Positions 1-64,000 of a stretch of 64,000 nt of DNA are shown here, one piece after another. Location: positions 56,792,001 through 56,856,000 of the forward strand of contig NC_086378.1 of assembly GCF_036588685.1 (NCBI RefSeq). The letters run 5' to 3'. The stretch comes from Mytilus trossulus. Lineage: Eukaryota. The notes beneath the pieces were generated by a model. The model searched no databases. It had not been told where the DNA came from and saw only the letters and a program-made list of their open reading frames with translations. Made by a program: the position numbers and the translations under genes. Position 1 is the first letter of the stretch. Every line of letters begins with the position of its first letter.

Positions 1-16
1 GAAAATTCCTGTCTGG

Positions 17-78
17 TACCAGTGGGACCCAAACCTTCAATGTCAGGATCTAAATGAAGCCCTCTAACCAACTGAGCC
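17..78 (-). mobile_element. degenerate tRNA-derived SINE head
   Basis: Reverse complement reads TGGCTCAGTTGG (A-box-like) ... GGTTTGGGTCCC (degenerate B-box); no complete cloverleaf. Confidence 0.35.
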
Positions 79-461
79 AAAAAAGATTTACCTTAGTTAT
101 CTAGACTACCTCCAGGTCTACATTAAGATTTACAAGAAGTCAGATAGACTTAATTCTGCTGTCCCTATAATGCATATATTTACTTTAAATTTATATTCAT
201 GACATTTGCTTTTTTATTGCTTTTGCTATTTTCTACTTTTTTTGGTGAGCAATATAGAGAAAGAAAGCAGTGCCCATTCAAAACAGGAGATCGTGGTCAA
301 ATCATTTGTTGGCGGTCATTTATCACTTATAAACATATTTACACTTTTGGTATTTAGCTGAATTTTGTCTCAAAATGACCGTAGATTGCCTCCGAATAAC
401 CTTTTGACGTCAAGCAACTGTAACCGGAGAGCATGTATCTACTCTATAAATTCATATCGTT

Positions 462-522
462 ACCACCGGGATTCGAACCTCGGTCGTCTGGGTGACAGTC
501 AGTGCTTTAACCCACTGAGCCA
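462..522 (-). mobile_element. tRNA-derived SINE head / tRNA pseudogene (Asp-like GTC loop)
   Basis: Minus strand TGGCTCAGTGG (A box) ... CTGTCAC ... GGTTCGAATCC (B box); acceptor and anticodon stems do not pair fully. Confidence 0.5.
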
Positions 523-1341
523 AAGAATCGATTCCCTAGCTCAGTTGATTAAAACTGGCTATATATGTTCTACCTGTACTAAGGGGAAGCAACCCCGCTA
601 CACAACAATCACTTTTTTAATGTGACGTCAAATTTTTTTAATTTTTTTGTCAAAGTTTCAGGAACCTGTGTGATTCTACGTAATGGCGGACAAATTTGCA
701 TACAAGTGTAAATACAAAATGTACGTCTATTTTGATTTGTCATGCATCCGCATCTGTATACACTTATAGAGAAACGGGTTTTCAAGTGAGAATATCAAAA
801 GCTCCTCTCATATTCGGTTTTATTTGCAAAATAAAATGTTTAGTACAGGTACCGAGGTCTCTTTTCGACTATAGGTGTCGAAATGACTATACCGAGTGCC
901 GATTTAACCGATTGAGGTAATTTTTTTGGCAATAACATGTTTCTATAAGCCAAATACTGCCTCAAATACAAGCTGCAAACACACACCACAGTATCTCTTC
1001 CAATTACTGAAAAATTAGCAAAAGTCATAATCGTCTTGTTACAACTTGCATTTTCATTCAACTTGAAACAAAAATATTTATTCCACCATATTGTTTATAG
1101 TGCGTCACTTCCGGTATCTAATGCATTATAATTTCAAACATTTCTACGGAAAGGATATGTAAAAAAAAATGCGAATATTACGAAATGTTTGAAAAATGCA
1201 AGATGGTCTGACAGGGATAATAGTGTCAGAGGTCAAAATGGCCAAACCAAAAAAATATGCTCTTAATTTGTTTTTTAAAAAAGTGTGATTTAAAAAAAAA
1301 CAACAACAGAGATATGTCTCTGTCAAATCCAAATGATATTA

Positions 1342-2486
1342 GAGTGGGGTGCTCATTTCGCCATATCTTTCCATGTTTTCTACAGTTTATGTTCAGGTCT
1401 ATATGTTTTTGAAGTGTACTGACATATTTCAACATGAAGATAACTTCAAATGCTAAAAATTCCTAAGCTTGAAAACATGTTTATTTGAAAATAATCATAT
1501 AGATAAGGTTACATTAAAGGCATCTTCGCTAGCCAAGGGTTACGATCCACTCCCGCTCTCTTCACCCTTGGCGGATTGAGATAACATTGGTAAGGATTTT
1601 TATTGGTTGCAGTCAAAACTCACTGCATCCAATCAAAATGCGCCTATAACATGATCACGTGTAAATGTAGAAAGTGTTTGTAAACAATTGCCACGTGTTT
1701 TTTGTGCAACAAGCCTTTACATCCCTAAACATACGACTATATTTAGTGAAAACTTGAATGTTTTAATCAACAAATAGAAGTTCCTGTGTATGTTTCATGC
1801 ACAAATGCATGAATGTTGACGTATGCTTCTATTTCCGGCTTTACCAAGTGTGTAGAATCTAGACGCTACCGTGATTTTACCTCCAAATTGAAGAGTTCAA
1901 GTGCTACCATTGGTCAAGACTAATGTATTCAGAATTGACGTGATTTTTATCTTCCGATAGATGGCGCAACATTATTATCACAAATGTTGGCTCAATCCGC
2001 CAAGGGTGAAGAGAGCGGGAGTGGATCGTAACCCTTGGCTAGCGAAGATGCATTAAAGGGTGTTTGAAATTTCCTGAAGTTTCGTCAATGGGGTACACAT
2101 ATTCGCCGTTTTTACACATCTATTTTAAACCAAATAACTGCAGCTTTATATAATATTTATCAAATAAATTTCACTATAGATGAACAGCAGCCATTTCAAA
2201 TGTGTAAAAACAGAAATTTAGGCCAATCAGTCCAAAAAATATAGTAAGAAAAAAATCTCTGAAAATCCTGTTTTTCATGCAGGAAATTGACCGAAAATCG
2301 TTGTCCTTTTTTCTATCTTTTGCAGTAAGTGCCGTAATTTTGTTTAAGTTTAAAAAATAATCATATTTGTTATAAAATTATAATTTATCGTCATATTTCT
2401 TCCATTTTAGCCATCCTTTGAAGTGTTTACACATTAAAATCATAAAACGGCGAAATTGTGTCGCCGGCGAATATGGGCCCCCACTC
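1342..2486. mobile_element. older TA-flanked MITE hosting a nested MITE
   Basis: Imperfect TIRs GAGTGGGGtgctCATTTCGCC / GGCGAATATGggcCCCCACTC, each flanked by TA. Confidence 0.45.
1521..2050. mobile_element. MITE with perfect 60-bp TIRs and 9-bp TSD
   Basis: 1521-1580 is the exact reverse complement of 1991-2050; CATTAAAGG is duplicated at 1512-1520 and 2051-2059. Confidence 0.92.
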
Positions 2487-2729
2487 TATATATTGTAGTT
2501 TATTGCAATAGTTTTGGAACGTTTGTTTGTTTTTGCATTATTCATTTGAGAAATCATTTGAGGGAATCTTTATCATAAGCCGGGATCATAAGTAAGCGAA
2601 AAATCATTATATTATCGTTTGAATCAAAATTAAGTTGCCCCTATTAAAAGTGTGAGTATCAGTGAGTGACATCATACATGTAATACATTGCACTGAGTCT
2701 CATCAAGGAATTGTGCAAATATGTCAAAT

Positions 2730-2771
2730 ATATAATTCCTTGGTCTCATATATGAGACCAAGGAATTATAT
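2730..2771. repeat. perfect 42-bp palindrome
   Basis: ATATAATTCCTTGGTCTCATA|TATGAGACCAAGGAATTATAT, no spacer. Confidence 0.95.
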
Positions 2772-3474
2772 TCACACGTCGAATTAATGTATCAATTTAT
2801 TAGTCTCTGCCCGAACTAAATACTGATCTATATATTTGATATCCAAGCGAAATGGTCGATCTCCATAAACATCCATAAGACGACTCATATCCAATAATTT
2901 CCACTGAACAGTTAGAGAAAAATGGGATAAACATCATGACAACAAACTCACACTCGTGACGATTTATATCTAAATTAGTAATGATTTCCCAGACACCATG
3001 GTCAGTCACATCAAAATAAGACGGTAGTATTTTATAAAGTTAAACTGAACTTTAAAAACTGCAAACATTAATGAGTTATTAAAATTAGAAATAAGACACA
3101 TATTTTCGAGGAGAGAAACGTAGTTCTTATTTGTACATGTGCAGTGTCTGAAATCGTTTACAATGCATCTTCTATACATAATCAGATGTTGTTGGTGTAT
3201 CTATCTATGATTCGATGTTTGTAATTCCAAATGAATAATTTGGGACAGGACAGTTTTCTGTAGTTCTCCTCAGTTTTTTGCATTTGAAATGGTGGCATAG
3301 TTATATACAAATTATTACTCTGTATTTGTTTTTCTTTTAGTGGTGGTAAGATGAACTATTTTATTATGGCTGTTATCTATACAGGAGAAGGCACAAAAAA
3401 AGAAGAGCACAGCAAGAATCTGCCAAACTGCAAGGCATCGAAATGCAAGAACAATTTAAAAAAATCTGGGAGAC

Positions 3475-3538
3475 AGTCTTGTGTAGACGAAACACGCGTC
3501 TGGCGTATTAAATTATAATCCTGATACCTTTGAAAACT
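3475..3538 (+). mobile_element. 5'-truncated hammerhead-ribozyme element (3' half only)
   Basis: GTCTtgtgtAGAC-GAAA-CACGCG-TC-TGGCGTA followed by the family 3' end ...TATAATCCTGATACCTTTGA; CTGATGA is missing. Confidence 0.75.
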
Positions 3539-4904
3539 GATAAAGCTTGTCGAAATATCTACCGTAAAGGTAAAGACATATCAAGCAAGAACATAAGGAT
3601 ATACATAAAAAATTTGGGAAAAAAAGAATGGTACCGAGACCATCAAAACTGAATGGGAATATATATATATTTAATAATGAACGACATTAAATTAGACCAA
3701 ACTATTGTAAGCTGCTTAACAATATAAATATAGTTGAAAGACAATCCTAAATAAACCAGTTAGCTCTAAAAATACGACTATCATCCATCGACCAATATCA
3801 GCTATAACTTAATTTTTTTCCATTTAAAACTGTTGTACGCTGGAACGACCGAGAGAGAAAAAAAAATGCCATACACGCATAGAATAAAATTCCGAAGGTT
3901 TTAAGGCAGCATTAACCGACCACAAGCGCGACTAAGTGAGCTGTCAGTCCCGTTGCATCTATAGAGGTCCCGTGGATTCTGCTCCTTACCGAAACACATA
4001 CAATAAGTTAGGCTCTTTATTGTTTTTGTAAAACGTCCATTGTTGTGGTTGTTTCCTTTTGAATGAATAAGTTGCTAGTAATATCATTTGTGAAGTTTTT
4101 TTTTTTTTTAAAGTATTCAATATTTGAAGTTATTTCTTATTGATTTATGACCTTATTTATTAAATCAATTTACCCGGATTTGTCGGAAAGGAATCCATCT
4201 CATGTAGGTAACCGTCAACAACAGATTATTAAAAACTAGCTTTTTTAAAATCTAAATTGTCTCGTTTAATCCACTTTAAAAATCCGTATTATACAAATAA
4301 CAGTGTTAAAAAATTTGGACATTTTTACACTTCACCGAATACCAGTGAACTGATTTATATATTCTATTGATTAATCTATGTACCAAACGCAATATACGTA
4401 TGGTTTTATATTATAGAATTATAATGACATATAAAGAAATAATCACAGTTAGTACCGTTTATTTCATCGCGTTTAATTTTCTTAAAAAATACCCAAATAA
4501 GAGTAATTTTATAGCAAACTGAACAAGAAAATTAAAAGAATTGTGAACGAGTGAAATGCACAGGAAAACAAAACCATGTTGGTTATTTTTTGGACATATA
4601 ATTGCAAAATATAAAAAGTTAAAATACCACAAATTATGTTATTTTATTTTTTTATAATGCTTTAATTTAACTCGAAAATTATTACACCGTATGCGTTTCT
4701 AATGAAGGAAAACTGAAGGAGCGTGTACCAACAATGCTCATTAAAAACGTAGCAAGTTCAATGGTCTGTAATGTCCCAAGAAGGTGTATGTTGCTATTGC
4801 TACTGCTCTGACACTGGGTAACCACTTACACATTCTACCTGGAACAGTAATTGAAGAGTGGAACAGAGTGTCCACTGGGTAAGTAGAACAGAGTGCGCGT
4901 GTGT

Positions 4905-5835
4905 CACTGAGTGAATGAGCGGGTGTGAGTGAGTGAATGAGCGGGAGTGAGTGAGTGAATGAGCGGGAGTGAGTGAGTGAGCCGGAGTGAGTGAGTGATG
5001 TGAGTGAGTGAATGATGTGAGTGAGTGAATGATGTGAGTGAGTGAATGATGTGAGTGAGTGAATGAGTGGGTGTGAGAATGAGCGGGTGTGAGTGAGTGA
5101 ATGAGCGAGTGTGAGTGAGTGAATGAGCGGGTGTGAGTGAGTGAATGAGCGGGAATGAGCTGGTGTGAGTGAGTAAATGAGCGGGTGAGTGAATGAGCGG
5201 GGTGAGTGAATGAGCGGGTGAGTGAATGTATGAGCGGGTGTCAGAATAAATGAGCGGGTGTCAGTGAGTGAATGAGCGGGTGTGAGTGAGTGAATGAGCG
5301 GGTGTCAGTGAGTGAGTGAATGAGCGGTTGTCAGTGAGTGAGTGAATGAGCGGTTGTAAGTGAGTGAGTGAATGAGCGGGTGTCAGTGAGCTGGTGTCAG
5401 TGAGAGTGAATGAGCCGGTGTCAGTGAGTGTGTGAATGAGTGGGTGTCAGTGAGTGAGTGAATGAGCGGGTGTCAGTGAGTGAGTGAATGAGCCGGTGTC
5501 AGTGAGTGAGTGAATGAGTGAATGAGTGGGTGTCAGTGAATGAGCCGTTGTCAGTGAGTGAGTGAATCAGCGGGTGTCAGTGAGTGAATGAGCCAGTGTC
5601 AGTGAGTGAGTGAATGAGCGGGTGTCAGTGAGTGAGTGAATGAGCGGGTGTCAATTAGTGAGCGGGTGAGTAAGTGGGTGCCAACATTCAGTGAGTAAAC
5701 AGTGTCAATGAGTGAGCGTGAGCGGGTATTAGTGAGCGGGTGAGTGTCAGTGAGTGAGCGGGTGAGCGGGTGAGTGTCAGTAAGTGCGAGCGAGTGAGTG
5801 TGAGGTGAGTGTAAGGTGTGTGTGAGCGTGCGAGT
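4905..5835. repeat. complex (GAGT/GAAT/GAGCGGGTGTCAGT)n minisatellite
   Basis: About 900 bp of units built from GAGT, GAAT and GAGCGGGTGT(CA/GA)GT, with strong G/C strand asymmetry. Confidence 0.95.
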
Positions 5836-6205
5836 AAGTTGTGAGAGATAGAGATGAGACAGTCAGGATAAGAGATGATAGAGATAAATGTGAATGAATG
5901 TGAGATATAAGAGCTGATAGAGAGAAATGAGAAAGAGGAGTGAATCGTCATTGAGCGCACACGTCATGCTTGAGCGAAGAACTTGCATGAATCTGAGAGT
6001 GATTGTATGAGTGAACGAACGAAAGAGCGTGTGCATAAGAATTATTAGTATTGTTGAATGAGAGATTTTATTAAACGAGAGAAACTTTACTTGAGAATAT
6101 AATGTGATTGTGTGATCAGACAGGTAGATAAAATAAAATAAACCATGGACTGGTTGGTTAATAAATAACTGAGGTCAGAGTGTGGAAAAGGAAAGACGGT
6201 ACTAC

Positions 6206-9200
6206 CACTGGGGTAAAGCTGATGACCGTAACTGCATTCACGGTCATCCCAAGATATCGGACGAAAAATTAGGTCAGTATTTGTATTGTCGGTTAAGGTG
6301 TTTCTACATCATTATCTTTACAAAGCATACATTGGTACGATGTAAATTTATAAAAGATTCACACGGAAGTCACAAATCTCTACCGAGGAACGTATAGAAC
6401 GGGAAATTGGATTTGAAAAATTCGCTAAGATGACCGTAAATCATCTTTAAAATATTTTCAAGATGACCGTAACATATAATAAGGATGACCGTGATTGGTA
6501 AATTGATGACCGTAATTTCGAAAGGATGACCGTAATTTATAAAGGATGACCGTAACTTTCATAGTATAATCGTCATTTTTAAGAAATATCCGTATTTGTA
6601 TTACCTTTTTTGTATCAAATAATTAATAATATTAATCGTGTTGGTGTAAGACGTATTTATAAGACAACATTATCATAAAGGAAGACAAAAATAAGACTTG
6701 CTTCAAATACATGGTTTGTCATATGTAGCATCTAACTACAAGCCAAAAGAATTTTTTATTTCTGAGATTCCTATTAATTTTATATAATAAATACAGCTTT
6801 TTAAAAATGCCAAAAAGGCAATGGATGTACAGCCATTTATATTATATCGTTTCAACTACCATTACAGATGGTTTTTTTTAAAATTTATTTCAGATACGTA
6901 CATGTGTTATCAATTTTCCACTTGCAAGTTCACCTCATCTAATGTAGACAGCATTTTAATACACACTATAGACAATCATGTTGGTCCACAAACATTTAGT
7001 TTTAGGAAGAAAGTTTTGGATGAAAACACTGGTCATACTGCATATCGGTCCGTACATTTTGGAGTTGAATTTACAAAACTTAAAATGATGTTAGGAAAAG
7101 GTTATAAGCCAAATATAAATTTAGAAGAACATGTTTTTTTAAATACTCCGACCAAACTAGTGAAGGTGAGCTCCAGCAAAATAAATCCTTAAATAGTCTT
7201 GTATAAATAGCGAATTTTAAAGGGGAGCCTTGTAAATTGTATAAACAGAAAACAAAATTGTTTTTTTTTTATATATCAAGACAAATCAATATTTTATTCT
7301 GCTCCTCTGAACCTATACACATGGGCTCAATTACCGGATATTCATAATGTTTAAGGTTCATCTGAATGAATTGAAAAATATTGCCGTTTTTACACACACA
7401 TATCTATTAAGAGAACAGACAAACTGATGCATCTAGGAAAGCGTAAGGACTATGTACCGTGTTACTTCAATGCTAAACATATGGAAACTTTATAGAAAAT
7501 CCATCCTTGTTCTAACATATTTGGCAATTTGATGACGGATAGATATAGGATTATTGCATGCAGTGCTAGCATTGATTTCCTTAAAAACAGTTTATTAATG
7601 TAGTTATTTGTTAGAACAAATAAAAATATGGACCAAATCAAGTACACCTTTTAGGGTGTACTCGACTTTAGTTACTCTGCACGAGGTATTTTGAAATTTA
7701 CAGGTTGGTTAGAACTTTTTGTAAAAAATAAACACTAGCACATCATAGAAAAGCAAGCGAGTAATCTATGTTTCAAATTTTATTACAAAAATCTCTTTAT
7801 TAAAGGCTGTTGATTTTCTATAAAAATCTTGGTTTATTTGCCACAAAGTACTCTTTTTCTATCAAATGCTAGGCAACAGTAATTAATTATGCCTTGCATC
7901 AAGTTTCCCCCTATAGTATATGTTTAAAATGGACTGTATCTATTATACATTATATCTGTAGTTTTGATACAATTGATGTTTAAAAAATTCGTACAAAAAT
8001 GGCTACAGAAGGGTACATAAACCTTAAAGCATGGCAGGACCTTTAGATATGTAAAAGTTATATAAAGTCTATGTTTGTGAAAAAAACAAACCTAACTTAC
8101 CTGGTTTTCGAGGTGCATTTTTTTTAAATATGCAGAAGATAGCAAAATAAACAGACATACGAGTTTCATTTGATACGGTCCACTCAGTTACACAGTTAAA
8201 TTCACCTATTGTTTGCAGGTGTCTATTGTCTATAGTGTCCATTTAAATCACAAGAGTGCACACGCTGAAATGTCTCGCCTTCTTTACTAATCATAGATAT
8301 TATGTTGATAGACCAAATATAAAGCTTTATTACAACTGTCACATAAACTTAACATTAACCAAGAAAACAAAACATTTATCAATGAAGCATGAAAATGAGG
8401 TCAAGGTCAGATGAACCATGCCAGGCTGACATGAACAGCTAACAATTCTTCAATTCAACAATTATAGTTCACTTATTGCTTATAAATTCAGAAAAACAGA
8501 CCAAAACACAAGAACTTAACACTGAGCAATAAGCCGTGAAATGAGGTCACGGTCAAATTAAACCTTTGAACAGAAATATAGATCATAAAATATTTCCATA
8601 CACCATGCAAATATAGTTGACCTTATGCATAAAGTATTAGAAAAATAGACCAAAACTCAAAAACTTAACTTTGACCACTGAACCATAAAAATGAGGTCAA
8701 CGTCAGATGACACCTGTCAGCTAGACATGTAAACCTTACAATCATTACATATACCAAATATAGAAGACCTATTGCATATCGTATAAGAAAAACAGACCAA
8801 AACACAAAAACTTAACTATAACCACTGAACCATGAAAATGAGGTCAAGGTCAGATGACATCTGTCTGCTAGACATGTACACCATACAATAATTCCATACA
8901 CCAACTATAGAAGACCTATTGCATATAGTATAAGAAAAACAGACCAAAACACAAAATCTTAACTATAACCACTAAACTATGAAAATGAGGTCAAGGTCAA
9001 ATGACACCTGCCAGTTGGACATGTACACCTTACAGTCCTTCCATACACCGAATATACTAGACCTATTGCTTATAGTATCTGAAATATGGACTTGACCACC
9101 AAAACTTAACCTTGTTCACTGATCCATGAATTGAGGTCGAGGTCAAGTGAAAACTGTCTGACGGGTATGAGGACCTTGCAAGGTACGCACATACCAAATA

Positions 9201-9999
9201 TAGTTATCCAATTACTAATAATAAGAGAGAATTTAACACTACAAAAACTTTTTTTTCAAGTAGTCACTGAACCATGAAAATGAGGTCAAGGACATTGGAC
9301 ATGTGACTGTCGGAAACTTCGTAACATGAAGCATCTATACACAAAGTATGAAGCATCCATGTCTTCTACCTTCTAAAATATAAAGCTTTTAAGAAGTTAG
9401 CTAACGCCGACGCCGCCGTAGCCGCATCACTATCAGTATGTCGAGCTTTCTGCAACAAAAGTTGCAGGCTCGACAAAAACTACTCACAACATCGATTATA
9501 CTATTTACTATCATTTTCATATAAACTCAAAATACGTCAAAAAGTTAAAAAAAAGAACAAACCGAGCCCCTATTGCGACAAACTCAACAAAAAACAATGT
9601 ATACAAGTATGGATATTTCTTTCAATTGACGGTAATCCTTTTAAATTTAGTAATTCTTTATAAATTACGGTCATCCTTAACAATTTACGGTCATCTTTTA
9701 ACCAATTACGGTCAGCCTTGTTATGAATCGCTAATCCTGTTACGGTCATCTCGATTACGATTTACGGTCATCCTAGCGAATTTTTCAAATCCAAATTCCC
9801 GTTTTATACGCGTTCCTCGGTAGAGATTTGTGACTTCCGTGTGAATCTTTTATAAATTTACATCGCATAAAAAGTATGCTTTGTAAAGAAAATAATGTAG
9901 AAACACCTTTAACAAACAATAAAAATACTGACCTAATTTTTCATCCGACATATTGGGATGACCGTGAATGCAGTTACGGTCATCAGCTTTACCCCAGTG
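6206..9999. mobile_element. non-autonomous DNA transposon, CAC termini, ~240-bp TIRs, 5-bp TSD (Transib-like signature)
   Basis: TIRs start CACTGGGGTAAAGCTGATGACCG (first 47 bp identical, similarity to ~240 bp); ACTAC at 6201-6205 and 10000-10004; subterminal GATGACCGTAA arrays at both ends; no transposase ORF. Confidence 0.88.
8250..9478 (+). mobile_element. HINE/pearl-like non-autonomous element with internal ~147-bp tandem array
   Basis: Starts ACAAGAG; repeat marker ATGAGGTCAAGGTCA at about 8395, 8541, 8691, 8838, 8985, 9131, 9280; terminal hairpin TGTCGAGC...TGCAACaaaaGTTGCA...GCTCGACA followed by an A-run. Confidence 0.75.
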
Positions 10000-11573
10000 A
10001 CTACAGAATAGTAGCATAACAGGCAAAACATTAAACGTCATTTGCAATATGTATGATTATATAAAATCTTGTCATGCTGGTGTACGATAATGTAATACTA
10101 CTATGTCCTCTCCTTTTTTCTTCTATATTTTTTTTATGACACTAGATGGATGTCTCATAGAGATAAGTTCAGAGAAATTTGAAAACTGTTTGCCATATTG
10201 TTCGCTAATAATAGGGTTAATGAAGTAGATTGGGAGGGGGAATTGATGCCAAATGTACTTAAAGTTCTCTACACTTACTGTAATTATGGAAACTAGAGTA
10301 AATATAACAACAACAAAAAATAGTTCTTTTTTTTTATTTTGAATTAGAGGTAAAAAAAATCAGAAGCAGTAGAAAGCAATTCATTTTATGTTTTAATATA
10401 TATGATTATAATAAGGAAATTTAAGAGACGAAAATAAATAAACTTTAAAACCTCATACATCATCTTAAACGTTCATGAGTCTAAAAGGCACAATCTTTCG
10501 TAAAGTCACGTTAGTCAAATAGTTAAAAAAAAAACTTGCTTACAAGACATTTATTTCTAATGGCAGAGGAATTAAAATACAATGAAGATACATACCAATG
10601 CTGATGCAAATGAACATGTTTATAAAACATTTTGAACAATAGACAACTATCATATATTGCGTGAAATTTGTATTAATTCGATATTACTAAGTAGGAATAC
10701 TTTCAATTTATTTATATTTGCGTTAAAACAGGAATAAAAAAGACCGATCTTAGTTTCCCCCCGTTTCGTTTGTTTAAACAGGACAAGACCACTATGTCTA
10801 ACTTTAATCATTTGAATGTCATATTTTGATCTCAAACATTGCATGTTATATAACCTCAATTTGATTTAATTTTTCACATCTTAAGTGGAAAAACAATCAT
10901 ATTATTCAAAATGGAAAAATGTTTGCAAATTTCAGGATTTCTATTGTTTTCAAACTGCAAGCTTTACTTTGCATCAGGAAATTCTTTCCTCTTAGAAAGT
11001 TAACGAAACTTTGCAGATTTGCTCTTTTTAACAATAACTTTTTGAATAGAATTATAAGACATCAATTTTTGAAATTCATTTTCCACATAAAGTAGTGGTC
11101 TCGACCTGTTGAAATAAAGAAAAAAAATAGGACAGAAAATATTATTTGTTTGTATATCTTTGCTTACTGATCGCAGGGTAAAATAATAATATGCATTTTG
11201 AAGTAATGTATTAATATAGAATATCGATGTTCTGTATAGACGCACACACTATCTATTCGTCGTCATCGTCGTAATCAGGTATCTGTAGATATATTGTGGC
11301 ATTTCCACAAGCAGTTACATGTCCGTTCTGATTTTTCATGCTAATCACCAAAGAGTTATATCCCTGAAATATAATAATGAAATACATAATATTACTTCAA
11401 AATAAATCGAATGCAGTGATTAACTTAAATTCTATATCGAAAACTTATTGGAGAGAAAAGAACACAAGTAAAAACTCTTTCGTGACGCATCCTTACTTCT
11501 TTTGGATTTTCATGTCATTGCATATCAATCTTTTCAAGTTAATTGCAATGATTTGTTTTGTGTTGATTGGACG

Positions 11574-11574
<1 letters not shown>

Positions 11575-11641
<67 letters not shown>

Positions 11642-11657
11642 TAATCAATCAATCAAT
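11575..11657. repeat. (AATC)n microsatellite
   Basis: About 20 AATC units. Confidence 0.97.
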
Positions 11658-11907
11658 GTCTACAAAATATGTAAAAGAAACACACGTGATTTAATAGGAA
11701 ATATGCGTAAATTGGTGTTTACTTTTAGTCAGTGACCCCCATAAAACACTTAGAATACGATCAAACATGTGTTCTATAGAAAAGGTGTGTACTTACAAAT
11801 GGTATCTCCTTCATGTCTGTGAATTCAGTGCTGCCGACAATTTTTTCTGAAAATATGCAATTGCAAACAGATACTGGAAAAGGACTAAATTTTGGGCATG
11901 TGAAATA

Positions 11908-12115
11908 CTGTGGATTCATTTATTTTCGTGGGTACCAATTTTCGTGGTTTGAGGAAAACTTACATATTCGTGGATATTTAATTTCGTGGTTTTGGCAAAG
12001 TCTACACTCATTCTTTTATAAAATTTGTATTCCATTGAACATTTGAATTCGTGGTTCTCCTGTACCCACGAAATCCACGAAAATTGGTATCCAACAAATA
12101 TTAATGAATCCACAG
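11908..12115. mobile_element. TA-flanked MITE (Tc1/mariner-type TSD)
   Basis: TA|CTGTGGATTCATT...AATGAATCCACAG|TA, with internal TTCGTGG repeats. Confidence 0.85.
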
Positions 12116-14502
12116 TATTTAAAATGCATATTAGAAAAACGTCGTCAACAATCAAGTAATTGATTTACTAACTTACTCAGCAACTAAGCAAGGGCTATTC
12201 TCCTTAATTTACCTTGAATGGGTGAGAAAATGTCAAGGGGACTATTAAAATCCACATACCTGTTATCGACGCGGTCTTAGGACTAGTAGACAATATTGAG
12301 TATCATCCCATCAAAACAAATAAAAAGAGGTTAAGATAATCGAGACTAATTATCAAAAAAATTGTTACATTTTCAGTTTCCTTTCTTTTATTTCATAAAG
12401 TTTGATTGGGAAATTATAATTGTATCATGGTAAATGTTAGGTATTATCCATTTACAATAATGATAAAAAATCTTTTTAATCTTATAATTATTTATTCTTG
12501 TAGTATTTGGGGCACATTGTATTCCGTTTTGAACTTGTCTACATAACACTCGCCAGTTAAACGGACAGTGGTTAAAGCATCCTATCTAATGGAATGGACT
12601 CTTGATTTGTGCGAACATTTTATAATCCTGGTATCTTTGATAACTATTTACAAGATGGCTCAGGACATAAAATTTCAATCAAGGCTTTATATAGTTTACT
12701 ATCAGTTGATATATGAAAAAAACATACCTCCTTTTTGGAATGGACATTTACTAGGCGTCTGTTTTGTATTGACGTCTGATGCCTTTAGATATTCTTCCAC
12801 ATCTTCACATTTAATTCGACTAGAAATGCCAGTAGCCTCCCTCCACGGAGTGCTCATGTCGAGTCGAGAATACCATTTAAGAGAATAAATTCCATTTGTG
12901 AATTCTTCATCTAAAATTTGGTAAATGAATAATGAGCTTGTGTTAACTATGCATTTAGCTGTAAAAACTTTCATCCATTACTCGATGCATGTAAAGAACA
13001 GACAGGCAAGATATAGGACGAAATAGAGGGACAATAGTTCAAACAATGCAGAGGGTATCATTTCATTCCAGCATGGAACATGCAGTTTCCTTTACCGTGC
13101 CTTGCAACCGTAAAAACAACGTCAACTTCGTGAAATGTTACCTTTTCAATATTTTTTAACATTCAGTGTGATTTTAGTCATATACATTATAGCTCACTAC
13201 CACCGTCATTGATCATATTTTTGATGATTTATTTTATGAAACACCCCTCCTGGATACATGCACAGTGTTTACGTGTATAGTAAAAGCTAGCATTTTGAAC
13301 TCTTATTTGAGACGTGCGTCAAGATTTTATTGCGTAGGAAGACAGCTTCTTTGCTGTGGGGTGAATATCATATTGTTGGGGAAAAATAATTACATTGTTG
13401 AATAATGAAGAGCACTGTTTTGGTGAATAAAAAGTTGTTAATGAATAACAATTATGAATATTGTTGGTGAATAAAATGTACATTGTTGGCATATGGAAAG
13501 AATTATGCAAGTTAATGATTATAACAGTTTTGGCTAACAAATAGCATTGTGTGGTTGAATAATATTATTCAATTTATTGTAGAGGTATAGGTGGATGCAC
13601 ATGTAGGTCGAGCAATCACGTTAAATAAAATCTGACAACCATGATATACGAAAGGAGTTGAAGGTGGCGTTAAACACTAAAAAGTATGGTATCAATCGAA
13701 TAGATGTTTAAAAAATGAAGTAGTGTAATGGATTCCTGTCATTGGAGTCGGTATGTTTGATAAATATTTTAGTCATTTGAGAAAGGAAATGAATGAAATC
13801 CGCCACACGATCGAGGTTATTAATGTTAACTGTTTTTACATTGTCTTACTTTTTATCGTTCCTATAATTCTATGTAACCTGAGTAACAATAGGGTACCAT
13901 TGAAAACGTCTACCGACGAAACATGTATGCAAATTTCAAATTATACTTACTAAATGTGAAATCAAAGTTAAGTGTCAGAACGTCTCCAGATTTAGGAGAT
14001 ATTGGACTCCATGTTACATTTATTTTGGAATCAGCTGCAAAACACAGTTACACCATTAAAAAAGTAAACAATAAAAAAAAATCAGCTACACATGAAAACG
14101 ACTAATTGTGTGAAATTTTCGGCCACACAGCTGTACAGAATCTAACTTCCAAAAAAGAGAATGTGAAAATAAAATGACTATATCATACAAAAGACTCCAT
14201 ACATTTTAATTATATAGAACTACCCTTTTACTCTGATCATACTACATCTCCTTATATTATATAACTATAAATGTATGGGTTTTGCTCATTTTTGAAGGCC
14301 GTATAGAGTCCTATATATAGTTGTTTACATCCTGGTCCGGTTTGTCTCTGGTGTGTAAGTGTCTCATTTGCATTCACATCCCATCTCATTTGTATGAGTA
14401 TTCTGAATGATGAAGGTGGTTATTAACGATATGGACTATCCGTGAGGGTCTTGAACAGTCGGTGTGTGAAAACAATATTTCTATATATTAATGTTAAACT
14501 TA

Positions 14503-14703
14503 TCACGTGGTCTTACGTGGTCCACAAGATACAGCGTGGCCAGATTTCGGTTTAGTGGTACCAGTTTTGTCATCAGCGTGGTCGGTTTTGTGGTCAGAAT
14601 TTATAATGCTATGTTGTTCCATTTCCTTGACAAGTCCAGCTTCCGCTAACGTCGTAATAAGTGCAGTAACTAGAAAACACACTAGAGCGAAACTTTTCAA
14701 CAT
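14503..14703 (-). CDS. small secreted orphan peptide (66 aa, predicted signal peptide)
   Basis: MLKSFALVCFLVTALITTLAEA-GLVKEMEQHS...CGPRKTT*: hydrophobic core and A-x-A cleavage motif; splice acceptor ttttactcttccag 6 nt upstream of a caaaATG context. Confidence 0.65.
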   Translation of the reverse strand: MLKSFALVCFLVTALITTLAEAGLVKEMEQHSIINSDHKTDHADDKTGTTKPKSGHAVSCGPRKTT

Positions 14704-15519
14704 TTTGCTCTGGAAGAGTAAAACATGTATTATTTTGAATGATATAATGGCTATAAACATAATCATAAAATTGGTAGTTGATAACTTATTTGTTTTAAAA
14801 ACAAAGATTTGTTATTGGTAATTTTACATAATTAAATTAATTATCATACATCTTAAGATATTCCGCTATTAATAACGCTGTTGAATTAAAGTTTCAAATT
14901 GTATCTTATATCTCATGAGTATTAGAAAAAGAATGTTATTGCCATTTTTTATTATATATTTTTACATTTTTATCTATTGTGTCTGTTTGTTTTGTTCACG
15001 CATCGGTGACAATATAATGGAATTTGATGCGAATGTCATTCAAGTGAGATGTTTAGCTAGCTATAAAACCCGGTTCAATCCACCATTTCCTACATAAGAA
15101 AATGCCTGTACCAAGACAGGAATATGACAGTTGTCATCCATTCGTTTGAGATGTGTTTGACATTTGATTTGGGACTTTCCCTTTTGAATTTTCCTTGGTG
15201 TTCAGTATTTTTGTGATTTTACTTTTTAATAAATTTTCGAATCCATTGCTTAAAGTTTGTTTTTCACATTTACAAATATAAAAAGTATGGTACACGGAAA
15301 AATTCTTATTACTAGTATTGATTATTACGCGATTATTCCAGTACTTCATCTAAAATTGCAGATGGTTTTCAAGACTAAACTAATATGTCTATTCCTACTG
15401 ACATTTACGGCATTGAATAGTCATATATTTTAAAGTCATGGCGGTATCTTTCACAGCTGATCATATAACGGGTTATGTATTTGATCATTGGTAAGCCGTT
15501 TCGAGTAAATGTATAATTG

Positions 15520-15705
15520 TCCTTCCAGAGCACATGAGATCATTCCCAGTTTTTGGTGGGGTTGATAACGATTGCTTAGTTTTTAGTTTTCTATGTTGTG
15601 TACTGTGTACTATTGTTTGTCGGTATGTCTATATTTATAGCCATGGCGTTGTCGGTTTATTTTCGATCTATAAGTTTAATGTCCTTCTGGTATCTTTCGC
15701 CTTTC
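15520..15705 (-). repeat. dispersed repeat (AAAGAGGGACGAAAGATACC family)
   Basis: Similar to copies at 45322-45490, 51428-51575 and 50281-50415. Confidence 0.6.
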
Positions 15706-16347
15706 TTGTACAGTTATTTCACCAAAGGATTGGCTGTATTCTGTTAAACTTTTTAACCAGACACCAGCATGTTATTCATCGTAAAATATACTTACCGACG
15801 GAAAAAAGAAGAAAAATCAGAAGAAAGACTAGTGTTTATATTTGACTATAATTTACTTACAACTTTGATGTCTTTGGGAGAATGTCGTCTAATGATTTGG
15901 ATTTTCCACTTCCTTGTTAAATTTCTACACTTTCGGTGTATTTCATTGTTCAGTACAATGAACAAATCCCAAATTACGTAAAGTAATAGTAGACAAGGAA
16001 GAGATATATTGTATGGCAATTTCATGGATGAATGGCCAGCCATTACGTAGGAAATATTTTTTTTTTTAGAAAATTTCAATTCGTTAGTTAACCCAATCCT
16101 ACATGTTACAGCTAACCAAATCGAGGAAATAACTTTTTAACTCGAAAAAAAAAGAGAACTCGACAAAAGACGCTACTAATAAAACAAAAGTTGTTTCTGG
16201 TCCATTTCTCTTTTTGAACAATAAAGTATTATCAAAAAACTAAAACTAAAGTAAAAATGATAAGTTATCATAGTGTTTAACTGCGATGTATACTATATGT
16301 GATGTAGAAAACAAAATACAGTATACAAAACATACAAGATTGATAAA

Positions 16348-16460
16348 CAGCTATCAAAGGTACCAGGAATTGAGTACAGACGCGCGTTTCGGCTACAAAG
16401 ACTCATCAGTGACGCTCAGATCAAAACAGTTTTAAAGCAAAACAACTACAAAGTTGAAGA
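16348..16460 (-). mobile_element. hammerhead-ribozyme element (core intact, stem I 3' strand partly deleted)
   Basis: Minus strand GCGTCA-CTGATGA-GTCTttgtAGCC-GAAA-CGCGCG-TC-TGTA at about 16375-16415. Confidence 0.8.
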
Positions 16461-17501
16461 GTACATGTGAAAACCAGTGACATTTTTTGGCAATTGACGA
16501 GAACACCCTTGTTCTAAATGTGCACACACATGATGACTCGAATTAGTTTTTGTGTCAGGATAGACTGCGTTGGAACTGGAAAACTACCGCTTGTCTCATA
16601 TCTGTTCCCATACTTGAGATGTGTTCGATTAGCAAAAGATGGTAAAAGGTTTAAAACCTTTTATGTTGATTCTTTAAAACATAAGAATAAAAGGGCAGCA
16701 TTTATATAGTCAGGATTTTAATTCGTCAAAATTAACTCCCTATTATACACCCCTTTTTTTCAATCATTAAAATGGAACTTATCCCAATTCAGACTTAACA
16801 TTAAAATCAAGAATTACAAAACATCAAGATGTAGAACCACAATAAAAGTACTGTTTCTTAATCTTTGGTTTATCGAGTGTGTGAAGGTATCATGTGTTTG
16901 AGTCAATACACCATTTTTCTTTCAAACGTATAGGACAAATGAACAGATAGTTTAATCTACAAAGTGTCATTACTTCATTTTTGTTTGAGTGTAACATAAC
17001 AAAGTAAGCAATGGACAATCAGTTTACTTATGTTAACCAATACAGCGAATAAAACTGTTATTTTCAACACACGTGTTAAAAACAATACAAGATTGAGAAA
17101 AACTCAAACCAGCAATAACATTAAATTAAGCAGACATTGAAATAATAAAAAGTCGAGTATTTCGAAATAATATTTACATAAATAAGTATAATATTTTGGA
17201 ATGTTTTAACCTAATCATAATTTAATTATTTTTGATAGCGGATTATTTACTTAAGTGATATTAACTGAACAATAGACATTTAAAATATTAAATCTCAATA
17301 TATAACTGCTTCTTATTGAAAGTGTTTTCAGAAACAGGATTGAATTATAATGTGTACAGCTGGATTAATGTATGCGCTTTTAATCGCTGCATAGGAAAAA
17401 TTTGTTCAGCAATATGTCAAATTTGTTATATTAAAAATCTATGTTGGAACTGAAATCTCAAAACAAAATGTAAATCACGATTCCGCTAATGTTATCCAAT
17501 C

Positions 17502-18665
17502 ATGAATTATTCAACGCCAGTAAAAAAACTGTCAGTGACGTCTTTTTTGTCACCTTTTCAACAGAAAGGAAGAACAACAAAAGTCACATTTGAATCGTTA
17601 CCGAAACCACGAACACAATCTCGTTTTATGTTTGATGATTTTGGACATAGTCAGATTAATGGAAACCCGAACAGATTTAAGTCTGTACCAAGTTTACGTC
17701 CGTTTGCAAAATCTCTGGAAAATTCTAACACAAACGAAATTGAGGATGATTTTAAAACAATGGCGACCTTCAATACCCACATTGACCTACCAAGGGATGA
17801 TGATGAAGATTTAGCATATACACCGTACCAATATGAAGACGACGATTTCTATGATATCAGACCTCAAACATCTTACCTAGCTCAACCATTTGCAAGCCGA
17901 AACAGAGGGTTAGAGAGTATTGCTGAGTGCAGAACTCCAACTTCATCGTCGTCTGCTTCATCGCGAGGTGGTGACATCACGCCTGACTCACCTGAATATT
18001 ATCAAATTCTGGATGTAAAACGTGAAAAGGTCAAACCAAATAGCAAGGAAAACGGTTCGAAATCTGCGCCTAGTGATTCTAAACTGTATTCTCTTCCAAG
18101 GATTCAACAGGAACAAGTTGTAACACCAGTCAAAGTTAAATCAATACTATCACTCCGAGCGAACGAGAAGCTTCCAAATATAGCAAATGCTTTTCGAAGA
18201 ATTGAAAATTCAGAAACTTTCTTGGCCCATTCAAAATTTAGTTCTGGTCAAAGTAGGGCGGAATCCGTCGAAAGCATCAGGACGCCATCGACATCTAGGC
18301 ATCTTCTGTGGTCACGTGGATCTATTATGTCTGATGGAGGTTTTCCAAAAGCAAGATCAGAAACAAATATGACAAAATTATCTTTTCAATCGGAACCGAC
18401 ACCAACATTTCAAAGTTTGTCTCCTCTTAATAAAGGATTGAACAATAAAAAGAAAGTTCGTAAACTCAGACGTAAACCGGCAACTAAATTTTACGTCCCT
18501 TATAGATCCTTTTTAGAAAGTGTTGCAAGTAATCGGGATGATGAGGAAAAGAAAAAGTCAAAAAAACATATAAAAAGTGCCAAATTTACACTTTATTTTC
18601 CGTCTCTTCACAAAAAGTGTACTATTTCGCCCATAATAAAGGAAGGAAATTGGTGCCAAAAATAG
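17502..18665 (+). CDS. uncharacterised Ser/Pro/Lys-rich, probably disordered protein (387 aa, single coding exon)
   Basis: 1164-bp ORF in very AT-rich DNA, candidate upstream acceptor gtgttttcag at about 17330; basic NLS-like clusters KKKVRKLRRK and KKKSKK; no family recognised. Confidence 0.8.
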   Translation: MNYSTPVKKLSVTSFLSPFQQKGRTTKVTFESLPKPRTQSRFMFDDFGHSQINGNPNRFKSVPSLRPFAKSLENSNTNEIEDDFKTMATFNTHIDLPRDDDEDLAYTPYQYEDDDFYDIRPQTSYLAQPFASRNRGLESIAECRTPTSSSSASSRGGDITPDSPEYYQILDVKREKVKPNSKENGSKSAPSDSKLYSLPRIQQEQVVTPVKVKSILSLRANEKLPNIANAFRRIENSETFLAHSKFSSGQSRAESVESIRTPSTSRHLLWSRGSIMSDGGFPKARSETNMTKLSFQSEPTPTFQSLSPLNKGLNNKKKVRKLRRKPATKFYVPYRSFLESVASNRDDEEKKKSKKHIKSAKFTLYFPSLHKKCTISPIIKEGNWCQK

Positions 18666-19551
18666 TGTAGTACGTATCAAAATTTAGTTTAAAAATTAGT
18701 GGTGCACATTAAAACAGTGAATGTTTTTTTCAAAACTTTATTTTATTATCTTGTTTTCAATGATTTTAACAACAAAGTTGTTTCTAATTGTGTTTGTATT
18801 TTTGAAATATTGATATGAAATATCATTGTAAATGTCATGAATGTATTCAGATATTATGAAAGTAAATAATACAATTATGTCGTATTAAAACTTGAAGGAC
18901 CAAGTAAGTTATTACCAGTCTTTTATGATAAATTGGTTAGTAATTCATTTGTTTGTATTACACATATAACTTCGTTGAACGAATTATAATTATTCTAATA
19001 ATATGGGTGAATTTTTTTATTCCTTTGAATTTATTCTTAGAACTACAATGTGTCTAACTTTTTCAGAACAGATCTTGAAGTGTGCAGAGAATTCTTTTAT
19101 TTGTCTTTTTGTATATACAAGATATCAAGTATAATGACTTTATTATGCTGCATTTCGTTGTGTGGCTGTTCAAGATGTCATAAAAATTATATACTAATCT
19201 TGCGAATTATTCTAGTCTTGTCTATTGAAGCTTTCGCTCAGATGACTTATTTCATGCAAAATGTGCCGTATTCTTCTGTAATCCGGATAATTACGTTACA
19301 AATTTAACTTTTAGGGAGTTCATTGGAAATACCATGTTATTTTTACATTTTTGCACCTGATAACAAACATATTTTTCAATGTAATTGATATTGCTACATT
19401 GAACTGTCCGTTTGTTATTTTTATGCTCAAATGTGCACAAGGTCAGAAAAAAGTAAAAACACAAAAATACTGAACCCCGAGGAATATTCAAAAAGGAAAA
19501 TCCAAAAACAAAAGGCACACTCAATCCATTGGAAGGTGGATGTGTGCTGAT

Positions 19552-19903
19552 TGATAATTTAGTCTTAGATGCATGAGTGTTTGTATGCATTTTTGTCTAA
19601 GTTGTTATTGGCTTTGACCTAGCTTTCGGCAACTGCGACTACTTTCAGATCCTTTCTTCGTGTCTTTTTGTTGTTGGAAGGTACAAGTACATAATGTTTC
19701 GTTCTTTTTTTGTACATAAATTAGGTCGTTAGCTTTTTCGTTTGAACTGTTATAAATTTGTGATTTATGGGCCTTTATAGCTGACTATGTGGCTAGGGCT
19801 TTATTTTATTCTGAAGGCCGTAAGCAGACCTATAGTTGTTAATTTCTCTGTTACTTGGTCTTTTGTGAAAAGTGTCTCATTTGCAATCATACCACATCTT
19901 CTA
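19552..19903 (-). repeat. dispersed repeat (AAGAAGATGTGGTATGATTGCCAATGAGAC family)
   Basis: Reverse-complement similarity to 21668-22220; short fragments also near 14200-14390, 29850-29925 and 34910-34960. Confidence 0.65.
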
Positions 19904-20591
19904 TTCTATATATAATGATTGCTTTGTATTTGGTTCCCTGGTAATGTTTTAAGTTTCAATTCATTTCTAAGTTTGTTTAAACTGCAGCCACCCAACTACA
20001 AATAAACGTTAATATGCGTTTAAATTGTTCATACACATACAGAGACACATATATATATATATATATATTATCTTTCTCAGTTTTATTGTCAATTAATTTA
20101 ACAGCAGTTCAAACCTGAATACTCTAAAACACTCATTTCCACACAGTGTGACACACACTCCTATAGTATACTCACTCACACACAACTTTTTTAAAACCAC
20201 TGAAAACAAAATATAATTACAAGCAAATACATAATTCAAGTTTGCTTTTGACACATACAAAAATATATTTACACAAATGAGGAATAGGGGTCATAATTAT
20301 CATGATAATAAACGAACTGTGGGGCACAGTTGTCTAGGTTCTTGTAAAAATAAAATTTAATTTGTCTGATAGTCACTAAAATTCAGAGAAAAATATATTT
20401 GATTTGATTTATTTGATGACCCGACCTTCATCGTTTCTATAAGATCAAATAAAATCAAGGTTCATATAATTTGGCAAATGTTCATACATTATAATGGCAA
20501 GTATCCACTGAATGTGATTATATCAAATGTATTCAACCTTATTTAAATATATAATATCTACGTGAATTATGTGTTTGGATTGTTTAATAAT

Positions 20592-23500
20592 TTACAAATT
20601 GCTTTGTAATACTCCATGGTCATACTCGGGACTTCCCTCGCGCAAGGTTTTAAAGAAATGAACATGATGCTCAGGTTTCACGTATGTATTTATGACGGCA
20701 GGTATTTTATACATGCGTTTCATCCAAGCAGCCAACCGCGGAAATCGATCTTCTGTAATATCCGTTTCCGGTGCCACAACTGATATGACGTCAATGCGTT
20801 CAAACCATGGCCATATCATAAAATCCACCATACATGGTTTTGCACCTGCATATATATAATAACGTGTTAGAAATGTTATGAGGAATGAGGAGGTGTTTGG
20901 TTTAATACGTTATCTATTCAGCAACCGCAGTCGGCAGTTCAGATTGTGGGTTTGGTACTGTTCGGACCATGCTAATAACGTTTCAAAGAATTGGTACTTT
21001 GACATATATACGACATAAGACTAAGACATAAAACTGACTTAAAACGACCATACAAAAGTATATACCAAAAGAAGTGTCAAAAAAAGCCTCAACGAATGAC
21101 TAATATGACTATGATATACATGTATCTAAAGTGAATTCCTTTCTGGAAAACAACCATTTGACAAGCAAAAGATTAGATACTAGTAGAAGACTTAAAAAAA
21201 AGTTCACGATATACGGGGATGTGTTATTTTGACACTTGTTATATTTTACCTCCAAAAAAGTCTCCCCTTTTTTCTAAGGCGTCTTCATAACGTTGCATTT
21301 CACGTAAATATTTTTTCAATGTAACAGGAAAGGTGTCATTAGCCAGCGACGCCGGAACCTCATAAAATAATGCAATAACCTAGAACAATAAAGAAAAATA
21401 TTTTCAAGAACAATATGGTAAGATGAGTGGTACACACCGAACATTTATATTAACAGGAATACTAAAACAGCATGAACACTTTTGAAATTACAAACACTTG
21501 AAACAACACTTACACTTTTATCAACAGTCACACTTGGAACTAAATGAACACTTGTACTACCAAGAATGCTTAAATCACCATTAACATTTTTAACAGGACA
21601 CTTATAACAACATGAACGTTAATAAGAACAATACGTATAACAACATTAACACATTTAACAACATGTATAAAAAAGAAGATGTGGTATGATTGCCAATGAG
21701 ACAACTATCCACAATAGACCAAAATAACACAGACATTAACAACTTTAGGTCACCGTACGGCCTTCAACAATGGGCAAAGCCCATACCGCATAGTCAGCTA
21801 TAAAAGGCCCGATAATAAATGTAAAACAATTCAAACGAAAAAACTAACGGCCTCATTTATGCAAAAAAAAATAACGAAATACAAATATGTAACACATAAA
21901 TAAACGACAACCACTGAATTTACAGGCTCCTAACTTGGGACATAAATAATGTGACGGGGTTAAACATGTTAGCGGGATCCCAACCCTCCCCTAACCCGGG
22001 ACAGTGGTATAACAGTACAAAATAAGAACGAACTATAAAAATCAGTTGAAAAAGGCTTAACTCGTCAGATGGACAGAAATACAAGTGGACGTGGCCGGGT
22101 ACTTATACACTCATACTTACACAAAAAGACACAATGAACAGATCTGAGAGTACTCGCAGTTATCTGACAGTTAGTTCAAAGCCATTAACAACTAATAAAA
22201 AATCATGCATCTAAGACTAAGATGTGCACGTATAACGACAGGAACATGCATAACAAGAGAATAACAAAAATAACGAACTCTAAACAAATTCAAAAGGAAA
22301 GGTCCTTCATGTTTTTTCATCTGCATGGTGCTGCACATTGCAAGCTAACAACAAAAAGAATCGTCCATTGGTGTCTACTGCAAAATGACAACTATATGTC
22401 GGCTAGCAAATATGTTATTAAAAAAGATCGAGAGATTTTTAACAAAACATTACCTTTGAAAAGGTTTCTGACAACATTTTATCTTCAGCTTTTTTAAAGG
22501 GGTCAGATGGAGTAAGTTTGGGTTCAGAGTACATCTCATCCAGGTAATCATTACAAACACTGGACTCGTACACGACCTGGCCATCTTTCTCAAGGATCGG
22601 TACCAGTCCAGCAGGGTATCTTTCACGTAACCACTTGGGCTTTTGCTTCAAGTTTATATTGACAAGTTCATGACTGAAATGTAATGAGAATTCTTAAAAC
22701 AATTTATAAATAGAAACATAACATATCTGTTTTCATGAATAATATACAGTGATATAGAACGAATTCAAAGTTTGAACTGAAAAGTAAGTGTTTTTCTGTA
22801 CTGACTTTTATTGAATCTTCTTCTCTGTAACTTCCCCAAAACTTTCATATATAGTCAGAGATTGGCACTTAACATTGTTCAGAAACTTGTTCTAAATAAT
22901 GAGAAGACCATAGTATTGATCTATAAATAACCAATGTACCTTTTATTACTTTTAATTGCATAATTGCTGTCTTAATGATGTTTAGACCATGCATACATCC
23001 TTTAATTATAGTTTCATTTACCTATTTTAAATGTCATAGTTCTATACATTTGTCTAGTTCTGAATTTTATTTTGTCATTCGGATTTGACCTACAGCATAG
23101 TAATCTCTTTGTCGTTTAAAATAGCAAACAGGGAATTAACTTATAGTCAAATATCCTGTCGATCACTTAGTCTTACTTTTTGGCACTGAACAAGGTCATG
23201 TTTTTCGCAGACTGTTTATGACGTCTTTACACTAAATCACTAAATCCGTAGGATTTGTAAATTTTTAAGACTGATTGTTTTTTTTAATTATTAGTTGAAA
23301 TTAGTCTTTGGATAACCTTTCAGCCAATACTGTGAATATCCTTAAATCGATTCTATGTGTCTGCTATATATTTTTGTAAGTGTTTATTACCGATCTAGCC
23401 CTTTTCAACTGATTTTAGCAGTATATTGTGTTACAACGCTTTATCTAGTAGAGTCATTGGTAGGGGATTGAATGCTCACATTAGATCAAACATGTCCAGA

Positions 23501-25326
23501 TTATTGTTTGTCTGTCCCAAGCCAGGAGTCATTCTGGTTGCTATTGGTGGGTGAGTGTCGGTCTTTAATATTTTTTTTCGTTTATTGTTGCTTTATGAAA
23601 CGGATCGTTTGTTTTCTTTTCACACTTTGTCATTCCTGTAACTTCTATGTGTTACTACCCCATGTGTGCTTACTTCATTATTAAAGGTCATCTGTAGACC
23701 TGTATACATGTAGTCAGTTGTTCATATTTTTGTCACTTTCTGGTAACCATTCCACATATCATAACTTTCACATTGATTATTTCATTGAGTTGTATCCTAC
23801 ATACAAAATATTAACCCGAATAATCCAGTAGTTATATTACGATCACTACGATTACATCATTCGGAAACTATCATACACATTCAAAGGTACCAGGATTATA
23901 ATTTAGTACGCCAGACGCGCGTTTCGTCAACATAAGACTCATCAGTGACGCTCATATCAAATTATTTATAAATCCAAACAAGTACAAGTACAACGTTGAA
24001 GAGCATTGATGATCAAAAACTCTAAAAAGTTGTGCCAAGTACGGTTAAGGTAATCTATGCCTTGGATAAGAAAATCCTTAGTTTTTCGAAAATTTTTAAG
24101 TTTGGAAACATACTATACTGAAAATCTCTGAAACTATGTATTTAAGTCCCGATCTTGCGAGACCATCATTTGAGATCAAGATCGACTCGTTAAGCATCTC
24201 CGAGCAGTAGCATAACATTTAAATCTTCAATTTCATACCCCAAGGGTGACTGGGGAAACGAAATATGGTCACTTGGTCTTCTCCCGATCGGCAGTAAAAC
24301 GCTTGCCGAAGTGGGGCGTCCGATTGGGTGTGCAGGATGTATCAAGTTCGCAGACTCGTCCGGTCAGAATGGGGACGTTAAATCCGATGCCTCGTGTAAA
24401 GAGAGTGCTACGCTCTTTGCATGTTAAGAACCCTTGCAACAACTCTTTGAGGGGTCCGTAGGTGGCCATTATCCCAAATGGCCTCTATTATTACAAGACC
24501 TATCTATTGTATTCATTGTTAACCTGTTCTCGTCCTGAAAATGCATGAAATATTTGCCACAGGACTTCTCATGGTTAAACAAACAACAATCAATCAATCA
24601 ATCAATTTCAAATATAGTACTATAGATATAAACATAGGAAAAGAGAAAGGTTTATTCTCCAATAACTTTGTACTTACGGTATTTGTTTGTATTGTAAAAC
24701 TAGTCGAGTTCTCTGTGCATATGGACAAAACCTCATACTGTAAATTCTCATCACACCAGGAGTGAGAGGTGGACATTTTGTACCTGAAATAGGAATACCC
24801 TAGATCAATTTAAATCACTAATTACTACAGTAGGAGCATACTATAAACAGTTGCAGTACATGAAAAATATAGAATAGATCACAATAATCAGAGAAAGAGT
24901 AGAGCTAGGTCTTCTCAGAATGTATGAAATATGAAACAAAGCTACATTTTTAGTATAATTAGAACATATCAAAAACAAAATTGGATCCACCAGTTACAGA
25001 GCTCATCATTACCTTGCTGATTTGTACATATCATGCCCGACAATATTAAATAAAATTTACTTACTTACTTACCAGCGATATGTCTAACTTCAGGTATGGC
25101 CACAGAAACATAGTTCATGTAAATGACCGCACAACGATTTATGAAATTAATAAAAGCTATTTAAAGGCTTACATCTAAAACTGTTGCAAGATGAAATGTG
25201 CAGTAAAAATCGACAGGCTCATCCACTACATAACTTCCTTTTTGCTGGGACATAAATCTTACCTTTTCCTAACGAAAATGGAAATAGATCCTTTTCTAGT
25301 GGTGATGAGGAACTTCTAGCCATCAT
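20592..25326 (-). CDS. GSTO1: glutathione S-transferase omega (~257 aa)
   Basis: Exons 25326-25263 (MMARS...SLGKG), 24783-24678 (...[19 protein letters not shown]), 22673-22454, 21379-21250 and 20845-20592 ([10 protein letters not shown]); all GT-AG with matching phases 1,2,0,1; omega active-site CPYA and ES motifs present. Confidence 0.95.
21668..22220 (+). repeat. dispersed repeat in GST intron
   Basis: Long copy of the AAGAAGATGTGGTATGATTGCC family. Confidence 0.7.
23908..23951 (-). ncRNA. minimal type I hammerhead ribozyme (within element ~23880-24110)
   Basis: GCGUCA-CUGAUGA-GUCuuauguuGAC-GAAA-CGCGCG-UC^-UGGCGU; all core nucleotides intact; predicted cleavage between 23914 and 23913. 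Confidence 0.85.
24238..24606 (+). mobile_element. SINE with Deu/Nin-like central domain and (CAAT)n tail
   Basis: GGGGACGTTAAATCCG...GCATGTTAAGAACCC resembles the Deu/Nin SINE core; tail GCATGAAATATTTGCCAC...CAATCAATCAATCAAT. Confidence 0.6.
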
Positions 25327-26026
25327 TTGAAATACAAGTTTATGTGGTCTTACTAACGTCCTAGAGTAAAATGTTGAGGATAACATTTGTCAGAAGAAGT
25401 GTTGACATATATCACGAGGGCATTATATAGAACGTTAGAGATTAAAATGCAGGACGTTCGTATGTTGATTATGTCCCTTTGTTCTGTATCACAAATTACG
25501 GTAACGTTATAATTTTTTTACAGTAAAACTTTCAATAATTTGTTTAAAAAAAAGAGATAGACATTTAACCAAATTTACCTAGTCTAAAAACAGAATTAGA
25601 CTAAAAATAGACTAAAACAGAGTTAGACACACAGATAATACACATGACACACATGAGCTATTAATTAAGTTTGTTTCCTTTGGGATACTGATTAATCCAT
25701 CCCGAGATCTATCCATGCTTAAAATCATAAGAAATTAAGACTTTCAAAATATGTAAGTGTAAGATGTATATTTTCCTCATAAATTCTTAAAGACAAAAAC
25801 GATTTGATATATACACCTATATTTGAGTGTTTCAAACACTTAAAGTCCGTGTAACTTAACACTTGTCAATTCAAATTTTATTTTTTTATTTTTTATTTTA
25901 ATGTTGTTTTTTTTTCTATCAAAGATTTAAATGTTTTAAAAAATGTAAAAACAAGCTTTGTTTTTTTTTAATTTGGAAAAAAGAAGTGAAATGTTTAAAT
26001 TATAAACTCCGTTTTAATATCTAATA

Positions 26027-26084
26027 GTTTTCGCGCCCTTTGCGAAACATGGCGCTATTAAACGGGAGTTGTAAGTTGTAAGTT
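26027..26084 (+). promoter_or_regulatory. candidate promoter / non-coding first exon of the claudin-like gene
   Basis: TTTTCGCGC (E2F-like) and AACATGGCG (YY1-like) motifs followed by two tandem GTAAGT donors (26071, 26078); candidate acceptor at 28320 upstream of ATG 28392. Confidence 0.4.
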
Positions 26085-26530
26085 AGTTATAGATATATAA
26101 GCAAATTTCATTAATACTAAATATATAATAATATATATAAAAACTGAATGTACAGTTTTGATTATATAGCTTTTTGAAAGTAAAAATGTTTTTAAGGGGA
26201 AACTTGGGATTAAAAAGGGAATGAATACCTGTTACAAATGCCACAAAGAATATGACGGAACGAAATAAAGTTTGCATAACCGAATCAAAACGAAAACAAT
26301 ATTTTCTGAAAAACTAAAGGTAATCAGAAGCTCCCAGTTGCAAATATTTCATGCATGTTAAGAAAGATAGCAAATTAATAATAAATACAATACTGAGTCT
26401 TGTAATAGAATCCAGTCGGGACGAAGTCGGCAAACTTAAGACAGCCACCGGAAAATGCGGGTTTAGTGAATAGGGACAGAAATTTGGCCTGCAACAGGCA
26501 AACAACGATGCGTTACGGGGGTTCTTAACT

Positions 26531-26747
26531 GAGGGTATGGATGGGGGGGGGGGGGGTCTGTTATTCTGTAAACATTTAATTTTCACCCTATTTTTCTCTA
26601 ATCTTTAAAAAATTAACCTCTATTTTCTCTAATCTTCCAAAAATTAACCTTTTTATTCTCTAATCTTCTATTTTTTGGCTCATTATTCTCTAATCTTCAT
26701 TTTTTAAGGGCATTATTCTTTAATCATTTAACCCCATCCAAACCATC
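26531..26747. mobile_element. MITE with internal TATTCTCTAATCTT repeats
   Basis: TIR GAGGGTATGGATGGGG / CCCCATCCAAACCATC; TTAACT duplicated on both flanks. Confidence 0.65.
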
Positions 26748-27052
26748 TTAACTGTCATTCGATAAGTTACAAAGCAGGATGAGAATTGCGTGTTAGCTTG
26801 TCACTAGTGTTACAAATGGGCAAATAATAGGCTGCGACCATGCGACATATCAGAAAACGGGAGCGATGAGAGATCAGTTTTTAATTAGATTGTTCAGGCT
26901 CCCCCAAAAAACAGCAACAAAATCCCCCCCCCCCTAAAAAAAACCCAAAAAAAACCCAAACAAACAAAAACAAAACACTTCCCATATTTCACTGCCGTAC
27001 GATTTACTGAATGATCGTTAGAAATAAGATCAATTAAGCTATTAATATATAG

Positions 27053-27833
27053 GAGATAGAAATTGAATTACCAAATTTTGACCAATCAATTGGTTCTTTA
27101 TGTCAGTATGTTAAAAATAAACTATTTAAAAGTTATGTCACATTTTGGAATAAACTGAAGTATCAAACAATTAACTCTGAAAAAGGGAAGCTTGGTACTT
27201 ATTTTTCCATAAAAAATTGTTTTAAAAAAGAAAAATATTTAGAATTGCAGGACTTCAAAAAAAGGCAGTCAATTTGTAAATTAAGAATAAGTGCTCACTC
27301 TTTAAAAATTGAGACAGACAGATATTCAAAAAAGCATATAGAAAGATCTGAGCGTCTTTGTACTAATTGCTCACTTGGTAAAGTTGAATGCCCTCTTTAT
27401 GATATTCAAAGGGATGATTTTTTTCAAGACATTTCTTACAATTGTTATAATTTTATAAACTTAAACAAATCTTCTCAATTTTTATGGCTCTTGACCCAAG
27501 AAAATGTTACTCTTATGGAAAAACTGGGTTGCTATATTTGTGACTGTTTTGAATTAAGGAGATCAGGCATGAACACTGACATTTAGTCAAGTAAATAATT
27601 TGAAAATAAATACATATGCATGTATAATGTAATTTTATTATTCTTTTATTCACAATATATATGTGGGTTTTAGCTTGATTCTGACCAATGCTTATATTCC
27701 AATTATATATGTATATGCCTCTATTATTGCTGTTGTTACTAATTATGTAAATCAATTGTATCTGATTTTATGCCCTTTATGGGCCCTGTAATTTGGGAAA
27801 TAAAATTATTCTATTCTATTCTATTCTATTCTA
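27053..27833 (+). mobile_element. 5'-truncated non-LTR retrotransposon (CR1/L2-group ORF2 C-terminus)
   Basis: Open frame 27053-27586 with KLRISAHSLKIETDRY...ERLCTNC...CPLY motifs; AATAAA and (ATTCT)n tail; possible TSD TATAGG. Confidence 0.8.
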
Positions 27834-28391
27834 TAGGCAATGTTATAAAACAACCTTGTATTGATTTTTTCACTAGCTATAGTCTTATCATATTTATTAT
27901 ATCTACAGTTGAGTTAGTCTAGATAAACGAAAGTAACCACATTCCAATGTCTCGATGTATTAGGAAATATAATTAGTCCAATTTCCATATAAAACGGTTC
28001 TGAAATTGGCTATACAATATTTGCTTATAAAAATGGAAATTTGTTTTTTGTAGCCTTTCAGATTGTCAACATATAAAAACGAATTTTCTGACTATATATG
28101 GTCATAATAGCAATATTACTTCATATTTTTCCTGTCTGATACTTGTTTGCATATGCTTTTTTTGCTTTTTTTTCTATTTTATGTCTATTATTTTACGATT
28201 ATATATATTTTTAAAATTCGAGTTAACTCTGCGTATCAGTAATTGACCTTTCGTCTTTGAAAGTTATTGGTATGTGCACTCTGTCTACACTTTAAATGAC
28301 TGTGTATATTATTGTCGTAGTGTGTATATTCTATCCACCTGGGAAATTCCGTGACGCAAAGAATTTCTAAATTTAAACATTTGTACTCGAC

Positions 28392-31371
28392 ATGGCATGT
28401 CCTGAAGCATGGTTAAAACTGCAACCAGTGATTAAGATCGTGTTTTTGTCAACAATTATTGCTTTCTGTTCATTAATTCTAGGATTTGCAACACCAGTAT
28501 GGGCGTCTGCGAGTGGTGCCATTTTAATTCAATTCTATGATTCGGAAGGAAAGCATTCGGGAAGTGTCGGTATGGATCATATGGGGTTGTGGCAAGCCTG
28601 TGGCGGTGGCATCGGGTGTATAAATTTGGTGCATGACATCCCAGGTAATGTATATTTGTTGAAATAATATATATATAGCAATCTTGACATTTTCACCTGT
28701 ACATTTATATTTAGTTTATTTTTTAATGTATACCATGTTAACTGTGGAATACCTGAATTAAAGATTAAATTCCTTTGCTTCGTTGGTCAATATATTGCAT
28801 ACCGAGATTTTATATTGATTAGTTCATTCGGACAATATATACAATACTAATTAATTTTAAAAATATCAAATTAAGAAATATCATTGACTATCATGATAAT
28901 AAAAATGCTATCTATCATTTATGATCATTAATTAGAAAATTAAAAGTTCGAATTACTGATATTTGTGTAAGATATAAAATATGGATTTTTAGAATTGAAT
29001 ATAAATCGATTTTCACTGTAAAAGCATGTTAGCAACCAAAAAATGTATGACAGAATACGAAATAATATTTAGTCATAAGGGAGCTCCCTTTTGATTTTTA
29101 CTCTTTAAAAAAACAGGATAAACCAACAAAAAGGCAGCACTGAGTAGAGTGAAAAAATTAAACGACAGGACAGTATTTTTTATTATAGCCCTCCCATAAT
29201 TCCCTCATAAAAATCAAATGGTAGCTCCCTAAGAGTAAATAAAAAACCCACAAAACTGTGTTTAGCGAATATTTAAAAATGGCACATCGAATCATGATCG
29301 TTGAATTTGGCGATTTTTTTAACTTTGAATCCTTTTTTTTTTTTTTTTTTAAAGTGTTGATGGAATTATTTTTTACAATCTGTCCAGTGTGATCAGATTT
29401 TAATGAAAATCCGCAAGTTTGTAAAAAATGGAAAAAAAACCTTGTTCGAATAACGTACAGCAAAATCTTCCAAGAATGTATCGAAGTATTTTTCATTAAA
29501 AGGTATAAATGAGGTTGTACAATGTGTTGCGTTTCTTAAGGCACCATGTATATCGGAATAGCTGCATTATAGATTATACTTTCATCCGACTAGTCAATAT
29601 CGTATTACTATATAGACTGGAGTGGATATCAAAAATATGTATTATTGCTATTATTTTTTTGTGTGTGTTTCCTGTAGCCTTTTTTTATTGCACATGTTAC
29701 ATATCTATTTGTCTGGTCTGTGAATTGTATATGTTTCTGTTTATAATGAAATTTTGTGTATGCTATATGCCTTTCTGGGGCCTTGGTTTGGTGAATTAAA
29801 ATATTCTATTATGTTCTATATTGCAACATTGGACCATGTTTTTTTTTTTATAGTAAACTTCTATGCCGTTTGGTCTCTTATGGACTGTTGTCTTAGTGCA
29901 TGGCAATCATACCACATCTGCTTATTTTAAAAGTTAATCCGTCTTTCTCTTTACAGGTTTTTTAGTAGCTTCCAGAGTATTTGCGTGTTTCAGCCTTATT
30001 TCATCGTTTGTTGGCATTGCTATGGTGTTTTGGTTCGCATGTGTATCTAAAACTGATAATGTACGACTTCTCATGCTGTCGATGATAATGTCATTTGTTA
30101 CTGGTATGTCTTTAAAAAGTTATTACATGTTGATAAACTACGAAGTCTGTTTGATTTAGATTAATTTTTGCTGAAAAAAATAATCACAGAGTCAAATACG
30201 GGTTCCAACTGATCCCTCGAGGGACAAACATAAGCTGTCCAACTGATTGATTGATTGTTGATGTTTTAATGCCACCTGTAATGTAAGGGCCACTTTTGGT
30301 GGTGGATCCCGAACATTAGATTATTTAAAACTATGCACTTGTCATATTTATATATAACTTCAACATCAGATACTATATGTCTTCATATATATGAATACAA
30401 TTGTTGAAATGGTTGTTGCCATGGCCTAAACACTTTTTTTTATTAAACGCACTATAAAAACATTTAGGGCAACAGAGGGAATCCCCGAACATGGTAATTA
30501 CTGGAATTCAATTCATTCTTCACCAGCCAAACTCTAGATCTAAAATAACCAAAACAATTGCAGCTGTCATGTTTTTTATAATTAACTTGACATAGTTAAA
30601 AGATATAAGTAGTATGTTATTCACAAAACATTTCATTAATATGTCACGGAGCTAGAAAGAACATTAAAGCACTTAATGTTACTGCGTATAAATAACAGAT
30701 GATATCAGAGAGCCTGAGATGTTTTATTGGTGCATTGGGCCTCTTTTTGAAATTTGCAATGCTTAATATTGAGTCAAAAAATTATCATAGAAAAGAAAGG
30801 ATAAGGGATCATAAGGGATGTCCATCCATGAAACAAAACCAGTTTGTCAGTTTATTTGACTTTATTTAACGTGTTTTCTCCATACCTAAGCGAATTAGCA
30901 TAAGTGCAATATGTCTGGTGCCAAAAAGAAACTTTAGAAAGATAGTATTTTAAAATGGTATCTTAAATGCCGTGGACACCAAGCTGTGATGATACTTTAA
31001 AAAACGATTTATTCAGTTTTATCATTTATCAAGTTCAGAGAACACTGCGTCCATTGATTTGTTTTACACATATAAATAATATGAAGATATATTTTTTAGG
31101 CTTAGACCCTTACCAAACGGTAAAATCGAAAGTTCAAAAGTTTTATGTTTATTTGTAAAAATAAAATAAGATATAGCAAGTCGAACGCATGATTAACAGT
31201 ATAGTCTGATCTGATTTTTCAGGGGCATTGATAATAATTACTGTTGCCATATTTAGCGGAGAAGTAAAAAATCACCTGAGTTTTTCTTTTGCGATGATGT
31301 GCATTGCCGCCATTGTGTATACTGTAAATGGCGTATTGTTTCTTGTGTACATTGGAACCGGAAGGAGATGA
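28392..31371 (+). CDS. PMP22/EMP/MP20/claudin-family tetraspan membrane protein (182 aa)
   Basis: Exons 28392-28644, 29957-30103 and 31223-31371 (phase 1,1; GT-AG); W...GLW..C....C signature in loop 1 and four hydrophobic segments; ends GTGRR*. Confidence 0.9.
29079..29229. mobile_element. Tourist/PIF-Harbinger-like MITE
   Basis: TAA|GGGAGCTcCCtTTTGATTTTTA ... TAAAAATCAAATGGTAGCTCCC|TAA. Confidence 0.75.
29500..29820 (+). mobile_element. 3' end fragment of a LINE related to 27053-27833
   Basis: Shares the terminal ATGCCtTT..GGGCC..G...TTGG.AA.TAAAA.TATTCTATT motif. Confidence 0.45.
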
Positions 31372-33601
31372 TGATGGTGCAATCATGAGCTATTCTTCAG
31401 AAGAAAAGTATTATTTGACAGTTGTTGTGCCTGCTTTTTGTTGATGTACACTCATTACGAAAGTACTGTTCTGAGCGGTGTTTCATTTCTAGTCGAGCTA
31501 CCCAATCAGGATTATTGCATTGAATGAAAGAACAAGTAATTTATACCGGTGTATTATTTATATAATTATACGCAAATGATATGTGTTACAATTATAAGTT
31601 ATAAAAATATTCCTTTTGTATATAATTTATTATTATATATATTGTTATAAGCATTGCACATTTAACAAGTACCGGCTATATTCATGGGAGCATCCGCGGT
31701 GGTTTCGTGGTATCGTCCCGTCAAGGGGGTTTCTAAATATTCCCATGCACCACACTGAGTCGCTAAAAAAATGGAATGTTATATACAACAATAAAATTTT
31801 CTGACAATTATGTCTTGTCTGCCTGAATAATGCATTCACATAAAAGATATGTTTTAAAACCTAGACTACCAAAACACTGTAATATCAGATTAAAATCTTA
31901 GCAATAAAAATGATTCTTTCATACACCCCAAATTTGCCTTATGTAATACAAATCGAATTGAGAATGGAAATAGGAACTATGTCAAAGAGACAACAACCAA
32001 AACAAACATAAAACAGTCAAATACAGAGAAAAAAATATTTTCATAAAAGAAATTTTTAATTCCGTTCCACTGGCTTAGTTAGAATCAATCAAAGATGCAG
32101 AAAAAGCACTGTATAATTTGCAATTCCGTATCGTTTTGTGTTTTATGCATAATAAAAACAAATGGGTGATAACAAGGAAAACACAAAAACAATAAGTACC
32201 GATCCTAAATCGAATATCAATGTGGTATTGTGTATTGGAATTGTAATAAATTTTCAATTTGGTTTATAGTACAATTAACCAATCATAAAACGGTAGTAAA
32301 ACAGTCAGTAATCTTTATTACATTTAATGGTGATACTAAAATCGAAAGATATAATTTAGAATACAGTCCGTACACAAATACTGTCAAAATTGATATTTTG
32401 GTTGGTCTTACAACTAGTGATACAATCCGACTTGTCCTTATTCCCCCATCAATGACTTGTTGTATTCTTTAATTAAATGCAAATATGGCTTGGGTAAGTG
32501 TTCATTTGCTGTGTAGATTCTGCTTACCTTTCAACGTGTAGGTACATGCCTGACATGCCTGCATAAGTATGGGTTTTATTTTAGTTATCAGTTGATGAGA
32601 TATACTCCTGGACTTGTTTTTCCGGCTATAGCGATTCCCTTGAAAGAAGGTAGCTACCTACAAATGCATTGTGCAACTAAAGGTTCCTAATATATTCTTA
32701 ACATGATATAAACCCATCGAGACCAAAATGATTTGATTGACCTTTATTTTTAAATCGTTATCACAGATGACCATAAACATGTTGCATTTGTCGAAGCCGC
32801 AGTCCCGTCCTCATTTCCTCGAATGTAATCATGAATTATTAACTCATATTTACTTTAATGAGCTCATTCGGGTATCAGTAGAGAAACGATAACTGCTTAC
32901 ACCAAGATCGCTTAAGTTCATCCCCATTTTGTTAACAGTCGTATTGACCAATCTTCAGCTGTCTACATGCGTGTTGTTTTGTGGACTTGTTTTGTTTTGC
33001 TGGTATTCATCAACGTTATCTTTTGGTTCTTGTAATCTTCCCTCCCTTTTCAATTGGTGATATATATTAAGCAAAGGCAAGAAAGCTAAAAATGAAACCC
33101 AGTGTGACGATTCCGTGATCGTCAAACACCAAAACTTTCTAGTTAGATGATAGTTTATGGGAACAATTCGTTATATATAGGAAAATGGAGATGCAGTACG
33201 ATACATATTCTCCAGAGAACAGCCGACGTATATCTTTGCAACTTCAGGTCATCGTATGACATAAACAATAAGCAAAACCAACAGTGCATAGTCATATACA
33301 AAAGCTCCGATATTGCAAAATGATAAGCAATGCAAAAGCGAAAACCCAACAGCCTGATATAAATATAAAACAACAAACACAAAGTAAATATTTATACAGA
33401 AACAAACTTTAGTTTCTAAATTTTAAACTTCGGACTTGGGATAAGCATAAGCAGAATATGACAGGGTTAAATTGACTATTGCAAATAAAACAATATCCAA
33501 CCGACAACGATTGGATGCTAACGCGCCCTGCCAATTCGATACAATAAATTATAACTATTGTTAGTTGCATCAATTAGGAGCTATAGAGCTTTGTCTTTGA
33601 A

Positions 33602-36600
33602 ATGATTGAACGTATGAGGATTACAATTTTAATTTTGTGTGCATGCAGTTTTGCAAAATGTGGTAAGACTTTCATACTTATTATATTACACACTAGCAAA
33701 TATAAGCAATTTGAGCAAATAAATCGGACGAAAGCTAAAAAGATAATTTGGCGAATGAATTGTTATCTAACAGAGGAAACATTCTACTCAAGAATATTTC
33801 ATAAACTATTCTCGTCCTGGTAAAGATCATTTCCTCTTTTGAATAAACTGAAATTAAAGCGATATCTAGTCTTAAAAATTACAAAATCTTAAACAAAACA
33901 TTCAGGCTAGTATAAGGTATATCAATGACAAATATATTGTCTTCTTAGAAATGGACTGTTGGTCTATTAATGGTGAAAGTGAATACATTATAATGACAAA
34001 CCAAGGCGGAGCAGACTATGAAAGAGCTATTGGTATCTGTCAGAACTTGAATGCATCACTTGTCAGCATCCATAGCAAGGACGAAGACAAATACATAGAT
34101 AACTTAAGGTAATTGTTATCTAAATAAAATCAACATAGATACCAGGACTAAGTTTTATATATACGCCAGACGCGCGTTTCGTCTAAAAAAGACTCATCAG
34201 TGAAGCTCGAATCCAAAAAAGTTTTTAAAAACTCAAATAAAGTACAAAGTTGAAGAGCGTTGAGATCCAAAATTCCTAAAAGTGCTGCCAAGTAGAGCTA
34301 AGGTAATCTTTGCCTGAGGTAGAAAACCCTTAGTAATTCAAAAGAATCAAAATTTTGTAAACACTAAAATTAAATAGTTTTTACATGTCACGACTATAAC
34401 CACTGGAACTAATGACATGTCGCTCGTATGAATTTCGTTATAAAATGGTGTAGAATAAAAATGATTATACTAGATTCAAGTTTATAACAGTTTGGACAAG
34501 TGTACATCGTATGTTATTACTATTATCGAACCATTTACACGTATCTTGTTTGTCAGGGGGTCTCGGAGGTTGAGTGATCTAGGTAGTCGTTCTACTGTAT
34601 CACTAGGCTGTCAACACTGAGAATGTGAGTTCGAATCACGCAGGTGGCAGGTGGTGCCAGACTATTTATTGGCTAATGTTGTCAACCTTCCTACCAAAAG
34701 TCTTTGTTTCATTTTTTGGACACTTTGCTTTTTTAACCAATAAATCTGACCACAAAGCAATAGAAGAATATAGTGCTGAAAGTGGCATTTTAATAACCAA
34801 AATCAATTAATTAATCAATGATCATCAATGGATCAATCAATTTATCTTGCTTATCACTGACAATGATGCAATAACAGAATGCTGAGTTTTTCACTGGAGA
34901 TGTATACAAGTATAAGAATATGTGGTATGAGTGCCAATGAGACAGCGCTCCATCCAAGTCACAAATTGTATAAGTAAATAAACTCATCATAGATACCAGG
35001 ACTAAATTTAGTATATACGCCAGACGCGCGCTTCGTCTACGAAAGACTCATCCGTGACGCTCGAATGCAAAAAAGTTAAAAAGGCCAAATAAAGTACGAA
35101 GTTGAAGAGCATTGAGAACCAAAATAAACCATTATAGGTCAAAGTACGATCTTTAATACGACACCTTGGCTCATACCGAGTTTCGTACATCTTATAATTA
35201 AAATATTTTATTAAATATATTTTATCTCTCACTCATTAAAACATATACTATGATATTTTCGCATTTAGTAATGAGTATTGATATTTATGCTTCAGAGAAC
35301 AATATGCTGGAGTCCCTGTTTGGATTGGTATGAGAAGTTTCGGAATAGGTTTAGTTCATATTTGGTCAGACGAAACTCCCATTGATTATTTACCGAAAAT
35401 AGAGAGGATTACTTTTCCATTAGAAGGTAATGAAATAGCACGACAAACAATGCCAATGCCTTCGCATGCAACACCCCTTTCTTGATAACAATTAATGCTA
35501 CTCAATCAAAACGACTATGGCACTATTATTGTCGGTGATTATTTTCCCTTTGCTCAAATCCTATAATAAGGTACAAATGTACATGTAAAAACTCGGAACA
35601 GGAGTTTTATTTATTACTTCCTTCTTTCCGACATCGATATACGGGCGAGTTCATTTTATTCAACTTAACTTGAAAGACAAATTCCTTGTAAAGAATACAA
35701 AAAAGCAAACCCAAGCAAAGTATTACTGACGATCGATAATTAAATAACTGAATCAATTAACCAATAAAGCAAACAAATTCGTAATGACGTGTTAGAAAGG
35801 ATGCAAGATTTCAAGATTTTATTCATAACCTCAGACACATACAGGTGTAGAGGAGGACAATATAGTTACAAACATAACATAATACATAGCGAGACAGATG
35901 CAAGACACAAAATAACTCATAGAGAATAATGTTAGACAAAAATGTGTTAGTTACATGTTTGCAATGAAAACAGAAGTTTTACAGGAGTTGAACTAACAAC
36001 GAAATCATACAATAATATTAAATGGCAACTTCATTAGAGACTATATATATATATATTCCTGATTCTCATATTGTGAATGTAACAATCTTAGTAAAAAGAT
36101 TTGAAAATACGTTGAGTACCGAAGTTGTCACCTTAATATTTGTAGGTAGGTCAACATGTAGTTGATAAAACTTGGTTGATATTGGTTCCCTGACATTTGT
36201 TCTATTTTTGTGGCACTATCATCATAGTTGAATAAGTTATGCCTCTTTTTGTACAAAGTTCATCATTGTACCCTGTCACTTTTGCTTGTCTGATGTATAC
36301 AACTTTTACCCACCATTTTTCCTCAGTCATACCTACATACCATAATGGTATGATACCAAAACCCTAACGGGAAGGATTGTGCCTGATGTTCATATGATGA
36401 AATCATAATCTTTCAGTCAGTTTAATTGAAGTCTGGAGCTGGCATGTCAGTTAACTGCTAGTAGTCTGTTGTTATTTATGTATTATTGTCATTTTGTTTA
36501 TTTTCTTTGGTTACATTTTCTGACATCAGACTCGGACTTCTCTTGAACTGAATTTTAATGTGCGTATTGTTATGCGTTTACTTTTCTACATTGGTTAGAG

Positions 36601-39385
36601 GTATAGAGGGAGGGTTGAGATCTCACAAACATGTTTAACCCCGCCGCATTTTTGCGCCTGTCCCAAGTCAGGAGCCTCTGGCCATTGTTGGTCTTGTATT
36701 ATTTTAATTTTAGTTTCTTGTTTACAATTTGGAAATTAGTATGGCGTTCATTATAACTGAACTAGTATATATTTGTTTAGGGGCCAGCTGAAGGACGCCT
36801 CCGGGTGCTGGAATTTCTCGCTACATTGAAGACCTGTTGGTGACCTTCTGCTGTTATTTTTTTATTTGGTCGGGTTGTTGTCTCTTTGACACATTCCCCA
36901 TTTCCGTTCTCAATTTTATATTCTTGTTCAAACTTTTGTGTATATTTTTTCAGTTGCGTGTGTATATGTGTTCTATAACTGGTATGAGGGAGACTGTGAT
37001 AATTCTCTACATTTTGTGTATTGTTTCAGTTGCGTGGGTATATGTGTACTATAACTGGTATGAGGGAGACTGTGATAATTCTCTACATTTTGTGTATATT
37101 GTTTCAGTTGCGTGTGTATATGTGTACTATAACTGGTTTGAGGGAGACTGTGATAATTCTCTTCATTTTGTGTGCAAGAGAATTGGTAAGTACATTAAAG
37201 TTTTGTCTTCTGTTGGATCTAGACTCCTTTACCCAAACGTTTACCTAATCGTAAACTGCGACAACTCGTTACTAACTACCGTATCAGATGACACACTGGA
37301 GTTATGCTCAAGCGCTTATCTAGTAAAACGAAATTACAGTTGATTAAAACAACAACAACAAAAAAAAGATAAATGTTTTCTATATTTCGAAATCAATTGA
37401 AAAACTAGATGGGATAAAAAAAACTTTCACTCGAAGTTCACCTTGATCAGCCCTTCATCTATATCACATACAAGATCTTAGAACAACAACTTAAAAAATG
37501 CTATAAAAACAAATTGCAGTTAGGTGTGCCATGGTTGCACACTATTGCAAATTTGAAATATTTTTGTCAAATTTTGCATTGAATGACATCGCTGAACAAA
37601 ATGCTAGTAATTTATACCCAAAGTATAATACTAGTACATATTCAGAATTTTCTTAAAACAGTCAAACTGTTAATTTTAGATTATCTTCAGGCGTTAATTG
37701 ATTGAAGTATTTAAAAAAAAAATAGGGTTTGCACATTGGGCTGAGAAACTATCATTCAAGACTAGATTAAAAGACCAGTTATGGAAGAATACTAAACCTC
37801 TTTACTGATGTGAATTTACATGTAGTTAATATTCCTTTTCATCAATATCATATCGGTTAGAGGTGATTGGATCTTATCTATAGTTCTAATCTTATACATT
37901 TTTAATCTTGACACCTTTTTAGTATATTTATATAGAAAGAGAAAGAAAATATTAGAATTCATTGACCCTATAAAAGTGTCTGCATCTTTTAAATATTTTT
38001 CAGCTGCAAATTCAAGTCAGATGTGTATCACAACATCGCCATTACCAACAACAATAATTACGACTTCCTCGAACACCATCAAACATTCCAGCTCTCAATT
38101 TACTGGTAACGTACAAACAACTGAATCTGAAGTGAAAAACACCAACCAAGAATATACCAGCGACGAACTTACAACGGATTCACTGCGAAGAACTTCTAAA
38201 CAAATAACACCCACTATACATAAATCCACAGAAGGTATACTAATTGAGCTTGATATTTGCTCTTAAACAGTTCATCAGAAGTCTTCACATCACATTCAAG
38301 ATTTTCAAAAAATCATATAAAAAAACCACCCTGGAAGCAGATGATATACATTGTTTTCTAATATCGTATATAAATAAACCATAAACATCAGGCGTAAAGT
38401 TTTGTACGGCAGAAGTCAGACGGGCGTTTCGTCTACCAAAGAACCATCAGTGACAATCGAAACAAGTTAAAAGAATAATTAGATTACGAAGTTAAAGAGC
38501 ATTAGGGTCCCAAAATTCTAAAAGGTATTGCCAAAATACAGATAAGTTCTATTCCTTGTGTAAAAAGTCTCTAGTATTTAAAAAGAAATATTTTTTGTTT
38601 AAAAGAGTAATTTATGGTTTTGACCTTAACAGCACAGGTGATGACTACTTGGTTGATGAGCGTATTGTTTTATTTTCGGCTTTGGATTTTTAAGACAATT
38701 GATATAGATAAATCAAATCATTATGCACTTAATATCTTCGTTCGTGCATGTAGATTTATCTTGTGTTTGAAATGCTGTAACTATTTTATTTACATCATTT
38801 AATGAATACTATTACTTTGTGTTCTGTTTTGACCCGACTTTCTGATAACATTTTGATTCATCTATCCCAAGATATGAATATAATAAATATGCAAATTTGT
38901 TTGTGTTTACAGAAAATATGAAAAATTCACAACAAACAACTTTATCTCACGGAAAGACAGATAACATATTGTCGGAAGAAGAACTATCAACAAACAGCTT
39001 GTCATCAAAGAAAGATCAACCCCAAACAAGGTCAACTACTGTCAAAATAAAATCGTCAACTAAGAAACCGGCTCCACTTTTACCACACGAGATCGACGAA
39101 AAGGTCCAAGAAATTGTCAAAAACCTGAAGATTTACAACTTACCTAAGCGATCGGCTAGAGAGGCACCAGGAGGAGAGGCTATCGGGGCTGTAGCTTTGT
39201 TTATCCTGATTGGTATTTTAGGCGGAATTGTCCTGCTGGATCTAGTCACTATACAGAATCATCTGAAATTGTTCATGCGGAACATCAGACGTAGACCTTA
39301 TAAAGCCAAGAAAAAGAATATTGAACAACCTGACGATTCGTCGGCTTCGGCAATTTCAGAAGAAACATATCGGCGAACAGTTTGA
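33602..39385 (+). CDS. type I membrane C-type lectin with Ser/Thr-rich stalk (~377 aa)
   Basis: Exons 33602-33662 (signal peptide), 33949-34108 (CQNLNASLVSIHSKDE), 35296-35426 (VWIGM, WSD), 37108-37185 (C...W...C...FVCK), 38004-38234 (S/T-rich) and 38913-39385 (TM AIGAVALFILIGILGGIVLL); phases 1,2,1,1,1 consistent. Confidence 0.88.
34163..34206 (-). ncRNA. minimal type I hammerhead ribozyme (element ~34130-34375)
   Basis: GCUUCA-CUGAUGA-GUCUuuuuuAGAC-GAAA-CGCGCG-UC-UGGCGU; core intact, one stem I mismatch. Confidence 0.8.
34557..34820 (+). mobile_element. degenerate tRNA-derived SINE
   Basis: B-box AGTTCGAATC at about 34628; 3' motif CCAATAAATCTGACC...GCTGAAAGTGGC and (AATC) tail, similar to 13625-13690. 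Confidence 0.55.
34985..35124 (-). mobile_element. hammerhead-ribozyme element with core mutations
   Basis: 35017-35060 reads CGGAUGA and GAAG instead of CUGAUGA and GAAA. Confidence 0.75.
36338..36917 (-). repeat. dispersed repeat (AAAATTGAGAATGGAAATGGGGAATG family)
   Basis: Highly similar inverted copy at 47816-48322; fragments near 31955, 39775-39845 and 45978-46080. Confidence 0.85.
36936..37172 (+). repeat. 3x ~78-bp tandem repeat comprising splice acceptor + lectin exon 4
   Basis: TTTCAG acceptors end at 36953, 37029 and 37107 (spacings 76 and 78 nt). Confidence 0.92.
38385..38590 (-). mobile_element. degenerate hammerhead-ribozyme element
   Basis: 38415-38454 minus: GUCA-CUGAUGG-UUCUuugguAGAC-GAAAC-GCCC-GUC-UGAC; flank similar to the 34130-34375 copy. 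Confidence 0.6.
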
Positions 39386-40660
39386 GAATTACCTATTTAC
39401 AAGGAAATTGCCCATTTATACACTATATATTGTTTATGGCTTGTTTTGTAAAGAAGACATTATTTTCTAAATATAAGATTCCAATTAATCTCCGAATAAA
39501 TATTACTCCTTCATACCTTTTTCCGCATCCTAGATATTAGGGATAATACTATACAGATTTGATTGATATCTGTGTTTAAGCAAGCAATGAAAGTTATTAT
39601 TCTATAGTATCGTGTAGCAGTAATATGAACTCGTGTCTGACCAAGTAGAGTTCCAAAAAGTAACGGCAGGTGGTCGAGTAGAGATCGGATAATGTAATGG
39701 TCAGTCCTCTAGCTGTATAAACTGTACAAACAATTAAAAGATTGGCTGTTCTTTTACTAGAAGGTTGGTGACCTTCTGTTGTTGTTTTTTTCCATGGTCG
39801 GGTTGTTGTCTCTTTGACACATTCCCCATTTCTATTCTCAATTTTATTTTCAAATTTTAAAAAGTTTGTAAAAAAGATACACAAGAAAAAAATCAATCAT
39901 AAAGTGTGAAAACAAACTGTCACAGCCATGGCGAAAAAAACGAAAAACGACGATACGAAAAACACCAGTCCAAATAACACAACCTTGAAAACTAAAATTC
40001 CCCAAAATAACAAACCTTAATACTATGATGTTTTAATACTGAAATTAAACACACTCGATCAACATTCGACTATACTTAGACCTCTTTACGATTAAGTCGA
40101 TCTGGTCTGTTCGAGATAGGATTAATACCGAATATACATAAATGTAGTTGATTTAGTCACGCTAGTCGAGTAAAGATCGTTTAAAGATAACGAATTGGTC
40201 GTTAAAATCGAATGAATGTTCCATTAGTCGTGTTGAAGATCGCAAGTTGTTGTAAAGGAGTCGTGAATATGCGAATTTGAATCTTGTACGGTCGGATATA
40301 TAGCGATCGGGTAAAAGTCGTAAACAAGTCCAATCAGGAATTTGATTACGCTGTCATGGAAATTGTGGCACTCTTTATCTTCAAGTTAGTCGGCATTGTG
40401 AAGAAGAATGGCGTTCACACAGTGCCGATTGTGGCTCCCATTTGGGACCAGCTAGCGCTTAAAGGCAAAGAGTCGGATAACTTTCCTCATTGATCTTGAA
40501 TATCAATCTGGTTCTATTTTACTAAAATAAGCAGAGAAACATGGTTGATGAATTTTGCACTTGCAAGTGAATAATTGGACCTCATTGAATACGTATTCAT
40601 GTGACCTTCAATTCAACACCTAGCTGGAGATAGGTTACCGATGTATTCAAATTTAGAATT

Positions 40661-41297
40661 GTAAGGGTTTCGCAGAACCTAGTATCTCGCCTACTTTAGC
40701 TGTTAGTCACAGGCTGAACAAAAATGGAGGAAAATATCAAAATTTTGACTAGTGCTGTAAGAAGCTTCTGTCCCAATTTGGTTAAAATCCAGAATGGTTA
40801 ATGAAATCTAATAAATGTTTTCAAAAAAAATTAACCGCAGAGTGTATGTAATGTTAACTGGGGGAAAAAAACGAAGTCCATTAATAAGGAATATACGAAA
40901 AGCGATTTTTTTTTACAGACTTTACTTCTGGATATTATCTTATGATCATAAACAAGCTTCTGTCCAAGTTTGGTAGAAATCGAGGATATTCTTAGAAAGT
41001 TATAAAAAATTTAAAAACTTATACAACAATGTGAATGTAATGTTAACTGGCATATGAGTCCATTTATAAGTAAAATACGGGAAAACTTGATTTTATTTTC
41101 ACAAAATTTACTTCTTGAAAATTATCTCATAGTTATAGTCAAGCTTCTATTCACGTTTGGTAGAAATCCAGGATAATTTAAAAAAATTATAAAAATTTAA
41201 AGACCTTTAACTACATAACGAATACTTGTGGATGATGCTGACGACAGCATGGTTTGCTCTGTCTCGCTTTTGCGACAAAGGTCGCAGGCTCGACAAA
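40661..41297 (+). mobile_element. HINE/pearl-like element with ~190-bp internal repeats
   Basis: AAGCTTCT.TCC...TTTGGT..AAAT at about 40762, 40954 and 41141; 3' end TGCGACaaagGTCGCAGGCTCGACAAAAA parallels the 9450-9478 terminus. Confidence 0.65.
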
Positions 41298-41770
41298 AAG
41301 AAACATCATAATGACAACATTGAAATCAAGAGGGAATGGCCGATTCAATCCACTAAAGATCATTCTTTTACAGATAAAATCAAATATAAAATGTTGTTGC
41401 AGGTATATAAGCTGGAGTTTGGAGGTCTTGAAAAACTCATAAAAAAGAGAAACACAAAAATATGAAATGTGACTCATAACACCATCAAATTATATTAATT
41501 TGTTTGTAAAGAATGTCAGCTTTATCACAACAGTCTGACAAAAGAAGTCGTAAATAAAACTATTTTGTAAAAGGGATTTGACTTATGTCATTGGGCAAGT
41601 TTATATGTAACAGCAACAACAAACAACACATATTTTATTTGCAAATCACGGCGCCAAAAATGAGCAGAACAATTACAATTGTAAATTTCTCACATAATGT
41701 AATGTAAATTAAAAATAGGTTAAAAAGGACATACTATGATTGATTTTGATTTAATTGATATGAAATATTA

Positions 41771-42036
41771 CAGCAGATTTCATTCAGTATGTAGCTAATG
41801 GTAATATCTTTGGTTAGCTTGCTTGTTAGCTGAACCGTGAAGTCATTGTTAGGTAAGGTATACTATCCTCCTTTTAAAGTAGCTTAGTCCTACAGAGATA
41901 TAGATTGGTTCTCTGTTGGGATAGTCTACTATTAAAGAGGGTAGTTTACCTAACCTAACAATGACTTCACGGTACAGCTAACAAGCAAGCTAACCAAAAA
42001 TGTTACCATTAGCTACATACTGACTGAAATGTGCTG
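41771..42036. mobile_element. fully palindromic (fold-back) MITE, TA-flanked
   Basis: TA|CAGCAgATTTCA...TGAAATgTGCTG|TA; ~125-bp arms pair with a short central loop. Confidence 0.88.
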
Positions 42037-43429
42037 TAAAGCAAATGAAGTGAGCAGAGTATGCCTGATGGAATTTGCAATATAAAGAAATTATGAGATT
42101 TTAAGAATTCTTCAACCAAATTTGGCATTATCAAATGTTTATCATCAAATAGAGCTGGCAAAGTTGCCCTTTAAACTTCTCACAATTGTATATCTCAACT
42201 TTGGATTGATATTGATATCATTGTCTTGCATGCTGCAAATGATATTAAGGGTGTTTCAATACTTTTAAAGTAACACTTTTTCAGTTCCAATTCACAACCA
42301 CTAAAGGTGTGCCTTATATTCATTAATTCTCAATTAAGTCGGCCCTAAAATACCTATCCTTTTACTTTCTTATTTTGTATCTTGAATTAAATCTTTAATT
42401 TTAAAACAAAAATATTAAGTTTGTAAACAGCTGTAAAAATGACAAAGAAAATCAGTGAATACCAGTAATCACCGAAACAACTAGTAAATTTAAAAATACA
42501 TGTAATTACTAAATTGGCTAGTAATTACAGGTATTTACTGAAATGTTTAGTAATTACGTGTAATTCCTAATTTCACCTATTTACTGTAACATATACATGT
42601 TTATTGTAAATTATACTAAGGAAACAGAATTTCCAACATAGGATAATGAACTAAAACGAATTGAACATTTAGAACTTTTTTGCCAATTCCATTTATTGAA
42701 GAACATTTTAATCTTATATTTTGAAAACAGTAGTATATAATAGTAAGAATGAAAATTGCAGATAATTTTATACGTTGAATCTAGTGCAAGTAATTTGGTT
42801 AAACATTGATATTTAATATTTAAGAAAAAAGAAATGTGGTGAGATTTGCTATAAGACTATCAATCAGAATCTACATGATGTGAATCTGAGAAACGATCGG
42901 CCACGTCTGGGCTTTAGCAAAGAACATGTTATTAAAAAGCTAACATAATCAAATTGAAACATATCAAACGGGACAATTGACGAGGTTAAAAGTAATACTA
43001 GTATGACAGATATCAATCGACTACAACCACCACATTACAAGTTCCTGATGTCCAACATGCACATAATGAATAATGCAGAATTTAATGTATTTGTAAAGAA
43101 CTACACACCTTTATCTTGTTAAAAACCTGACATATCAGCAAATTGTGTAAAAATAATTCAAAATGATTTGAATCGTCAACAAAGCACACAACACTCACAT
43201 AAAAACCAACTAAATTAATTATGAAAAGACAAAAGATGCAACATTTTTCGGATTTATTCATGTTATTGAAAGCTAGTACAGAGCAATTGTCAACTAAGAA
43301 TTGAATAATTTTCAACCAATCTACGTACAGTGCCAGTATGGATTCATCTTATTACGTAAAAAGGTCTAATAACCAATCTCTGTATATAACTCATCATATT
43401 AACCAAAATATAAATTGTGTTCGACTGAT

Positions 43430-43513
43430 GCACATTTCTTCTACGAAAGACCCAGCCGCACATTTCTTCTACGAAAGACCCAGCCGCACATTTCTTCTAC
43501 GAAAGACCCAGCC
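43430..43513. repeat. 3x 28-bp perfect tandem repeat
   Basis: GCACATTTCTTCTACGAAAGACCCAGCC three times. Confidence 0.95.
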
Positions 43514-44047
43514 ATGTCGCTTAAATAAAAAGTGAAAAAGGCAAAAAAGAACGAATTTGAGGAGCGGATGACCGAAACGACAACCAGATTATTAACTGAA
43601 TATAAGACATATAGAGTCTTTCGATGATGTCACTAAAATGTTCTTCATTTGTAGTAAATTGAATATAAACATAAACATGATGAAGGTGCAATATCATAAT
43701 TATTTGAAAGTGGCTACAAAGAAATATACTGGTAACACGTCTTTGGGGTTGTTGAAGAGTAAACTTCACCTGTATTTAGAATAAACAGGCATCTGAACTA
43801 AATAAAGCACCTTTATTTCTGCGGGAAGTGCACTAGATTACCAACAATTTGAATACAAAAAAGCCTCCTTTGCTTATATAGCTGAATGATCATGGATTTT
43901 CAGAGGCATTAATATCGTACAATTCTGCAATGCAAGATATGCTGAGAAAAACTCAATGATGAAGTTCAAATAATATCATTGATAATTAGATTTTAAATGA
44001 TTAATGCGTATTGTTATTTTTGTGTTCGCTGTCTGATTATGTGTATG

Positions 44048-44644
44048 AACCATCTTCATAACACATGGAGAGAATATAAAAAGCAGGGGAAATGATTCAT
44101 TGATTCTTTAGATTGTAATTTCTTGGTTCCATAGTTGGTGATTTTTTAAACACCAGAGACTAGCGATTTTCATCAAAACTTTTGGCAGCCAAAGTACTAG
44201 TAATAACATATTTTGAACAAATATTCCTGACGGATTCGTTTTGTCTCTTACTAACGAAATACAAGAAATCGTCCACTTTTTTGTCTTCCTAACAGCCACC
44301 TGTGAACAAGGAGGATATGCAAATATACTGATACATCCTCACTATCAATTGAGAATACTAAGGAAGAAACTTGTTCTTTTATTTTACAAATGAGATATAT
44401 AAACGTCAAAATATTCTCTTGTAGAGATATTTACGAGGGTTGTCCGTAAAGTTTTGTGGACAATCTCAATAAAATATTATTTACCCATTCGAAATAAATA
44501 AAACAAGTATTTAACAAATTTCATGATTTACTGATTAAGTTTACAAAACTTTATTTCAGTACCTGCTAATTCGTAAGTTATAATCAACATAAGACAGAGG
44601 CTGACGATTCATTACCATGTTGATTTCGTAAACGAACATTCATT
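44048..44644 (+). repeat. segmental duplication, copy 1
   Basis: Near-identical to 63410-64000 (a few SNPs and small indels, including a 6-bp indel). Confidence 0.95.
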
Positions 44645-44790
44645 TTTCTAAAGTGTTATTGTGTGCTATGTTTTCAATAGATAATGCACAGCTGCATGTT
44701 GCAAAGTTGTTTGTAGCTTTTGAAAACAAGTAAAATGTGTCAGTTGGTTTGACTAAATGGTTTCGAAATGCCACTCATGTGCATTTCTAA
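44617..44790 (+). pseudogene. pseudogenised first exon of a PAN/C-type lectin paralog
   Basis: TTCATTACCATGTTGATTTCG shared with the 46276 gene; reads MLIS*TNIHFSKVLLCAMFSIDNAQLHV...K* versus MLISQTKDDFSLVFLCVMFAMVIAELNV. Confidence 0.7.
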
Positions 44791-46275
44791 AACAAATATG
44801 TATTTAGAAAATATTCAAATTTAACAAATCCCAAATGAATTGACTGAAAGTTACTTTCTTTTGTAACTCTGTAAAAACACAAGCCTGTAAGATTTTTCAA
44901 TATTTATAAATTTGAATATTATGTACTTAGTTGGATGGTAAGATTAAATGCGGACATTATCTGCTCTTTGGTCGTGTTGTTGTCTCTGTGACACCTGATT
45001 TAACCCCATATTTATTTAAGATTGATGGATTTTGTTTGTGTATTTGTTTTTCATATTTGATGGGTTTGGTATTCCAAGCGAACACATACTAACAACAACA
45101 AAAATATACAATGCTACAAACCAATTTAAACACCCAATTGAATAATTAGTTTTTTAACTATAACTTGAAACTAAAAAATGTGAAATGATTTGAGTCTGAA
45201 AAAAGACAAAAAGAAAGCAACATCAAAAGAGAATTTCATATCAATAGCGAACACTGTCAGGATTGATCAAACGAAAGACCAACCGTGGGGAGATTTTATT
45301 TTAGCAATCCTGACACCTTGAAAAAGAGGGACGAAAGACATCAGAGGAACAGTCAAACTCACAAATCGAAAACAAACTAACAACGTCATGGCTAAAAATA
45401 AAAAAGACAGACAGACAAACAATAGTACACATGACACAACATAGAAAACTAAAGAATAAGCAACACGAACCCCACCAAAAACTAGGAATGATAAAAAGAA
45501 ATAAGAAATATATCTTATGAGATAGGCATAACTAATTTTTCAATGCACGAATATTTTTTGAAATAAATAAAGTGCCGAATTTCAAAACATTTACTCGGCT
45601 TACATAATAAGGTATAAGAAAAGCTATTCAGACTTAATCGGTTTAGGTCTGCCAGTAAGTTTAAAAATGTAATTACTTTGAAATTTTTATATTAGTTCTA
45701 AATAACCTGCACCGTTCAATGAGTCGAGCTCAATATTTTAAATTACATTAATCCCAAATGCATTACATTGTTCACTTATCACGTTATCCTTTATGTTTTT
45801 ATAAAAAACAGAGTTGAACTAATGACTTCAGCAAATGAAAAAAGAACATTTCGATTATATAATAATTATACAAAACCACAGCCTACTAACTTTGCTGAGA
45901 ATGCATTTTTGATTATCAAATGGGCGGAATTCTATAACTAGCTCATGCATGATAGTTTTCATCCAACAGTATCGATGATAAAATTGAAAATGGAAATAGA
46001 AATGTGTCAAAGAGACAACAACCCGACCAAAGAAAAAAACAACAGCAGAAGGTCACCAACAGGTCTTCAATGTAGCGAGAGATAATATATAAATTGAGTC
46101 TCAATTTGTGTTTCATATAGTCAATATTGTTTGTAATTATATTTGAATGCTTATTGTTGTTTATAGCGTTATAATAGTGCTTTTTATCTATTCAGGTGTC
46201 TGCTTTTCAAAATTCTCTTTCGGAGATATATCTAAGTTCCAATAAGCATTAAATACAATCTGACAATTCATTACC

Positions 46276-49200
46276 ATGTTGATTTCGCAAACGAAAGATG
46301 ATTTTTCTTTGGTGTTTTTGTGTGTGATGTTTGCAATGGTTATTGCAGAACTGAATGTTCATAAATATGTCTTTGTAACTACAAAAGACAGAAGAATTCT
46401 TCCTAGCAGTACATCACTCATAAAGCAAAGAACACTATCTCTAGCTGCTTGTGCGTCATTGTGCTCCATACATTATTGTTGCTATGCTAGTTATGACACG
46501 AAAACCGAACACTGCTACTTAGATGAATCTTGTTGTCCAAAAAATGAGTCTTCAATAGATTCACTTATATTAAAGAAAAATACAGGTAAGTTTGTTGTTT
46601 TACTTGATCTTGAAATAATTATTATCTCTTGTTTTATAACGGGTTGATGAAAATAAAGTATAAATATGTTTACAATCCCGGTGGTTGCCTTTAAACATAT
46701 CAAAGAGATGGACATAACATCTTTTAACCTGTATTTTTATACGTTTTATAAGTTTAAGCCATGCCCAAAAAGCAAATCTCGATTTGTATTTCTATTTGTA
46801 AGTATTGTAATACCAGTAAAGTCAGCAATGTTAAGCCACAGATGTACCCGGTATCAAAATGTGTTATCCCAAAAATTCTGGACTCCGAGAAAAATTCTAA
46901 ATGGAAAGAACCTAATCAAATAGCAAAACCAAAAGCTCGAACACATCAAACGAATATATAAAAACTGCTATATTTCTGACTAGGTACAGTCCTTTTCTGT
47001 TGATGGATTTAACTTTATTTTATCAGATTGTCTTTTAAGGTCTTGTGATGTCTAATTGATGTCTATCGTTTTTAATGAAAAGCTTTTAGATGACAAAATT
47101 TTATATTCTGTCTTGTGTAAGGGTAAGAGAATTTCAACGTTTGGATTGCTTATTAATTCATGGAATAAAATACTCATCCACCCTAAAACATCTTATACAT
47201 AAAACTTTTTACTGATGTTTAATCAGTCACAAAGTTTAACATGGGTAAGTCAGGAATGCGTGCCTTTTTATCAGGAACAATAGACTACGAGTTACTCTGA
47301 GGACATTTTATGCCCCACGTACGAAAGTAAAGGGGCATTATTTTTCCCTTCTGTGCAGCGGTTCGTTCGTTTGTTCATTTGTCCGTTCGTTTGTTCTCCC
47401 GTTCGTCCGTTCGTCCGTCTGTCCCGCTTCAGGTTAAAGTTTTTGATCCCTGATTCCACGGTCCACTGAACATAAAAATGATAGTACAAGTTTATGTTAA
47501 AGTTTTTGGTCAAGGTAGTTTTTGATGCAGATGAAGTCCAGTCAACTTGAAACTTAATATAAATGTTCCCTATGATATTATCTTTCTAATTTAAATTCCA
47601 AATTAGAGTTTTCACCCCATTTTCATGGTCCACAGAATATAGACAATAATAGTGCGAGTGGGACAATCGTGAACTATGGACACATTCTTGGTTTTTTTTT
47701 TAATAAATTACTTTCCTTAGTTTTTTAAAACTTTCTTAGATGGATTTTTGAAAATATGTTGTGAAATTATAAATGAAAATGCTTAAATATGGCTACTTAC
47801 TGAAAAAATGTTATTAAAATTGAGAATGGAAATGGGGAATGTGTCAAAGAGACCACAACCCTACCATAGAAAAAAAAAACAGCAAAAGGTCACCAACAGG
47901 TCTTCAATGTAGCGAGAAATTTCCGCACCCGGAGGCGACCTTCAGCTGGCCCCTAAACAAATATATACTAGTCCAGTGATAATGAACGCCATACTTATTT
48001 CCAAATTGTACACAAGAAACTAAAATTAAAATAATACAAGACTTACAAAGGCCAGAGGATCTTGACTTGGGACAGGCGCAAAAATGCGGCGGGGTTAAAC
48101 ATGTTTGTGAGATCTCAACCCTCCCCCGATAAATCCAGCCAGTGTAGAAAAGTAAACGCATAACAATACGCACATTAAATTCAGTTCAAAAGAAGTCCGA
48201 GTCTGATGTCTGAAGATGTAACCAAAGAAAATAAACCAAATTACAATAATACATAAATAACAACAGACTACTAGCAGTTAACTGACATGCCAGCTCCAGA
48301 CTTCAATTAAACTGACTGAAAGATATTTACATGTTTCATTTGTGTAGAAGATGTCACTAGTGTTGTGCTAGTTCAATCAGTTCTAAGGTTTTCATTGCCA
48401 AAAACTGTGACATATTTGAAGCCAGATGTTCGTTCAAGTTCAATTAAAATACGCTTTAATATAGGACTATATAATTGACGATTAATTCAGGAGTTTTAAG
48501 ATGCAGTTTCAATTGATTGGAAAAAAATAACATCGATTCACATCATTGATTTTATTGTTAAGTAAGATAATGTAATGGTGCTTTTGAAAAACAACTTGTT
48601 TAAAAAACTACTATTATGTGACATACATTGAACGACGATGTATTGCCACTCGTTACTTTTCGATCGAATCTACGAAAAAAGCTAAAGATTTTTTTTCTGA
48701 AACGGTAAAAATCTTACGACTAGACAAACGACTGACGAATGTTAAGGGAACAGTATCCTGTTATTTGATCAATGTTCTGTAGTTATTTTATTCTTTACTT
48801 TCAGTTTCATTCGCATGTCCAAACAGATGGTTAAAGTACGAAAATCAATGCTACTACTTTAGCGATGAGGAAAAAACGTGGGACCAAGCTAGGGTTCGTA
48901 TTATGTTTTTTTATGGACATGATATATTGCTACTGACATTATTACATCTCTTTATATTGTTGGATTTTGAAAGAGGTAAAAACTGTAGTTTCATTTATTA
49001 AAATAAAATAAAGATATGAGACTTATATACATCAGACATGCATATAATCTAATATTTATTTTCTAGTTTATATTGTAGTAAGAAAATATGCCTCCCATTA
49101 TTCGTAAACGTTATATGTTTAATATGTTTGCAAGGTAGTTGACGGGTTTCAATATACCGCTACCAGTGATGATAGTGATTGCCAGTGATATAACAAATAA

Positions 49201-52200
49201 GTAAAATATAAAAAAAAATGGCTGATATCAACATGCTCTCGGCAACTTTGGTATCTGTCGATTAGGATTTCACCAATAGAATATTTGACTTATAGTTATC
49301 AATTTGATACTTATGTTTTGATCCAATGATTTAATTATTAACATTGGATGCCATGGACAAATAATTAAGACAAAAGTCGTACATAACACCCGATTATTAT
49401 TTATAAAAGATATATGATACATTCTGAATAGTCTAGGAAAATAGAAAATGTATCTAAGAAGCTTAAGAAACTACAAGGAAGGAAATAATTGGATTCACTT
49501 CACGTATACAATCTATTTATATATACTGGTTTATATTTCATAGTTTTGCACGTTTATTGGAAGCATAAAAATTCGAATCTTTACATGATATACAGCAATA
49601 CGAATGACCAGTGAAATCTTGTAATACCATTTGATGTTTGTTATTATAGCTGATGTGCGAGCATAATGGAAGTAGGCTAGTAGAAGTCGGTTCTAGTTGT
49701 GAAAACGACTTTTTGAAGATGACAGCAGCTGTATATGACAAATGTATGTATACTTAATGCAATGTACTTATCAAACATGACATTTTTAATAATGAATATA
49801 TACAAATATATATTGCAACGTCATGAATCACCAAGAGAGTAACGGTAACGGTTTTATTTTTTTTCATGTACAGTAAGACCATTCCCGATTTGTTAAATTT
49901 GCATAAATGGTATTTTATTAAGTCATTAACATTTTGTTTTCAAAAGCTAAAACATTTTGGTGAAAAAAATATTGATTGCTGATAATTAATCACGTATATC
50001 ATTAAGTGTATTTCATACACATGGTGTAAACAATTTTTCTCAGTGTACGGATATGAATATCCAATGAATTAATATGTATTCATACGCTAATAAAATGTAT
50101 ACGCATCATTTCTTGTTATTGTTTAGCTGTATTGATTATAAGAATACAATGCAAAGATGACCCTTGTTTGTTCTTGACCATGTTTACCATATTTAAATTG
50201 CATCTGTAATAATCTACATTATTCTCATAATGTAAAAATAGTTTGTTGTTTTCTAAATGCATTAACTCTGAATAACTCTTAGTCTTTAGTTTTCTATGTT
50301 GTGTCTCCTGTACTATTATTTGTCTGTTTGTCTTTTTATTTTTAGCTCTAGCGTTGTCAGTTTATTTTCGATCTATGAGTTTGACTGTCTCTTTGGTATC
50401 TTTCGTCCTTCTTTTGTAGCTTACTGGCTAGATGGAAGTGACAGACAAAGTGAAGGTTCTTGGATGTGGGTCAGTAGTCTAACAAAATTTGCATTTACTG
50501 ATTGGTATGCAACAGAACCAAGTAACTATGCAGGAGAAAATTGTATTCGCATTACGATGCACTTAGACTTCAAATGGGGGGATGCCTTATGTAGCAACCA
50601 ACTCAGATTCATATGTGAAAAAAGTAAGTTTATATTTAAAGTGTATTTACTAATTTTTTTACCTGAAACCTTCAACGCTTGATAAAATTTGTACGTGCAG
50701 GTTAACAATTTCTAACAACCATAAGATAACTACACGTAAATCCTTTTAAGATCTGAAGTCAATGATCAATCAGTGTTTCACACGGTTTGATAATAAAAAA
50801 TACAAAAGATATTATTTTACTTACTTACTAAAAGGAGGATCGTCTTACCTGTCCATCACACTTGAGACAACTCGCGGAATTTGGGTTGGTTTGAGTTTTG
50901 TATACATTTGTTTGTCTTTCGGTCTCTTTTTTCTTTTTTGTTATGGTGTTGTCAGTTCATTTCCGAATTATGATTTCGTATGTCACTTTGGTATCGTTCA
51001 TATCTCTATTTTTAGCCACAATTTCTATGGTTCTCGTAGGTTGCTTGCAAAATAAATCATCAGAATATAAAATTTTGAAGAATTTATAAAGGAGGTTTTA
51101 ATGATTTTTGCTAGTCTTGTTGTTTTTTCGTTCTTTCTGTCAAATTTTCGGAATCGTCTGGTTTTGTAAATCAAATGTCGTTTAATTCTTTCCCTTCTAT
51201 TCCTATTTTACATTTTAATTTTATTGCTATAACTACAACTTGGTCAATACTCTCTATCTGGGAATTTGATGTACTCGACGGTATCATTTTGAAAGTAGTT
51301 ATAATAGCGGTAATAACATGACAGTATGTTACATGTATATATTATATTAACGTCAATATCTTTGTTGCTGGGCTATAAATCTACAAGATAATTACCGACT
51401 GAATAACCAATAAAGGCAACAGTAGTATAAGAGAGGGACGAAAAATACCAAAGGGACAGTCAAACTCATAAATCTAAAACAAACTGACAACGCCATGGTT
51501 AAAAATGAAAAAGAGAAACAGAAAAATAAGCAACACGAACCCCACCAAAAACTAGGAGTGATCTCAGGTGCTCCGGAAGTAGTATACTATGAATCGATTG
51601 AGAAAAAAACAAACCCGTTTACCAAAATTAAACCGAGGAAAACACATCAACTGTAAGAGGAAAACTACGAAACAATAGAAAAACTGAACAGTGAACAACC
51701 CCCCCCCCCCACACTGCAGCACACAGAGAAATGAAACATAAGATAACAATTTCTATTTTCCTAATATGGTATAGGACATTTAAAGAAAAAAATGGTGGGT
51801 TGTACCTGATTGTGTGCCAAGCAAAACCTTGCATCTTTATGGCAATGTAACATATAACATTAAAATGACACCATTACATGACATGAATATAGGAAAAAAA
51901 ATGCAAGAACATTCAGGACAAAGAAATACACAAAAACACAATACAACAGTACATTTCGACATGCTAACGACAGAATGAAAACCAACACGTAAAACATCAG
52001 GCATGCACATATGGATTTCATTTTTTCTTAATTTGCTGATATAATGCTTTTGAAATCATCTTACACCGAGAAAGGTAAAACTTTCGAGCAAAACTCATTT
52101 TCTGTGTTCCAATTTTCGTCTATACTTTTGATTCTATTTTGTGTTATCACCTTTTTTACATAATAATTTTTTTTTGTTATTGAATTTCAGTTGTTCCATC

Positions 52201-52225
52201 TAAACAAGTTGAAGCTTTATCTTAG
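46276..52225 (+). CDS. secreted PAN/apple-like + C-type lectin protein (perlucin-like CTLD, ~243 aa)
   Basis: Exons 46276-46585 (signal, CASLC...CCYASY...CYL), 48805-48893 (CPNRW...CYYF...TWDQAR), 49650-49743, 50420-50623 (YWLDG, EGSWMW, EPS, ENC, WGD, FICEK) and 52191-52225 (alternative 52422-52435); phases 1,0,1,1. Confidence 0.88.
47307..47692 (-). mobile_element. pearl/HINE-like element
   Basis: Subterminal ATGCCCC/GGGGCAT inverted pair, (CGTT/CGTC)n microsatellite and GGACACATTCTTG end; same family as 59090-59581. Confidence 0.7.
47816..48322 (+). repeat. dispersed repeat, inverted counterpart of 36410-36917
   Basis: Reverse-complement match over about 500 bp. Confidence 0.85.
51410..51960 (+). 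repeat. composite dispersed repeats (TAAAGGCAACAGTAGTATA family with nested AGAGGGACGAAA-family insert)
   Basis: AGTAGTATA occurs at about 51421 and about 51578, bracketing the insert; host is similar to the reverse complement of 60383-60799. Confidence 0.6.
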
Positions 52226-52687
52226 TACTTGCTACTTGATTGACTATATAAGTTACCTGTTTTTTTTAACAGGAAATTAAAAAAATAGCATATAATTGAT
52301 ATTCATGTTACACCGAAGTGCTGACTACTGGACTAAAGCATACCTAATTTCACTTTTTTTCTATACATTTCTTGTATGTTACTTTATTTACGTCTAAACG
52401 TTCAATATATTTTTCTTTCAGGGTCGAGTAATTAAATTGGAAAGGATAATACCTAGCACATGTTGCAGCACTTTTTAATGTCATTGAAAAGGTTGTGATG
52501 TCCGAACGAATGCCATGCATTATTTTTGAAATGACGGTTTAATGGTTGATGTTTTGTTTTGTTTGCTTTTACTGAAGTGTCATAAATTATGTTAAATATC
52601 ATTATTACAATCATGAAATCCGACCATTGTTTTCACGTTAGGATGACATAATTTCTATTTCTACGATTGATGTATGTAGTTCTGTCA

Positions 52688-55600
52688 CAGTGGGAAAGCC
52701 ACGGATCGATTCTGCGCCTCCTTCCATATGACGTAAAGGCCAGAAAATCAAGGGCGACAATCGCGATTTTTCATAGAGGGCGACAGTATCGCGCCATCGC
52801 GGCAATTTGTTTACATCGTATACGTGTGATTTTTCGAGAAATTTATCATTAAAGACAATTAAACTTGTGTCATTTCATCATCAATAAGTTATATAGGTAA
52901 GTTTTACAGGTGACCATGCTATTTTTTCTTCTTAGAAGATTTTATTTTACAAGAAACGAACATCTGAAAGTGGCAAGTGACGTTGTTAATTTGGGAGATA
53001 AAAATATGGCGGGTGTTTTCCCCTTCTGAAAATAACTGACACATTTGCATCCTATTGGCTATTTAAATATAAAATGACCCAAAATAGTATCTATCATGAT
53101 AGGAGTCCCTAAATATTTGCATAAATACCCGTCACTCCGTGTCAAATTGTAACTGAGGCTGCGAAAAGGAAGCACACAAATCGACGCCATTTTTCAACAG
53201 ATTAAGAATTCTGAGCTCACGAAATCCTAGTATTATTACTTTTAATGGTTAGTAGAAAGATATTAATACTATCCATAACATAATTTATTGATCTGATCGG
53301 GTTATGGCTACATGTTTGCCTCTTTTCGATTCTTAAATCCAGTAAATTTCCGTAGACCACATGTAAATAAACGCCCCTTTTCCAGCGTGAGACTTCAATT
53401 TGAATAAAACTTCAATTTTGGCAGGTCAATTTTAGCATTTAGATTTTAATTAAAGTTTTGCAGTTGTGTAATGCATATGTGCTGATTTGTTTGGTTGTCT
53501 CGAATAGTAAAAAGGTGAATATTTTTATTTTTGAACCCAAAAAGTGTGACAAAAAACACAAAAAACAAACAAAATAAAAATATATGAAAAAAATAACTAC
53601 CCCAGGACAAAGGGGGGTTCCAACTATATGCCCCCATTCAAATGCATTGATCATCCCCAAAAAGGGAGATTCCAATCCCTGGAACCTTATTCCTGGATCT
53701 GTTACTGGGAACTATGATTATTAAAACGTATAAAGTCTTTAAAGAATTAGAGAATTATTACTATAGGAACAAGAATAGAGAAAATTTACCATAAAATAAG
53801 TAAAAAAAAGAGCAAATGACATGCTAGTCCAAATTATTATGAAGTCTGACAAGACTACTTTTTTCTGGGACGACTTCCTATGCATCCCAGAAAAAAATCT
53901 TAATATTCTTAGCAGCAAGCCTTAGGTCTGGTCATAATCATTTTGAACTACTGTAAATTCAGAAATTATTGCGTGCACTTATTATTGCGATTTTGTCATT
54001 TTAAACTTGAATGCAATTTTAATTTTTACGATTTTGAGAAAAGTCATGCTTTATTCAGTTAAAATATTACAACATGCAAGTTTTAATTATTGCGTTTACA
54101 ACTCTGTCGCATTTTTCGCAATAATTAAAACCTCGCAATAATTTCTGAATTTACAGTATTGATGTGCTAATTTATATATTGAGGAAAGAGAAATTATGGA
54201 CAAAAAGTAAAAAAAAAATAGAGACCAATGACCTAAAAGATTAAATGATAAAGAAATGCAGAACACCCCATCCAGACCCTTGTCTATGTGAACAACAGTA
54301 CTATTATTTTTGCTGAATAGTGCATATGGGCATGTAAAATATCTTTTAAAAGGTTTCAGGTATATGAAATATTCACCAGTAGGAAAGTATAAATTCTGTC
54401 CCTCCTTCCATGCTAAAAAAAAATTATGTGATTTATTGTTGAATTTTATTGCCACCTTCAGTATTGGCTTTGTGTTGTGGCCAGGTTTTATTGGCGTTGG
54501 ATACATTTATTATCAATTACTGGTATGAAGAATTAAAGATATGAATGATTGAATGAAAAGTTATCTTTTAAATAACAGATACCTGTAAGATAATTTAATT
54601 TTGCATATTACGTTATACTTTATTAAAACATTATTTATATCTTTTAAAAAGGTTGATTTGTTATTATGGTGATGAATTTTAAATACTAAGTAAATGAATT
54701 TATAAGTAGAAATTTTTTCCAAACATCTGTTGCTGTGTATAAGTATTACCTTTTCTAGAGAACCTTTTTCGGGACGTCTGGATTTGGTAATTTTATAGCT
54801 CAGGATTTCGAGATTGATCCTTCGGATTCCAGTATTTCCTTTCAACATTTTTTTTTTAATTGGGACCTCAGAAGATCATGTTTTTGTCAGTAGACAATTA
54901 AAATATATTATAATTTACCGATCATCTAGAAAATCTAGAGAAGTTTGCAATTATATTCATTTGATAATATCATCTGCATAAATTATATATTTTCAGATAA
55001 CAATAGGAATAAGAAGAGCAGGATTTCTATATTGAGGATTTACATGTATGGGACAGAGGACTATTTGACTTGATTTTACTTTAAAAAACTTTTTAATTTT
55101 AACAATAGTTCTCCTTAAATGTTTAAAATACTTTTTACATATTTTTCATTTTAACATTATTTTTATGACTTTGTATTTATTCATCATTTAATAAACTTTT
55201 ATTTCTAAACATTTTTATATTTTCAAATATACATACAATGTGAAACACTCCACCATTTTATATTGATAACGTTGGGTAAATGTACATGAGACACTATACT
55301 GTTGCAATACAATATTACTTACTTTGATTAAATAGGGAATCACTGGAGCGGGTCCCTCCTAAGTTAGTCAGCAGCAGCAACCCCTTACCCCCCCCCCCCA
55401 AAAAAAAAATAGAAAAAGTTCTGGATTGGTCACTGGTATCAGAAATATACATGTATGTACTGTAGTATTTGAGACATAAGAAAAAAAAGATATAAAAAGT
55501 CAAAATGATGGTCTTTTATTCTTTATAAGGTTTGAATGACTTAAATGGAAAGTTTCTAGAATTGTTCACTTCTCCTAGACATAGTGAGGTCTCTCAAGTA

Positions 55601-57407
55601 GCCTATCATGACATGACTTTTCACTGTTTTGCTTTCATGTAGATTTCAAAGTGTGGCAACCCCTGCACCTAAATAAATCATTTTCAGTAGATACATATCT
55701 CTTTTTTCAGACTTTTTGATGAAAAGTTTAAACTAATATACAAATTAGAAAAAAGAAAACTGATCAACTTGAACCCACAACATATAATTGATCTCATGTG
55801 CTCTGTAAGAATAAGCACATCCTGCTCCTTGTGTAGTATTATGAATGAGATGTCTATGTACCCTTTTCCTAGATAGTAAACACATGATTTTGCAAATTAT
55901 TGCAATTGTGTGCTTTTAGAATGGAGTAAAATGTGTGAAAGGGTATTCTATTGCAGAAAAATCAGCACACAGATATAGGAATGGTATGATTCTTAATAAA
56001 GAATAGATCCTGTGTCCAAGATTTGTTTTCTTGTAAACTGGTGTAAAATAAAAATATGGGTCAAGCAGTTATATCAATGCAACAAAACAGGATCACCAAA
56101 ATCAGAGTGAGACATTCATATACCAGACCTTGGAAGTGATATCGCATTTTGTTAATGCTTTAAATGGTCATATACATGTAGCTCTAACATGTATTAAGAA
56201 TTTGATGTACTAGGCATTGGGCATTCCTGTTGAATGTTAATCTCAAGTTCTCAAGAGTTAAATATGCCCCAGGGCCCAGAAACACTCAAACATGAATAGT
56301 TAGTCACAGTGTACATCAGGTTGCTTGATACGCATAATAAGAACAGACATTTATAAACATGTGTGAGTGTTTAGGCAGGCAATTCTTGTTGATTGGTACA
56401 TGTACTTTTTAAAATTGACAAGTTGAAACATTTCAGATTTATAATAATTTACAGAATCAAATAATGACTGTAACCATTACCCTTAAAATTGGCTTAAAAC
56501 AAAGACTAGCTGAGTGCTTACACTTTGCACTTTTGCATGCTTATTCAGACAACAACTTTTGACTAACTGATTTTTTTGTTGTTGAAAAAAGGGGGTAGGT
56601 CTACTTCCAGACAATGGAAGTTATTTATATGGACAAATTCGTTCATAGATTAAATCAGTTTCAATGTAATACATAATTCTCGCCCATAAATCTGTTATAC
56701 ATCAGCAGCATAATTAAATAACTACAGAAAATGTGATACGAGGAGTTTGAGCAAATTGTAAACATCAACAAATGACGTTGTAAAGCCTTCAACCACTCAA
56801 CGTTTTAAGAAAAATATATTTAAAATCCTGAAAACATCATCACCCTTCGTTGTCTCAATCAATTTTGTGCTTAAAATCTGTAAAATATGACATAATTTGC
56901 TTGATTTTGCACCAAAATAACTCCCAAAACGTCTGAAAAATGTTGAATTTTGACCTCCGGTTGAAGTATTTATTATGTAAACAAGACTCAGAGTGACGGG
57001 GAATCCTGTACATAGTCATGTGCCCATATGTTTCTAGGTCACATTTATTTATATCTCGACCAATGAAAAGCTTTAGGATGCATTTGTGTCAGTTGTTTGT
57101 AGTCGTGGGGATTACCCGCGGTTTTTTGGAAATCAACGGAGGTAGTCTTTTGGATTATCATATTTCAATAACGGAGCACTTATTTGAATACCGAATTTGG
57201 CAGTCGTGTGACAAAATCTATTCTAATGAAAAATTAAACTCAAATACTGATGGATGATAAGTTGTTTTAATAGATTTATTGTCTGAAGCACAGGCTACGT
57301 TTTTGTTTACACGCTGGTTACAGCGCCACCTCAAAATTTTTAGATTATGTCCCCTTTCCCGCGGGACTACCGGAAGTAGCTCTTCAATGTCACTGGCTTT
57401 CCCACTG
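52688..57407. mobile_element. 4.7-kb non-autonomous DNA transposon, 14-bp TIR, 3-bp TSD
   Basis: TCA|CAGTGGGAAAGCCA ... TGGCTTTCCCACTG|TCA; CpG-richer subterminal regions; no transposase ORF. Confidence 0.65.
53951..54156. mobile_element. TA-flanked MITE nested in the 4.7-kb element
   Basis: TA|CTGTAAATTCAGAAATTATTGCG ... CGCAATAATTTCTGAATTTACAG|TA. Confidence 0.88.
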
Positions 57408-58029
57408 TCAGGTATTTTGATATAACATTGGATGTTTAAATGCGGACACTTAAACTTCGTTTAATTTTACAGTTTAAGTTTATCGGTAAAATCAATGCCA
57501 TACACCATATCTGGACTGTTCCTTAATAAAGGTTATGTAAGGGTTTCGTAATTCAAGTTTGTTATTTTTTTTATGGAGGGATGGTAATATTTTTATTTCA
57601 TACGAACACGATTACGAATAATTTATCAAATTAATTATCATTCAATAAAGGGTATATTACATGTTATGACTACAAACAGACATATCAACAGAAACAAAAG
57701 AAAGAACAAATAACGATAAAGCTGTATATCATATGGAAGAGACTAAAACAGTTGTGTTCTTTATGTTGTGTATCTTAAATAAAGTTACCCACAATTTTAC
57801 TCTATCCTGAAATGATCAGACTCATCCATACCACAAAACATAAATACATCAATTATAATGCGGAATACATTGTATACAAAAGTAGCATTTTTTTTCCGAT
57901 TTGCACATTATTTGTAGATTTCTGTGCTAGTATGAAGAGAATAACAGTTATCTGAATAATAAATGATCATGATTGTCTAGTTAATTTTATTAGGATCGTA
58001 TTTCACTACATAATTTTCTGAAACACTGA

Positions 58030-59090
58030 CACTGATTTACTTGAGGACAGGTATGACCCTTAGATAACGTTCATACGGTACTGCTTCTTAATTCATCAAG
58101 AGAAATGCCCCTAGACACCGTTCATATAACGCTGCTTTTTAAATGTTCGAGGTTTATGACCCCTAGATAGAATTCATAAACCACTGATACTTATTTTTTC
58201 CATGGACATGATCTCTAGATTAAATTTTTTAAAACAGTGGTACTGAGTTATACGAGAGGGGTATGATCATTGATATAATACTGGTCCTGTGCTTTTCTAG
58301 GGATTTGACCATTAAATAGTGTTCATCTAACACGGGTTCTAGTTTTTCTAGGGATATGATCCCTCGATAAAGTCCGCATATTACTGCTTTGGGCTGTTTA
58401 AGGTTTTCTGTATGACTCCTAGATCAAATTCATATACCACTGATACTTAGTTTTCAAGGGATGTGACCCCTAGATAACGTTTTTCAACACTGGTAGTGAG
58501 TTATTTGAGGGGTATGCCCACTAGATAGATAACGTTCATGTAACACTGTTATTGTGTTTTAAAATGACTATGACTCCTAGATAACGTTCATTTAACACTG
58601 TTCTTGATTTTCTTAAGGGATTTGAAACCTAGATAACGTGCATACACCATTGATACTAATACTTGAATTTACTTTTATAGGGGCGAGATCTTTCTAAAAC
58701 AAAGATCAAAACGTAAAAATAAAGATTCACGATTTCAAAAAGTCCAAGTAACAAAATGTGCCAACTGACGAAAGCAAAAGGGGAACTTCATTTAGTGAGC
58801 ATCTAGTATGTGCGTTCCTACTACTAGTTACTTGGACAAACATACGTGTTCCCACTTGATGTTACTTGGAAAAGCAAACTTGTGTCTCAGTTTGATTTTG
58901 TTAGAGAGTGTATAACATCTAGATAACGTTCATATACCACTGGTCTTGAGTTTCTAGAGGTGTATTACCCCTACATTAAATTAATTAACCACTTGTACTT
59001 GGTGTTTCCAAAATACGATCCTTCTATAACGTTCATAAAACGCTGGTTTTCAAGTGGTATGATCCATATATAACGTGCATATTAGCACTG
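58030..59090. repeat. degenerate ~47-bp tandem repeat
   Basis: Recurrent GGTATGACCCCTAGATAACGTTCATATACCACTG motif, interrupted at about 58670-58900. Confidence 0.75.
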
Positions 59091-59581
59091 CTACCCACCT
59101 ACGATGCATAATATTTTCTGATCTGTGTGTCTATTCTTCTGTCCGTTCGGTTAATCGTCTATTCGTTCGTCCGTTCGCCCATCCGTTTGCCCGTTTGTCC
59201 GTTCGTCCCACTTCAGGTTAAAGTTTTAGGTCAAGGTTGTTTTGGATTAAGTTGAAGTCCAATTAACTTGAAACTTAGTATATCTGTTACCTATGGTATG
59301 ATCTTTCTAATTTTAATGCCAAATTTGAGATTTTACCCCAATTGCATGGTCCAGTGAGCGTAGTAAATGATAGTGCAAGTTTAAGGTTAAAGTTGTTTGT
59401 CAAGGTAGTTTTGGATGAAGTTGAAGTCCAATCAACTTAAAACTTAGTATACATGTTTCCTATGATATGATCTTTCTAATTTTATTGCCAAATTAGAGTT
59501 TTACCTCAATTTCATGGTCCACTAAACATAGAAAATGATAGTGCGAGTGGGGCATCCGTGTACTATGGACACATTCTTGTT
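59090..59581 (-). mobile_element. pearl/HINE-like element with two ~170-bp internal units
   Basis: AGGTTAAAGTT...GTCAAGGT...GTTGAAGTCCAA...GATAGTGC twice; (CGTT/CGTC)n; end GGACACATTCTTGT. Confidence 0.75.
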
Positions 59582-59649
59582 TTAGAAGTGTCTACTCTTG
59601 ATCACGTTCATATAATGAGTTATCAAATGAACCAGGATTATAATTTAGT

Positions 59650-59693
59650 ACGCCAGACGCGCGTTTCGTCTACATAAGACTCATCAGTGACGC
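59650..59693 (-). ncRNA. minimal type I hammerhead ribozyme, intact (element ~59630-59787)
   Basis: GCGUCA-CUGAUGA-GUCUuauguAGAC-GAAA-CGCGCG-UC^-UGGCGU; stems I and II pair fully. Confidence 0.9.
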
Positions 59694-59842
59694 TCATATC
59701 AAAATATTTATAAAGCCAAATAAGTACAAAGTTGATAAGCATTGATGATCCAAAGTCCAAAATGTTGTGCCAAATACGACTAAGGTGATAAGACTTGAAT
59801 TGACTTATTTTAAGGTGTAAACCCCTACATAACTAAAAAAAT

Positions 59843-61007
59843 ATCACATCACCAACACCAACAACAATAGTAGCGAATCCTGCCAGCGAACACCATCAAA
59901 CATTTCTGCTCGAAATTTTCTGTTAACGGACAAACAACTGAACCTGAAACAAAAATCACCAACCGTGAATATACCAACACGAATTTACAACGGATTCATT
60001 GCGAAGAACTCCTGACATAATAACTCACATTTTTCAGAAATCCACCGAAGGTATACAAATTTAAGCTTAACACTTACTTTTAAATGATTAAAATAGAAAT
60101 CCTGTCACCTATACCCTGTTTTCAAATATTGTACCATATTGTTTTTATCTTCAAGACTATTATTCTAAACATATAAGATCATAATACACTTAATATCTCT
60201 ATTTGTGGGGTAATCTTACTTTTGCAATGCAGTCAAATCTGTATCCTACAATAAATGCTAGAATAATCTCATGTTTCATTTGTATTGAGTGTTTTTACTA
60301 GAATTTCTGATAAAATTTGACCAATATGTCTCATTGGTGTTTTACCCGAGATATGAATATACAAATATACAAATTTGTTTGTTCTGTTTATGTTATATTT
60401 AACTTTGCCATTAAAGTTTTGCATGCCACAAAACCAGGTTCAACCCACCATTTTTATTCCCCTTTAAAAATGTCCTGTACCAAGTCAGGAAGATAGCCAA
60501 TTTTTATATTATTGTTCGTTTCTGTGTGTGTTGCATTTTAACGAGAGATATTCAGATAAGACGTGGAACGGTACTTGTCTATCCCAAATTCATGTATTTG
60601 GTTTTGATGTTATATTTGTTATTCTCGTGGTATTTTGTCTGATGCTTGGTCCGTTTCTGTGTGTGTTGCGTTTCGGTGTTGTGTCGATGTTCTCCTCTTA
60701 TATTTAATACGTATCCCTCGGATTTAGTTTGTTACCCCGATTTTGTTTTTTGTCCATGGATTTATGAGTTTTGAACAGCGGTATACTACTGTTGCCTTTA
60801 TTTACAGTTGTTAATAAGATTTTACAGCACACAACTTTGTCTGACGGAATCGTTCTAATTGATCTAGTCACTATACGGAATCATCTTAGATTGTTCATGC
60901 GGGACATCACACGCAAATCTTTTACAACCAAGAAGAAATCTATTGAACAATCTGACGATGCGGCGGCCTCAGCAATTTCAGAAGAAACATATCGACGAAC
61001 CGTTTGA
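59843..61007 (+). pseudogene. truncated paralog of the membrane C-type lectin (exons 5-6)
   Basis: 59843-60050 aligns to exon 5 with +4/-1 indels and a stop; 60807-61007 aligns to exon 6 with a large internal deletion removing most of the TM (CGGAA microhomology); ends SAISEETYRRTV* as in 39385. Confidence 0.85.
60383..60799 (-). repeat. dispersed repeat inserted in the pseudogene splice acceptor
   Basis: Splits TTTGTTTGT...TTTACAG, which is contiguous in the intact paralog at 38896-38912. Confidence 0.75.
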
Positions 61008-61192
61008 AATAGTTATCAAAGGTACCAGGATTATAATTTTATACGCCAGACGCGTGTTTTGTCTACATAATACTCATTAGTGACGCACAGATCAAAATAG
61101 TTATAAAGCCAAACAAGTACAAAATTTAAAGAGCATTGAGGACCCCAAATTCCAAAAAGTTATGCCAAATACGCCTAAGATAATCTTTTCCT
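61008..61192 (-). mobile_element. hammerhead-ribozyme element with core mutations, inserted right after the pseudogene stop codon
   Basis: 61043-61086 reads CUAAUGA and AAAA; family 3' end GGTACCTTTGATAACTAT. Confidence 0.75.
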
Positions 61193-61789
61193 AATATAAC
61201 ATAAGGAAATCAATTATTTTACCAGCATATTGCTCATTTATACACTATATATTTGATGGTTTTACAAAGACAAAAAATAGTCAAAGCACAATATCTGAAT
61301 TAATATCAATGCTATATATTGTTTTCATTTGGTTGTTTAATCATTGTAAGTTCTGCTATCAGCTGTATGCAATTTTACCTATTTTTAAAAGAAATACCTC
61401 TCAAGGCTTATGTAATCTCAAATCATAAAATTAAATCATTTGATTAACCCTTGATAGACCACATTAAAGACATTTTGTAACTTGTAAATATACATAAGCC
61501 GCCAATTCTGAAAGAAGAATGTTCTGAAATTACGAGAAAAGAATAACAGAAATTATAAAAAATCTAGGCGAACACGTAGATGTTAAAAGATCAATTATAT
61601 ACAATCAATAAACTGTAGAGGTACCAAAACAAACCGGAAAACATCAGCAAAATAAAGCAGAACAAAAATACAAATACTAGTATGTCCGTTATTATATCCC
61701 TTTAAACTTTTTTTTATTTTGGAGAAGCAAGTGATGTTTAAGAACAAAGTGAGATCGGCTCGAAGTCGAAATAATGTGTCTGACTATCA

Positions 61790-62230
61790 CGGGGGTGGGG
61801 TGGGTGGGGGGGGGGGTGTAACTTCCTATTATTGGGTATAGGGGGATATATTATGACATCCTATATTAAAATGCATTTACATTTTGTAACTGTATATTGA
61901 TTTGGGTTATGATCTACATAACATATATAAATATGCTATTGAGAACCTTACATTAATAATGGTCAATTATTATGTAAAATTAAATCAAATCATTTGAGCT
62001 GGTATATTTATGAATTATGAGTGATGATGAGTAAGGGCTTATATAAGCATGGGTCATATTTTAAATATTGCATATAAGTATAGGTCATTATTTCGTAAAT
62101 ATATTTATATAACTATAGGTACTGAATTTCAGTGAATGTTATATTAAAATTGGTACGTTTTTTTAGGCAAAAATGGCACACCCCTACCAAAAAAATATCG
62201 AAGTTACCCCCCCCCCCCCCCCCCCCCCCT
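61790..62230. mobile_element. MITE with poly-G/poly-C TIRs
   Basis: (G)n-TGTAACTTC ... GAAGTTAC-(C)n. Confidence 0.55.
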
Positions 62231-62481
62231 TGCTGATTATAAGGATAGACATCCACAACCTGCATATGGCTTTAGAACTTGCACACAGGATGTAAACAGG
62301 GGTTATCGTTATTATCATCGTTATCGTCGTCGTAATCATTATCTTCATGGTCACTTTCATCGTCCACATCGTTCCCAAAATCCTCATCACGATCACTATC
62401 GTCATCGTCGTGATTGTCATCATCTTGCTGTTTACAGGCATTTTAACTAAATTATAATATGATATTATTACGTAAGTATTT

Positions 62482-62620
62482 CTGTATTGGCCTGAGGCGA
62501 AGCCGAAGGCCAATACAGCTGGCCGATACAGCTGGCCGATACAGCTGGCCGATACAGCTGGCCGATACAGACAACCGTTACAGCTGGCCGATACAGATGT
62601 TTGCTGTGCCAATACAGAAA
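62482..62620. repeat. hairpin plus 13-bp tandem array (GCCGATACAGCTG)n
   Basis: Stem CTGTATTGGCCT/AGGCCAATACAG enclosing GGCGAAGCC, followed by about 6 13-bp units. Confidence 0.85.
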
Positions 62621-63409
62621 AAATCCATATTGGCCGATTTTTGTTTTAATTCTGTTGCATTAGGGTCAACAAACATAAATGTAAAACACATAAAGTGTTA
62701 ACCAATAAAAATTAGGAGTTATGCCGCTTTGTTCAACGAATATGAATTTAAAAAACTTGAAAAATGAAAAATTAAACATTTTTAAAATGTTTGAAAATTT
62801 GTAGCCTCAACACACGTGTGAAACACTTATAAGACTGTTTGCATATGATATACGATATGTAGCATGACCAAAACATTGCCTCTCGTTGCAAGATGTAAAG
62901 GTAAACTCGCAAAATTTGTATCAAATACAAGTACATCGGTAAAAAAGTTGTTAATAATTTTCGATTGAAATGCCTACTATTTGAAGCGTACTTAACATAC
63001 TTACGGCGTTATTGAAACCGTACTATTCATCTGTTTGGAAAAAAAAAATCATGAAATACAGATATTTTCAGAAAAAATGTATTCAACATCTTCCACATAC
63101 ATAAGGCAATTTTATTCTTAAATATTCTTAATTTTTTTTAATGATACATTGTCTGAATAAAATTTAGTTTGAAACGTAAGAAAAATATATGAAAATGAGG
63201 CAATACTCAGCTGTGGAATAATAAACACAATTACGCAGCTATACTAACTTTAACAAGACCGAATTATCAATCTTTAAAAAAAAACTATAACACATTTTGT
63301 TTAAAATTAAAATCGTAAACAAGTCAATATTTTGCTCCATATTGAAAATATCCAACAAATTGTCGAAAACCTCAACTAAACAAACTGATCTGATGGGACG
63401 TCAGGCGAA

Positions 63410-64000
63410 AACCATCTTCATAACACATGGAGAGAATATAAAAAGCAGGGGAAATGATTCATTGATTCTTTAGATTGTAATTTCTTGGTTCCATAGTTGG
63501 TGATTTTTTTAAACACCAGAGACTAGCGATTTTCATCAAAACTTTTGGCAGCCAAAGTAATAACATATTTTGAACAAATATTCCTGACGGATTCGTTTTG
63601 TCTCTTACTAACGAAATACAAGAAATCGTCCACTTTTTTGTCTTCCTAACAGCCACCTGTGAACAAGGAGGATATGCAAATATACTGATACATTCTCACT
63701 ATCAATTGAGAATACTAAGGAAGAAACTTGATCTTTTATTTTACAAATGAGATATATAAACGTCAAAATATTCTCTTGTAGAGATATTTACGAGGGTTGT
63801 CCGTAAAGTTTGTGGACAATCTCAATAAAATATTTTTTACCCATTCGAAATAAATAAAACAAGTATTTAACAAATTTCATGATTTACTGATTAAGTTTAC
63901 AAAATTTTATTTCAGTACCTGCTAATTCGTAAGTTATAATCAACATACGACAGAGGCTGACGATTCATTACCATGTTGATTTCGTAAACGAACATTCATT
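63410..64000 (+). repeat. segmental duplication, copy 2 (runs off window)
   Basis: Near-identical to 44048-44644, including the MLIS* pseudogene start at 63973. Confidence 0.95.

Follow-up and report, generated by a model that had tools for sequence, protein, structure and literature searches.

Copies of a hammerhead-bearing repeat in Mytilus trossulus

We analyzed a window of 64,000 nt from Mytilus trossulus (GCF_036588685.1, NC_086378.1:56,792,001-56,856,000, forward strand), in which a sequence-only reading had described eight dispersed copies of a hammerhead ribozyme element. All eight were found, on the strands it gave, but two smaller fragments had been missed. These pieces are 5'-truncated copies of an abundant mussel hammerhead tandem repeat of about 350 nt, and both the shared 3' end with variable 5' truncation and the two subfamily-specific end types that had been noticed are real. 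The window holds truncated single copies only, no arrays; they are ordinary insertions, mostly dead, at a density ordinary for the genome (51 pieces in a 664-kb sample, covering 9,584 of 664,000 bases).

Subfamily A includes the sole window copy whose core and all three hammerhead stems are intact, a 5'-truncated piece of 172 nt at 59618-59789(-) with 93% identity to a real array monomer. Its type I hammerhead motif at 59650-59693(-) was identified by Rfam RF00163 (33 bits, E 2.4e-4) and by pattern match, with cleavage predicted after the C at 59656 (GUC triplet). The A copy at 61007-61192(-) (89% identity) has a mutated core and ends exactly at the family 3' terminus ACTATTT; the insertion is absent from the paralogous stretch 39223-39385, an empty site inside the window. 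Comparison with Rfam and the array monomer identified an A copy with intact core and a single stem II mismatch at 23881-24110(-), while the A copy at 16344-16461(-) keeps its core letters and is predicted to be inactive. Two further A pieces are a 3' fragment at 3475-3538(+) (92% identity), truncated within the hammerhead and devoid of CUGAUGA, and one of the missed fragments, a 33-nt 3' tail at 12620-12652(+) (97% identity) that ends at the family terminus. Subfamily B is represented by a copy with intact core and a single stem I mismatch at 34121-34372(-) (Rfam and alignment), a copy with two core substitutions at 34974-35125(-) (alignment), and an old, degraded copy at 38367-38587(-) (68-74% identity). 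The other missed fragment, at 52261-52334(-), is internal, with 83% identity to monomer positions 98-174, and retains only the last bases of the hairpin described below.

Four copies had been credited with an intact hammerhead core. The cores are indeed intact: the pattern CTGANGA-N8-16-GAAA-NGCGCN-TC matches four times in the window (16379, 23914, 34169, and 59656, all minus) versus 0 times in 100 shuffles. The stems are kept in full in the 59.7k copy alone; the 23.9k copy has its mismatch in the last stem II pair, the 34.2k copy has one mismatch in stem I, and in the 16.4k copy the 3' side of stem I is gone, along with one stem II pair. When the window was checked with Rfam Hammerhead_1, four sites scored (33.0 bits at 59650-59693, 32.2 at 23908-23951, 28.2 at 34163-34206, and 22.2 at 35017-35060), all below the gathering score of 34, and array units reach 31-33 bits, just short of it. 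Stem II, described as kept while its loop varies, is broken in 3 of the 8 copies (16.4k, 23.9k, and 61.0k), and the 38.4k copy has an insertion in it. The label "minimal" does not hold, as stem III consists of two base pairs and a GCGC loop, in agreement with the consensus of Rfam Hammerhead_1 and not with the 1-bp Penelope form; a helix III that is missing or cut to a conserved base pair, as in minimal hammerheads of Penelope-like elements (PLEs), was not found in this hammerhead.

Two signs of selection that the sequence-only reading had staked its case on were both observed. Among 25 A-type pieces, the core differs at 8 of 237 aligned positions versus 334 of 3,658 elsewhere, and all three hammerhead stems (I, II, and III) show covariation from one subfamily to another; as the second pair of stem III, for example, A and B have C-G, C has U-A, and D has A-U. 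For isolated hammerheads, the hammerhead is not the minimum-energy fold, which tells little about activity, and the fold of the whole monomer is not stable beyond that of shuffles (z -1.5 linear, -1.6 circular). Cleavage as a dimer appears not to be required, since a published mussel monomer clone is described as self-cleaving during transcription (PMC7229834).

The tandem masters that had been sought exist. Genome-wide we counted 26,572 intact-core motifs, belonging to a tandem-repeat family with a unit of ~350 nt and at least four subfamilies (periods 354-355 in A, about 365 in B, and 349-350 in C and D; 349-368 overall; GC 38%). The largest arrays exceed 100 units, and arrays of more than 39 kb probably grew at the DNA level too. 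As in metazoan non-LTR retrozymes, the repeats are arranged head to tail within the 150-450 bp range at GC below 50%, and each unit carries a type I hammerhead; no LTR-type structure was seen on reading the 354-nt monomer.

The repeat shares a hairpin with a Naiad Penelope-like element

Monomer positions +45 to +108 form a bulged 64-nt hairpin with the core CUGCUGGUGG/CCCCGAG. The same hairpin, with compensatory changes, opens a Naiad Penelope-like element that is autonomous and lacks a hammerhead. When the retrozyme is compared with the Naiad unit, a single significant match emerges, 71 nt at 86% identity (E 3.7e-17). Across two Naiad families and four retrozyme subfamilies, 161 of 161 cells pair and seven pairs change on both sides, a level reached by 0 of 500 shuffles; slid controls pair at 35-52%, and fold z-scores range from -2.1 to -4.2. 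All four retrozyme subfamilies keep an identical core within covarying stems. In the portion of the PMC8557442 supplement available to us, 11 named Naiad consensus sequences likewise begin with the hairpin core; their outer stems differ and still pair by eye. Among the three Naiad families seen here, it is the 3370-bp family whose outer stem the retrozyme matches. At one locus a 78-nt Naiad hairpin unit is reiterated in tandem. A search of the hairpin against Rfam gave no family match at E up to 5. We also considered a pseudoknot, GCUGGU/ACCAGC, which is not favored. Pairing holds in 41 of 42 cells, yet no pair changes on both sides and the 5' strand never varies; the pseudoknot would also compete with the outer stem, which does covary. 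A tertiary contact between these segments in the hairpin domain is possible. Judged from sequence, the shared hairpin reflects common ancestry and selection on structure and is not proof of the enzyme at work today.

The 3370-bp Naiad family is our candidate for the Penelope-like partner that had been called for. It has an open 1000-aa frame in which GIY-YIG lies N-terminal to the reverse transcriptase (RT) within a single ORF (Pfam GIY-YIG at 135-172, E 0.034; RVT_1 at 645-854, E 1.8e-4; both below curated cut-offs). The frame contains a CxxC region at 94-102, YVGET at 148, CTC at 431, GPKY at 466, DKA at 558, and YIDD at 844; the definitions of the Naiad motifs (upstream Cys motif, CxC, GxKF/Y, DKA) follow PMC8557442. 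Its 3370-bp tandem units have an upstream partial 3' copy (pLTR organization). The hammerhead core is absent from all three Naiad families examined. With tandem masters present and a candidate partner in hand, the proposal of a noncoding, hammerhead-bearing element mobilized in trans appears sound. Naiads dominate many bivalve genomes.

Naiad 3' end fragments also lie in the window. Two belong to the candidate family: 45322-45492(-) (92% identity, unit positions 3197-3367 of 3370), which stops just short of the hairpin position, and 50279-50415(+) (88% identity, unit positions 3230-3367). Two are older and Naiad-type, at 15521-15710(+) (79% identity, unit positions 3179-3368) and 51420-51579(-) (76% identity). 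Elsewhere in the genome, locus L332 matches the start of Naiad_Mgal almost letter for letter, in keeping with a Mytilus host; a 10-nt pattern for another Naiad family matched 823 times versus 823 in the control. Canonical PLEs with C-terminal nuclease and open frames are also present, some with their own hammerheads, and were considered as carriers of the hairpin; in a sample (not a census) of 18 such loci, none has it at its ends. The hammerheads of these PLEs (L325/L326, L316/L330) are unlike that of the retrozyme in sequence, and retrozyme matches inside canonical PLE loci are separate insertions.

Retrozyme and Naiad copies end just before the hairpin

In an unselected 664-kb sample, 34 of 51 retrozyme pieces end +33 to +52 past the cleavage site (binomial p 1e-30), an interval that contains just 2 of the 51 5' ends; 3' ends no more than 5 nt from the cleavage site itself number 4 of 51. 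All nine arrays whose 3' end was examined stop 2-6 nt ahead of the hairpin. Relative to the hairpin start, subfamily A termini fall at -6 to 0 (30/30) and Naiad termini at -6 to -2 (30/30), with patterns that required matching as far as -6 or -8 and left out read-through copies, while subfamily B termini fall at -5 to +3 in 25 of 30 cases and read through in 5. End counts for C and D were left out because cross-subfamily matches were mixed in. Of 40 Naiad alignments in the 664-kb sample, 16 end at the terminus; among the others are diverged pieces, internal pieces, and retrozymes matched through the hairpin. The linker is predicted to be unpaired (0.76-0.93 over the 9 nt preceding the hairpin). 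The retrozyme shares with its putative partner both a terminal signal and an end position, as expected of a nonautonomous element that depends on Naiad.

One retrozyme interrupts an older Naiad frame as a clean insertion, with AAA as a shared 3-nt word. No clear pattern of target-site duplication was seen, only short AT-rich shared words of inconsistent length. An inverted, 5'-truncated copy beside the 5' end is a hallmark of PLEs, though an optional one; in the 664-kb sample, 0 of 51 pieces have an opposite-strand neighbor within 150 nt. Another fixed-end repeat in the window has no common downstream sequence in 37 distinct flanks by which it might be linked to the hairpin.

The retrozyme is abundantly transcribed, as are metazoan non-LTR retrozymes. 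All four raw RNA runs contain reads of one monomer, 3,786-10,684 apiece; the runs share a species label with the holders of the sequence and may not come from this genome's species. Strand bias is about 4-10 fold over the hairpin half of the monomer in three runs, sense-strand depth is about 950-2,400 across the linker in three runs, and no read-end pile occurs at the cleavage site or linker of this monomer. Back-joints in reads arise from tandem DNA too, so that reads do not separate circles from tandem transcripts. Naiad 5' reads are scarce (mean depth 0-16 across the first 600 nt).

DISCUSSION

We consider it probable that the 5'-truncated mussel non-LTR retrozyme pieces are copied into new sites by a Naiad PLE; the full repeat contains the conserved 5' hairpin of this PLE, and its copies end just ahead of it. 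On this evidence, the shared hairpin likely names both the copying enzyme of the retrozyme and its start point. Tandem arrays are transcribed, as the abundant and, in three runs, strand-biased reads indicate. The hammerhead would then cut out monomers and a host ligase would close them into circles, as published for the M. galloprovincialis family (PMC7229834). Naiad protein may bind the 64-nt hairpin on the circular RNA, as the shared, covarying structure suggests, and its GIY-YIG nuclease would nick AT-rich DNA, freeing a 3' end that primes in the unpaired U/A-rich linker 0-6 nt ahead of the hairpin, where retrozyme and Naiad copies end. Since reverse transcription crosses the hammerhead junction, the template would have to be a circle or an uncut multimer and not a cut linear monomer. 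Early stops would yield dispersed pieces and long rolling runs would yield arrays; the hammerhead would serve to provide a circular template, in which the hairpin is always found downstream of the start point.

Other explanations start from the same features. The hairpin could be a relic of Naiad origin, with another RT, from a hammerhead-bearing canonical PLE or a LINE, priming at the U-rich linker for no other reason than that it is unpaired and precedes a stable hairpin. The predicted openness of the linker fits this, as do the canonical PLEs with open frames, some with hammerheads, in this genome, and Li et al. connect Xenopus retrozymes to PLE pLTRs (bioRxiv 10.64898/2026.07.22.740005). 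We nevertheless judge it unlikely: the canonical loci sampled have no such hairpin at their ends and their hammerheads differ, a relic would decay whereas every subfamily retains an invariant core and covarying stems, and Naiad copies stop at the identical offset. Alternatively, the hairpin might be, or direct, an RNA-cutting activity at the linker, leaving a linear RNA that ends in a U-tract and is copied by 3'-end target-primed reverse transcription. An invariant core within covarying stems does look ribozyme-like, ends are tightly clustered, and Naiads without hammerheads might need another route to unit-length RNA. This seems quite unlikely to us given that sense depth is sustained across the linker with no pile of read ends, that the hairpin matches no Rfam family, that repeated template jumps would be required to make arrays of 15 near-identical units that have one such end, and that the text of PMC7229834 available to us reports no second cut.

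It is very improbable that recombination or DNA rolling circles spread the family as a satellite at the DNA level and carried the hammerhead and hairpin along as passengers. Arrays of more than 100 units would suit it, and the reiterated Naiad hairpin unit demonstrates that short tandem growth occurs in this genome; yet one end is fixed and one random in dispersed copies and arrays alike, the insertion into the older Naiad frame is clean, the window contains an empty paralogous site, and two RNA structures have compensatory changes.

Returning to copying by Naiad, we propose, with fair confidence, a broader reading: bivalve and hemichordate Naiads have in common a structured RNA, so far undescribed, that positions the start of reverse transcription immediately upstream of itself, and the mussel retrozyme is a chimera joining that signal to an unrelated hammerhead, its circular RNA an endless template for a ribozyme-free retrotransposon. 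If true, this would be the first cis-signal for Naiads, both enzyme and start signal would be named for an animal retrozyme, two roles would be separated in the parasite (the hammerhead making the circle, the hairpin recruiting the enzyme), and any small circular RNA with the 64-nt hairpin could end up as tandem DNA copies. The finding bears on which autonomous element mobilizes animal retrozymes, providing a motif, a named partner family, and a start site predicted within a few bases, and the question is now testable with one protein and one short RNA. Our literature search found no paper naming Naiad as a retrozyme partner.

Comparison with known systems

By size, organization, and host, the family is most likely the already published Mytilus non-LTR retrozyme (clones MN642551-MN642576, compared by description). 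In M. galloprovincialis, Cervera and de la Peña (2020, PMC7229834) describe tandem units of 350-390 bp (clone Mg353), self-cleavage, and accumulation of circular RNA. Like theirs, the units here (349-368) carry a type I hammerhead without most loop-loop tertiary contacts, have low GC (38%), are very abundant and highly transcribed, and appear to lack an ORF. Their count in a draft genome was ~5,000 motifs, falling into two families, against the 26,572 and at least four subfamilies given above. The available text of that paper describes no fixed 3' end, hairpin, or named partner and contains no occurrence of "Naiad".

The partner resembles the Naiad clade of Craig et al. (2021, PMC8557442) in its N-terminal GIY-YIG with upstream Cys motif, its CxC, GxKY, and DKA motifs, its partial-tandem pLTR structure with a 3.4-kb unit, and its lack of a hammerhead. 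In the main text of that paper, as available, "stem-loop" and "hairpin" do not occur; the conserved 5' hairpin is visible, undescribed, in its consensus sequences. The 3370-bp family differs from Naiad_Mgal and Naiad_Mcor of that study, which match locus L332 here. The Poseidon PLE is reported to start reverse transcription internally, with hammerhead cleavage dispensable in vitro and for insertion (Frangieh et al. 2024, PMC11167929). As with Poseidon_Ac, genomic copies here terminate at a start site that is internal and lies past the hammerhead on its downstream side, and targets are AT-rich; unlike Poseidon_Ac, the start here would precede the ORF, in a U/A-rich linker that is followed by a hairpin, and be common to a noncoding parasite.

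Vertebrate retrozymes share terminal sequence with PLEs, which they are proposed to hijack (Li, Clavereau, Pollet 2026, bioRxiv 10.64898/2026.07.22.740005); that survey, in the parts available, covers 35 genomes with no mollusc, defines no signal or start site, and detects Naiad in coral only. Here the link from the retrozyme to its partner is a separate hairpin, not the hammerhead, and because the partner lacks a hammerhead, the ribozyme would not simply be inherited from its present pLTR. SINE-LINE pairs share 3' tails, by which a noncoding parasite borrows its partner's RNA recognition signal. The retrozyme likewise appears to be a noncoding parasite with a borrowed recognition signal, but unlike that of a SINE, its signal lies just beyond the copied end and is present in DNA only when copying exceeds a full unit.

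Hammerhead copies in the window belong to an abundant, arrayed family

All eight hammerhead copies claimed by the sequence-only reading were located at their positions, and we observed two further retrozyme fragments (12620-12652 and 52261-52334). Four cores had been read as intact; the core pattern does match four times in the window, compared with 0 matches in 100 shuffles, but only the copy at 59.7 kb retains both the core and all three stems, and the 16.4-kb copy has intact core letters with the 3′ side of stem I missing. Four of the eight copies match Rfam Hammerhead_1, each slightly under the gathering score. Stem II, said to be kept, is broken in three copies, and the hammerhead is not of the 1-bp minimal type I form, its stem III having two pairs and a GCGC loop as in the Rfam consensus. 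The 61.0-kb copy is an insertion, as the paralogous site in the window lacks a retrozyme. The window copies are real but mostly dead.

The 1.3-Gb host genome contains 10,441 occurrences of the exact 37-nt core and 26,572 of a looser intact-core pattern (control, 0). A search for tandem masters recovered subfamily A arrays with a period of 354 to 355 nt, which predominate among the first 100 exact-core matches listed; one retrozyme array spans at least 39 kb. Subfamily B has a unit of approximately 365 nt, and two other subfamilies, C and D, have units of 349 to 350 nt. C and D (loci L304 to L306, L158, and L187) carry distinct hammerheads with AUC and UUC triplets, share the hairpin and terminus of the other subfamilies, and are absent from the window. 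Excess core conservation and stem covariation, on which the ribozyme interpretation had been staked, are both present: in 25 A-type pieces, 8/237 positions differ in the core versus 334/3,658 elsewhere, and the stems vary pairwise from subfamily to subfamily, with compensatory changes in stems I and II between A and C and a second stem III pair that is C-G, U-A, or A-U.

Other features lie in the same window. At 38849-39385 (+) lies the terminal coding exon of what is probably a membrane protein, and its 83% paralog is at 60845-61007; the 61.0-kb retrozyme lies antisense immediately after the stop codon of this paralog, and the other site is empty. Inverted arms at 6206-6567 and 9650-9999, approximately 3.1 to 3.6 kb apart around a 147-nt tandem repeat (8312-9309), look like a non-autonomous DNA transposon. 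A repeat of at least 450 nt, 98 to 99% identical at 44199-44644 and 63556-64000 (spacing, 19.4 kb), is a young mobile element or a recent duplication. We also noted a 391-aa open frame (17490-18662, +) and exons that we take to be glutathione-S-transferase-like (20595-20909, -) and C-type-lectin-like (50290-50679, +).

Retrozyme copies end at a fixed point beside a hairpin

We sampled 664 kb by location alone, taking the window, its 200-kb flanks on both sides, and 100 kb from each of two further contigs. Of the 51 pieces in it, 34 have 3′ ends 33 to 52 nt past the cleavage site (p 1e-30) and only 4 stop no more than 5 nt from that site; 5′ ends are scattered across the unit. These ends bear out the shared 3′ end and variable 5′ truncation first read from the window. 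The same stop was observed in 9/9 arrays whose end was read. After cutting, a linear monomer would terminate at the cleavage site; therefore, these copies come from a template continuous across that site. The stop falls in a U/A-rich linker with no predicted pairing, immediately 5′ of a 64-nt hairpin (+45 to +108 from the cleavage site) whose pairs have predicted probabilities of 0.86 to 1.0 in the circle.

A separate non-coding repeat, also abundant and no shorter than 530 nt (36408-36918, +; 47815-48324, -), has variable 5′ ends and a fixed U-rich 3′ end, with 23/32 alignments in the 664 kb ending within 36915-36923; no tandem read-through was found.

The family is transcribed. Four raw RNA runs contained 6,437/8.7 million, 7,237/8.3 million, 10,684/7.3 million, and 3,786/12.7 million records on one monomer, counts compatible alike with circles and tandem transcripts, which the reads do not separate. 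Across the hairpin half, three runs show an approximately 4- to 10-fold bias to one strand, which is hammerhead-sense if, as we assume, the libraries follow the usual convention. Read ends do not pile up at the cleavage site or in the linker in any of the four runs. Loose ends flanked by unrelated sequence accumulate at +41 to +43, as would be expected of dispersed copies within host transcripts.

A Naiad family shares the hairpin and the terminus

In a second case of insertion, a 15-unit array breaks an older frame of Naiad, a Penelope-like element (PLE) clade, with AAA common to both junctions, and through this interrupted frame the search for a Penelope-like partner reached a candidate Naiad family. 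It has a 3370-bp unit with open 1000-aa frames, shows the layout and motifs diagnostic of Naiads, and lacks the hammerhead core. Its first 71 nt match retrozyme positions 45 to 115 at 86% identity (E 3.7e-17), and no other significant match links retrozyme and Naiad unit. The two families end at an equal offset from the hairpin: termini lie at -6 to -2 from its start in 30/30 Naiad and -6 to 0 in 30/30 subfamily A copies, both sets being pattern-selected, with a match required to near the end and read-through excluded. Subfamily B termini lie at -5 to +3 in 25/30, with read-through in 5, and a second Naiad family shows like geometry, 20/45 alignments ending at -12 to +3. Over the whole genome, searches with these end patterns hit 4,769 A and 7,011 Naiad sites.

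The hairpin is a 23-pair bulged stem-loop; in two Naiad families plus four retrozyme subfamilies, 161/161 cells pair, with seven two-sided changes, which 0/500 shuffles equal. Slid controls pair at 35 to 52%, and pairing across 20 copies is 97.8%. These controls flatter the hairpin, as its structure was folded from the same, related sequences. The two-sided changes are the real evidence for it; a pseudoknot alternative showed no two-sided change. In a third Naiad family, one bulge is expanded by an additional helix and the structure is otherwise retained. The hairpin matches no Rfam family. In the PMC8557442 supplement, the core CTGCTGGTGG...CCCCGAG lies close to the beginning of 11 named Naiad consensus sequences, including Skow and Pfla, and one other, some with a one-base change, a tally of matches rather than a fraction of the Naiad entries in the file. 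The outer stems of these published sequences differ, and by eye their pairing remains. Skow and Pfla are presumably hemichordates.

Some Naiad loci contain reiterated units or lie against retrozymes. At L186 (G000:C5:60,420,500-60,423,500), the 78-nt Naiad start (5-nt linker, hairpin, and 9 nt) is repeated at least ten times before the ORF, and at L188 the unit is 145 nt long and combines the end of the 3′ UTR with the hairpin; both could reflect reiterative reverse transcription or later DNA slippage. At the 3′ end, two of 10 full-length Naiad loci (L092 and L087) adjoin retrozyme fragments or have inserted into them, possibly through local target preference, for which the numbers are too small.

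We considered whether the partner is instead a canonical PLE with a C-terminal nuclease. Such elements do occur in this genome, but the hairpin was found at the ends of 0/18 canonical loci (a sample, not a census), and the hammerheads beside some of them differ in sequence from that of the retrozyme. Two such families (L325/L326 and L316/L330) carry their own hammerhead-like motifs just 3′ of the ORF, with a short stem III and a palindromic GCGC or GUAC loop.

A proposed route and its relation to known elements

The window copies give a well-supported and testable lead to a candidate enzyme, Naiad, and candidate start signal, the hairpin. Naiad protein would bind the hairpin and nick AT-rich DNA; priming in the linker would then be followed by copying round the circle. 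Cleavage and circularisation are described for a mussel retrozyme in PMC7229834, and internal initiation in another PLE, as outlined in PMC11167929, offers a precedent. Counting against a Naiad mechanism, Naiad 5′ reads are scarce, no inverted 5′ copies were found, no target-site duplication was clear, and the longest arrays likely grew at the DNA level.

In a literature search mostly outside subscription journals, neither the Naiad hairpin nor a retrozyme-Naiad pairing turned up. According to a 2020 review, no motif indicates the retrozyme partner; a 2026 preprint proposes a PLE origin for vertebrate retrozymes, its available text covering neither molluscs, nor the signal, nor a Naiad partner. 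The start of Naiad locus L332 is nearly identical to the Naiad_Mgal start as published in PMC8557442, which supports the genus of the host. The non-LTR retrozyme of M. galloprovincialis, which accumulates as circles and of which a monomer clone self-cleaved at approximately 0.1 per minute (PMC7229834), resembles the window family in size, organisation, and host, features by which, rather than by sequence, the two were compared; the window family is very likely this already known mussel retrozyme.
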